From NCBI GenBank assembly GCA_030390025.1, contig CM059432.1, positions 56,732,001 through 56,796,000 on the forward strand: a DNA stretch of 64,000 nt, read 5' to 3'. The notes beneath the pieces are model-generated. The model was not told where the DNA came from and did no database searches. It saw nothing but the letters and a program-made list of their open reading frames with translations. The number at the start of each line of letters is the position of its first letter. Within the stretch, counting starts at the first letter, position 1. The translations under genes were made by a program, and so were the position numbers. This document shows, one piece after another, positions 1 through 64,000 of the stretch. This stretch comes from Squalus acanthias. Taxonomy: Eukaryota.

Positions 1-515
1 CTCAATAGGGGGTTTGGATTGAATGGTCATGGGACTTCCTCAATTTAAAAAAATATATTGAGAAGCCCATATATCGGAATTTTCTCCAATGTCCTGTTGT
101 GATGTGCGATGTGGACTTGTTTTTTTGTATGCGTGTGTTGCCCAGTTCAGTTTTGTAACTTTGAAAGCTGTTTTCAGTTTATTTACACACTTCTGGTGGA
201 GGTCCCTTTGTTACTGTGCAGTCATGAGGGAGAGCACCCACACATTCCATATTCGAATTGTCGACATCCACTGGGAAATGTGAAAAGTGACATAATCAAT
301 AAGTAGCAAACTGATGCTGTCAGTTAGGATCGACAGAGCGTAGAATATTCAGCTCCCTGTGATGGTCTTACGAACCACATTTTGTCCATTTTTTTTTTTA
401 AATGACTGCAGTTTGTAATAATTTTTATTTTCAGTACAAGAAAATACACCTTTTTGACAGCATTAAAGAACAATATAGGTTCAGAATTATGGTTGACAGT
501 AAAAGCAGAGGAACA

Positions 516-1096
516 TTTATTGAGTTTGTATGACATTTTCTGTCTTTAACAGAGATGTTAACCTGTTTATTCCAAATTGGTTAATTTCTGTCTACGGGGT
601 ATGATAGCATAGTGTTTAGGGTACTGGACTAGTAATCCGGAGGCCTGGACTCATGATCTGGAGACATGAGTTCAAATCCCACCATGGCCGCTGGGGAATT
701 TAAATTCAGTTAATTAAATAAATCTGGAATAGAATCAGTAATGGTGACCATGAAACTACCAGATTGTCGTAAAAACCCATCTGGTTCACTAATGTCCTTT
801 AGGGAAGGAAATCTGCCGTCCTTACCCGGTCTAGCCTATATGTGACCCCAGACCCACAGCAATGTGGTTGACTCTTAACTGCCCTCTGAAATGGTCGAGC
901 AAGCCACTCAGTTGTATAAGGCGGATCACCACCACCTTCTCAAGTTCAATTAGGGATGGGCAATAAATGCTGGCCTTGCCTGCGACGCCCACATCCCATG
1001 AATGAATAAAAAAAATGTTTATTGAGTTTGTATGACATTTCTCTGTCTTTAACAGAGATGTTAACCTGTTTATTTCAAATTAATTAATTTCTGTCT
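516..1096. repeat. ~78-bp direct repeat pair (516-593 and 1018-1096) flanking the SINE, probable long target-site duplication
   Basis: tttattgagtttgtatgacattt...ttaatttctgtct occurs immediately before and after the SINE with few differences. Confidence 0.85.
594..1015 (+). mobile_element. tRNA-derived SINE with a LINE-derived 3' tail
   Basis: tRNA-like head with B-box GTTCAAATCC. The tail tagggatgggcaataaatgctggcc...cccacatccc...poly(A) is shared with the minus-strand LINE ends at ~12045 and ~51035. Flanked by long direct repeats. Confidence 0.85.
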
Positions 1097-2235
1097 TAAA
1101 GTTGCTGTTTGTCATCTGCTATCACAAACAGTTATTTATAGCCTTGATGATCTAAGGTGTAAAATCAGAAAATGTTTGAAATGCGCAGAGATTTGGTCAG
1201 CAACTAAAAGTGAAAATGACATTAATATTTTGATCGGAACACCATTTTGATGTTGGCTTCCAATAATATTGACTCACCCTTGTCCCTCCTGAGGCTATTT
1301 AAAATAAAAGATTATTTAAAATAGTTGCATCATTGTACGTTAAACCCAGGAAATCTCCCAACTGCGTCTGACCTGTCATGAGATCTGGGATAGGGACAAA
1401 TGCAATAGTTGAGTCCATTTTGTCTTGTCAATGTAGAATGTACTGCTAGTTGGAGTTGTTGTAGGTGTGTGTTGTAGAAGGTTTCAGTTCACAAATTAAC
1501 ATCATGTTCCTGCAGTTAGATTCTCAATCTAAGGAATTGTATTGAAGTTGGATACAACTACTCTACTTTCCTATTTTAAATATCTGTAACCTTTCTAAAG
1601 GAAATTATTTTTGGCATAAAAGGCAGATTACAGTAGGCTGCAAAATGCCACAAAAATTGTCACTAAATTTTCTCAAGGGCACATGTCCTATCACCCCATA
1701 AAAATAAATCTCATGCCTTTAGCATTCACAGTCTCCTTCTGTAATCTCGAAATCCACTACTGTTCTTTTGTGTACTTAGTTTTTTTTCCCCTTGCAATAA
1801 CAGTGATGAAATGTTTGGCATATCTGCTTTCTAAGTTTATGACAAGCTCGTGACACACTTTATTTATGACTAACTTCTTATCTTCACATGCCATAGGCTT
1901 GTATTCAGGGCAGTCTTGAACTGTCAGCTTTTTGGGAGCTGTGACAGTTTTTTTTTAAAGGTGTTGATCAGTTTTTCCTTGTTTTCTGAATTAGCATTTA
2001 CATTGATCGATCTATGATCGTGATTTCAGGAGTATAATGTATTCTGTGTTAAAATTGCAACCTTTACCACCCACCTTGGCATTGGTGAGTGGTGTAGCCT
2101 AATAGTTGAGAAACTCGTATGCAGGGCTCCTGGACTCAAGGCACCTCATTGCTATAGATCTGCAGACAATCAAGTCTTCTAAATATTTATGTTACTGCTT
2201 TATTCTAAGTGAGTTTGATTTATTTTGTGTTGCAG

Positions 2236-2395
2236 GATGGCTATACAAGTCAACAAGTTCAACTTTGAAACTCTTCCAGCATCTAGCAAAATATGTGAAA
2301 TGTTATGTGCAGAAAACCTAAAGCAGGTCGAAGAAGAAAGGAGCCACGCTCAGGCTGTTGAGATCAACAACAGATTAAACATCTACTGGAAGATC
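2236..2395 (+). CDS. TRAPPC9: TRAPPC9 (NIBP) internal coding exon, 160 bp
   Basis: Acceptor ttgtgttgcag|G. Translation (R)MAIQVNKFNFETLP...KQVEEERSHAQAVEINNRLNIYWKI matches recalled vertebrate TRAPPC9 RMAIQVDKFNFESFPE...[25 protein letters not shown]. It splices in frame to the exon at 28184. Confidence 0.92.
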
Positions 2396-2404
2396 ATATC
2401 CTTT
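2396..2404 (+). promoter_or_regulatory. U12-type 5' splice site (ATATCCTTT)
   Basis: Exact minor-intron donor consensus, located where TRAPPC9 similarity ends (phase 0). Confidence 0.92.
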
Positions 2405-2739
2405 CTCAGTGCCCAAAATGAATAGTAATGCATCAACACAAATGCATTTGTTTCTCTAAGTAATGCAACTACACAGGCTGTGTATTGTTTATATAGAGCT
2501 GTGTTAGAAATTTTAAATAATTGAGAGTGAACTAAATTTGAGCTGTGGTTGGTCAAATATGCCCTCTTATTAGTTCTTGCAGTAACCAATCAGATCTAAG
2601 ATGCAGGAGCTGTTCCCTGCCATCTTGATCTCTGGCATGGCATTCTTCTCCACTCCCAGCAGTCTTTTTTATATTCTAAGATTCTCCTGGAAAACAGGAA
2701 AAACTCCAAATTCCTCTTCTCCAACACAAGCTGTTTCAC

Positions 2740-3705
2740 TTACCTCCATCCATGCGTTTCTGGTATCATCCTTGCAAATCTTCTCTGCACCCTCTCCAGT
2801 GCCTCTATATCCTTTTTATAATATGGTGACCAGAATTGTACGCAGTACTCCAAGTGTGGTCTAACCAAGGTTCGATACAAGTTTAGCATAATTTCATTAC
2901 TTTTCAATTCTATCCCTCTAGAAATTAACCCCAGTGCTTTGTTTGCTTTTTATGGCCTTATTAACCTGTGTCGCTACTTTTAGTGATCCATGTATCTGTA
3001 CCCACAGATTGCTCTGTTCCTCTACCCCATTTAGACACTTTTCCAAGGAGTATGTAGCCTCCTTATTCTTCCTACCAAAATGTACCACTGCACAGTTACC
3101 TATATTGAAGTTAATTTGCCAATTTGCCCATTCTGCAAGTTTATTAATGTCTTCCTGTATTTTGTCACAGTCCTCCACTGTATAACTGCACCCACCAATT
3201 TGGTGTCATCTGCAAATTTTGAAATTCTACTTCTGATTCTTGAGTTCAAATTGTTTATGTAAATGGTGAACAACAGTGGTTCCAGCACCAATCCTTGTGG
3301 GACACCGCTTCCCACCATTTGCCAATCTGAGTAACTTCCGTTAACCCCTACTCTCTGTTTTCTGTTTCGTAGCCAGCTTGCTATCCATTCTGCTACTTAT
3401 CCCCTGACTCCACATGTTCTGACCTTTGTCATGGGTCTACTATGTACCTTATCAAAGGCTTTTTGGAAATCCAGATATATTACATCTACTGCATTACCTT
3501 TATCTACCATTACTGTTATTTCTTCAAAGAATTCAATAAGGTTGGCCAAGCCTGATCTTCCCTTTTGGAATCTTTGCTGACTGCTCTTGATTGTATTTTC
3601 AGTTTCTAGATTTTTTTCTATGACATCTTCCATTATCTTTCCTACCACTGACGTTAAGTTAATTGGTCTATAGTTTCCTGGATTTGTTCTATCTCCCATT
3701 TTAAA
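2740..3705 (-). mobile_element. CR1 LINE RT fragment with internal deletions
   Basis: Minus-strand ORFs with [25 protein letters not shown] and FADDTKL. Confidence 0.9.
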
Positions 3706-4617
3706 TTACATAGGCTATGCAGCACTAAAACAAGCCATTCGGTCCAACCAGGCCATGCTGACGTTTCTGCTCCACTCGAACCTACTCCCGTTTTTCCTCA
3801 TCTAACTCAATCAGCATAACCCTCTATTCCCTTCTCCCTCATATGCTTGTCTAGCCTCCCCTTACATACATCAATACTATTCGCTTCAACCACTCTCTGT
3901 GGCAGCGAGTTCCACATTCCCACCACACTCTGGGTAAAGAAGTTTCTTCTGAATTCCCTATTTAATTTCTTGGTGACTATCTTATATTGATGGCCTCTAG
4001 TTTTGCCCTTCCCCACAAGTGGAAACACTCTTTCTATATCTAGTCTATCAAAACCTTTCATAAATTTAAAGACCTCTATTAGGTCACCCCTCAGTCTTCT
4101 CTTTTCAAGAGAAAAGAGACCCAGCCTGTTCATCCTTTCCTGATATGTATACCCTTGCATTTCTGGTATCATCCGTGTAAATATTCTCTGCACCCTCTCC
4201 AATGCCTCTATATCCTTTTTATAATATGGTGACCAGAATTGTACGCAGTACTCCCAAGTGTGGTCTAACCAAGGTTCAATACAAGTTTAGCATAATTTCA
4301 TTACTTTTCAATTCTATTCCTCTAGAAATAAACCCTAGTGCTTGGTTTGCTTTTTTTATGGCCTTGTTAACCTGTGTCGCTACTTTTAGTGATTTGTGTA
4401 TTTGTACTCCTAGATCCCTTTGCTCCTATACCCCATCCAGACTTGCACCCGCCAAGTAATATGTGACCTCCCTATTCTTCCTACCAAAATGTAATACCTC
4501 ATATTTATCTGTGTTGAACTTCATTTGCCAATTTTATGCCCATTCTGCAAGTTTATTCATGTCTTCCTGTAATTTGTTGCAGTCCTCCTCAGTATTTACT
4601 ATACCCCCCCCAATTTG
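3706..4617 (-). mobile_element. 5'-truncated CR1 LINE including 3' end
   Basis: ORF 3807-4202 (ERVQRIFTRMIP...RRNFFTQSVVGMWNSLP). Same subfamily as the copy at 2740-3705. Confidence 0.9.
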
Positions 4618-7145
4618 GAGAGAATATTAATCAAGAAATAGTAGGAGCTTGCAACAAAGGTAATGCAATAACCGTGGGGGACTTTAATCTTCATATAGAC
4701 TGGACAAATCAAATTGGCTAAGGTAGTCTGGAGGACGAGTTCATGGAATGCATTCGGGACAGTTTCCTAGAACAATACGTCATGGAACCAAACAGGGAAC
4801 AGGCTATTTTAGATCTTGTATTGTGTAATGAGACAGGGTTCATTAGCAATTTCATAGTAAAGGATCCTCTGGAGCAGTGTGATCCTAATATGATAGAATT
4901 TCACTTAAGTTTGAGAGTGACTTGCCTAAGTCCGAAACTAGAGTCTTAAACTTAAATAAAGCCAATTACATAGGTATGAGGGGCGAGTTGGCTAAGGTAG
5001 ATTGGAAAAATAGATTAAAAGGTATGGCGGTAGTTAAGCAGTGGCTAGCATTTAAAGAAATATTTCATAATTCTCAACAAAAATACATTCCATTGATAAA
5101 CAAAAACTCCACGGGAACAGTGATCCAACCGTGGCTAACTAAAGAAGTTAAAGATAGCATCAGATTGAAAGAAGTTTATAATGTTGTGAAGAATAATAGT
5201 AAGTCTGAGGATTAGGAGAGTTTCAGAAACCAACAAAGGATGACCAAAAAATTTATTAAAGGAAAAAATAGAATATGAGAGAAAACTAGCGAGAAATATA
5301 AAAGCAGATTGTAAGAGCTTCTACAAGTATGTAAAAAGGAAAAGAGTAGCAAAAGTAAACGTTGGTCTCTTGGAGGCTGAGACAGGAGAAGTTATTATGG
5401 GGAATAAGGAAATGTCAGAAACATTAAACACATATTTTGTATCTGTCTTCACAGTAGAAGACACAAAAAGCATACCAAAAATGGTGGGGAACCAAGGGTC
5501 TAATGTGGGTGAGGAACTTAACGTAATTAATATAAGTAGAGAAAAAGTACTAGAGAAACTAATGGGACTAAAAGCCGACAAATCCCCTGGACCTGACGGC
5601 CTACATCCTAGGGTTCTAAATAAGGTGGCTGAAGAGATAGTGGATGCATTGGTTTTGATCTTTCAAAATTCCCTAGATTTTAGAACGGTCCCAGCGGATT
5701 GGAAGGTCGCAAATGTAACACCGCTATTCAAGAAAGGAGGGAGAGAAAAAACAGAACTACAGGCCAGTTAGCCTGACATCAGTCGTCGGGAAAATGCTGG
5801 AACCCGTTGTTAAGGAAGTGGTATCAGGGCACTTAGAAAATCATAACATTATTAGGCAGAGTCAACATGGTTTTATGAAAGGGAAATAGTGTTTGACAAA
5901 TTTATTAGAGTTTTTTGAGGATGTAACGAGCAGGGTAGATAAAGGGGAACCAGTGAATGTAGTATATTTGGATTTCCAAAAGGCATTCGATAAGGTGCCA
6001 CATTAAAGGTTATTACACAAGATTAGGGCTCATGGGGTTGGCGATAATATAGTAGCGTGGATAAGAGGATTGGTTAACGGACAGAAAACAGAGAGTCGGG
6101 ATGAACGGATCTTTTTCAGGTTGTCGGACTGTAACTAGTGGGTGCCGCAAGGATCAGTGTTGGGGCCTCAGCTATTTATAATCTATATTAATGACCTAGA
6201 TGAAGGGACCGAGTGTAATGTATCCAAGTTTGCTGAAGATACAAAGCTAGGGGGGAACAGTAACCTGTGAGGAGAACACAAAGAGTCTGCAAAGGGATAT
6301 AGATAGACTCAGTGAATGGGCAGTAAGGTGGCAGATGGAGTATAATGTAGGGAAATTGAGGTTATTCACGTTGGTAGGAATAATAGAAAAACAGAATATT
6401 TTTTAAATGGTGCGAAACTTTCAAATGTTGGTGTTCAGAGAGATTTGGATGTCCTCGTGCAAGAAACACAGAAAGCTAGCATGCAGGTACAGCAAGCAAT
6501 AAGGAAGGCAAATGGCATGTTGGCCTTTATTGCAAGGGGGTTGGAGTATAAGAGTAAGGAAGTCTTGCTACAATTGTACAGGGCCTTGGTGAGACCACAC
6601 CTGGAGTACTGTGCAGAGTTTTGGTCTCCTTATCTAAGGAAGGATATACTTGCCTTGGAGGCGGTGCAACAAAGGTTCACTAGATTGATACCTGGGATGA
6701 GAGGGCTGTTCTATGATGAGAGATTGTGTAGAATGGGCCTATACTCTCTGGAGTTTAGAAGAATGAGAGGTGATCTCATTGAAACATACAAGATTCTGAA
6801 GGGGATTGACAGGGTAGATGCTGAGAGGTTGTTTCCCCTGGCTGGAGTGTCTAGAACTAAGGGGCATAGTCTCAGAATAAGGGATAGGCCATTTAAGACT
6901 GAGATGAGGAGGTCTTCACTCAGAGGGTTGTGAATCTTTAGAATTCTCTGCCCCAGAGGGCTGTGAATGCTGAGTCTTTGAGGCTGAGATAGATAGATTT
7001 TTGGACTCTAGGGGAATTAAGGGATATGGAGATCGGGCGGGAAAGTGGAGTTGAGGTCGATGATCAGCCATGATCTTATTGAATGGCGGAGCAGGCTCGA
7101 GGGGCCGTTTGGCCTACTCCTGTTCCTATTTCTTATGTTCTTATG
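4618..7145 (+). mobile_element. CR1 LINE, degraded ORF2 (EN C-terminus + RT) and 3' UTR
   Basis: GDFN, ILDLVL, KSPGPDG, LVRPHLEYC motifs across frameshifted ORFs. Ends in ttcttatgttcttatg octamer repeats. Confidence 0.95.
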
Positions 7146-7370
7146 AAATGAAAGAACATGTTGGGGATAAATGCTACAGCATTTTCACAGGTATTACAAA
7201 AATCTATTAACACTGACATTTCAATGGGTTAGCTATCCTATTTATTGTAATGGCAACCATGGTTCTATTTGTAGCTTTTGATCAAAGTGATTATGATTAA
7301 CTGTAAAAAAAAAAACTACTTACCATCACAAATGGCATCTGTGAAAGAAAGTACAGTAGTTATGCCCCGT

Positions 7371-9636
7371 TAGTGAATGCATTTGTTGTCATTTTCCAAA
7401 ATTCCATAGATTCTAGAACGGTTCCCGCGGATTGGAAGGTAGCAAATGTAACCCAACTATTTAAGAAAGGATGGAGATAAAAATGGGAAACTTACAGACC
7501 AGTTATCCTGACATCAGTAGTAGGGAAAATGCTGGAATCTATTATTAAGGACGTGGTAACAGGGCACTTAGAAAATAATAATAGGATTGGGCCGAGTCAA
7601 CACTGATTTATGAAAGGGAAATCATATTTGACAAATCTGTTGGAGTTTTTTTGGGTTTTAACTAGCAGAATAGATGAGGGGGAACCAGTGGATGTGGTGT
7701 ATTTGGATTTTCAGAAGGCATTCGATAAGGTGCCACGCAAAAGATTATTAAACAAAATTAGGGCTCATGGGATTGGGGGTAATATATTAGCATGGATTGA
7801 GGATTGGTTAACGGACAGAAAACAGAGTAGGAATAAACGGGTCATTTTCGGGTTGGCAGGCTGTAACTAGTCGGGTACCGCAAGGATTCTCCGCTATTCA
7901 CAATCTACATCAATGATTTGGATGAGGGGACCAAATGTAATATATCCAAGTTTGCTGATGATACAAAGCTGGGTGGGAATGTAAGTTGTGAGGAGGATGC
8001 CAGGAGGCTTCAAGGGGATATAGACAGGCTAAGTGAGTGTGCAAAAGCATGGCAAATGGAATATAATGTGGAGAAACGTGAAGTTATCCACTTTGGTAGG
8101 AAAAATAGAAAAGCAGAGTATTTTTTAAATGGTGAGAGATTGGGAAATGTTGGTGTTCAGAGGGACCTGGGTGTCCTTGTACACGAACCACTGAAAGTTA
8201 ACATGCAGGTACAGCCAGCAATTAGGAAAGCAAATGGTATGTTGGCCTTTATTACAAGAAGATTTGAGTATAAGAGTAAAGACGTCTTACTGCAATTATA
8301 TAGGGCACTGGTGAGACCACAGCTGGAGTATTGTGTATAGTTTTGGTCTCCTTACCAAAGGAAGGATATACTTGCCATAGAGGGAGTGCAACAAAGGTGT
8401 TCACCAGACTGGTTCCTGGGATGGGGGGATTGTCCTATGAGGAGCGATTGAGTTGACTCGGCCTATATTCTCTAGAGTTTAGAAGAATGAGAGGTGATCT
8501 CATTGAAACATATAGGCCCAAAAATTCGGCCGTTCTCGGGTGAGTACTCAGTGCGTACTCACCCGTATTCATTCCCGAAGTGCCGGTTTCCTGCATGCAC
8601 GGGAAACCGGCACTTCCGGTATGGCGAAGGAGGCGGTTCCTAGGTGAACCGCGTGCGCACTAGAGGCTGCGCGCACGCAGCACACTTAGGTTTTTTTTCA
8701 GGTTTCAACGCGAGGGTAAGTATGGAAGATTCTACGCAAGTAAAAAGGAGGCGTAAGACCCCTTTTGAACAAGGTAAGTAGTTAATTAAGTATAATTTTA
8801 AAATTTTTTCAACAGGTTTATCTTTTTTAGAGACTTTAAAGAAAGGTAAGTTTATTTTTATAACTTTTAAAAAGTAGTTTAATTTTTTCAAATATTAAAA
8901 TTTTTGTTTAAAGTGGTTAATTTATTTAACTATAGTTATTTTATTAACGTGATTTTTTTTAAAAATTTATTTGAGGTTTAGCTGTTCTTTTGGGGCCGAT
9001 TTAGATTCACAGATTTGACAGGTCTCCTGTCAAATCTATGAATGAAAGATGGTCTGCTGCCATTGGCTCTCCATGGCCCACGTGATCCCAGGGGTCGCAT
9101 CGCACTAACTGCGCCCCTGGAACACGCAAGCACTGCGCGCCGGCTCTTGGGAGAGGCCCAGGACCCGAAGTTCTTGTGGGCCCAAAACACAACGGCCGGC
9201 ACGGTGGGTGATATCGCGCGCGATCCTTACCCCCGCGGCAAGCCTCCGAATCGAATTTCTAGGCCATAAAATTCTTACAGGGCTTGACAGGGTAGATGCA
9301 GGGAGGATGCTTCCCCTGGCTGGGGAGTCTAGAACCAGGGGTCACAGTCTCAGAATATGGGGTTGGCCATTTAGGACTGAGATGAGGAGACATTTCTTCA
9401 CTCAGAGGGTGATGAATCTTTGGAATTCTCTACCCCAGAGGGCTGTGGAGGCTCAGTCGTTGAGTATATTCATGACAGAGATCGATAGATTTTTGAATAT
9501 TAAGGGAATCAAGCAATATGGGGATAGTTCAGGAAAGTGGAGTTGAGGTAGAAGATCAGCCATGATCTTATTGAATGGTGGAGCAGGCTCGAAGGGCCAA
9601 ATGGCCTACTCCTGCTCCTATTTCTTATATTCTTAC
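7371..9636 (+). mobile_element. 5'-truncated CR1 LINE interrupted by a MITE at 8515-9265
   Basis: RT motifs in ORFs at 7610 and 7918. The CR1 sequence gaaacat-ata-aaattctt resumes exactly after the insertion. Confidence 0.92.
8515..9265. mobile_element. Non-autonomous DNA transposon (PIF/Harbinger-like MITE), 751 bp
   Basis: TIRs ggcccaaaaattcg / cgaatttctaggcc. The 3-bp TSD ATA is defined by the interrupted CR1. Contains internal hairpins. Confidence 0.85.
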
Positions 9637-10569
9637 ATGGTCCAGACTGATTTAACTTGTGTAACTGGAACTGCTTTTTTCCTACCCTGTATTAGCAAAA
9701 TTGTTGCTTAACTACAAGAAATGTCACCATAGTTAAATCCATTTTGTTTTGGGCAAGTTATTAAACTTAAAATAATATTCCTGAAGGTCTCATTAATCTT
9801 GTATGCCTTCCTTCATAATTTGGCACATCCTGTAAAATAAAATTTAATTTAACTTTAATAATTTATATTAACTGTCAGTTCAAAAGGGAAAGGTCACAAA
9901 TACAATTTTTTGTGAGCCTTTTGCGAAGTAATCCTATGAGATTTTACTGAACATCACTAATGGCAGCTCAAGAATTATAAAGTGGTTACATTTTTCTTCT
10001 ATTTGATAACACCTGTTGTGCAGTATTTTAGCAGTACAATTATTTTTTTGCTGCCCAGTAATTTCAAACAGTTCAACTCTGCTGGTTATTTTCACATTAG
10101 AGATGTGCAAAATAATTTTGAAAAATGCCCTGAGAGTTGTAGGTAAAAATAGGAAAGGAATTGGAGTCTCATTGCATCTAATTGTCCAATAGGCAGACCT
10201 GACATCATTCGTTTCCAACATTGGTGCAGGTATACTTATAGTCAAGATATATGTCACAATCAGCAGGGCAGTGGTTGGGCAGTCTGTATCACATCAATGT
10301 AAAGGCAGTAATTATAATACCTGGTGTAGATTTTGTTAGTAGCTGACACCTTTTTTTTGTTTTCTGGCAACATTTGTGCTGTTAAAAATTCATGCGATAT
10401 TCAGCACATAGAAACTCCATGTTGATTATTGTTTTTGTTAGGTGCTAAAGTATATTTATTTTGTTCTATTAACTGTTTTTATATTTATACAGTTGCTAAT
10501 TTGCATAGTTTAATGAGCTGTGAGAATTGCAACTACTGTACTTTCGTATGCAATAACCCTCAGAACTAA

Positions 10570-11190
10570 CGGGGCGCAAAGCCCCCAGCGCCCGGGCGCT
10601 GCGCCGCTAACGCCTCCCATGAAATTCAGCAGGAGGTTAGCGGCGGCGGCAGCCTGTAGCGCCCAGCGGCGCTGCGCCTCTGCCGATTATGTCATCGCCG
10701 TGCGCAGCGCCCCGGCCGCAAACTTTGGTTGCGCCCCCTGATCTATCGCCGGATGATATGTCCGACAGGGTCATGGTGGCGTTTTTGCAGCCGCGGCGGC
10801 GCAAGTTAAAGGGCAGTTGTCGGGTGGCCATTTTTTTTGGCCTTCTGCCAGGACTTGCCCCCTTCCCCTTTTTTATTCGGGGTGCCGGCCACGATCGCTC
10901 AGCCCGGCACTCCTCTTGAGTGCAGGGCTGCTTTCCCAGTTCCCCAGTGGTCCAGCAGGGCCCTGATTTGCACAGTGCTAGGCCCCTCCCCTTTAATCAG
11001 GAGAGGGAGGCCTGCAATACCGTGGTGCTGTTGCACGTAGCGCCACTATATTCACTTGTAGCGCCCCAGGAAGGAGGAGCGCTTCCATTAGTGCCCCGCC
11101 TCCTGCTTGGGGCGCTACCACTGAGTTTACGTCGCAGGGGCCCTGGCGAAGTTAGCACTCCAAAGGGGACACCACCGAATTTGAACCCCT
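10570..11190. mobile_element. GC/CpG-rich non-autonomous element, probably Harbinger-like, left end unclear
   Basis: Sharp GC-rich island in AT-rich flanks. Right end gaatttgaacccc resembles the other MITE termini. Has an internal inverted repeat, but no clear TSD. Confidence 0.55.
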
Positions 11191-12042
11191 AGTTGTATAA
11201 ACAGAGTAAGCATCTGCATCCATTGATTGGTTTCTTGCCTTGTGATCCACGCCATTGATCCAATATCCTATATGTGACATATACAGGATAAATAATATTC
11301 TGGTAATCAGCAGTTTAGTTGTCAGGAACCTGGAAATAATGTTGACAATATTTTTTGGGGAACATTATCACATATCAAGGATATGTAGGATGCCACACAA
11401 AAACTCCCCAGAATATCTGTACCTGTACAATAGGTACTGACATAAAATCTATTCCTTTAATTCCTTATAAAGATTAAATCTTAGAATTATTTCCTGAGAG
11501 CCATGTGACAACTATCTATTCCCTGGATGTCACCATCAGCTATTGTAGTTTTTTGTAAACTATATTGGAATATCATGTTCAGCTATCATTAGTACTTCTT
11601 CACACTATTCCTTCTCAACAGCAGTTCTTTTGTGTGTCTGATTATGTGTGTGTATTTATTTTTATATATATATATTTTGTATTAAAAAAAAATATACATA
11701 TATATATCTCCACCTGTGTGTTACCAATTTCTGTTGCTTGCTTTTGAATCATAGTAATAAATGACAGATACTGTGAATTTGGTGATGTGAGCGGGGACCA
11801 TAATTCAGTTTTGGAGTTATGTTCTCCCCTAATGCCTTAGAACTTCATCAGCATGACAGTTGTGCAGCTGTCACACATCATACATTATCTAAATTTAACT
11901 TCAGATTAATTTTCACCTTCGTTTAGAATTCCATTAATTGTATGAATTCCATGAATTGACTGAAATATACAATTCTACACTTTTGTTTTGCTTTCCACAG
12001 CTGTTGCAGGTTCCAAAACTGTAGCGGGAGTGGTGTGGCAGG

Positions 12043-12402
12043 TTTTTTTTATTCGTTCTGGGATGTGGGCGTCGTTGTCGAGGCCAACAATTATTGCGCA
12101 TCCCTAATTGCTCTTGAGAAGGTGGTGGTAAGCCACCTTCTTGAAACTGCTGCAGTCCATGTGGTGAAGGTACTTCCACAGTGCTGTTAGGGAGGAAGTT
12201 CCAGGATATTTGACCCAGCGACGATGAAGGAATGGCGACATATTTCCAAGTCAGGATGGTGTGTGACTTGGAGGGGAACTTGGAGGTGATGGTGTTCCCA
12301 TGCGCCTGCTGACCTTGTCCTCCTAGGTGGCAGAGGTCACGGGTTTGGGAGGTGCTATCAAAGAAGCCTTGGCAAGTTGTTGCATTGCATCTTTTAAATG
12401 GT
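12043..12402 (-). mobile_element. 3' end of a non-CR1 LINE (RTE-X-like, classification uncertain)
   Basis: Closely similar to 51030-51390; 3' tail shared with the SINE at 594. Confidence 0.75.
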
Positions 12403-12458
12403 GCTGAAGTATTTTATGCTGACTTCAAGGCTTCTGCACAAACCAGTTGCTTCCAGAC

Positions 12459-13593
12459 ATGGGTGCACTAGTAGGCCTTCCTCTTGGAATGGACCACGAC
12501 TGGGAGAATGAGCAGAGGCCACGCAGAGCAGGGCAAGCTGCTAGAAGAGGGAGGAGGTGGAGGAGGAGACAGACTCTCAGCAGGAGGCCATATCCACCCA
12601 GGGTGTTCAAGGAGTAATTCTCTTTCCTGAACCTCAGCGACAACCAATGTTTGAGACGTCTGCGCTTCACTAAGGAGATCGTCACTGAAATCTGCCAGCT
12701 GCTGCAACCACAACTGCAACCTCGGAGCAGGGCAAGGACCGCATTGCCAGTGGCTGTGAAGGTGACCGTGGCTATGAATTTTATGCGTCTGGCTCCTTCC
12801 AGGCTGCTGCTGGAGATATTAGCAATATCTCACAGTTTGCAGTGCACTGTTGCATAAGGGAGGTCACTGAGGCTCTCTATGCAATGAGAGATAACTTCAT
12901 TTAATTCCCTCTTGCGGAAGTAAAGCAGGCGGAGCGAGCAAAGGGGTTTGCAAGGATTGCAGGCTTCCCCATGGTGCAGGTTGCCATTAACTGCATGCAC
13001 ATTGCTTTGCGTGTGCCTCATGTCAACTCTGCCATGTACCGGAACCGAAAGAGATTCCACTCCCTCAACGTGCAGCTGGTGTATGATCATAGGCAGCGCA
13101 TCATGTAGGTTAATGCCCGGTATCTTGGCAGCAGTTATGATGCCTTCATTCTGCACCAGTCAGCTGTGCCAGCTGTATTTCAGCCACCATGGCAAACTGA
13201 AGGGTGGCGACTGGGCGACAAGGGCAATCCGCTGATAACAGGGCTCATGACTCCGGTGCGCAACCCACGCACACGTGTGCAGAATGCATACAATGAGAGC
13301 CATACTCGCACAAGAAATCTGATACAGCAGGCCATTGGCGTTCTAAAGCAATGATTCCACTGCCTAGACTGCTCCAGAAGAGCCCTGCAGTACCCAGCTG
13401 AGCGGGTGTCAAGATTTGTTGTGGTATGCTGCACAACCTTGCCGTCAGGAGGGAACAACCCTGGTCATTGTCACCACCTATCAGCAAGAGGAGGAAAAGT
13501 AGGAGGCAGAAGAGGAACGGGGGGCTGCAACCTAGACCGCCGTTTTCTGCCTGTGCTGTACGTAAAGAACTAATTCAAGTGCGATACCAGTAA
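12459..13593 (+). pseudogene. Harbinger DDE transposase (HARBI1-like), with stops and frameshifts
   Basis: RRLRFTKEIVTEICQLL; AGFPMVQVAINCMHIA; YRNRKRFHSLNVQLVYD; GSSYDAFIL; LGDKGNP; YNESHTRTRNLIQQAIGVLK. Confidence 0.88.
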
Positions 13594-14485
13594 CCTCAAC
13601 CCCAATTGCCCATTCATCAACAGTCCCACACTCCTTATCTTCCCTCTGTTACTGACCATCACATCGCCCTCTTGGCCACAATGCAAAAATAAAAGCCAAC
13701 ACAAAATACACAGTTCAAACCAAATTTATGAATTAAATCATGTCATATTGCATGCAAAATTTAACTAATCACACTTGTGCATCTCTTTAGTGCCTGTCTT
13801 CCGTGTGCATTTGCCTGACCTAGTGCTCCTACGAAGTGCTATCCCAATGGCTGCAGCATGGTTGGTGAAAGGCTGCTGACTTTCAGTGAAGGAGACTACA
13901 GATGGCCTTCGAGGACGACCTTGAGCAGCTCTGGGCCTTCACACTGCACCATCTCGGCATGGGCGGCAGCAGTCTGAGCTGGCTGGCTGACAGGCAACAG
14001 CAAGGAGAGTGGCAGGGGTGCGAGCACAAATGCTGTCTTCGAGAGAGGACAGCAGGTTCGTGTTCCTTGGAGCCACTGCCACTCCACCGATGCGGTGCCT
14101 CAGCAATCCTAGTAATTTGTTGGAGGACAGATTGCTGGACTGCTGTGACACCCTGGAAGCTGCTTTGAACACTGGTATCCAGAGCCATGATGGCAGCAGT
14201 CTGAGCTTCCACTGCAGCACTCAGACGTTGGGTGGCTTCTGCTTGTGCTGCAATGGAAGCTGAGACATCGGTTTTTGAATGCTGCATCATGGTTGGTTCT
14301 ACAAGGGCATTGATGGAGTTGGCCACCTGTTCCAAGCTCTGCGCAAAGCCCTGTTCCAAGTTGGTGTCATACTCCTCCATGCTCCCTGACACTGCACACC
14401 AAGCAGTTTGCTGTATGCACCCATCAGTCTTTTTCTGTTGCCTGGCCCATCGAAGTCCTCATCTGAGTCCTCTGCAGCAGAACTA

Positions 14486-14880
14486 AGAACATAAGAAGTA
14501 GGAGCAGGCGTATGCCATATGGCCCTTTGAGCCTGCTTCGCCATTCAATAAGATCATGGCTGATCTTTGACCTCAACTCCACTTTCTTGTCCGATCCCCA
14601 TATCTCTTGATTCCCCTAAAGTCCAAAAATCTGTCTATCTCAGCCTTGAATATACTCAACGACTCAGCATATACAGCTCTTTGGGACAGAGAATTCCAAA
14701 GATTCACAACCCTCAGTGAAGAAATTCCTCCTCATCTCCGTCTTAAATGGCCAACCCCTTATCCTGAGACTATGCGTCCTAGTTCTAGATTCTTCAGCCA
14801 GGGGAAACAACCTCTCAGCATCTACCCTGTTAATCCCCCTCAGAATCTTATGTTTCAATGAGATCACCTCTCATTCTTCT
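14486..14880 (-). mobile_element. CR1 3' fragment inserted in the Harbinger element
   Basis: ORF 14664-14867 (ESRTRTHSLRIRGWPFKTEMRRNFF); TSD gaacta. Confidence 0.9.
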
Positions 14881-14964
14881 GAACTATGCGCAGTGTCAGT
14901 ATCTGAGCTGGTGGCTGTGAGTGTGAAATCAAGTGGCAGTGTGTCTTCATCTTCACTGTCTTCA

Positions 14965-16530
14965 CTAATGAGAGGGAGGAACTGAAAGAAATCAGTATTT
15001 GTAGGAAAATAGTGTTAGGGAAATTGACAGGATTGAAGGCCGATAAATCCCCAGGGCCTGATAATCTACATCCTAGGGTACTTAAGGAAGTGGCCCTAGA
15101 AATAGTAGATGTTACCCCACTATTCAAAAAAGGTGGTAGAGAGAAAACGGGGAATTATAGACCAGTAAGCCTGACATCGGTAGTGGGGAAAATGCTAGAG
15201 TCCATTATAAAAGATGTAATAGCAGAGCACTTGGAAAACAGTGACAGGATCGGACAAAGTCAACATGGATTTACAAAAGGTAAATTGTGCTTGACTAATC
15301 TACTGGAATTTTTTGAGGATGTAACTGGTAAAATAGATAAGGGAGAACCAGTGGATGTGGTGTATTTGGACTTTCAGAAGGCTTTTGATAAGGTCCCGCA
15401 TAAGAGATTAGCGTGCAAAGTTAAAGCACATGGGATTGGGGGTAAGGTACTGTCTTGGATAGAGAACTGGTTGGCAGACAGAAAGCAGAGTTGGAATAAA
15501 TGGGTCTTTTTCTGAGTGGCAGGCAGTGACTAGTGGGGTACCGCAGGGACCGGTCCTAGGGCCCCAGCTATTCACAATATATATTAATGATCGAGACGAG
15601 GGAATTGGATGTAATATCTCCAAGTTTGCAGACGACACAAAGCTGGGTGGGAGTGTGTGCCGTGAGGAGGATGCCGAAAAACTCCAGTATGATTTGGACA
15701 GGTTGGGTGATTGGGCAGAAGCATGGCAGATGCAATATAATGTGAATAAATGCGAGGTTATCCACTTTGGTGTCAAAAACAGGAAGGCAGATTATTATCT
15801 GAATGGCAATAGATTGGGAGAAGGGGAAGTGCAACGAGACCTGGGTGTCCTTGTGCGCCAGTCGCTGAAGGTAAGCATGCAGGTGCAGCAGGTGGTTAAG
15901 AAGGCAAATGGTATGTTGGCCTTCGTAGCGAAAGGGTTCGAGTACAGGAACAAGGATGTCTTGCTGCAGTTGTACAGGGCCTTGGTGAGACCACACCTTG
16001 AGTATTGTGTGCAGTTTTGGTCGCCTTATCTGAGGAAGGATGTTCTTGCCATGGAGGGAGTGCAGCGAAGATTCACCAGGCTGATACCTGGGATGGCAGG
16101 AATGACGTATGAAGAGAGATTGGGTCGATTGGGCTTATACTTGCTGGAGTTTAGAAGAATGAGAGGGGATCTCATTGAAACTTATAAAATTCTAACAGGA
16201 CTAGACAGACTAGATGCAGGAAGGATGTTCCCGATGGCTGGGGAGTCCAGAACCAGGGGTCACAGTCTAAGGATAAGGGGTAATCCATTTAGGACTGAGA
16301 TGAGGAGGAATTTCTTCACCCAGAGAGTGGTGAACCTGTGGAATTCTCTACCACAGAAGGCAGTAGAGGCCAATTCATTAAATATATTCAAGAAGGAGTT
16401 AGATATATTTCTTAAAGCTAAAGGGATCAAGGGATATGGGGAGAAGGCAGGGACAGGGTACTGAATTTGGATGATTAGCCATGATCTCATTGAATGGCCT
16501 GCTCCTGCTCCTATCTTCTATGTTTCTATG
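14965..16530 (+). mobile_element. 5'-truncated CR1 inserted in the Harbinger element
   Basis: RT ORFs 15012-15515 and 15526-16464; ttctatg tail; tgtcttc repeated at the junctions. Confidence 0.95.
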
Positions 16531-17182
16531 TCTTCTTGGTCTTCCACCACTGCCTGGGCAGTTTATAGTTCTTGGTTATCTAAAAGGAAAAAAGGGACAA
16601 GGGTAGAGTTGTGGTGAGGGGAGAGGAGAAAGTAAGAAGTGCATGCTTACACCATCTGTAGCTTGTAAGTCAGAAGAGATTGTGGGCTGAGGGAGAAGTG
16701 GGATGAGAGGAGGCGGATTAGGTATGAGGATGCTGTCAGTGAGTGTTGTGCAATCTGTTTGGGTGATGTGGCTGTCATGGTTGAATAGCTGGCAGTGTGT
16801 GCAAGATGTGGGTGTGAGGCTTGCAACAGTGCTAAGTGTGTGAGGGTGAGTTGAAGCATATGAATGTTAGGTATGAGTCCTGATTGATAGAATTTGTTGG
16901 TAGGTAAATGATGGGGGTGTGGTGAATTGTGCAGTGACTGAGGCTAGTGGTGCAGTTGGTAGGATATGGCATTTGAAGATGCATTCACTGACTTTTGACC
17001 ACCCATATGAAGTCATTAAACTTCTTGTAGCAGTGCATCCAGGTCCTTGGGGCTAAACTCCTGGCATTGACCTCTGCGGCTACCTGTTCCTACTGCCTTC
17101 TCATCGTGTGTCTGGAGGGCCTCCTGCTCCCCTGCGGGTACAGGACATCTCTCCTCCTTTCCACCTCCTTCACCAAGACCTC

Positions 17183-17990
17183 ACACGGAGAACTGTGAAG
17201 TAATGCATGTGGGGAGGGCTAACCAGGAAAGGGAATACACATTAAATGGTAGGACACTGAGTAGTGTAGAGGAACAAAGGGACCTTGGAGTGCATGTCCA
17301 CAGATCCCTGAAGGTAGCAGGCTAGGTAGATAAGGTGGTTAAGAAGGCATATGGAATGCTTGCCTTTATTAGCCGTGGCTTAGAATACAAGAGCAGGGGG
17401 GTTATGCTTCAACTGTATAAAACACTAGTTGGGCCTCAGCTAGAGTACTGCGTGCAGTTCTGGTCACCACATTACAGGAAAGATGTGATTGCCCTAGAGA
17501 GGGTACAGAGGAGATTTACAAGGATGTTGCCGGGAGTAGAGAATCTTAGCTATGAGGAAAGATTGGATAGGCTCGGTTTGTTTTCCTTGGAACAGAGGAG
17601 GCTGAGGGGAGACCTGATTGAGGTGTATAAAATTAAGAGGGCCCTCGATAACGTGGATAGAAAGGACCTATTTCCCTTAACAGAGGGGTCAAAAACCAGG
17701 GGGCACAGATTTAAAGTAATTGGTGGAAGGTTTAGAGGGGATTTGAGGGGAAATTTCTTCACCCAGAGGGTTGTGGGGGTCTGGAACTCACTGCCTGAAA
17801 GGGTGGTAGAGGCAGAAACCCTAACCACATTTAAAAAGTACTTGGATGTGCACTTGGGATTCTGTAACCTGCAGGGCTACGGACCAAGAGCTGGGAAGTG
17901 GGATTAGGCTGGATAGCTCTTTGTTGACCGGCACGGACAAGCTGGGCCGAAATGGCCTCCTTCTGTGCTGTAAGTTTCTATGATTCTGTG
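17183..17990 (+). mobile_element. CR1 3' fragment (distinct subfamily) inserted in the Myb-like exon
   Basis: ORF 17335-17907; TSD gacctc. Confidence 0.92.
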
Positions 17991-18574
17991 ACCTCCAGTG
18001 CAGCGCCTAAATACCTTGGTGTATGCTCTCTCCCATGGTCAGCCATTTTTTAATGTTGCACAGCTCTATTCCCAATGACCTCAACACCTCCAGCAGCCAC
18101 AATGCACCTTCCCTTTGAGAGGTGCAGGCTAGCTTTAAGCAGTGCAGATTAGCTTTAAATATTGCCAGCAAGTAACGATATTGGGCCCCTTGCTGATTCG
18201 TGCAGTTAATAAACAGCGCGGTTAGCACTAGCTGCATACAGAAATCATTATAATGAGCAGGCAGCACGAAGTTGGCGTGCTACCTGCATTACACTGAACG
18301 GGCGCGGAGTAAACGCGCATTGTGATCCCCGCGCACGTTTTCGGGGGCCGTCCAATTTATGTCAGCTCGCAAAATCACTCCCCTGTTACTAGTCAAGAAT
18401 ACATTCTTCCACTTCCTTCTCTCAGAATCTGCCTTTGGTGGAAGTGTTTTCTTTTAAGTATCGTAGCATAAAAGAAGACATTTAACTAAGCGACATTATT
18501 CATGGCAAGATTCCGATTGTGGTACTAAGTTAAAGTGAAATTCATATTATATTTGACAAAAGTAAACAGAGTAT

Positions 18575-19845
18575 TTTGTTGAATGACATCCTATGTTACT
18601 GTGACCATGGTAAACTATCCCTCCTTGTCCTTCTCAACCTATCTGCAGCCTTTGACACGGTTGATCACACCATCCTCCTCCAACGCCTCTCCACTGTCGT
18701 CCAGCTGGGTGGGACTGCACTCGCCTGGTTCTATTCTTATCTATCCAGTTGTAGCCAGAGAATCACCTGCAATGGCTTCTCTTCCCGCTCCTGCACCGTT
18801 ACCTCTGATGTCCCCCAAGGATCTTTCCTTGGCCCCCTCCTATTTCTCATCTGCAGGCTGCCCCTCGACGACATCATCCGAAAACACAGCGTCAGGTTCC
18901 ACATGTACACAGACAACACCCAGCTCTACCTCACTACCTCTTCTCTTGACCCCTCTATGGTCTCTAAATTGTCAGACTGCATGTCTGACATCCAGTACTG
19001 GATGAGCAGAAATTTCTTCCAACTAAATATTGGTTAGACTGAAGCCATTGTTTTCAGTCCCCGCCACAAACTCCACTCCCTAGCCACTGACTCCATCCCT
19101 CTCCCTGGCAACTGTCTGAGGCTCAACCAGACTGTTCGCAACCTTGCTGTCGTATTTGACCCCGAGATGAGCTTCCGACCACATATCCGCACTGTCACTA
19201 AGACCGCCTATTTCCACCTCTGTAATATCGCCTGACTCCGCCCCGGCTCAGCTCATCCACTGCTGAAACCTCATCCATGTCTTTATTACCTCTAGACATG
19301 ACTATTCCAATGCACTCCTGGCCAGCTTCCCATCTTCCTCCTTCCATAAACTTAACGTCTTCCAAAACTCTGCTGCCCGAATCCTAACTCAAGTCCTGTT
19401 CACCCATCACCCCTGTGCTCTCTGACTTGCATTGGCTCCCGGTTAAGCAACGCTTCGATTTTAAAATTCTCATCCTTGTTTTGAAATCCCTCCTTGGCCT
19501 CGCACCTCCCTATCTCTGGAATCTCATCCAGCCCTACAACTCTCCAAGATATCTGCACTCCTCCAATTCTGGCCTCTTGTGCATCCTCGATTTTAATTGC
19601 GCCACCATTGGTGGCTGTGCATTCAGCTGCCTAGGCCCTAAGCTCTGGAATTCCCTACCTAAACCTCTCTGTCTCTCCACCTCTCTTTCCCCCTTTAAGA
19701 CACTCTTTGAAACCCACCTCTTTGACCAAGCTTTTGGTCATTTGCCCTAATATCTTCTTTTGTGGCTCGGTGTCAAATTTTGTTTGATAACCCTCCTGTG
19801 AAGCGCCTCGTTAAAAGATGTTATATAAATGCAAGTTGTTGTTGA
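18575..19845 (+). mobile_element. L2-type LINE, 5'-truncated
   Basis: SLLVLLNLSAAFDTVDHTILL, VPQGSFLGPLLF and LHWLPVKQRFDFKIL motifs; tail tatataaatgcaagttgttgttg. Confidence 0.9.
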
Positions 19846-19859
19846 AGTCTACCTGTTCC

Positions 19860-20100
19860 GGAAATGCCAGGAACACCCAACTAGTCAGTCAACATCTGTG
19901 GAGAGAACAGGCAAGTTAATATTTTAGGCGTGGAGCCTTTAGGATAAACATTTCAGGTGTGCACCTTTCATGATGAAGAGTCCACACCAGAAAACATTAA
20001 ATTGTCTGTTCAATCCACAGGTGCTGACTGACCTGCTGGGTGTTTCCAGCATTTTCTGGGTTTTTTTCCCTTCTGTTTCCTGTATCTGCAGTTTTTCTTT
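19860..20100. mobile_element. Degenerate inverted-repeat remnant of Penelope-like terminal sequence
   Basis: Arms resemble the PLE 3' ends at 45890-46010 in both orientations. Similar remnants at ~1160-1270, ~31140-31240 and ~32770-32965. Confidence 0.6.
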
Positions 20101-21083
20101 TTGTCCATCAATTACAGGTGCTTCATTAACAGAATGACACCATAGCAGTCCTGTATAGTAAGCTCTATTGTATTTTGATTACTTCATGGGAATAGCTCAC
20201 TTTGTATAAATGCTATATAAATGCAAGTTTTTCTTTGTAGCATTAAATCTATTTTGTTGAATGCATACGACTGTAATTCAGTATCACATGTTAAAATATG
20301 TGAGCTATTCATGGACCTTGATTATAATATTTAATCTGTTTCAGTTCAGTAACCTGCAGAACTATGTTGGCGTTCAAAGAAGAGCTTAACAATGGTTTTC
20401 CCTGTTTCATTCATTGATGGAAAGTTCAAAAAATAGATTACGTTTTTTTTTGTTAACTTCCTTGCTAATAGCTAGTGTGATAAAGTAGTTCTGTTGCCAG
20501 AATTTCACCCATGCATGTTATAAGGATATTATTTTTAATGCGCATTCTCTGGAGATATGGAATGAAGGGAGAAGTGTAATCCTCTGTTCATTAGATCTTT
20601 GACTAAGTTAAAGGAAATAAATACTAGTGCATGATCTAGCACTTTACAACATTATTGAAACATCTCAAAGCCCGTCATATACAGTATGTTTACATTTTGA
20701 CATGTAATAACTATATAAGATCATGAGTGAGTCATAAAGATGTTCCCCAAGGACAGTAAACTAAGTAGTCTCTTTTTCCTAACTCTCTTTTCTACTTAGT
20801 CAACCTATAACCCTGCCAAAATATTACGGTTTTATTATTTTTTTATTCATCTGAACTGTAGGACATGGAGGATACTGTTACAATCTTGTGAAATCAAATG
20901 AAGCGCCAATCCCATCCACACTGAGCTCAGTATGTTACTGGCACATGCAGTGAAGGTGAGGAAGTAGCATTAGAATCAGATTTCAGTTATGCAGTTGTGA
21001 CTTCCACATTTAAAGAAAACAAAATGCCTGAGCATTTAATTGGGTTGATAGGAAAGAGCTGGAATCTTTATAGCACTGAATTG

Positions 21084-21346
21084 TTAGAGGGGATTTGAGG
21101 GGAGATTTCTTCACCCAGAGGGTGGTTGGGGTCTGGAACTCACTGCCTGAAAGGGTGGTAGAGGAAGAAACCCTCACCACATTAAAAAGTGCTTGGATGT
21201 GCACTTGAAGTGCCGTAACCTACAGGGCTATGGACCAAGAGCTGGAAAGTGGGATTAGGCTGGATAGCTCTTTGTCAGCAGGCGCGGACACAATGGGCCA
21301 AAATGGCCTCCTTCCGTGCTGTAAATTTCTATGATTCTATGATTCT
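21084..21346 (+). mobile_element. CR1 3' end
   Basis: Matches 17730-17990; ends in attctatg repeats. Confidence 0.9.
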
Positions 21347-21626
21347 AATTGCTAAATGGAAACTAGGGTAGAGAAGGTGGAATGGGATCTCGTGAGTATA
21401 GAGCATTGTAATAGCAAAGAGAGTGCGGTGGCACTAAATGCAAACGACATCAATAAATGGCAATGAAGGTGACGCAGAGCCAAACTGCAGTAAGATATTT
21501 GAAAGTTGATTTATAAACCATCAAAGACCCTTGGATTATATTTAACCTTATACATTAATCTTATCAACATACCCAGCTTTGTAAAGCTATACTTGTATTT
21601 GTTGTTTTTAACTGGAAATGCTAAGC

Positions 21627-21920
21627 CAGGGGTGTCCAATCTGTGGACCCTAAGCATTGGCAATCTGGCCCTCAAAGACCAGGGAATCTTTGGGTGACTT
21701 TTTTAGATTTTCTGGTTTGTCCTGTTTGAATTGTATGGGTCTGAAGCTTTGGAAAAGGCTGTTGCTTCATTAATGGATAAATCAGCACAAAATCTATTAA
21801 TGTCATTAACTTGAGAGATTTGTAAATTAGTGAGAACTTGGATTTAAACTTGGTTGTGGCCCCCTCAGACTCCATGATACACACGTGTGTGGTGCACAGA
21901 AAAAACTTGGACACCCCCTT
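21627..21920. mobile_element. hAT-type MITE
   Basis: TIRs caggggtgtccaa / ttggacaccccctt; imperfect 8-bp TSD tgctaagc / tgctcggc. Confidence 0.7.
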
Positions 21921-22564
21921 TGCTCGGCAATTCTAGCTGACTGGGGCTGAGATAGGGGCAGAGCTGGGGCGATTGTGTGCAGTGAAGGTCGAATGATACT
22001 AATACTTTTGATGTTTAGAATATCTTTAATAATAAGGATTTATCCAATAGGTCTTTATCTAAATGTGTTGCTTAAAGAAATTTGCTTTGTGCCATTTTTC
22101 TCTTATGGCTAAAGATCAAGGTCCTGTGCAACTGATACTTCTGCTAACTAAGTATTGCAGTGAAGATATGGGTTGGTTTAATTCATTCTCCATATACAAT
22201 AAGATTGAGAGAACCTGTTGCATTGGACTGAAATGAATATATGGACAATTTTTGGCCTTCCCATCGCATTTCTCTCATCATTTGTAGCAACTTTATTACT
22301 GTTCTCCTCAGAAATTTCGAGGTCTATTTGTGGAACTTCTTGGTGGTTCTGTGTTTGATGTATTTTTCTGGAATGTTTTGTCTGCCTGGTATCTTTTTTT
22401 GTTGTCTCTCATTTCAGCACTGCGTTCCATTGAAAGTTCTTTATTTTCTTTATAAAATCCTTTATTATGAGGTCTTTATCAATTGACAGCCTTGAGAATG
22501 CTGAACTCAAGTATCCTCACCTTGAACCAACAACTTCTGCCACTTCAAACCTTTAAAAAAAAAT

Positions 22565-22950
22565 TATCACAGGATCTGGACAACACTGGGAAAGCCACAT
22601 TTATTGCCCATCCTTAGCTGCCCTGAAAAGCTGGTAGGCCTTCTCCTTTAACTGCCGCACTCCTTGTGGTGCGTAGTGATTGTTTTACAACTGGCCACTT
22701 CAGAGAGCACTAAGCGTCAACTACATATTGAATGATTGGAGTCCAGTATAGGCCAGTCCAGATAAGGGTAGTGGATTCCTTCCCTGAATGAACCAGTTGG
22801 GCTTTTTTGACAATCAGGCAGCTTTTATGATCAGTTTCCTTAGGGTTAACCCATAAATTACCAGATTTATTGAATTCAATTTCACAACTTGCCATAATGG
22901 AATTTGAACTCATGACTTGTGGGTTACTAGTCCAGTGCCATAACCTATGT
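22565..22950 (-). mobile_element. Diverged copy of the SINE family at 594-1015
   Basis: Reverse-complement similarity: catttattgcccatcc, aaccagttgggc, atttgaactcatg...tactagtccagt. Confidence 0.75.
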
Positions 22951-23582
22951 TGATTGTTAACAATGCCATGTAAGCCCAGTTTATTGAGTCCCTTATCTTG
23001 GTTTTATCAACTGCTAGCAAAAGCAGAGTCTCTTCAAACATAGCCTTGTGCACCATCGACCATAGAGAATTAAACTGCTAGCTTGGACCCATTTAATTCA
23101 TCAGTCAAAGAAGTAAAACCTGGGTGGAGTACACTTTGAGCCCTGATTTTTCTTACAGTATGCAGACCTTTTTCAGTGAATTTAATGCTCAGGTTAGCTC
23201 TCATCTTCGATATCCAACCCTACAAACTGCAAACTGATGATATCCTAGACCTTTTCTCCATGGATTTCTCAGAATCTCCCCTTGTGTAGTTTCACAAATT
23301 TGGGGACGGAGGCCTTATGATTTCTCTTTAGCTCTATCCATGATAGGCCAGCACTACAAAGTCCTTCATAATATGAAAATCTTGATACTTTGCCTGCCGG
23401 CTGTTATTTCTCCTTGCAATAAAATCTGGTAAATAACTTATTCAACGTAGGAGCCCCGTGCTCCTTAGTAAGGATTCCAGAGTTCTGGGACAGATGGACA
23501 TATGCATGTCCTAGACAGATAGAAACTCTAACTATATGATTTTTTTCTGTAGCTCAGTTTAGAGACTCTTAAGCAAGGGAAT

Positions 23583-24408
23583 GGTTCAGAAATTGCTGGA
23601 ATGGCACATCTCGCAGCGAGCATCATGAACTGGACTTTTTACCTCGCCCTTCAGATCGCACTATATTTGCGTCGCAACTTGCTGGAAATGTGAATTAATA
23701 ATGGCGCAGCAATCTCAACGTCGCATCTGGGACTTAATGAAGGTTGTGCCCAATGGTTTATCTCCTTAACCAAGGAAACAAAAGGATAGAGAAAGAAATA
23801 CAGTGAAAGGCGGAGAAGGAAATAGGGTAAATAGGGCAGAGAGGGAAAGAAAGAGAGTGGATTAAGAGAGAGAAAAAAAATGTTAGAAAGGAGAAGTAAG
23901 AACATAATGGCTGTAGACTGTACCACCTCGGCACAGGCGGCAGCATTCTGGGCTGGCTGGCTGACAGGTAGCAGCAAGGGCTCTGGCAGACTTGCGAATA
24001 CGAATGCTGTCATCCGGAGAGAGAGAAGGCCTCTTGCCCCCCCTGCGGGTAGAGGTTCTGACATCTTCTGTGCACCCCCAGGACCAAGGCCTCCAGTGCC
24101 GCATCTGAGAACCTCCTTGCCCTCTCTCTTCTCTGTTGAGCCATGACTTCAGAGTGGCAATGAGGTGCTTCTGCAACAAAGCACCTCCTCTTCACATGGT
24201 GCAGAGGGCCTAGGCCAAACTTTATTGGCCAGTAGACTTCACCCGATATTGGCCGCCCCTGTTGAGCGCTAAGCTAACCAGCTGAGATCAGTGTTCCAAT
24301 CATTATAATGAGCAGGCAGCATGAATTTTGCGTGCTGCCTGCACCACTTTGAACAGGCAGATCACACTCACCACGCCCGTTGTGGAGCTTCATCCAATTT
24401 TACCCCCC
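23583..24408. mobile_element. Harbinger deletion/chimeric derivative
   Basis: Right part matches 13945-14040, the Myb exon (MAQQRRERARRFSDAALEALV on -) and 18245-18360. Left part resembles the MITE at 31642. Confidence 0.75.
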
Positions 24409-24739
24409 CTCGATCTTTACTGCATGTTAATATAAACATGCAGTTTTTAAATACCTCTTCACTTACAAATTTATGGGTAGATTCAAAACTGGTAATCAGC
24501 ATACATAGAATTTACCATCCCATGGACTTTGATGTGAACTGCAAATTGTAACTGGCCAGGCTCCTCTTCCCCACCCCAAACTTACATATAGTATACGCTA
24601 TTTCTTTTTCTCTTATACCCCAGGAATTAATGATGAACTGACTAAATTTCTACACACAATTTTTCTGAGTGCCTACTTGGCATGACCATTTTGGAACGTG
24701 TAGTTGGGTTGTACAGTGGATTGGAGTGTCGTATTCACA

Positions 24740-25960
24740 AGATCCTAAGATAATTATGGTTGAGGAAGGACATTTTTCCAACTTTAATTCATCCATCCAG
24801 CACATCCTAATCTCTTTCTCCACCCCCCATCCCTTTGTAGCATACAGTTGTTTCTTAAATGATTCCATGGTTTTTGCCTCCATAACTCTATCTGAATGTC
24901 TATTTCATATGTTGATCACTCTTTGTATGACGAACTTTCTGGTGTAAGTCCTAAAATTACTTTTTACTGGTTTGGACCTGTCCCTCCTCATTCTACTTCC
25001 ATGGTTTAATTTAAAGAATTATTCTGGATTAACCTTCTCTGTATCTTAAAACTCTTAAATACCTCTAAGATACTCTATAGTCTAAATACTCTGATTATAA
25101 TCGCTCAACGATTGGTGGCCGTGCCTTCTGTTGCCTAGGCCCTAAGCTCTGGAATTCCCTGCTTAAACCTCTCTACCTCTCTTTCCTCCTTTAAGACGCT
25201 CCTTAAAACCTACCTCTTTGACCAAGCTTTTGGTCATCTGCCCTAATTTCTCCTTATGTGACTTTGTGTCAAATTTTTTGTCTTATAATACTCCTATGAA
25301 GTGCCTTGGGATGTTTTTCTACGTTAAAGGCGCTATATAAATACAAGTTGTTGTTACTCTTGGACACAAAGTTTCTCCAATCTTTCCTTGTAGTGCAAAC
25401 CCCTGAAACTAGGAATTAGCCTTGTAGCTCTTCTCTGTACAGCCTCCAACCCTTGAATGTCTCTCTCGTTTCTTGGTGACCAGAACTTAATTCACTATTT
25501 AGTTGTGGCCTAATCAGAGTGCTATATAGTTTGATTACTATCTACTCTGACTTATATTCTGCTTTTTTTACTACATAGCTCAAGTTTCCATTGGCTCCTA
25601 GGTTTCTTTTTCTGTCACCCTCCGCTATTTCAACACCATTCATTGAGTAATCCTGTCATCTATTTTTGTTTTCCAATGTGTCGCACTTTATGTTCGTCTG
25701 CATTAAAATTAATCAGCCATTGTTCTTCCCACTTAAAGATCCTGTCCAACTCATGCTGTAATTTCTGAGCTGCCTCTTCCAATTCCACTACCCCTCCTAG
25801 TTTCGTCTCATCTTCAAATTTGTGCAATTTGCATTGAGCTTCTAAATCCAGGTCATTTATATAAATTAGAAACGGTAGTGGCCCCAGTTTCATTCTGACA
25901 TAACTAACTTGTTGTTTCTTGCCCTTCAACCAGTTTCTTATCCATTTATGTTCATAATTT
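24740..25960 (-). mobile_element. Old degraded CR1 with a nested + strand L2 3' end (25098-25355)
   Basis: ORF 25660-26085 has LGPLPFLIYINDLD...KFEDETKLGG. The L2 tail matches 19590-19845. Confidence 0.75.
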
Positions 25961-28164
25961 GCCTTGTGGTGAGTTTCCAGTGTTAATTGTTGCAAGCCAC
26001 CGAACAGAAGCCAGTAAATAGGGAGGTAAATAAAATAGGACAACCAGTTAACCCATGCCTCTGTTGTGCACCTCTTTGTAAACATCTATAAAATTATATT
26101 GACTGAGGTCCCTAAGCTGCATTCTGCTGTGTTGTTCAGCTTCCTGAGATAACAATGCAGGAATGATCAAATATACAAGCACATGTAATGAGAATCAACC
26201 AAGTGGCAGAGCACCTGAAAATTATTTTCACAACATTATTTAAATTTGATTGCATTCTTTAACATATAACTATTGATGATTGTAACAATCAATGTGTTTT
26301 ATTCCGTGTGATGAAAGAATGTAAGGACTTCTGTAGTCTTTTTATGAGTTTGTCCCCTTGTCTGTGGTCTGCATGATATACACGTCAAAATCATTTTCAA
26401 GTTGGTCATTTAATAACATTCCTTTTTATATTTTTTGTTCTACCATATTTCTGTTGGCAAATTCTGAACTGACTGTTGAGACTAGTTTTGTGAAATACCT
26501 GAAGCACTTTTGTTCGGCTCAAAACTGTGAGTAGCGAATAACCTAGTGCCTTGTGGCATAGTGAGAACACATTAAGTGGTAGTCAGCAAAAACCTTTAAT
26601 TATTAACTGTTATTGAACAACAGGTAAGTACAAAAATAGTAGCTAGTGTCTCCTTAACGAGTAATTATATTATCAAAATGCAAAAAAAAAGCCCTTCAGC
26701 ATTTAACAGTGTGCAACTGTTAGTGTACTAGAAATGACTGCTTTCAGATACCTGTAGTTAACATGATTGCTTTCCAGATGACAAGTAATTGTATGGAAAA
26801 TTCCCTAAAGCAACATTAGCCATAAATAAATGTTCTGCCTCTGGAGGCCACGGTTAAGCTGTTGATGGTGTGCAGTAACTGCTCAAATCCAGAGATAAAT
26901 GTGATGTTATCGGCCATGATCTATCAAACATCCGGTAATCTAAATTGAAGTGCTGCTCTGAGGCAATTAACTGATCACCTGCAATTACCTCATCTATTCA
27001 TAGTTTAATATCTTCTTCTGGTAGTTGCTAATAAGTAAACCCAATTAAATCAGCACTGCAGCATTATGATTGCAAAGGAATTACTGTACTTAAATGCACA
27101 AATATGAGTTCAGTGATAATTAGTTCTAATATAACACTGGTAGATCATGTATTAGTTAAGAAACCCATTGGTTACTGTCAGCGTAGCTATTCTCATTGGT
27201 AATGTTACAAATATGTTAAAACTTAATATAGGAAGATTTGAGTTTTATTTAGGATGAAGGCATTTTGCATCAGTTAAAATTGTAGGTTTAGGGCAGGTTA
27301 GATGACTAATTTCATTTTTACATTATCAGGCTAATACAGTGTTAGTCTGGCACAAGTTGTCGAGGGTGAAAAAAAGTCATGTCACCAAGATAGCTATTGT
27401 ATAAGTAGAATGCACACTGAGGGTAATAACCCACTTGTGTTATGGGCAATATGAGATATAGTTTTGCAATGGCTAAACCTAATCTCTTAGCAGAAACCCT
27501 TACCTGCTTAATCAGCTCCACTTTAACATATATGCACCAGAGATAATAAATCCAAATTAATTTGTTACACTTTCATTTTAGAATTGCATGGACATTTTTT
27601 TATTTATTGTGGACTGTGGTTTAAAAAAAATCAAATTAATATATTTTGGAATAAAGTTGTTTAGTGCATGCAAAGCATTCTTCTTCCCATGTTTACCACT
27701 TTTTCTTCCCCTTTAATGTTCTCCATATGGTACAAGGGAACAAGGAGATCTTGAACCTCTTCTCCTTTGCCAGCATTGCATTGCAACTGACTTGAAGATA
27801 TATGTGATAATTTGTGTGGCTCTCCCTCTGTCCCATACTGTGACAAATGTACCTTCCCATGTGGCATATTTAAACTTAGAAATTCACTCTACAGGAATCA
27901 TAGGTGCAAAGCCAGGTCCTATTACTATGATGTGCATTGTATTGATACACCAACATGCCACTGGGCCAGTTGCAGACCTAAACAGGCAAAGTATTTTGTA
28001 ACTAATGGATTTCATTTGATAGAGTAATCCTTTTTAAGAATTGGTTAATGAAACAGAAATTGGAAGAAAAGCAATACTGCAACATCAAAGACAACTCTGT
28101 TAAGCCTACAAACACTGCAGTGGCAAATTTAAAAACATCTAACATTTTATTCCAAAAGTTTGCA

Positions 28165-28183
28165 TTTCCTTAACTTTTTGTAC
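28165..28183 (+). promoter_or_regulatory. U12 branch site TTTCCTTAAC and TAC 3' splice site
   Basis: Consensus branch sequence ends 9 nt before the exon; AC at 28182-28183. Confidence 0.92.
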
Positions 28184-28274
28184 CCATCTCTTAATCGTGA
28201 AGGAGAAGCAAGTGTGGAAGGAGTTCTCAATCAACTGGTGCAGGAACATTTACAGCTAGCTCCTCTGCAGTGGG
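28184..28274 (+). CDS. TRAPPC9: TRAPPC9 internal coding exon, 91 bp
   Basis: [30 protein letters not shown](D) versus recalled human [31 protein letters not shown]; followed by canonical donor gtgagt. Confidence 0.93.
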
Positions 28275-31200
28275 GTGAGTACCAAAAATGCCAGTTTGGG
28301 AAGCTCGAACTAACAGTGAATCTATGAGAATTGCCAAATATGAGTCTGTTACTTATTAGTTGGTTGTTTTACATTTTAATCCCTGCTGGAGATGTTTTGT
28401 AACTCTAAAGTAATTTGTTGAGGTAGGAACTATTTTGGTGACATCAAACATGTGCATTTGGTATTTGTAGTCTTTGGTTTCTAATAATGAAATGGCTATA
28501 GTTGGTTACGTGGTTGATTAGATTAAGTCTGTATTTGTAGGTCACTCTTGTTTTTCCTTTGGATAAAGAAATTTGAAAAGTCGATTTGTTATTTAGCACG
28601 AGCCAATTTTTGCTTAAAATGTTGCATCTAAATCAAAATATTTGGTTTTAAGATTTTTTTTCCAAATTTGGTAAGGAAGAAACGAGATGAAGTGAAAGTG
28701 ATAACAATATAATTTGTAAACCTGGTTCACCAAAGTGTTATCAGTTGTATTGGAATTAAAATTTCTCTATCTTCATTTTTTATTAAAAACAGAATAAATA
28801 AGTTTTAGATCATAAACTGGCAAACGTATCCAAACACTAAAAGTAACAGCTGTTGCTGGTTACACTCCAATTGACTTTGATTAACCTGAGATTTGTTATC
28901 CAAAATTGTAAACATAAACATTTTTTAAGCAACATTTTGGCTACTGATTGGCAAATTATGTTTAGTGTGGATAAATATAAGGTAATCCATGTTGGCGTGT
29001 GAGTGCTTTTATTCTGAAATTAGTAAATATGAAATTAGTGGTTTTCTTGATAAAAGAATGTGGGATCCTGAAAGATGTCTTAGCACTGTAAGATGGTAAG
29101 ACTGTTACTTGATGAAGAGTCTGTGAATCTTTTCAAATTGGCATTTGATGCATTTCTGTCGTACAATGAAGGAAGGAGAGGCGTACATTTAAATCTAGAG
29201 GAAAAATGAGGCAAGACGAGCTAAGGTTTTGAGAGACAAAAAATCCAAGGAGAATAATGCAAGAGAGCTGCCAGCAAAATCTATCCATTAGCTGGAATAA
29301 ATCTGATGGGATTCATGTTTTTTTGTGTTATGATAGATATAGGTGCAGTGTTTATTGAAATAAATATTTTAAACAGTTGGTGGTATTTTCAGCAGTGAAA
29401 AACCTTTTATTAAATGCGTGAATGGTATATTAAAGATCAGTTACTGAAAGGAAAACTTACATATTTGTAAGAGCGAAATATTCACAGAGATTAACAAAAT
29501 CCATCTGGCTATAGTTTTAAGCATTTATCAATGTCTTGCTTTTAGTAAATTTTCAAATTATGTTGCAATGAAAAATGTAAATTTGGCTATTTGGTTCAGT
29601 TGTAAAGAGTCAGTACTTTGGCATCATGTGGAATTGAAGAAATTCAGAACTGGTCTGATTGGAAATTCTAACCAAGAAAATGCAACGCAGCTGTTGTACT
29701 AGATATTGTAGTTGTTAAAGCCTAAGTGTTGATATGCATCTATACTTGAGTTGATAAACAATAGTAACAAACCATAGTTTGTCTCTCTTAATGTTATAAA
29801 TTAAAGATAACATACCATGGTTAATCTAGAGATCAGCTGTATCTTCCAAGATAATACTGCTATGTATTTGATCATAGTTGTGTTGCCAGGTTGCTATTGA
29901 ACTTTCTGCACCACACAAATTACCATTTGTTCGAAATAAGAACCATTCATTGCATTGAATACTTTACAGCATCAATTAACAAAAGGTCAACTGAGACAAG
30001 ATTGCTGTGTAGCAGTATCAAATATTATACTAATGCTTACCAGTCTGTAAAAAGTCAAGAAATGTATACACTATTGGTAAAAGACGTTTTTATTTTCTTA
30101 AAAAAACACATCTAGGACTTGTATTTCTTTTTTTCTAGTCTTTGTCAAAGTGTGCAGTTAGAAAAGCATTTCATAAATGTAATTGTGTTGAATGAAGCAC
30201 GTACATGTTTGATTATAAACCCACTTTAGAGTATTACATTTAGTATTTAGCCATTTAACTATCAAACTACCAGTGACAGCATTTATTACATTAATTATAT
30301 GAAGCATCTGAATATTGAGCAGAGTAATGGATAACATTAAAAGGGTGCATCATTCAGAATAATTTGTTTTTTGGTTTTATTGCAATGACCTCTACTCTAC
30401 ACATATTGTGCTAATAGCAACTAATTTCAGTTATTCTGTGCCACTGTGCATTTATATTGTGTAATGAATTTGTGATTTTGGATGTGCCTAATGTGTTTTT
30501 TAAGGCCATGAATACATATTGGTGAGTTTTTGGGCTAGCTTGGATCCTGCAACAGCCTGAACTGCTGAGCTATCATATTAAACGTTTACAGTGAATAAAT
30601 GTATTTGTTATATTTTTATTAGTTTCAATAAAAACTGATGTATTTGTAAGCTCACTAGCTCATGTCAGTTTGATCATCTCATTGTAAGCTCTTTTGACAA
30701 ATATGACAGAATTGTGGTGCCGCAATAAGGTAGGACATGGTTTCATAACTGTGGTTCTAGTGCTGAGTTCTTAAGCTTTTTCATGCTATTGTGGAGACAT
30801 CAAGCAAATGGCAGGTACTTCCTCAGAGACAGAGAAGAAAAATTGCAGTTTGGGTAATGCTCGGCTGGCTATAGAACAGAATGGGTTGAAGTGGCTTCTG
30901 TTAGGGTTCAAATAATGTTTACAAAACCACTCGAGCAGATTCATGATATCTGAATTCTTTATTGTCATTCAGCCTTCTAGTAGATTCTGGTTCGTAAATT
31001 CTTTTGTAATTCGCTATTCAAAAATATCTGGTAATATTTCAAAAATCTTATTCTGTGAATTAATGATGATGAAATGTATCTTTTCTGAAGCTCTTCCATC
31101 ATGTGGTTTTACAAAAAGAATTGAAAACCATGAGATCAACTAAATCATAAAATTCAGGAAATACACAGGTCAGTCAATATTTGTAAAGAGAAAAGACAAG

Positions 31201-31641
31201 TTAATGTTTGGGCGTATACCTTTCATCAGAACTGAAAACAAAAAACAAAGCAAAAATGTTATTAAGGTTGGAAACAACAGAGTTAAAGGAGAGGAGGAAA
31301 ACAACACACTTCAATTACAAGCAATTTTATGACCTGCAAACTTCCTCTTTTGTAGACACAAGTTATATGAACTCTCTATTCTGTCGTCTAGCCAGGCAAA
31401 GTGGAGATCCGGTGCTTACATGCACAAAGCTCTCTTTACTGGCATCCGTATGCTGGTTAAGTTTAAAAGGTAGCAACAGTCATCTCTTTGCCAATATTAA
31501 ATATTTTAAAAGAGATCACCTGGAAACTTAAAAAATTTGATTTGCACCAGTTGTGGTTAGTCTGCAAGTAACGTGAATTTGAAGCAACTCTTGCCAGATT
31601 GTGATGCGGCCGCGATCTCCTTTCCAGTGATTGTAAATAAT

Positions 31642-32422
31642 GGGCCGAATTTTGCTCTCAGCGGTGAACGAATGGCGCCAGCCGTTCATTCCATTTGCAC
31701 TTACCCACAGACTTTCTATGAGGATTTGCACTGGAACATACTGCAATTAGAAAGCCATTTCATCGCAGCGCCGCGCCCTCTACAGGTGATTTGGGACCTG
31801 CGTGAATAGGGCAAACAATTGTGTATCTCCTTAATCAATCAGATTGAACAATCGTTAATGAGCAGCGCAGAGTCTGAACCAGGAAGCGTCAGTTTGAATA
31901 TTTAATTCAATGTCAAATCAGTTATAGAAAGCAAAATAAAGAGAGGAAAAGAAAGCTGGGATTAAGAGAGCGCGATAAAAGAGACAGAAAGACAAAGTAA
32001 AAAAAAACATTTTCTTAACTTTTTTTTATTTTTTGAAATCTCCAACAATAACTAAAATCTGAAAGAATGAAATGCCATACTTGTAAAAGATAACTTTCAG
32101 TGCCAGAGGGGTTGTTTGTCAGTAATTAAGACTTATCACGCCGTTAAAAATTTAGTTACATTGGAATGGATAAACCCTAATTTTTTTCTGGTGAGTTTAG
32201 TGGGTATATATCACATAAGTACAGAAACTTCACACGTTCCATGTGCTTCAATGCTGAGTCTCTCGGTGAGATACTGTTATGGCACAACTTCTGGAGGAGC
32301 TGGGGAACTCAGACAGCGTTTAGCTGTGCATTTGCAGTCGCTGGAAGTTGCTGACCAATTTACACTTTAATAACGGTGAGTGCTGTTGGCCTCGTCGTTA
32401 TTTCTACAGCAAAATCTGGCCC
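31642..32422. mobile_element. Harbinger-like MITE, 781 bp
   Basis: TIRs gggccgaattttgct / agcaaaatctggccc; TSD AAT. Confidence 0.82.
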
Positions 32423-33137
32423 AATGTGAATTGATGCAAAGCTAAAAGTGCACCACTGAAACTAGTATAACTGACCTGAAAAAGTGTTATCCATTTTCAG
32501 ACTTCAGCCTTGTGACCCTAGGAAACTACGCTGCTGGCTGGGTGTGCAGAGTACCCAATTTGAGGTGCCCAGTTTCTACATTTTAGCATGTTTCCAGCCC
32601 AGATTGCAAACTGACACCTACTGTACCACTTAGTTCAGCATTCACTAAATTACAGAAATTTGCAAGTGCTAACTATATAAAACTCTCAATTCTACACAGT
32701 CTTGATGAGTGAGCCAAGTCCACGTTCCTAATTAAATAATTTGTCATTTATCCTAATAATGAAAAAGAGAGAAAAAACTGCAAATGCTGGAAACCAGAAA
32801 CAGAATAAAAGTTCTGGCAATTCAACAGCAGATCTATCAGCATCTGTAAAGAGGAAAGAAAAGTTAGCATTTTAGGTGTAACCCTTCATCAGAAATATTA
32901 ATTTGTCTCTATCCCTTAATGGATGCTGATAGACCTGTTATTTACTTCCAGCATTTTCGAGTTATGTAAGTTCAATTTGCCAGCAGTTATTAAAATGCAG
33001 AAGTGCTAATTGCATAACTATTTAATTTTAATCATAACTCCCAGACTGTTCAATAATGAACTAAAAATAAAGCTGAGTCATCCAGTTGTACAATTAAATC
33101 TTTATCTAGGTATATGACATCAGAACTAGTGTAATTT

Positions 33138-33380
33138 TCCGTGCCTTCTGTTGCCTAGGCCCTAAGCTCTGGAATTCCCTGCCTAAACCTCTCCGCCTCT
33201 CTACCCCTCTCTCCTCCTTTAAGACACTCCTTAAAACCTAACTCTTTGATCAAGCTTTTGGTCACCTGCCCCAATTTCGCCTTATGTGGCTGGGTGTCAA
33301 ATTTTTTATCTTATAATACTCCTGTGGAGCGCCTTGGGACGTTTTACTACGTTAAAGGCGCTATAAAATACAAGTTGTTA
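33138..33380 (+). mobile_element. L2 3' end
   Basis: Matches 25118-25355 and 19615-19845. Confidence 0.85.
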
Positions 33381-33627
33381 TGTAGGAAACGTGGCAGCCA
33401 ATTTGCACAGCAAACTCCCACAAACAGCAATGTGATAATGACCAGATAATCTGTTTTAGTGATGTTGATTGAGGGATAAATATTGGCTAGGCCACTAGGT
33501 ATAATTCCCCTGTTCTTCTTCGAAATAATGCCTCAGGATCTTTTACGTTCACCTGAGAGGGCAGATTGGGCCTTTGTTTAACGTCTCATCCGAAAGACGG
33601 CACCTCCAAATGTGCAGCACTCCCTCT
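33381..33627 (-). mobile_element. DeuSINE (SacSINE1/AmnSINE-like) body fragment
   Basis: Reverse complement of the SINE body at 43545-43790. Confidence 0.75.
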
Positions 33628-33737
33628 ATTCTCTTTGTAAACATATTAAATCATTTTTCCCCCTAGTATTATTTGAGTGGCCTGCCAGTTGAGGTCCCAG
33701 TCCAACAATGGAGAGATACTTCTAAAATGGGAATGTG

Positions 33738-34630
33738 TCTCAGTTGGTAGCACCCTTGCCTCTGAGTCAGAGGGTTGTGGGTACAAGTTCCACTCCAGAG
33801 ACTTGAGCACAAAAATCTAGGCTGACACTCCTAGTGCAGTACTATATTTATCCCTCAATCAACATCACTAACAAAACAAAATTGCTCACTATTCCAGAAT
33901 CATTCTGGAATGCAAAGATAAACCCCGGCTTCTATATTCCAGTGCTAACCGTCTTCTTAAACCCCTTTCCCCTGTCTCCTCTGCTCTTGCCTCCAACAAC
34001 AAGTGTGAGGATTCATGGACTTCTTTGTCTCTAAGATTGAGACCATCCGTTCAGCTGCCTCTGCCACTTCACTTTCTTCCCCTAGCCCACCGGGCCAAGG
34101 TTCCCCCCTGCCCTATCCCTGAACTCACATCTTTCTCCAGTTCTCTCCGATCTCCCCTCATGACCTCTCCACGCTCACCTTGTCTATGAGATCCACTTCC
34201 TGCTCCCTCGACCCTATTCCCATCAAACTGCTGAGCACCCAACTTCCTTTTCTGGCTCCCATGTTAGCTGACATTGTTAACGGTCCTCTCTCCTCAGGTA
34301 CTGTCCCCCTCTCCTCAAAAAACCAACCCTTGACCCCTCCGTCCTTGCAAACTACCGCCCCATCTCCAACCTCCCTTTCCTCTCCTTGAACATGATGTCA
34401 CCTCCCAAATCCGTGCCCATCTTTCCCGCAATTCCATGTTTGAATCCCTCCAATCAGGTTTCCGTCCTTGCCACAGTACCGAAACGGCTCTCATCAAAGT
34501 CACAAATGACATCCTTTGTGACTGTGACAAAGGTGGTAACAGTGACTACACTTCAAAAAGTACTTCAAAAGCGCTTTGGGACGTCCAATAGTCATGAAAG
34601 GCGCTATATAAATGCAAGTCTTTCTTTTTT
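33738..34630 (+). mobile_element. SINE head + internal L2 RT fragment + SINE tail composite
   Basis: tRNA-like head ctcagttggtagcac...ctgagtcag; L2 peptides TSCSLDPIP and NYRPISNL; tail aaggcgctatataaatgcaagtctttc. Confidence 0.7.
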
Positions 34631-34809
34631 TCCTTTATTATTATGATCTACATTTATACTGAACAGCCTGGACAATACAGCTCAGACCTTGTTTGTTTTG
34701 GCTTCAGCCACCTGATACTGCTTGAACCATTCGAGAGTGGTCAATGACCATTTCCAAGTCTGTGTCTTTTTGTCAACTTTAACCTACACCCATCATGCAT
34801 TGTATTTGC

Positions 34810-35010
34810 GAACGCCATGATGAACTTTATCACATATATACGGAGATTGAACATAAGTCACAATCTCAAAGAACGGCTCTACCACGCATTAGTAATATCC
34901 ATATTTAAATTTGGTTCAGAAACATGGATACACACCGAGGAATCGATGGATTTGATTCTAGATCGCGTCACACACTATCAAAGGTTAAACCTCAGAACAA
35001 GATCTTAAAT
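34810..35010 (+). mobile_element. Old RTE-like LINE fragment
   Basis: LKERLYHALVISIFKFGSETW resembles the RTE C-terminal K-R-LY...YGSETW motif. Confidence 0.5.
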
Positions 35011-35329
35011 GAGACTATGCAGCCTGACTAATCAGCTACTGCTGTTCTGGTCGATTGATTGTTACCAACTCCTCTTGTGTGGATACCTTGTGCGCTACGT
35101 CGAGTCTGACCTTGCCACAGCATTCACCACCAAACCACTACCAATATGAAAGAAGCAACGAGGCTGAAATCAGAAAAATATAGAATGTAAACATAAAAAT
35201 ACTCTTTAACAGCATAGGCCTTACTGCCGATGAGGCACAAGTAAGAGCCCTAAACCGCATTGGTTGGAAGAATCTGATAGCTGCAACATCCTCTTATGGA
35301 TAAGCCCCAAGTCGACGATGTCTCATATT

Positions 35330-35960
35330 ATACTCTAACCGAATTCTGTGCACATTAGCTACATTGAAGCCTCTTACCACTTCTACCCAAATTTAGTTGC
35401 AATCTATTTACTTCTTCTAAGGCCCTGACTCTAGCTCACAGTTTATCATCTGTGAATTTACTAACTGCACTATCTATGCCATGCTCTACATCTTTAATAA
35501 TAAACAGAAGAGGTCCCAGTATCAAACGCTTTGGTACCCCACGACTGATATTGAGAAGCAACTCCATTTAAAACCTTTTGCATAGGGTCTTTTAAGAAAT
35601 TTAAATCCATCTCGCAATATCACCCTTGACTCCTTGGAAATTAATTTTAGCACACAGTTGATCATGTGACATTTTATTGAAAGTTTTTTGGAAATCCATG
35701 TATATCACCCTGATCTAATATTCTAGTGACTTCTTCAAAAAACTGAATCAGGTTGGTTAAACATGACTTCCCTTTTCTGTAGCCGTGTTAAATTTTCCCT
35801 ATATAGCCCAAGCAATCTTAGTGATCATTAATAGCAATGATGCTTTCCATTAATTTTCCTACTACTGAGATTAAATTCAGCAGTCTATAGTTGATGAGTT
35901 GTGATTTGAATCCCTTTTTAAATAAAGGCACCATATACACCTTCTTCCAAACATTCATTA
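35330..35960 (-). mobile_element. Highly degraded CR1 RT fragment
   Basis: Reverse-complement remnants of the DFQK/KGKSCLT/NYR regions (gttttttggaaatcc, aaacatgacttcccttt, tctatagtt). Confidence 0.6.
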
Positions 35961-38088
35961 CACCAACTACAATGCTCATTGGTTAAATGTAGCCAAATAT
36001 AATGAAGCATGTATAACTGTTGGGACAGGGACATCTGCGTACTCATTTTATAACTGTACTCGACGTATGCCAATTACATTAGTTGTTATACATTACTCTC
36101 CCTGATGTACTGTGGCCTCTGTTTTGCTCAATATTTAAGGTTCCCAAATTCACAAAAAAATCTGTTTGCAGTGCATCACTCTCTGCAGCTCCCAAAGACA
36201 TTCTTTTGGAGACTGTCCACTATACTACATAAGTTACAAAATCACATAACATCCTTTTCATTAATCAGAAGTAGGACTGAGAAAAACAAGACAAATTTGA
36301 AACTGGGCTGTTGGGAAATTAGTCGAGTTTTGCAACATCAAATAACTGTTTGTTAAACAAGCAGCTGTACCTCTTACACCTATAGATGTTTCCAGGCAAC
36401 AATAATTTATCAGGTGTTACCAAGACAGCTTCCTTTATTATGAACATCTGTTTCCAGCATATGTATTAATCAGCATTGGGTTCTCTTGATATCTTGCAAT
36501 GGCTTTCCTCTGTTTACTGTATTCTATTGCATAACTCTAAACAGCAAGGATTTGAATAAAAACATCCAGAAATTGCTTGGTATATTATGCCACTTTTGTA
36601 CTGCACTGTGATATTTGAGGAAATAACACAGTGAATTGATAAAGGAAATATAGTGGATGTTGTATAGATGGATTTTCAAAATGTAATTGACAAGGTGCCA
36701 CAGAGGAGGTTTGTTGGTAAAATTAAGGCATACAGGGGTGGAGTTGTGTTGGTTTTTCCAGCACACTTCACCCAAAATTGGTCAAACCAGTGCAAAAGAT
36801 TGAGGAATATCAAGCACATGTTACGTTCAGCGCAAATCTAGTTTCTGCTATCTTTTGTGCTGGTTTAAAGAACATCGTGCTGCAAGCCGGCCTTGCCCAC
36901 TAAACTGGCCACGCCACATTTTGAATTAGTAACCATGGCAAGTTTCTGCTAATTGCGCCTGTTTGCAGGCCATCGAGGAGGCTCTTAAAATTAAGCCTTT
37001 TTTTAGGCGCAAGTACACTAATAGGCGCCTTTTAAATATGAAAACATTTAATTTACTAAGAAACTGACTACTATACACCAATGAAACTAGTAAATGGTTT
37101 TGTATAGTTTTTTTAAGTCATTTTCAGTTATTTAAGTTGGATTACTCACAGGTGGTGGACTAGTTCACTTGGAATGTAGTGAATTCTACATGTATACATA
37201 ACTACAGTACTCCACAATTTCTGTAACACTATCAGCATTGGATAGATTTGATTGTTCGGATCATCTTGATTGTACTCCCGCTTCCGTGAGAGAAAATATT
37301 AAAGACAGTAAGGTGTAATGACACAATAGAAAAATGATTTCTACCACTTTAATCAGTAATGATGTATTGAGTTTAATTATTAGGCTTGTGCTCTCATCAG
37401 TTTAGTTAGTTTCCTCTTTGTATGACTAAAGCAGGGGAAAATCACTGAGTCATCACAAGATAAATTTACCCTTTAGGAGTGTATTCCAGATTATTAGATT
37501 TGTAGTCAATTATTGAGTAATCTATCTGAGCTCCTGTAATTTATATACACTACATTTGTGATACAGGCAAGTAACATTGTCCTGTTAACACAGATAGACA
37601 AGTTAAACATCCAATTCAGTTCGTTAGTTAGTTCCTTTACGTTGGAAGCATAACTTTTACAAGATAGATATTACACACTGTTATGCTATCAAATGCTAAG
37701 AAGCATTGGCAATGCTGCTTTTCAGTTAGCTCTGAGAGATGTAGAAGAGTAGCCCTAAGTGACTCACCAGCCAATTATTCCCTTCATCTGAGAGCATCTT
37801 ACACCTTCACTGAGAGCAGGAGTTTGATGTTTGAGTAATTGCAGGTGTGGAACTTCATCCTACTACTCGATGATACAGCGCATTGGAATAGAAATCAGAT
37901 CTTGCCCACATTTTTTGAACATTGTAAAATGGTGAATTCAGCAAACCTTTTTTACACCTAAAATAAACTCTCCACCTAATAATCCCAGAAATTTTAAAAG
38001 ATGTAAACTGGAAATGTGCCAGCATTATTTCTCAGGAGGGAAGTTTGCACCATTTTTAATAATAACATCACAGGCCAAGGAATATATT

Positions 38089-38839
38089 GGCCTGTATTTT
38101 CCGATCGGAGACTTCCTGCGTGCGGAGGCCTCCGATCTGGAAAAAATCTACGCCCTTACCTGAGGGCTCCAGAGGTCCGGCCATTTCCGCTCCTGGGCCT
38201 CTGCTCTACAAAATGCGCAGGGCCCAGGTATCCCAGGGCGCATGCGGTTCGCAAGCGTCCCTGGGATCACATGGGCCATGGGGAACCAATGGGAGAAGGG
38301 AATCTCCCTTCATATTTTTGACAAGTAGACCTGTCAAAAGTATGAATGGAGATCACTCCAAAAACACATCAAAACATTAAATAAGTTTTTAAAAAATCAC
38401 GTTTTTAAAATTAGTTAAAATTACATTAAATTAAATATTTTAAACAAATTTCATTTTTTGAAAAAAATTGAAGTTTTTTACAGGGCTAAAAATAAACTTA
38501 CCTTTTTAAAAAGTATTTTTAAATTATAAATGAGTGGGGAATTTTTTTTTTTACTTTTTTAAACTCTTATGCTGGTAAAAGCAGGCCTTATGCCTGCTTT
38601 TACCAGGTGTAAGATTTTTAAGGGATTTCAGCGGGCGGAGGTTCTGCAGAAAGCGGAACTCTCCACCCGCAGAGGCCCTTCTCCAGTGCAGGAGTGTGAT
38701 CTGTCAAGAGGATTCTTGACGGATCGGAAATGCCGGTTGTCAGCGCATGCGCTTCGCATGCCTGAAACCGGCACTTGCGAGATCCCTACGGGTGTGTACA
38801 CACCTCATACACACCCGTAGGCATTGGAAAATACAGGCC
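38089..38839. mobile_element. Harbinger-like MITE, 751 bp, relative of 8515-9265 in opposite orientation
   Basis: Perfect 14-bp TIR ggcctgtattttcc; TSD ATT; shared block ccctgggatcacatgggccatgg. Confidence 0.88.
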
Positions 38840-40267
38840 ATTGTGTAAATTCCTTTTTTCACAGTTTAAACAGTTTGTATTTATACATGCTATGAATGTT
38901 GCATATTTTATTTTTATAAACTAAATATATTGGATTTTTTTGCAGTCTTTGCCAAAAACTTTATCTGATGGTTTTAAGAGACCAATTTAAAATCTGTCAA
39001 AAATGTATTTATCGCTATCTCTGAACTTCTTTTAAGTGTTCCCGGCACTTTATATTAAACAGATTTTTTAAAAGAAATAATAGGTGAACTTTTCCTTGGT
39101 CAGTGCTCAGGCACACTGGATCGCGACAGTCCACAGTGCACGCCTATTAATTTACAGATGTGCGCTCTGACCCATCCATTTTTCTGATATTTGCTGTATT
39201 GAGGTCTGGGTACAAACCTTGGAAAAGCTCCCCTAATAATTGAGTGAATTGTTTTTGAAGGATGTCAATGCTGGAAAGTAAAACATTTTTGGCATTTAAT
39301 TACTGAATCAAGCATACTCTGCCCCAACTAGGTATCTCAGTACCAAACTCAGAAGAGCCCTTCCCCCAACTTCCCCCCCCCCCCCCCCCCCCCCATTTCC
39401 CACATCCTTTATTATTTTGGCCTTTCTGTGTGAGGCTGTTAATTTTGTACTGGATCATTACCAGTAGAGTAGTGTACATTAAGAACTGCATTGAGGCTGA
39501 CACAACTTATTTCATTTACAGCCAATGGTGGGAAGAAGACTTTAACGGCATCAGTTTGGACTAGATTCAGCATTGGGTCATAGGTGTGAAAGGGCAGCAT
39601 TTTAATTTACTGCACCATTTAAACATTTTTTGAATAAATTACAGCAGCTTTACATAGTTGATGAATATATTGCATGTCAGTGGGTATCAAAGAAAGATTT
39701 GCATTTATATAGCACCTTTCATGTCCCAATGCACTTTACAGCCAATTAAGTACTTTTGAAGTGTAGTGACTATTGTAATGTATCAGTTTAAAATGTATAA
39801 TGTGTAATCACAAAAATGATCTATATTGCATCTTACAAATAATTACATTATACTAATCTTCTCTGCATTGTAGATATATTACACAAAATCTACCTTTTAA
39901 ATTCCATGCTAGATTGATTATGTTAAATTAATAGCAGGAAATGACATTTAATAATCCTCAGAAGGCCAAGTTGCTTTTCCAATTAAATTATAATAAAAAA
40001 CATCGAATTCAGTAATTCTAACCTGAGTTGGCAAACCTCTGTAGATATTTTCTTTAATTGCATCCCTGCTTTGCAAAATGTGCTTAACTGTTTACTGTTG
40101 ATTCACATTGATGATCTTGTATTGTTTAGCCAGAGCAATTTCCATGATGCCACTTTGATTTTCAATGTCTCAGTTTACTGTGCATTTTTACATTTGAAGA
40201 GAAGATTTTGTTCTTTTATTAACCAGTATAGGTTAACATTCATGGAATTAGCATCTGTAAAATAATC

Positions 40268-42345
40268 GCAAGGGATGAGTGGCGCTTTCTCTGATAGGAT
40301 AGATTGGGGAGCTTCATTAAAAGGCACAACGGTGGATAGGCAATGGCTAACATTTAAAGAACAAATGCATGAATTGCAACAGTTATACATTCCTTTCTGG
40401 CACAAAAACACAGAAGGAAAAGCGGCCCAACCATGGCTAACAAGAAATTAAGGATAGTATTAGATCCAAAGAGGAGTCATATAAAGTTGCCAGAAAAAGT
40501 AGCAAGCCTGAGGATTGGGAGCAGTTTAGAATTCAGCAAAAAAGGACCAAGATATTGATTAAGAGGGGTAAATGCAAGGAACATAAAAGCAGACTGTAAA
40601 AGCTTCTACAAGTATGTAAATAGAAAAAGATTAGTGAAGACAAATGTAGGTCCCTTACAGTCAGAAATGGGAGAATTTATAATGGGGAACAAGGAAATGG
40701 CAGAGCAATTAAACAAATACTTTGGTTCTGTCTTCACAGTAGAGGACACAAATAACTTCCCAGAAATGCTAAGGAACCAAGGGTCTAGTGAGAAGGAGGA
40801 ATTAAAGGAAATTAGTATTAGTAAAAAATTAATGGGACTGAAAGATGATAAATCCCCAGGGCCTGATAATCTGCATCCCAGAGTACCACAAGAGGTAGCC
40901 ATGGAAATAGTGGATGCATTGGTTGTCATCTTCCAAAATTCTGTAGATTATGGAACAGTCCCTGCAGATTGGAGGGTGGCAAATGTAACCCCACTATTTA
41001 AAAAAGGGGAGAGAGAGAAAACAGAGAACTACAGACCGGTTAGCCTAACATCAGTAGTAGGGAAAATGCTAGAGTCTATTATAAAGGATGTGATAACAGG
41101 ACACTTAGAAAATATCAACGGGATTAGACAAAGTCAACATGGATTTATGAAAGGGAAATCGTGTTTGACAAACCTACTGGAGTTTTTTGAGGATGTAACT
41201 GGTAGAATAGATAAGGGAGAACCAGTGGATGTGGTGTATTTGGATTTTCAGAAGGCCTTTGATAAAGTCCCACATAAGAGGTTAGTGTGCAAAATTAAAG
41301 CACATGGGATTGGGGGTAATATACTGGCATGGATTGATAATTGGTCAACAGAGAGTAGGAATAAATGGGTCTTTTTCGGGGTGGCAGGCGGTGACTGGTG
41401 GGGTACCGTAGGGATCAGTGCTTGGGCCCCAGCTATTCACAATATATATCAATGATTTGGATGAGGAAACCAAATGTAATATTTCCAAGTTTGCTGACGA
41501 TATGAAACTAGGTGGGATTGTGAGTTGTGAGGAGGATGCAAAGAGGCTTCAAGGCGATTTAGACAAGTTGAGTGAGTGGGCAAATACATGGCAGATGCAG
41601 TATAACGTGGATAAATGTGAAGTTATCCACTTCGGTAGGAAAAACAGAAAGGCAGAATATCATTTAAATGTGATTGGGAAATGTTGATGTACAAAGGGAC
41701 CTGGGTGTCCTTGTACACCAGTCACTGAAAGCAAACATGCAGGTGCAGCAAGCAGTTAGGAAGGCAAATGGTATGTTGGCCTTCATTGCAAGAGGATTTG
41801 AGTACAGGAGCAAGGATGTCCCACTACAGTTATACAGGGCCTTGGTGAGACCACACCTGGAGTACTGTGTGCAGTTTTGGTTTACTTACCTAAGAAAGGA
41901 TATACTTGCCACAGAGGAAGTGCAGTGAATATTCACCAGACTGACTCCTGGGATGGCAGGACTGTTGTATGAGGAGAGATTGGGTCGACTAGGCCTGTAT
42001 TCACTAGAGTTTAGAAGAATGAGAGGGGATCTCATTGAAACGTATACAATTCTGACAGGGCTAGACAGATTGGATGCAGGGAGGATGTTTCCCCTGGCTG
42101 GGGGGTCTAGAACGAGGGGTCACAGTCTCAAGATACAGGTTAGGACATTTAGGACTGAGATGAGGAGAAATGTCTTCACTCAGATGGTGGTGAACCTGTG
42201 GAATTCTCTACCACAGAAGGCTGTGGAGGCCAAGTCACTGAATATATTTAAGAAGGAGATAGATAGATTTCTAGATCATATTGAATGGCGGAGCAGGCTC
42301 GAAGGGCCGAATGGCCTAATCCTGCTCCTATTTTTCGATGTTTCT
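40268..42345 (+). mobile_element. 5'-truncated CR1 with small deletions
   Basis: RT ORFs 40634-41455, 41418, 41674 and 41953. Confidence 0.95.
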
Positions 42346-42599
42346 ATTGTATTTTACTCAGCTTTGGAAAAACTGAAATCCCGCCAGTTCACTATGAACA
42401 ATTTGGGATCAGTTTTCACTAATGTGCTGTGTAAAATAATTTGTTTTTACATTTATGAAAAAGTACCATATTCTTTCTCAACAATCAACTCATAAATTTG
42501 GAGTCTGCTTGTGTTTTCAAAGCTGGCTCGCTAGTGATATTTATCTATTTTGACTGATTTGACAAAAGAAATAAATTGGGGCAAGAAAATTGGCATAGT

Positions 42600-43860
42600 G
42601 GCAGCTTGACTTAGTTGGTACTACTTTCACATCTGAGTCGGAAGGTTTTGGGTTCCAGCCCTACTCCTGATTCGAACAGAGGGCTGGATTTTGAAACTGG
42701 GGTCGGGTTGGGGTCGGGAATCACACATTCTGGCTTGTGAACCCGCCTCCATCGAGATGTGGCCAACCCACTGTATTTTCTCTTGATTGACCTTGTTGAG
42801 CCCGCCCAGTGGGCTCAGCAGGCCAATTAAGGGCCACCCGGCAACAGGTGACGTCACAGACTGACATTTCATCTGTCAAGAGCCTTTGACAGATGAAATA
42901 TCAGCGTTTGACAGCTCTGTGAAGCTGTCAAACACTGACAATATGATTTCTAACTTCAGTCCTTCCTCTCAGGCTGAGTTAGAAATAATTCCACCACAGA
43001 AAACAGAAGGCTGCAGTTTTTGACAGAACCACGGCTTTCCTGCTTTCTGTGCCGGTGAGATTTCTAACTCCTGAGAACTGAAGGGCTGACACCTGCAGGA
43101 GGAAGTTAAGGTAAGTAAAACTTTTTCCAACACTTAGCACTTACCTTACACACTTACCTCTGCACACATGCACCCATCACTCACCTGCCCACCGGACATA
43201 TCGACCCCTCCAACCCCTGCAGACCCACGGCCCGCCCCGATAACTTGGCGTGGTTGCCACCTGTCGGGAAGCCCACACTTTTCTTTTTAAAATAGGGATT
43301 ATGCAAAAAACTGTCCGTTAACTACCTGTTAACAGGCAGTTAATTGTCACTAATCCCTTCCCGCCTCGGGGAGTCAGGTCTCGGAACAGGTCAGGTACCC
43401 GCCGCCAGAGAAACTGGCATGGAGGCGGGATGGGGTCGGGACCCCCGAATCTGCAACTTTAACCCCCCCCCCTGCCTCCAAACCCGACTCCATGGGTCAT
43501 TGAAAATCCAGCCCATAATCTAGGTTGACACTTCATTGTGGTACTGAGGGAGTGCTGCATTGTTGGAAGTGCTATCTTTCAGATGAAACGTTAAACCAAA
43601 GCCCATCTGCCTGTTCAGGTGGACGTAAAACATCCCTTGACCCCATGCCATTATTCAAAGATGAGTAGAAAATGTACCCAGTGTCTTGGTCAGCACCACC
43701 GAAAAAACCCCAGATCAGCTGGTCATTGATTTTATTTGCTGTTTGGGGTATCTTGCTGTATACAAAATTGGCGGGCGAGTTTGCCTACGTAATAGTGACT
43801 GCAGAAGTAATTGATTGGCTGTGCAATGCTTTGGGACATCTTTGAGGTCATGATATAAAT
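42600..43860 (+). mobile_element. DeuSINE-like SINE split by a MITE
   Basis: Head at 42600-42680; body resumes at 43515 (ataatctaggttgacac...tactgagggagtgctgca). Confidence 0.78.
42681..43514. mobile_element. Harbinger-like MITE, 834 bp
   Basis: TIRs gggctggattttgaa / ttgaaaatccagccc; imperfect 3-bp TSD aga/ata; internal hairpins. Confidence 0.82.
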
Positions 43861-44359
43861 GTGACATGTTCCTCTGGAGTCTCAAAACTCATTTATAAAG
43901 GTGCCGGCCAACCTAATAATGATCTAAATTGTACAAACTTTAGATATTGGCAAATTAGTCCAAAGTAGGTAAAGTTGGGTCAATTTTGATTATGATTTGG
44001 GTTTGGACCTCAGCCTCCTACAAGTTTGTGCGATTATATTGATTCCATCCGTTCTTTTACTCAAACTTACTCAACAACAGCACTGACCACTACCTTCATG
44101 ATGAATCAGATGTTCTCATATTGAAATATTTAAAAAGTTGATGACAAATAGGTTCCTACTCATATTTGAAAAAATTATAAGTATATCATAATCCCACACA
44201 GTTTTAAAGTGAATTGTGTGTATTATTGAATATGATTTTTTTCAGAGAGCTTGTTGAGCTTAATCAAAGACTTTGTCTTGTTTGTGTAAAAACTAATTGA
44301 AGGTACTTCACAAACTGGATTGTGCAATAAACAATTAAAATACAGTTTCAGTCATTGTA

Positions 44360-44713
44360 CAGGAAACTCTCGTTTAAGCGGCACCTAAATATCCGGAATT
44401 CTCTGATAACCGGCAGAATTCATACTCCGAAAACTACAATATACAGTCGTTTATAAGTTTTGTTTTACTGTTAAGTAATTAGAGTTATGGATTACCCTCA
44501 ACTGGCATTACTGTACTTAATCAAGCATCTTCCACCATCCATTTAACACAACATTTTGTAGGGGAGTACCCAATTATACTGCACATTTCTTGATTTTTTT
44601 TATTTTTGTTTGTTAAAAATAGCCTCAGTAGATATACCTCTCCGTTATCCGGAATTTTTAATCAACCGGCACCATCCCGGTCTCGTCGATGCCGGATACG
44701 AAAGAGTTTCCTG
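44360..44713. mobile_element. Tc1/mariner (Tigger-like) MITE
   Basis: TIRs caggaaactct / agagtttcctg flanked by TA on both sides. Confidence 0.8.
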
Positions 44714-45254
44714 TAGTATTATAAATCAAGTCACTCTTGCACTTCCAGGTATTAATCGGTCTTGAAGATTTTGTGCATACCTGAAGCTTTTTGTTGATAA
44801 ATAGATGGAATATGTTCAGTTTTTACATAAAATTGAGTTTTATCTGTGCTGTTTTGGGGAATTTTCTTTTTATATGCATGCATTTTCTCAGCAGCACCAG
44901 ATAAAACATTTAAATGATGCAATAATCAGAGAAAATCTTTGATTTGAAAACTGCACAATTTAAACTCTTGAATCTATCCATACTGAAAATGTTGTGGCAT
45001 CCACGATCATTACAGCAACATAGGAACATAATCAGGTTATTTGGCCTATTGGGCCTGCGCTGCCATTTTGTTAGTCATGGCAGGGAAATAAAGGGGAGAA
45101 TTTGGTATTGAGTTTTTTTTTTAATTTTGAAAATTGATTCCTCTCTCTCTTTTACCTGTCCTCCAGCTTAAAGATCCGTTCAGTATATGATCAGCCACTC
45201 TATAGCTGGAGAACGATACACCAATATTCTAAACAACAAATGTGAAGTGATGCT

Positions 45255-46015
45255 ATTTCCTTCCAGGTGAAACAGCATCCTGTAGTTTAGTATACTGTAT
45301 TCACTGCTCACGATGTGGTCTCCTCTACATTGGGGAGACCAAACGCAGATTGGGTGACCGCTTTGCGGAACACCTCCGTTCAGTCCGTAAGGGGGACCCC
45401 GAGCTCCCGGTGGCCTGTCACTTTAATTCTCCGCTCCACTCCCACTCTGACCTCACCGTCCTCGGCCTCTTGCATTGTTCCATGGAAGCTCAGCGTAAGC
45501 TCGAGGAACAGCACCTCATCTTTCGTTTAGGCACTCTACAGCCCTCTGGACTCAACATAGAGTTCAACAATTTCAGATCATAACCCCATCATATATATAT
45601 ATTTTATCCACCCTTTTGTTTGGCTTTTTTTTCCCCTCCCACAAGCTGGCAGCTGTCCTTCATTCTGCCAGCACATTTCACACTTCATCTAGAGCCATCC
45701 TTTGTTCCTCAACCTGTCACATTACCACCTCCTCTTGCCTTGAATATCTCTTAATGTCTCTCAATGTCTCTTAATCTCTCCTGCTTTCTATCCGACCAGT
45801 GACCTTCCCTTTTGTTCTTTCATCCCCTCCCCCTTTTCCCAGCATTATACTTGCTTTAAATCTATTTCATTTCCTGCTTTTTTCCAGTTCTGACGAAAGG
45901 TCTTCGACCTGAAACGTTAACTGTTTCTCTCTCCACGATGCTGCCTGGCCTGCTGAGTTTTTCCAGCGTTTTCTGTTGTTGTTTCCGATTTCCAGCAACC
46001 GCAGTATTTTGCTAT
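45255..46015 (+). mobile_element. Penelope-like element 3' part: GIY-YIG endonuclease remnant and terminal repeat
   Basis: CSRCGLLYIGETKRRLGDRFAEHLRSV...VACHFNS...RKLEEQHLIFRLGTLQPSGLN. Confidence 0.9.
45885..45923 (+). ncRNA. Minimal type I hammerhead ribozyme motif
   Basis: cagtt-CTGACGA-a-aggtc-ttc-gacct-GAAA-cgtt-aactg: catalytic core, stems I and II, and palindromic stem III AACGTT. Confidence 0.72.
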
Positions 46016-46032
46016 CCTATTAGATCATCATT

Positions 46033-46211
46033 GGGCTGGATTTTCTCAATGGAGACATGCTGGAGGCGGGACTTCTAGTTTTCAGTCCCGCCCCCAGCGA
46101 CGTCTGACCAACCCATGCTATTTTCCCTTGATTGGCCTTGTTAAGCCTGCCCGGGTTTTTGTGCATGCACAAACCTGGCCAGCGTACGTCGAAGACACTA
46201 AATTCTGCCCC
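46033..46211. mobile_element. Short Harbinger-like MITE related to 42681-43514
   Basis: Ends gggctggattt / aaattctgcccc; TSD ATT; shares ccaaccca...ttgattggccttgttaagcc block. Confidence 0.7.
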
Positions 46212-46526
46212 ATTAATTAGGTAAATCTGAAATGCATACTGTATACTATAATTTACTGTTTGTTTAAAGGAGTTTGAACAAGTATACAATCATATGTGTC
46301 TGGCCTGAGCAATGAGTGGTTTGTTCGTGGCTACTATTCTGAAATGTGATACTTGGCCTCAATTAACATTTCTTACCATTAGCATTCCACAAGTTGTTTA
46401 GTTTATCAGTATCACTTAGGATTCTGTGCAAAGTTGAGTAGCAATGTGTAGAATAGGCAAAAGGCTAGTACAGGGAGAGAGAGCTGAATAATGTTTGAAA
46501 ACTCCCTCCCGTCCCATTATATGGTC

Positions 46527-49045
46527 ATGCAAGCAGTTATCATGGGTGACTTTAATATGCATATAGATTGGGCTACTCAAACTGGAAGCAATACGGTGGA
46601 GGAGGATTTCCTGGAGTGTTTAAGGGATGGTTTCCTAAACCAATATGTTGAGGAACCAACTCGAGGGGAGGCCATCCTGGACTGGGTGTTGTGTAATGAG
46701 GAAGGACTAATCAGCAATCTTGTGGTACGAGGCCCCCTGGGGAAGAGTGACCATAGTATGGTGGAGTTCTACATTAGGATGCAGAAGGAAACAGTTAAGT
46801 CAGAGACCATGGTCCAGAACTTAAATAAGGGCAACTTTGAGGGTATGAGGCGTGAATTGGCGAGGTTAAATTGGCAAGCGATATTTAAGGGGCTATCAGT
46901 GGAAGGGCAATGGCAGACATTTAGAGATCGCATGGATGAACTACAACAATTGTACATCCCGGTCTGGCGTAAAAATAAAAAAGGGAAGGTGGCTCAACCA
47001 TGGCTAACAAGGGAAATCAGGGCTAGTATTAAAACCAAGGAAGTTGCATACAAATTGGCCAGAAGTAGCAGCAAACCCGGGGACTGGGAGAACTTCAAAA
47101 CTCAGCAGAGGAGGACGAAGGGTTTGATTAGGGCAGGGAAAATAAAATATGAAAGGAAGCTTGCAGAGAACATTAAAATGGACTGCAAAAGCTTCTATAA
47201 ATATGTAAAAAGAAAGAGGTTAGTAAAAACAAACGTAGGTCCCCTGCAGTCGGAAACAGGGGAAGTCGTAATGGGGAACAAGGAAATGGCAGATCAATTG
47301 AACAAGTACTTTGGTTTGGTGTTTACTGTGGAGGATACACACAACCTGCCGGAAATAAAAGGGGTCAGAGGATCTGGTAAGAGGGAGGAGCTGAGGGAAA
47401 TCCTTATTAGTTGGGAAAAGGTATTGGGGAAATTGATGGGACTGAAGGCTGAAAAATCCCCGGGGCCTGATGGTCTGCATCCCAGAGTACTTAAGGAGGT
47501 GGCCTTGGAAATAGTGGATGCATTGACGATCATTTTCCAACATTCCTTAGACTCTGGATCAGTTCCGATGGAGTGGAGGGTGGCCAATGTAACCCCTCTT
47601 TTTAAAAAAGGAGGGAGGGAGAAAGCAGGGAATTATAGACCGGTCAGCCTGACATCGGTCGTGGGTAAAATGATGGAAGCAATTATTAAAGATGTCATAA
47701 CAGACCATTTGGAAAGTGGTGACATGATAGGTCCAAGTCAGCATGGATTTGTGAAAGGGAAATCATGCTTGAAAAATCTTCTGGAATTTTTTGAGGATGT
47801 TTCCAATAGGGTGGACAGGGGGGAACCAGTAGATGTGGTGTATTTGGACTTTCAGAAGGCCTTCAACAAGGTCCCACACAAGAGATTGGTGAGCAAAGTT
47901 AAAGCACATGGGATTGGGGGTAATGTGTTGACGTGGATTGAGAACTGGTTGGCACACAGGAAACAAAGAGTAGGAGTAAATGGGTACTTTTCAGAATGGC
48001 AGGCAGTGACCAGCGGGGTACCGCAGGGTTCGGTGCTGGGACCCCAGCTGTTTACATTATATATTAATGATTTGGACGAAGGGATTAAATGTAATATCTC
48101 CAAATTTGCAGATGACACTAAATTGGGAGGCAGTGTGAACAATGAGGAGGATGCTAGGAGGCTACAGAGTGACTTGGACAGGTTGGGTGAATGGGCAAAT
48201 GTATGGCAGATGAAGTACAATGTGGATAAATGTGAGGTTATCCACTTTGGTGGTAAAAATAGAGAGGCGGACTATTACCTGAATGGTGGCAGATTAGGGA
48301 AAGGGGAGGTGCAACGAGACCTGGGCGTCATGGTACATCAGTCACTGAAGGTGGGAATGCAAGTGCAGCAGGCAGTCAAGAAAGCAAACGGAATGATGGC
48401 CTTCATAGTAAGGGGATTTGAGTACAGGAGTAGGGAGGTGATGCTGCAGTTGTACAGGGCCTTGGTGAGGCCACACCTGGAGTATTGTGCGCAGTTTTGG
48501 TCTCCTAACTTAAGGAAGGACATTCTTGCTATTGAGGGAGTGCAGCGAAGGTTCACTAGATTGATTCCTGGGATGGCCGGCCTGACATATCAAGAAAGAT
48601 TGGGTCAACTGAACTTGTATCCTCTGGAGTTCAGAAGAATGAGGGGGGATCTTATAGAGACATTTAAAATCCTGACTGGTTTAGACAAATTAGATGCGGG
48701 CAGAATGTTCCCAATGTTAGGGAAAACTAGAACCAGGGGTCACAGTCTAAGGATTAAGGGGAAGCCATTTAAGACTGAGCTGAGGAGGAACTTCTTCACC
48801 CAGAGAGTGGTGAATCTATGGAATTCTCTTCCACAGAAGGTTGTTGAAGCCAGTTCGCTAAATATATTCAAAAGGGAGTTAGATATAACACTCACAACTA
48901 GGGGGATCAAGGGGTATGGCGAGAAAGCAGGAATGGGGTACTGAGGTAGCATGTTCAGCCATGAACGCATTGAATGGCGGTGCAGGCTCGAAGGACCGAA
49001 TGGTCTACTCCTGTACCTATTTTCTATGTTTCTATGTTTCTATGT
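46527..49045 (+). mobile_element. Young 5'-truncated CR1 with an uninterrupted ORF2 frame
   Basis: 817-aa ORF 46491-48944 runs from the EN motif IMGDFN through FADD to the C-terminus; (tttctatg)3 tail. Confidence 0.97.
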
Positions 49046-49374
49046 TTAATAGTATAGGCTTGGACCTACGTACTAATGTAACTGCGAGGTGCTCAAGAAT
49101 TTCTGAATGGCTTAGATCTTTCATATCTTGAGTCGTGGTTTAGACTGTCTTTTGATGTAAGATTTTGTAACTTGTGGCATCTTAAATGAAATGGAGTTAC
49201 ATTTTTAATTTCTGCCAACATCACACAAACCAACCACTGGTGTTTAACAATGAGTCAGTATTTTGGGAGCTCGGTCTGAGTGTCAGCATCTGTGACTCTT
49301 GCATTTTCTGACAAAAATCGGTGCAGAGTGAGTCCCCTCTTTCCCTAAATGCTGCTCCTACAAGAGGCCCCCCA

Positions 49375-50595
49375 CTCTGTCTCGCCCTTCTCGCCCACCC
49401 CCCCCCCACGCTGTGTCGCCCCTCTCGCTCTCCGTCTCGCCCCCCTTCTCTCCGTCTCGCCACCCCCCCCCTCTCTCCCTCTGGCCCGCTCCCTCTGGCC
49501 CCCCCCCCTCCCTCCCTCTGGCCCCCCTTCTGCCCCCCCCCTCTCCCTCTGCCCTCTCCCTCTGCCCCCCCCCCCTCTCCCTCTGCCCCCCTCCGTCTCT
49601 CCCTCTGGCTCTCCCTGGGCCCCCCCTCTCTCCCTCTGGGCCCCCCCTCTCTCCCTCTGGGCCCCCCCTCTCTCCAACTCGCCCCCCCCCTCTCCGTCTC
49701 GCCCCCCCCGCGTCTCGACCCCCTCTCTGTCTCGCCCTCCCTCTCGCCCCCCTCACCCCCCTGTCGTCCGTCTCGCCCCCCCTCTCCGTCTCGCGCCCCC
49801 CTCTCTCCGTCTCGCGCCCCCCTCTCTCCGTCTCGCCCCCCTCTCTCCGTCTCGCCCCCCTCTCTCCGTCTCGCCCCCCTCTCTCCGTCTCGCCCCCTCT
49901 CTCCGTCTCGCCCCCCTCTCTCCGTCTCGCCCCCCTCTCTCCGTCTCGCCCCCCTCTCTCCGTCTCGCCCCCCTCTCTCCGTCTCGCCCCCCTCTCTCCG
50001 TCTCGCCCCCCCCTCTCCGTCTCGCCCCCCCCCTCTGCGTCTCGCCCCCCCCTCTGCGTCTCGCCTCTCCGTCTCGCCCCCCCTGCGTCTCGCCCCCCCC
50101 TGCGTCTCGCCCCCCCCCTGCGTCTCGCCCCCCCCTGCGTCTCGCCCCCCCCTGCGTCTCGCCCCCCCCTGCGTCTCGCCCCCCCTGCGTCTCGCCCCCC
50201 CCCTGCGTCTCGCCCCCCCCCCTGCGTCTCGCCCCCCCCCCTGCGTCTCGCCCCCCCCCCTGCGTCTCGCCCCCCCCCCTGCGTCTCGCCCCCCCCCCTG
50301 CGTCTCGCCCCCCCCTCTGCGTCTCGCCCCCCCCTCTGCGTCTCGCCCCCCCCTCTGCGTCTCGCCCCCCCCTCTGCGTCTCGCCCCCCCCTCTGCGTCT
50401 CGCCCCCCCCCCTCTGCGTCTCGCCCCCCCCCCTCTGCGTCTCGCCCCCCCCTCTGCGTCTCGCCCCCCCCTCTGCGTCTCGCCCCCCCCCTCGGCGTCT
50501 CGCCCCCCCCTCGGCGTCTCGCCCCCCCCTCTGCGTCTCGCCCCCCCTCCGTCTCGCCCCCCCTCCCCTCCATCTCGCCCCTCTCTCTCCGTCTC
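49375..50595. repeat. C-rich minisatellite, ~19-23 bp unit (ctctccgtctcgc(c)n / ctgcgtctcgc(c)n)
   Basis: Directly visible tandem array; degenerate at the left and homogeneous at the right. Confidence 0.97.
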
Positions 50596-51029
50596 ATCGT
50601 TATACACATTCTGATGTTTACAGAAAGCAAAACTAAAGTTATGAAGATGTTTAATTAGACCGCTGTTATTTTTTTCATATAAACACATACAAAAATCTAT
50701 AAGAAGTGTTTACAGATGTCAGGACATTTGTAATAATGTCACAGATCTCCCATGGCATTGCTCGCGATGAGTCCGAAAACTCAATGTTTTATAACAACCA
50801 GGATATTTATCCCATGTAGTGGATAACCTTCGGGCCACTGATTTAGTGACTGCATTATTGAAATATATTTAAGATTTTTACTGGTGCTTTGGAGATTGAA
50901 TTTCACAACTCTCCATTAATCTGTAAAAACTGTAAATGAATCTTCCTTATTATTTTCTATCTATTCCTTTACCTATATATATATTTAATTTTATTAGTAC
51001 CCTTTTTATTGCTGAGAATAAACAACAAC

Positions 51030-51660
51030 TTTTTTTTTGTTACTGAGATGTGGGAGTCACTGGCAAAGCCAGCATTTATTGGCCATCCTTAATTGCCCCT
51101 GAGAAGGTGGTGGTGAACCGCCGCCTTGAACCGCTGCAGTCCGTGTGGTGAAGGTACTCTCACAGTGCTGTTAGGGAGGGAGTTCCAGGATGTTGACCCA
51201 GCGACTATGAAGGAATGGTGATATATTTCCAAGTCAGGATGGTGTGTGACTTGGCGGGGAACTTGGAGGTGATGGTGTTCCCATGCGCCTGCTGCCCTTG
51301 TCCTTCTAGGTGGTAGAGGTCGTGGGTTTGGGAGGTGCTGTCGAAGAAGCCTTGGCGAGTTGCTGCAGTGCATCTTGTAGATGGTACACACTGCAGCCAC
51401 GGTGCGCCGGTGGTGGAGGGAGTGAATGCTTAAGGTGGTGGATGGGGTGTCGATCAAGCGGGCTGCTTTGTCCTGGATGGTGTCGAGCTTCTTGGATGTT
51501 GTTGGAGCTGCACTCATCCAGGCAAGTGGAGAGTATTCCATCACACTCCTGACTTGTGCCTTGTAGATGGTGGAAAGTCTTTGGGGAGTCAGGCGATGAG
51601 ACACTCGCCGCAGAATACCCAGCCTCTGACCTGCACTTGTAACCGCAGTATTTATGTGGC
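51030..51660 (-). mobile_element. 3' part of a non-CR1 LINE (RTE-X-like, classification uncertain)
   Basis: ORF 51089-51685: AGQRLGILRR...IYKAQVRSVMEYSPLAW...LDTIQDKAARLI...SLHHRR...WNSLP. Confidence 0.82.
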
Positions 51661-51927
51661 ATGCGCGTGCGGAAATCCTGAACACGCGGTCAATTTCAAA
51701 GGCGGTATTACGACGTACTCTGAAAGCACGCCATCATACCTACCGCAGATTCAGGGCCTAAGAATTTGGCGGTTATGTGATTGGTTGCTGGACATTGTAT
51801 CTCTTTCTGCCTTTCTCTCTCACAGTTGTGAGAAAATTGTAAACAGCCTAATTATTAACTTTCAACAAAATACAGGTGGTAATTAGATTTTTATTTGACA
51901 AAGCATTAAATGAGTATTGACACTGTT

Positions 51928-52111
51928 GGGTAGATTTTCATTTTTGCCACCTGGGCAATAATTTTGCGCAGTGGATCACCTGCCATTTACAGAAGCGACC
52001 CGATTTCCATTCCATTGAAATCAGTGGAATGAACATCAGGCGGGCTTTATTAAGGGCGGGTGATCTGCCCCACCAGACTATCGCTCAAACATTTAAGACC
52101 AAAATCTACCC
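51928..52111. mobile_element. Short palindromic MITE
   Basis: TIRs gggtagatttt / aaaatctaccc; central imperfect palindrome. Confidence 0.7.
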
Positions 52112-55100
52112 TGTGGGTGTTTTTTTCTCTCTGTCTCTTTCTCTGACATCTGATATTAATCAGAATGTTTACATTTTCTAACTGTCAACAAGCAATAATC
52201 TTGCTTTTCTGGCAGCACAACACAGGTGATAATCAGGTGAAATAATTCAAGGCCCATTGCTTCCATTTTTTTTGAAAAATTAATGCTGAAAAAAGTTTTC
52301 TTAAAAATCTTACGTCTGTGTGAATTTTCAGAAGATTTAGAATTCACTGAGCTCAGCCAGGGCTTTGGTATGGCATCGACAATACCAGTGGGCTTGGCAG
52401 GGGTCTATTGACCTGGCTTCTTGCTCCTTATCTTTATCCCACCACCCTTGTGGGAAGTGCTGGTGTGTGGATGTTTGGTAAGGACAGGTTTGGGCTTGTT
52501 TGTGGTCAAGCAGCCTGCCAGTACTCAAATATAAATAATGACCACTTGGGAGAGATACTGGAGGTTAACTAGCATCCATGGAACAATACTCCTATAAGGA
52601 GTCAAATCCTTCGAGAGAAGAGGTGAGGAAGAAAAAGAAAGCAGGTTACCGTAATCATGTTTTAATGGTATCTCTATGAAAATAACAACAGTATAAGGTC
52701 AAATAATAATCATTCTCATTACTTCCTTAATTTCTTTAACATGCCTATTTTGTTTTAGCTGCATGAAGATTCAGTCTTGGTACACAACCGTGTTTGGCCC
52801 TATGCTTTCCTCGGAATGTAACTTGGATTTCTTCTGATATTCCCACATAATTCTTAAGCTTCAAATCCAAAAGGTCATAAGAGTATTTAAAAGACTTCAC
52901 ATCTTTCTGCCATTCATACAAGTTCCACTGAAAGTGGTGGGCATGGGTTGAAGCTCATGTCTGTTGATCCAACGTTCAATTAAGGTTTCAAATAAGTTGA
53001 ATTAAGTCTTTCAAAATTAGTCAGGAAAACCATTTGCATCCAATCAGACTAAAAGGGTTGGCTGCAGATATTGGGCCCAGATTGGTCTCTGATAAGGAGG
53101 CAGTTTATAACTGCAAGTGCATGGCTAAGATCAAAACAAGTTCATAAATCACATTTTGCTTCTATGTTTGTAAACACTGTACTATTACTGGCAGCATAAT
53201 TCAACCAATCTAGAGTTGTAACAGCTGACATCCTTAAAGTGCTTCAATGATTTACTCTCAGTTTACAAACAGTAGAAACCACTCAATAAATCGGGCCATT
53301 TATTATGCAATACTGAGCCTAGGAATGGTATGCATTACATAAAATAGACAAAAAGCAAGTCTATCCTGAGACAGAGATAATGGAAGTTTATTATCCGAAA
53401 ATGTTAACCTTTGACAGTTAACTTTATTGTAGAGTGGGTAACATTGCTGAAATGTGATATTTATAAACACAACTAAAGGCTCTATTTTAAATATAAAACA
53501 GCTCATTAAAAAGATTTCTTTATTTGTTTAAAGAGAAATATCAGTGTCAAAAAATGAAGTTTTTTTAACCATAGTGTGCAACTTTGCAGTTTTTTTTTAC
53601 TTTCAGCCAACACAAACTTTCAGTATGATAAGATGACAGCACAGCTGAGAGAATCAATTCAACCATTGTTTCACTGGCAAACCTTCATAAAAATATATCC
53701 AAAGATTTATTAACGTTATGTGAAGCTATTTATAGAGTTCTTCAAAATTATTTATCGCAATCTAGTCTGACTTTATGGAAAAGTTATACTTTTGCTGAAA
53801 TATGATACATAATTTTATCTAAATGAGTTTTATTAAATATTTTTTCCATTGGAATAAGGATTTATGTATTTTTATTTTAACGTACTTTCTAGTCTCTCCC
53901 TGCCACGTGGTCATGTGCACAGCTAATGGCAGAGATTTTTTTCCATAAAATGTGAGCAATTTTCTGCTATTTATGGTCACCCTAAAACAGAAATTAATTT
54001 ATTTCTTAATGAATACATCTATTTATGTTAAAATAAATTGCTCAAAACAAATTGGAAACTTTTTTAAATGAATACATCTATTTATTTATGCCTTTAGATC
54101 ATATTGTGTCTGCTGTTGCTTTGCAAATATTGCTTCCTAAGCATAAACTTTTGGTGCAGATTATTTTCTCTTGATGCATTTCTGATGTGCTGCATCAAAA
54201 AATATCTTTTTGTTAAAGAAAATATGCCAGCATATACATTCCTAGTAAACAAAATCCAATTTGATGATAAAAAGCACTTCAAAATAATTCTCATATCCGA
54301 CTAAAATTGCTTTTTCAACTTTAGAGCATAAATCGTGATTTAGTCTGGAGAGAAACATGGTCTCTGACCAGCTGGTTTTCATTTTGTCTGCGTCTCAGTT
54401 GGTGTTTCATGTCCTGTTTTTCTCATTTTATCCATCTTTGTTCATAGCTTTTGATGTAAATTCAGAGGTCAATCTAAAATTACTGTCTCAAGATGGAATT
54501 TTGTCACATTCTCCCTGCCATAACAAATCATGCAATTTGTATTTGGTATTTTTCAAGGAAATTCAGCAGTTTTGACAAACAGTACTGTTTTTTATTAATC
54601 TAAATGTCAACACCTTATACATTTCCAACACTAGCAGCAAAGTATCAGTGGAAATAAAATTATTTTTAACCAGGTGTAGCATCGGAATCCTAATGTGCCA
54701 TAATAAAGCTATTTCAATTCATTTTGTTGAGTTGCAAAATGCTCATTAGTTTATTTTTCTTCAATTAAACATATACTACTGACAGAACTGCATTGTGCAA
54801 TGATTTGAAACTTTTTTCTTTCACCTCTAGGGCCTCAGTTCAATACCATCACAAACTGAATGAAAATTTATTTTCTTGTATGTATTGGTCTTAACTGAAA
54901 TGCGATTGAATAGTCTCCGCCACTTCTTAAAGGGGGTTCACAATACAATGCAAGACATACAATAATTTGTAACTGACAGAGACTGCAAGGATGGCTAGTG
55001 TGAATAAATTAAGAGGTTCACACTAGTGCAGGGCACACATGCTTTTCTCCATTTGGAGTTGAAGCGTGCTGTTGAGGAAGAATACAGGAAGCTTGCTGAT

Positions 55101-55234
55101 GGTGCCCAAAGTGGAAAGGCAATATATTCACCACACTAATATCAGTTTGATTGATTAACGTCAAAAATAAGTTTTTGTTCGAACTGCTGAAAGTGTTACA
55201 AATAGATCAAGGGCAAAGCCAACCAATTATCAGG

Positions 55235-55800
55235 TTTTTACCATATATATCAATGACTTGGATGAAGGGAGTAGAGAAATGCATATCCAAATTTGAAGAT
55301 GAGACCAAGTTTGGAGGCATAGTAAGTAAGTTGTGTAGATGGGAGTAGGAAGTTACAAAATGACACAGACAGATTTAGTGACTGGACAAAACTATGACAC
55401 ATGGAGTTCAATGTGGGTAAGTGTGAGGTCATCCATTTTGGATCAGAGAAAGACAAAATGGAACATTTTCTTAATGGTAGAAACAGAGAAGCTATTTTCT
55501 CTGGTGGATGAATCCATAACAAAGGGGCAGAATCTTAAAATTAGAATTAGGCCAGTTACGAGTGAAATCAGGAAGCAGTTTTTCCACACAGATTCGTGGA
55601 AATCTGGAAAACTCTGCCCCTAATAGCTGTGGATGCTGGGTCAATTGAAATTTTCAAAACTGAGATTGCTAGATTTTTGTTCGGTAAGGCTATCAACGAA
55701 TATGGAGGAACGGTGGGTAAATGGATTTGAGGCACAGATCAGCCATGATCTAATAGAATGGTAGAAGAGGCTCAAGGGGCTGAATGGTCTTTTACTTATC
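55235..55800 (+). mobile_element. Degraded, internally deleted CR1 3' fragment
   Basis: ISKFEDETKFGG and CR1-like 3' UTR gatcagccatgatc. Confidence 0.8.
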
Positions 55801-56309
55801 ATATCATGTGATTGTATATTCTTTATATTGTTTCTGTATATTAAGTTCCTTAATCTGCCTGAAAAAAGTGCTTAAGAATTATAAGTTTTCACATCAGCAC
55901 ACTGAGTTTCTGTTCCTGCAATCTTCTTTCTGTAACATCAGATGTTTATTGTGCTGCATTTGAGAGCTGCCTGCTGTACTTCATCAACAACAACTTATTT
56001 ACCTTTGTGGGCAACCACTCACAGTTTTCAGGGAGGAAAAGCTAAATACACAATTATTTGTATGAAAGAAAGGAGATGTCGTCTGGCATGAATGTACTAA
56101 CTGTGAATCAGCTCAGGACCACCCTTAACCATTTATTGTTCTTTTCAAATACATACTGGTACTGTATGGCACGTGCACAATTAAGAAAATTGGAGTGTAG
56201 TCAGAGAAAGTGAATTTACCATGATGAGTTTTATGATTGAAGAAAGTTGTTGAGTAGGAACAGAAAAGTTGATTAGACTATTATTCTTAATAGTTTATTG
56301 TGTGGGCTT

Positions 56310-56550
56310 CTCAGTTTGTTCTTTCAGACCTTCCCTTTTGTTCTTTCCTCCCCTCCCCGCTTTCCCTGCCCCTACACTTGCTTAAAAACCTGTTCAATCG
56401 CCAACTTTTTCCAGTTCTGACGAAGCATCATCGACCTGAAACGTTAACTCTGTTTCTCGCTCCATAGATGCTGCTTGACCTGCTGAGTATTTCCAGCATT
56501 TTCTGTTTTTATTTCAGATTTCCAGCATCCACAGTATTTTGCTTTTGTTG
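56310..56550 (+). mobile_element. Penelope-like terminal repeat fragment with degenerate hammerhead
   Basis: Matches 45790-46010; ctgacga...gaaacgttaact present but stem II is mismatched. Confidence 0.8.
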
Positions 56551-59500
56551 TAGTTCATAGAGTGTATCCGGGATGGTTTCCGAGAACAATACGTTGTGGA
56601 ACCAACCAAGGAGCAGGCTATCTTAGATCTGGTACTGTGTAATGAGACAGGATTAATAAATGATCTCATAGTAAAGGATCCTTTAGGAAAGAGTGATCAT
56701 AGCATGGTTGAATTTCAAATTCAATTGTAGGGTGAGAAAGTTGGGTCTCAAACCAGTGTCTGATCTTAAATAAAGGCAATTACAAAGGTATGAAGGCAGA
56801 GTTGGCTAAAGTGGACTGGGAAAATAGATCAAAGGGTAAGACGGTTGATGAGCAATGGCAGACATTTGAGGAGATATTTCATAACTTGCAACAAAAATAT
56901 ATTCCAGTGAGAAGGAAAGACTGTAAGAGAAGGGCAAACTAAGGAAGTAAAGGATGGTATCAGTTTGAAAACAAAGGCATACAATGTTGCCAAGATTAGT
57001 GGTAGGCCAGAGGATTGGGTAATTTTTAAAAACCAGCAAAGGACGACTAAAAAAATAATAAAGAGAGAGAAGATGGATTGAGAGAGTAAACGAGCCAGAA
57101 ATATAAAAACAGATAGTAAGAGCTTCTACAGGTATATAAAAAGGAAGAGAGTAGCTAAAGTAAACATTGGTCCCTTCGAGGATGAGACTGGGGAATTAAT
57201 AATGGGCAACAGGGAAATGGCAGAGACTTTGAACAAATATTTTGTATCAGTCTCCATGGTAGAAGACACTAAATCCCAATAATACATAATCAAGGGGCAA
57301 TAGGGAGGGGGGAACTTAAAACAATCACTATCACTAAAGAAAAAGTACTCGGTAAAATAATGGGACTAAAGGTGGACAAGTCCCCTGGACATGATGGCCT
57401 GCATCCTAGGGTCTTAAAAGAAGTGGCTGCAGAGATAGTGGATGCATTGGTTGCAATCTACCAAAATTCCCTGGATTCTGGAGAGGTCCCAGCGGATTGG
57501 AAAACCGCAAATGTAACGCCCCTATTTAAGAAGGGAAGGAGACAGAAAGCAGGAAACTATAGACCAGTTAGTCTAACATCGATCATTGGGAAAATGCTGG
57601 AGTCCATTATTAAGGAAGCAGTAGCAGGACATTTAGAAAATCACAATACAGTCAAGCAGAGTCAGCATGGTTTTATGAAAGGGAAATCATGTTTGACAAA
57701 TTTGCTGGAGTTCTTTGAGGATGTAACGAGCAGGGTAGATAAAGGGGAACCAGTGGATGTGATGTATTTGGATTTCCAGAAGGCATTCGATAAGGTGCCA
57801 CATAAAAGGTTACTGCACAAGATAAGAGCTCACAGGGTTGGGGCAATAGAAGATAGGAGTAGGAGTAGGCCATTCGGCCCCTCGAACCTGCTACGCCATT
57901 CAATGCGATCATGGCTGATCATCCAAATTCAGTACCCTGTCTCTGCTTTCTCCCCATATCCCTTGATCCCCTTAGCCTTAAGAAATATATCTAACTCCTT
58001 CTTGAATATATTTAATGAATTGGCCTCAACTGCCTTCTGTGGTAGAGAATTCCACAGTTTCACCACTCTCTGGGTGAAGAAATTCCTCCTCATCTCAGTC
58101 CTAAATAGCTTACCCCTTATCCTTAGACTGTGACCCCTGGTTCTGGACTCCCCCGCCATCGGGAACAGCCTTCCTGTATCTAGTCTGTCTAGTCCTGTTA
58201 GAATTTTATAAGTTTCAATGAGATCCCCTCTCATTCTTCTAAACTCTAGCGAATATAAGCCTAATCGACCCAATCTCTCTTCATACGTCATTCCTGCCAT
58301 CCCAGGTATCAGTCTGGTGAATCTTCGCTGCACTCCCTCCGTGGCAAGAACATCCTGCCTCAGATAAGGCGACCAAAACTGCACACAATACTCAAGGTGT
58401 GGTCTCACCAAGGCCCTGTACAACTGCAGCAAGACATCCTTGTTCCTGTACTCGAATCCTCTCGCTATGAAGGCCAACATACCATTTGCCTTCTTAACCG
58501 CCTGCATGCTTACCTTCAGCGACTGGTGCACAAGGACACCCAGGTCTTGTTGCACTTCCCCTTCTCCCAATCTATTGCCGTTCTGATAATCTGCCTTCCT
58601 GTTTTTGCCACCAAAGTGGATAACCTTGCATTTATCCACATTATACTGCATCTGCCCAATCACCCAACCTGTCCAAATCATACTGGAGTTTCTCTGCATC
58701 CTCCTCACAGTACACATGCCCACCCAGCTTTGTGTCATCTGCAAACTTGGAGATATTACATCTAGTTCCCTCATCCAGATCATTAATATATATTGTGAAT
58801 AACTGGGGTCCAAGGACCGATCCCTGCGGTACCCCACTAGTCACTGCCTGCCACTCGGAAAAAGACCCGTTTATTCCAACTCTTTGCTACCTGTCTGCCA
58901 ACCAGTTTTCTATCCAAGTCAGTACCTTACCCCCAATCCCATGTGCTTTAACTTTGCACGCTAATCTCTTATGCGGGACCTTATCGAAAGACTTCTGAAA
59001 GTCCAAATACACCACATCCACTGGTTCTCCCTTATCTATTCTACCAGTTACATCCTCAAAAAATTCCAGTAGATTAGTCAAGTATGATTTACCTTTTGTA
59101 AATCCATGTTGACTTTGTCCGATCCTGTCACTGTTTTCCAAGTGCTCTGCTATTACATCTTTTATAATGGACTCTAGCATTTTCCCCACTATCGATGTCA
59201 GGCTTACTGGTCTATAATTCCCTGTTTTCTCTCTACCACCTTTTTTAAATAGTGGGGTAACATTAGCTACCCTCCAATCCATGGGTACTGTTCCAGAGTC
59301 TATAGAATTTTGGAAGATGACCAGCAATGCATCTACTATTTCTAGGGCCACTTCCTTAAGTACCCTAGGATGTAGATTATCAGGCCTTGGTGATTTATCA
59401 GCCGTCAATCCCGTCAATTTCCCCAACACCATTTACCTACAGATATTGATTTCATTCAGTTCCTCCCTCTGATTAGACCCTATGTTCCCCGACATCTCTG

Positions 59501-60179
59501 GGAGGTTATTTGTGTCCTCCTTTGTGAAGACAGAACCAAAGTATGTATTTAATTGGTCTGCCATTTCTTTGTTCCCCATTATAAATTCCCCTGATTCTGA
59601 CTGCAAGGGACCTACGCTTGACTTCACCAATCTTTTTCTCTTCACATATCTATAGAAGCTTTTACAGTCAGTTTTTATGTTCCCTGCAAGCTTACTCCCA
59701 TACTCTATTTTCCCCCTCTTAATTAATCCCTTTGTCCTCCTTTGCTAAAACGTAAACTGCTCCCAATCCTCAGATTTGCTGCTTTTTCTGGCCAATTTAT
59801 ATGTCCTCTCCTTGGATCTTATGCTATCCCTAATTTCCCTTGTTAGCCACGGTTGAGTCACCTTTTTTGTTTTATTTTTATGCCAAACCGGGATGAACAA
59901 ATTCTGTAGTTCATCCATACGATCTTTAAATGTTTGCCATTGCCTATCCACCGTCAACCCTTTAAGTAACATTCCCCAATCCATCCTAGCCAACTCACGC
60001 CTCATACCATCGTAGTTTCCTTTATTTAAATTCAGTACCCTAGTCTCTGAGTCAACTACTACTTCACTCTCCATCTTAATGAAGAATTCTATCATATTAT
60101 GATCGCTCCTCCCCAGCGGCCTCGCACAAGATTGCTAATTAATCCTTTCTCATTACAGTCTAAGATGGCCTGATCTCTA

Positions 60180-60562
60180 AAATAACAACAGAAAACGCTG
60201 GAAAAACTCAGCAGGCCAGGCAGCATCCGTGGAGAGAGAAAGAGAGTTAACGTTTCAGGTCGATGACCTTTCATCAGAACTGGGAAGAGCCGGAAATCAA
60301 ATAGATTTAAGGCCAGGGTAAAGCTGGGAAAAGGGGGAGGGGATAAAGGAACAAAGGGGGAGATGAAGAGACATTAAGAGACATTAAGAGATATGCAAGG
60401 CTAGAGGTGGTGTTAATGTGACAGATTAAGGCTGAATGAAGTGTGAAATCCACTGGCAGAATGAAGGACAGCTGCCAGCTTCTAGGAGGAAAAAAAAAGG
60501 TGGGGGGGGACAAATAAAAGGGTGGATAAAATAAAATATAAATGTGATTGGAGCTGAGGTTA
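60180..60562 (-). mobile_element. Penelope-like terminal fragment nested in the CR1 endonuclease region
   Basis: Reverse complement of 45575-45985; flanked by tgatctcta direct repeat. Confidence 0.88.
60245..60281 (-). ncRNA. Minimal type I hammerhead ribozyme motif
   Basis: Minus strand reads agtt-CTGATGA-a-aggtc-atc-gacct-GAAA-cgtt-aact. Confidence 0.72.
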
Positions 60563-61271
60563 TGATCTCTAGTTGGTTCCTCGACATATTGGTCCAGGAA
60601 ACCATCCCGTATACACTCTAGGAATTCCTCTTCCACAGTATTGTTACTAATTTGGTTAGCCCAATCTATATGTAGATTAAAGTCACCCATGATAACTGCT
60701 GTGCCCTTATTGCACGCATCTCTAATTTCCCATTTAATGCCATCCCCAACCTCCGCATTACTGTTTGGGGGTCTGTATATAACTCCCACTAACGTTTTCT
60801 GCCCCTTGGTATTTCTCAGCTCTACCCATACAGATGCCACATCATCATAGCTAATATCCTTCCTTACTATTGTGTTAATCTCCTCTTTAACCAGCAATGC
60901 TACCCCACCTCCTTTTCCTTTTTGCCTGTCCTTCCTGAATATTGAATACCCCTGGATGTTGAATTCCTAGCCTTGGTCACCCTGGAGCCATGTCTCCGTA
61001 ATCCCAATTATATCATATCCATTTACATCTATTTGCGCAGCTAATTCATCCACCTTATTATGAATGCTCCTCGCATTAAGACACAAAGCCTTCAGGCTTG
61101 TTTTTTTAACACTCTTAGACCTTTTAGAATTATTGTTTACTGTGGCCATGTTTGATTTACACCCTTGATTTCTCTGACTTCCAATTTTGCTTTTCTCCTT
61201 CCTGTCTTTTGCTTCTATCCTTGCTTCCCTTTCCTCTGACTCCCTGCACAGGTTCCCAATCCCCTGCCATT

Positions 61272-62192
61272 TTAGTTTAAACCCTCCCCATCAGCACTAG
61301 CAAACACTCCCCCTGGGACATCGTTCCCTGTGCTGCCCAGGTGCAAACCATCCAGTTTGTACTGGTCACACCTCCCCCAGAACCGGTTCCAATGTCCCAG
61401 GAATTTGAATCCCTCCCCCTTGCACCATTCTTCCAGCCACGTATTCATCTGAAATATCCTTCTATTTCTACTCTGACTAGTACGTGGTGAGGTCCTATTT
61501 TTTAATTTACCTCCTAACTCCCTATATTCAGCTTTTAGGACCTCATCCCGTTTTTTACCTATATCATTGGTACCTTTATGCACCACGACAACTGGCTGAT
61601 CACCCTCCCCCTCCAGAATGCCCTGCAGACGCTCTGAGACCTCCTTGACCCTTGCACCAGGGAGGCAACATACCATCCTGGAGTCTCGTTTGCGGCTGCA
61701 GAAACGCCTATCTATTCCCCTTACAATAGAATCCCCTATCACTGCAGCTCTCCCGCTCTTTTTCCTCCCGTCCTGTGCAGCAGAACCACCCATGGTGCCA
61801 GGAAGTTGGTTGCTGCTGCCTTCCCCCGATAAGTCACCCCCCTCAACAATATCCAAAGCAGTATATCTGTTTGAGAGGGGGATGGCCACAAGGGACCCCT
61901 GCACTACCTGCCTGCGCCTACTACTCTGCCTGGCGGTCACCCATTCTCTTCCTGCCTGTGCAGCCTTTACCTGCGGTGTGACCAACTCATTAAACGTGAT
62001 ATCCACGACGTCCTCAGCATCGCGAATGCTCCAGTATGTATCCATTTGCAGCTCCAGCGCCGCAATGCGGTCTGCCAGTAGCTGCAGCTGGATATACTTC
62101 CCGCATACATGGTCGTCAGGGACACAGGAAGTGTCCCTGATTTCCCACATAGTGCAGGAGGAGCATGCCACGGGGCCGAGCTGTGCTGCCAT
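61272..62192 (-). CDS. CR1 ORF1 protein with N-terminal CxxC/zipper region and SGNH esterase-like domain (may carry a small deletion)
   Basis: CSSCTMW; LSNRYTAL; VIGDSIVRG; CLPGA; GTNDIG; DGLHL. Confidence 0.85.
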   Translation of the reverse strand: MAAQLGPVACSSCTMWEIRDTSCVPDDHVCGKYIQLQLLADRIAALELQMDTYWSIRDAEDVVDITFNELVTPQVKAAQAGREWVTARQSSRRRQVVQGSLVAIPLSNRYTALDIVEGGDLSGEGSSNQLPGTMGGSAAQDGRKKSGRAAVIGDSIVRGIDRRFCSRKRDSRMVCCLPGARVKEVSERLQGILEGEGDQPVVVVHKGTNDIGKKRDEVLKAEYRELGGKLKNRTSPRTSQSRNRRIFQMNTWLEEWCKGEGFKFLGHWNRFWGRCDQYKLDGLHLGSTGNDVPGGVFASADGEGLN

Positions 62193-62504
62193 GACTTACC
62201 CTTTAATTAATTTAAATTAAATTAAATCAAATCAATACCACAAATTACACTACAATTAAATGATATAGTCAAGGGCCCTTGTTTACTCGCACTCTCCGCT
62301 ACACAACTGAGACCTTAGAAACTATAACCACAAAATTAAGACCTTCTAAACTTATTAAACTATTAACCTTAACTGTCAAACGATAGAGTTGTATAAATAC
62401 TCACCTGGCCGTACTCACCCAATCAGCTGCTTCCTCTTGCCCGCGTCACTTTTTGAATCGTGACGTGGCTCTGGAACGCCGCTGCCAGTCTGCAAGATTG
62501 GTAA

Positions 62505-62735
62505 GCCTCTGAGGAAAAAAGCCCGCGAAAGTGAGTTTAAATACTCACTGTACTTCTGCTCTCTCCGCTCCTGACACCAGCCTCTGGAAAAAAAAAGCCC
62601 GCAAAAGTGAGTTTAAATACTCACTGTACCATTGCGCTCTCCGCTCCCGACACCGGCCTCTGCAAAAAAAAAAAAAAAGCCCGCGAAAGTGAGTTTATAT
62701 ATTCACTGTACCGTCGCTCTCTCCGCTCCCGCTTT
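62505..62735 (-). repeat. Three ~75-bp tandem monomers in the CR1 5' UTR
   Basis: (a)n-gcccgcgaaagtgagtttaaatactcactgtac...ctctccgctcc repeated three times. Confidence 0.88.
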
Positions 62736-63944
62736 CTGGATATTAGCATGGATAGAGAATTGGCTAACTAACAGAAAACAGAGAGTCAGGATAAATGGGT
62801 CATTTTCCGGTTGGCAAACGGTAACTAGTGGGGTGCCACAGGGAATCAGTGCTGGGGCCTCAACTATTTACAATCTATGTTAATGACTTGGATGAACGGA
62901 CCGAGTGTAATGTAGCCAAATTTGCTGCTGATGCAAAGATAGTTTGGGAAAGCAAGTTGTGAAGAGGACTCAAGAATCTGCAAAGGGATATAGACAGGCT
63001 AAGTGAGTGGGCAAACATTTGGCAGATGGAGTATAATGTGGAAAACTGCGAGGTTATCCACTTTGGTAAGAAAAATAAAAAAAGCGAATTATTATTTAAC
63101 TGGAGAGAGATTACAAAATACTGCAGTTCAGAGGGAGCTGGGGTCCTTTGTGCATGAAACACAAAAAGTTAGCATGCAGGTGCAGCAAGTAATCAGGAAG
63201 GCAAATGGAATGTTGGCCTTTATTGCAAGGGGGTTGGAGTATAAAAGCAGGGAAGACCTGCTACAACTGTACAGGGTATTGGTGAGACCACACCTGGAGT
63301 ACTGCGTACAGTTTTGGTCTCCTTATTTAAGGAGGGATATACTTGCATTGGAGGCAGTTCAGAGAAGGTTCACGAGGTTGATTCCTGAGATGAAGGGTTT
63401 GACTTATGAAGAAAGGTTGAGCAGGTTGGGCCTATACTTATTGGAGTTTAGAAGAATGAGAGGGGATAATATTGAAACATATAAGATACTGAAGGGGCTC
63501 GACAAGGTAAATGCAGAGAAGATGTTTCCCCTCATGGGGGAATCTAGAACTAGGGGGCATAGTTTCAGAATAAGAGGTCGCCCATTTAAAACTGAGATGA
63601 GGAGGAATTTCTTCTCTGAGGGTCGTAAATCTGTAGAATTCTCTGCCCCAGAGAGCTGTGGAGGCTAGGTCATTGAATATATTTAAGGTGGAGATAGACA
63701 GATTTTTGAACAATAAGGGAATGAAGGGTTATGGGGAGCGGGCAGGGAAATGGAGTTGAGACCAAGATCAGATCAGCAATTATCTCATTAAATGGCGGAG
63801 CAGGCTCAAGGGGCCAAATGGCCTACTCCTGCTCTTATTTCTTATGTTATGTTAGGGGAATAGATTGATACAAGCATGGTGGGAAGAGTTGGGGGGAGGC
63901 TCATCTGGAGTATAAACAACGGCATAGACAAGTTAGCCTGAATG

Positions 63945-64000
63945 GCGTTTCCCACATTACAACAGTGACTACACTCCAAAAGTACTTCATTGGCTGTAAA
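63945..64000 (+). mobile_element. DeuSINE-like tail fragment running off the window
   Basis: cattacaacagtgactacactccaaaagtacttcattggctgtaaa matches tails at ~34540 and ~39740 (minus). Confidence 0.7.

Follow-up and report, generated by a model that had tools for sequence, protein, structure and literature searches.

A 25.8-kb AT-AC intron with full U12-type signals in shark TRAPPC9, very likely the counterpart of a catalogued human minor intron

In the 64,000-nt stretch of Squalus acanthias DNA analysed here (the window), two coding exons of TRAPPC9 are separated by almost 26 kb that begin with AT, end with AC and are rich in transposons. This raises the question whether the interval is removed by the minor spliceosome and, if so, whether its size and repeat content make it a control point of the gene, as a first-pass annotation had proposed. 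The elements of the locus on which the first part of the answer depends are the following.

2236..2395, forward strand: TRAPPC9 coding exon 5' of the minor intron, 160 nt, 98% identity to TRAPPC9 P0003
2396..28183, forward strand: AT-AC U12-type intron, 25,788 nt, phase 0, placed by contigs, a protein-guided cut and motifs
2396..2404, forward strand: U12-type 5' splice site ATATCCTTT, placed by motif, a predicted U6atac duplex and a 12-mer context identical to the human entry
2423..2425, forward strand: first in-frame stop (TAG) on read-through, preceded by 9 intronic codons
28166..28174, forward strand: U12-type branch site TTCCTTAAC, placed by motif and a predicted U12 duplex
28184..28274, forward strand: TRAPPC9 coding exon 3' of the minor intron, 91 nt, followed by a GT-AG intron of 387,336 nt

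Taken together, the data argue strongly that shark TRAPPC9 contains an AT-AC intron which is spliced out and bears the complete set of U12-type signals. Its removal is likely carried out by the minor spliceosome, and it very likely corresponds to the minor intron catalogued in human TRAPPC9. The identity of the gene is given by 21 exons in colinear order on C8, together with a 27-nt microexon, and by matches to homologues named TRAPPC9. A PDB search with a full homologue returned yeast Trs120 as the sole match, while the 53-aa exon peptide matched no PDB entry and neither of the two exon peptides was assigned to a Pfam family. Residues 939–992 and 993–1022 of P0003 correspond to the two exons, with 0 residues missing between them, and the joined frame reproduces the TRAPPC9 peptide, as had been claimed. 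In a tblastn search with six homologues for a further TRAPPC9 exon inside the intron, only the two known exons were recovered at meaningful E-values.

The last codons of the upstream exon, up to 2395, are TGG AAG ATC, and from 2396 the intron reads ATATCCTTTC; at the far end, AC at 28182–28183 precedes CCA TCT, all in agreement with the first-pass annotation. The donor ATATCCTTT matches the U12-type 5' splice site consensus RTATCCTTT and TTCCTTAAC the branch site consensus TTCCTTRAY. U12-type branch sites are located about 10–20 nt before the intron 3' end, and the likely branch A, A28173, lies 10 nt ahead of the final base. Among GT-AG, GC-AG and AT-AC, the last is the sole cut compatible with the protein constraint at the junction. 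The frequency of ATATCCTT in control DNA (636 kb) is about 4 per 100,000 positions; because the motif is this rare, its presence exactly where the protein places the exon end, together with a branch site on the far side of the intron, is not attributed to chance. The intron is the only U12-type one among the 21 coding introns of shark TRAPPC9.

Direct joining of the two exons is found in all six RNA-like runs (assembled contigs, five studies), so that the junction 2395^28184, which the first-pass annotation had suggested looking for, is present. Contigs of X1, X5, X9 and X11 match the upstream exon only and pass at 2395 straight into the sequence from 28184 onward, whereas those of X13 and X15 display the same joint from the opposite side and then run on into the following exon, which lies 387 kb further on. 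Exon 2236–2395 is covered by 4 of 4 RNA-like contigs. Neither GT-AG junctions nor an intervening exon, the two outcomes named beforehand as contrary to an AT-AC intron, appear in these contigs, which as assemblies drop rare forms and whose RNA status is the tool's guess. Positions 2396–2700 are devoid of contig cover and carry no evidence on retention or decoy donor use. Since each of the two exons matches the genome once, no processed copy was found to explain the contigs.

AT-AC termini also occur in U2-type introns, which carry G at +5 (in passages of PMC2831892), and the elephant-shark protein model, one of 122 homologues, is devoid of 17 residues across the junction, as a GT-AG pair would produce. 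It is nevertheless extremely improbable that the shark intron is of the U2 type, or that splicing really uses a GT-AG pair close by or takes in an extra exon. The shark donor has C instead of G at +5, on which ground the U2-type AT-AC class was rejected, and it combines full U12 donor and branch motifs; the contigs show the direct joint, for which the sole one-base slide would give CA-TA ends; and 121 of the 122 homologues keep the full peptide across the junction, the same number having isoleucine directly before it. The general statement that GT-AG gene finders mis-annotate such introns gains a single case from the elephant-shark model, which is public and may serve as a caution for gene finders.

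Genes for U11, U12 and U6atac are present in the shark genome above the Rfam cut-off, and an Rfam search of the window found no RNA family. The predicted U6atac duplex reaches -9.6 kcal/mol at the true donor compared with -4.6 or weaker at the other donors (19 of 19 tested), and the predicted U12 duplex -9.5 kcal/mol at the branch site compared with -6.7 at two internal look-alikes (23763 and 26651), which were discarded as branch sites for this weaker pairing. The predicted U11 duplex alone is not discriminating, with -6.2 for the true donor and -7.4 and -6.0 for two major donors. Judged from these signals, removal by the minor spliceosome is likely: U11 and then U6atac would pair with ATATCCTTT, U12 would pair with TTCCTTAAC and bulge A28173, and the exons would be joined at the AC 10 nt downstream of this residue.

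A minor intron of human TRAPPC9, 24,177 nt long, is catalogued at chr8:139885970-139910146 (PMC6717393, supplementary files 1 and 8), where its donor is given as ATCATATCCTTT and its branch site as TTTTCCTTGACC. It shares with the shark intron the gene, the 12-nt donor context (ATC followed by ATATCCTTT), a U12 branch site (TTCCTTAAC in shark versus TTCCTTGAC in human) and a near-equal length, the shark intron being 1.6 kb longer and packed with CR1 and other shark repeats. The position of the human intron is consistent with intron 20 of 22, and human exon 21 ends at c.3349 in phase 1, which agrees with shark exon 28184–28274 in phase and in distance to the C-terminus; here the human exon boundary derives from donor context and numbering instead of an alignment to human DNA. 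Exons 2236–2395 and 28184–28274 are likely the counterparts of human exons 20 and 21, respectively, and the shark and human introns very likely go back to one ancient intron. As regards the proposed comparison of its position among vertebrates, the identical donor context and the matching end of the next exon strongly support the same position in human.

The TRAPPC9 minor intron as such is already known, from the human entry and from a vertebrate report of 2010. In passages of the latter, Lin et al. state that the U12 intron of Trappc9 (Nibp) has CT-AC ends in mouse and rat and the canonical form in the remaining vertebrates (PMC2831892). The shark, in contrast to the rodents, keeps the canonical AT start; these passages give no position for the intron, and the one supplement of the paper holds no Trappc9 row. 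AT-AC introns make up about 26% of human minor introns (in passages of PMC10639083). The shark intron fits the U12-type AT-AC class in ends, donor, branch site and spacing, and its phase 0 is the less common one among U12-type introns (about 22% on average, according to excerpts). A literature search combining TRAPPC9 with the minor spliceosome found no paper, and one combining it with U12-type introns found a single paper. The present result extends the catalogued intron to a shark, with AT-AC kept where rodents have CT-AC, and has little significance beyond annotation.

The second part of the question concerns size and repeat load. Shark TRAPPC9 is a 920-kb gene with 400 kb still to be transcribed past the minor intron, which ranks sixth in length among the 21 coding introns (median 17,352 nt); of the five longer ones, the next intron measures 387 kb. 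The description of the intron as packed with transposons is borne out by a repeat cover of at least 65%, which amounts to 83–85% in the first 17 kb and 26% in the last 8.6 kb and comprises the following features.

2754..4653, reverse strand: two broken CR1 LINE copies in antisense orientation (RVT_1 matches, self-comparison, tblastn using CR1 ORF2 from the window)
4611..9641, forward strand: broken sense CR1 LINE fragments (CR1 ORF2 tblastn, Pfam)
12419..14544, no strand assigned: decayed DNA-transposon-like repeat of approximate extent, with DDE_Tnp_4 pieces at 12905–13351 (forward strand)
14588..17992, no strand assigned: broken CR1 cluster, mostly sense (CR1 ORF2 tblastn, Pfam)
18534..19851, forward strand: broken LINE with RVT_1 match (Pfam, repeat search)
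25888..28183, forward strand: intron 3' end free of repeat matches, along which DNA-like contigs from two related organisms align

The two antisense copies are 85% alike over 467 nt in self-comparison. We take the DNA-transposon-like repeat to be PIF/Harbinger-like and the LINE at 18534–19851 is presumably L2-like. At 333 aa, the longest frame without a stop in the intron falls within the CR1 cluster at 14588–17992; the Pfam scan took in 70 of the 103 stop-free frames of at least 65 aa, plus a few more. Random genome stretches have a lower repeat cover (43%, SD 21, n=40), but five samples from other TRAPPC9 introns reach 66%, 54%, 58%, 57% and 53%, and the value for the upstream major intron is 66%. 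CR1 ORF2 alone covers 34% of the minor intron versus 22% in 200 kb of other TRAPPC9 introns; this excess, like that over random genome stretches, counts against an ordinary intron. Neither size nor repeat load of the minor intron is exceptional within TRAPPC9, and the intron is an ordinary one; its length may reflect the neutral accumulation of repeats, CR1 among them, as in all introns of the gene. CR1 expansion in shark introns has been described, with intronic CR1 present in over 88% of whale shark genes (passages of bioRxiv 10.1101/443036), and the introns treated there resemble the minor intron in being long and rich in CR1-like LINEs.

These comparisons bear on the proposal that length and repeats slow minor splicing, so that retained transcripts with the stop at 2423–2425 enter NMD and TRAPPC9 output is limited. 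On average, minor introns are retained about 2-fold over their neighbours and can limit expression (published), and with 10 of the 188 human minor-intron rows compared exceeding its 25.8 kb the shark intron is long for its class. Long minor introns are also alternatively spliced more often (published), which counts against an ordinary intron. Read-through indeed yields IISFLSAQNE before TAG. An early stop is, however, the normal outcome of retention in this gene: all 20 introns tested reach one within 79 codons (median 5.5), and 11 of 19 other introns do so as early as the 9 codons of the minor intron or earlier. In mouse, those minor introns that are retained are significantly shorter than those that are not, with the same trend stated for human (published), and supplementary files 3–7 of the minor-intron study contain no TRAPPC9 row, including the alternative-splicing table that names PTEN. 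Splicing times of 5 versus 10 minutes (Singh and Padgett 2009, figures as cited in PMC4615840) stand against 400 kb still to be transcribed, and U12 transcripts that fail to be spliced are cleared by the nuclear exosome (published). With a human counterpart of 24,177 nt, five longer introns in the gene and equal repeat cover next door, the step from size and transposons to regulation is not supported; a dedicated control point is very unlikely, and nothing supports a special rate-limiting or NMD role. The ordinary minor intron would be spliced out constitutively as the polymerase works through the last 400 kb, probably with generic minor-intron inefficiency only and no dedicated switch.

The two antisense CR1 copies supply perfect U12 donor look-alikes 411 and 1,814 nt into the intron.

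2807..2815, forward strand: U12 donor look-alike ATATCCTTT, arising opposite the 'KDI' codons of CR1 ORF2, with no use observed
4210..4218, forward strand: second U12 donor look-alike, antisense of CR1 ORF2 'KDI' codons, use not seen

If they competed meaningfully with the true donor, the exon would be extended past the stop at 2423–2425 and the transcript directed to NMD, which would amount to a regulated poison donor made by a transposon. Both sites agree with ATATCCTTT in all 9 positions, and apart from the true donor the intron has no other perfect match; their predicted U11 duplex is stronger than that of the true donor (-7.0 versus -6.2), with a predicted U6atac duplex of -7.9 versus -9.6. 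The expected count of look-alikes in the intron is 0.34 and the probability of two or more 0.047, a value that is overstated, because both sit in related and hence not independent CR1 copies. Moreover, CR1 codons generate the motif incidentally (17 of the 52 control sites listed lie on the same ORF2 motif), strand depletion of look-alikes within the gene is not significant (8-mer, 11 of 31 sense, p 0.15), and all junction-crossing contigs use donor 2396. Meaningful competition is accordingly most improbable. The broader idea, that shark CR1 LINEs write an antisense U12-type donor at a conserved coding motif which, if used, would tune TRAPPC9 via NMD as a poison donor, is hardly more probable; CR1 would then be a source of minor-spliceosome decoys across shark genomes. 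Recursive U12 splicing was rejected, as AC precedes neither internal look-alike.

Among the literature matches listed (titles and abstract starts), none on transposon-borne U12 decoys was found, and the whale shark passages are silent on minor introns and on U12 donor look-alikes carried by CR1. With its length and its two perfect internal donors, the intron may be of use as a natural test of donor choice by the minor spliceosome over 25 kb.

The peptide of the exon upstream of the TRAPPC9 AT-AC intron matches named cartilaginous-fish TRAPPC9 proteins (98% for the top match), and each of the two flanking exons has a single match in the 3.7-Gb genome, inside the window, which spans G000:C8:56732001-56796000. 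Mapping of the shark homologue P0003 yields 21 colinear exons over about 920 kb and, as one more exon, a 27-nt microexon (L031; G000:C8:56267008-56267034), which is kept in some shark isoform models and missing in others (P0005 versus P0004). The intron is 25,788 nt long, lies in phase 0 and is delimited by the following features.

Ends and signals of the TRAPPC9 minor intron, read from the sequence
2395, + strand: end of the upstream exon, TGG AAG ATC
2396, + strand: start of the minor intron, ATATCCTTTC
28166-28174, + strand: branch site, TTCCTTAAC
28182-28183, + strand: AC 3' end of the minor intron, then CCA TCT of the next exon

The likely branch adenosine, 28173, is 10 nt from the last base of the intron. 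In 636 kb of control DNA, ATATCCTT occurs about 3.9 times per 100,000 positions per strand, and due to this rarity its occurrence precisely at a TRAPPC9 exon end is not attributable to chance. A script cut 20 TRAPPC9 junctions; at 19 of them a GT-AG pair that includes an ordinary major donor gives a solution, and AT-AC is the sole solution only at the minor intron. Shifted AT-AC cuts, possible at four of the 19, were rejected as they are without U12 motifs.

Contigs of eight out of 24 sequencing runs were compared; all 24 are assembled contigs and none is recorded as RNA, so that RNA-like and DNA-like denote a guessed type. In the RNA-like runs X1, X5, X9 and X11 (4/4; four organisms, four studies) only 2234-2395 is covered, followed by the sequence of 28184 onward. 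Contigs of X13 and X15 (2/2; also RNA-like) align over 28183-28274; ahead of this block they carry the upstream exon, and after it the exon that lies 387 kb further on. DNA-like X19 and X23 are continuous through the acceptor into the intron. Since the RNA-like contigs span three introns, they very likely represent spliced transcripts, in a form blind to rare forms or retention. The junction 2395^28184 is present in 6/6 RNA-like runs (as assembled contigs), and motifs, protein-compatible cut and contig joints confirm the AT-AC intron placed at 2396..28183 by the first-pass annotation.

Genes for U11, U12 and U6atac are present in the genome above the Rfam cut-off, with at least one match each for U11 and U12 and at least eight for U6atac, of which four cluster in roughly 1 Mb of one contig (G000:C26:6292551-7301056) and others on contigs including C28 and C19. 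The predicted duplex between the donor and the genome's own U6atac reaches -9.6 kcal/mol, compared with -4.6 or weaker for 19/19 other donors, and that between U12 and the branch site -9.5 with one base bulged, compared with -6.7 for two internal look-alikes. The predicted U11 duplex (-6.2) is not above those of all major donors, two of which lie at -7.4 and -6.0. Site and snRNA signals, in combination with established knowledge of U12-type introns, suggest that the intron depends on the minor spliceosome. An internal branch-like site (TCCTTAAC, 23763-23779), with an AC about 8 nt further on, is a possible decoy 3' splice site, its U12 pairing being weaker than that of the true site.

The human isoform is presumably 1,246 residues long, which places the end of exon 21 130 residues from the C-terminus, as compared to 134 in the shark homologue and 132 in a marsupial. 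Given these matching distances, the shark intron very likely occupies the position orthologous to the human one, as judged from donor context and numbering. The minor intron of TRAPPC9 is already known: the human one is catalogued with donor ATCATATCCTTT, branch site TTTTCCTTGACC and a length of 24,177 nt (PMC6717393), human exon 21 ends at c.3349 in phase 1 (PMC6396715), and Trappc9 has a U12 intron whose ends are canonical in vertebrates other than mouse and rat, these two having CT-AC (PMC2831892). Isoleucine directly precedes the junction in 121/122 homologues, a set (the top-scoring 120 of 560 plus earlier matches) that under-counts broken models because it holds the best-scoring ones. 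The exception is the public elephant-shark model P0011, likely an erroneous gene model: 17 residues spanning the AT-AC junction are missing, probably through a forced GT-AG call, and its C-terminus is aberrant. It is the one case fitting the earlier claim that GT-AG gene finders often mis-annotate such introns.

The intron is long among minor introns, near its human counterpart and ordinary within TRAPPC9. Ten entries exceed 25,788 nt among 188 of the 770 rows of a human minor-intron table (counted by eye), and within the gene it ranks 6/21 among coding introns (median 17,352; longest 387,336, 137,284, 69,417, 64,399 and 33,352), contributing 2.8% of coding-region intron length. The next intron (28275 to G000:C8:57147610) is the 387,336-nt one and makes up 42%; the exons on both sides of it are joined in RNA-like contigs.

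Concerning the proposed rate-limiting or NMD-linked control point, the AT-AC identity stands and the special role is not supported. Reading through the intron does meet the announced stop (TAG, 2423-2425), but this stop at 9 codons is ordinary: retention leads to a stop within 79 codons in 20/20 TRAPPC9 introns tested (median 5.5). Minor introns have been reported to be retained about 2-fold more and to take 10 minutes to splice versus 5, with the nuclear exosome clearing unspliced transcripts (PMC4615840); retained minor introns are shorter than unretained ones, and alternatively spliced ones longer (PMC6717393). No TRAPPC9 row appears in supplementary files 3-7 of the latter. Since about 400 kb of the gene still follows, slow splicing is unlikely, on its own, to limit TRAPPC9 output. 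A fraction of transcripts failing at this intron is possible, as a generic property of the minor class.

The description of the intron as transposon-packed holds, with a repeat cover of 65% (blastn cover by 40 random 10-kb genome stretches, a lower bound; again 65% with a larger library), but the upstream major intron reaches 66%. Other TRAPPC9 samples show 53-58% and random stretches 43% (SD 21, leave-one-out). Cover is uneven: the first 17 kb reach 83-85% and the last 8.6 kb 26%, with none at 25888-28183. CR1 ORF2 fragments account for 34%, compared with 22% in other sampled introns; growth of shark introns through CR1 is already published (10.1101/443036). Pfam detects pieces of RVT_1 and DDE_Tnp_4; none of the elements is intact, and the longest frame free of stops has 333 aa.

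Two antisense CR1 copies carry sense-strand U12 donor look-alikes, ATATCCTTT, at 2807-2815 and 4210-4218; with 2396 these are the only full donor matches among 3,480 AT or GT positions of the intron. They derive from the antisense of CR1 ORF2 'KDI' codons, which spells ATATCCTT and sometimes the full 9-mer. Of 52 control sites listed, 17 lie on this motif (translations read by eye), three with the full 9-mer, and the same type of donor is found at three other loci (L024, L030, L042). In random stretches the 8-mer occurs at about 1.8 times the shuffled rate (3.1 versus 1.7 per 100 kb), and the 9-mer is not above it (1.0 versus 0.85). Two look-alikes in the intron compare with 0.34 expected (P 0.047, overstated because the two copies are related). 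Every contig examined uses 2396, likely chosen over the look-alikes via exon definition across the 160-nt exon. A literature search found no report of transposon-borne U12 donor decoys, which is weak evidence.

Around the 91-nt exon, 19600-40000 forms a repeat-poor zone (26-29% cover; 64-85% on both sides), possibly with conserved non-coding sequence; the stretch 25900-29500 is aligned along its length by DNA-like contigs from two relatives. Further downstream are a relatively young CR1 copy whose ORF2 frame stays open for 818 aa (46488-48944, + strand; endonuclease part and RVT_1) and a G+C-rich array in which a 19-nt unit stands in tandem in about 52-62 copies (49416-50595). A CR1 ORF1-like frame at 61275-62195 (- strand) matches a GDSL esterase (Lipase_GDSL_2, E 3e-07); endonuclease and RT pieces lie downstream of it on that strand.
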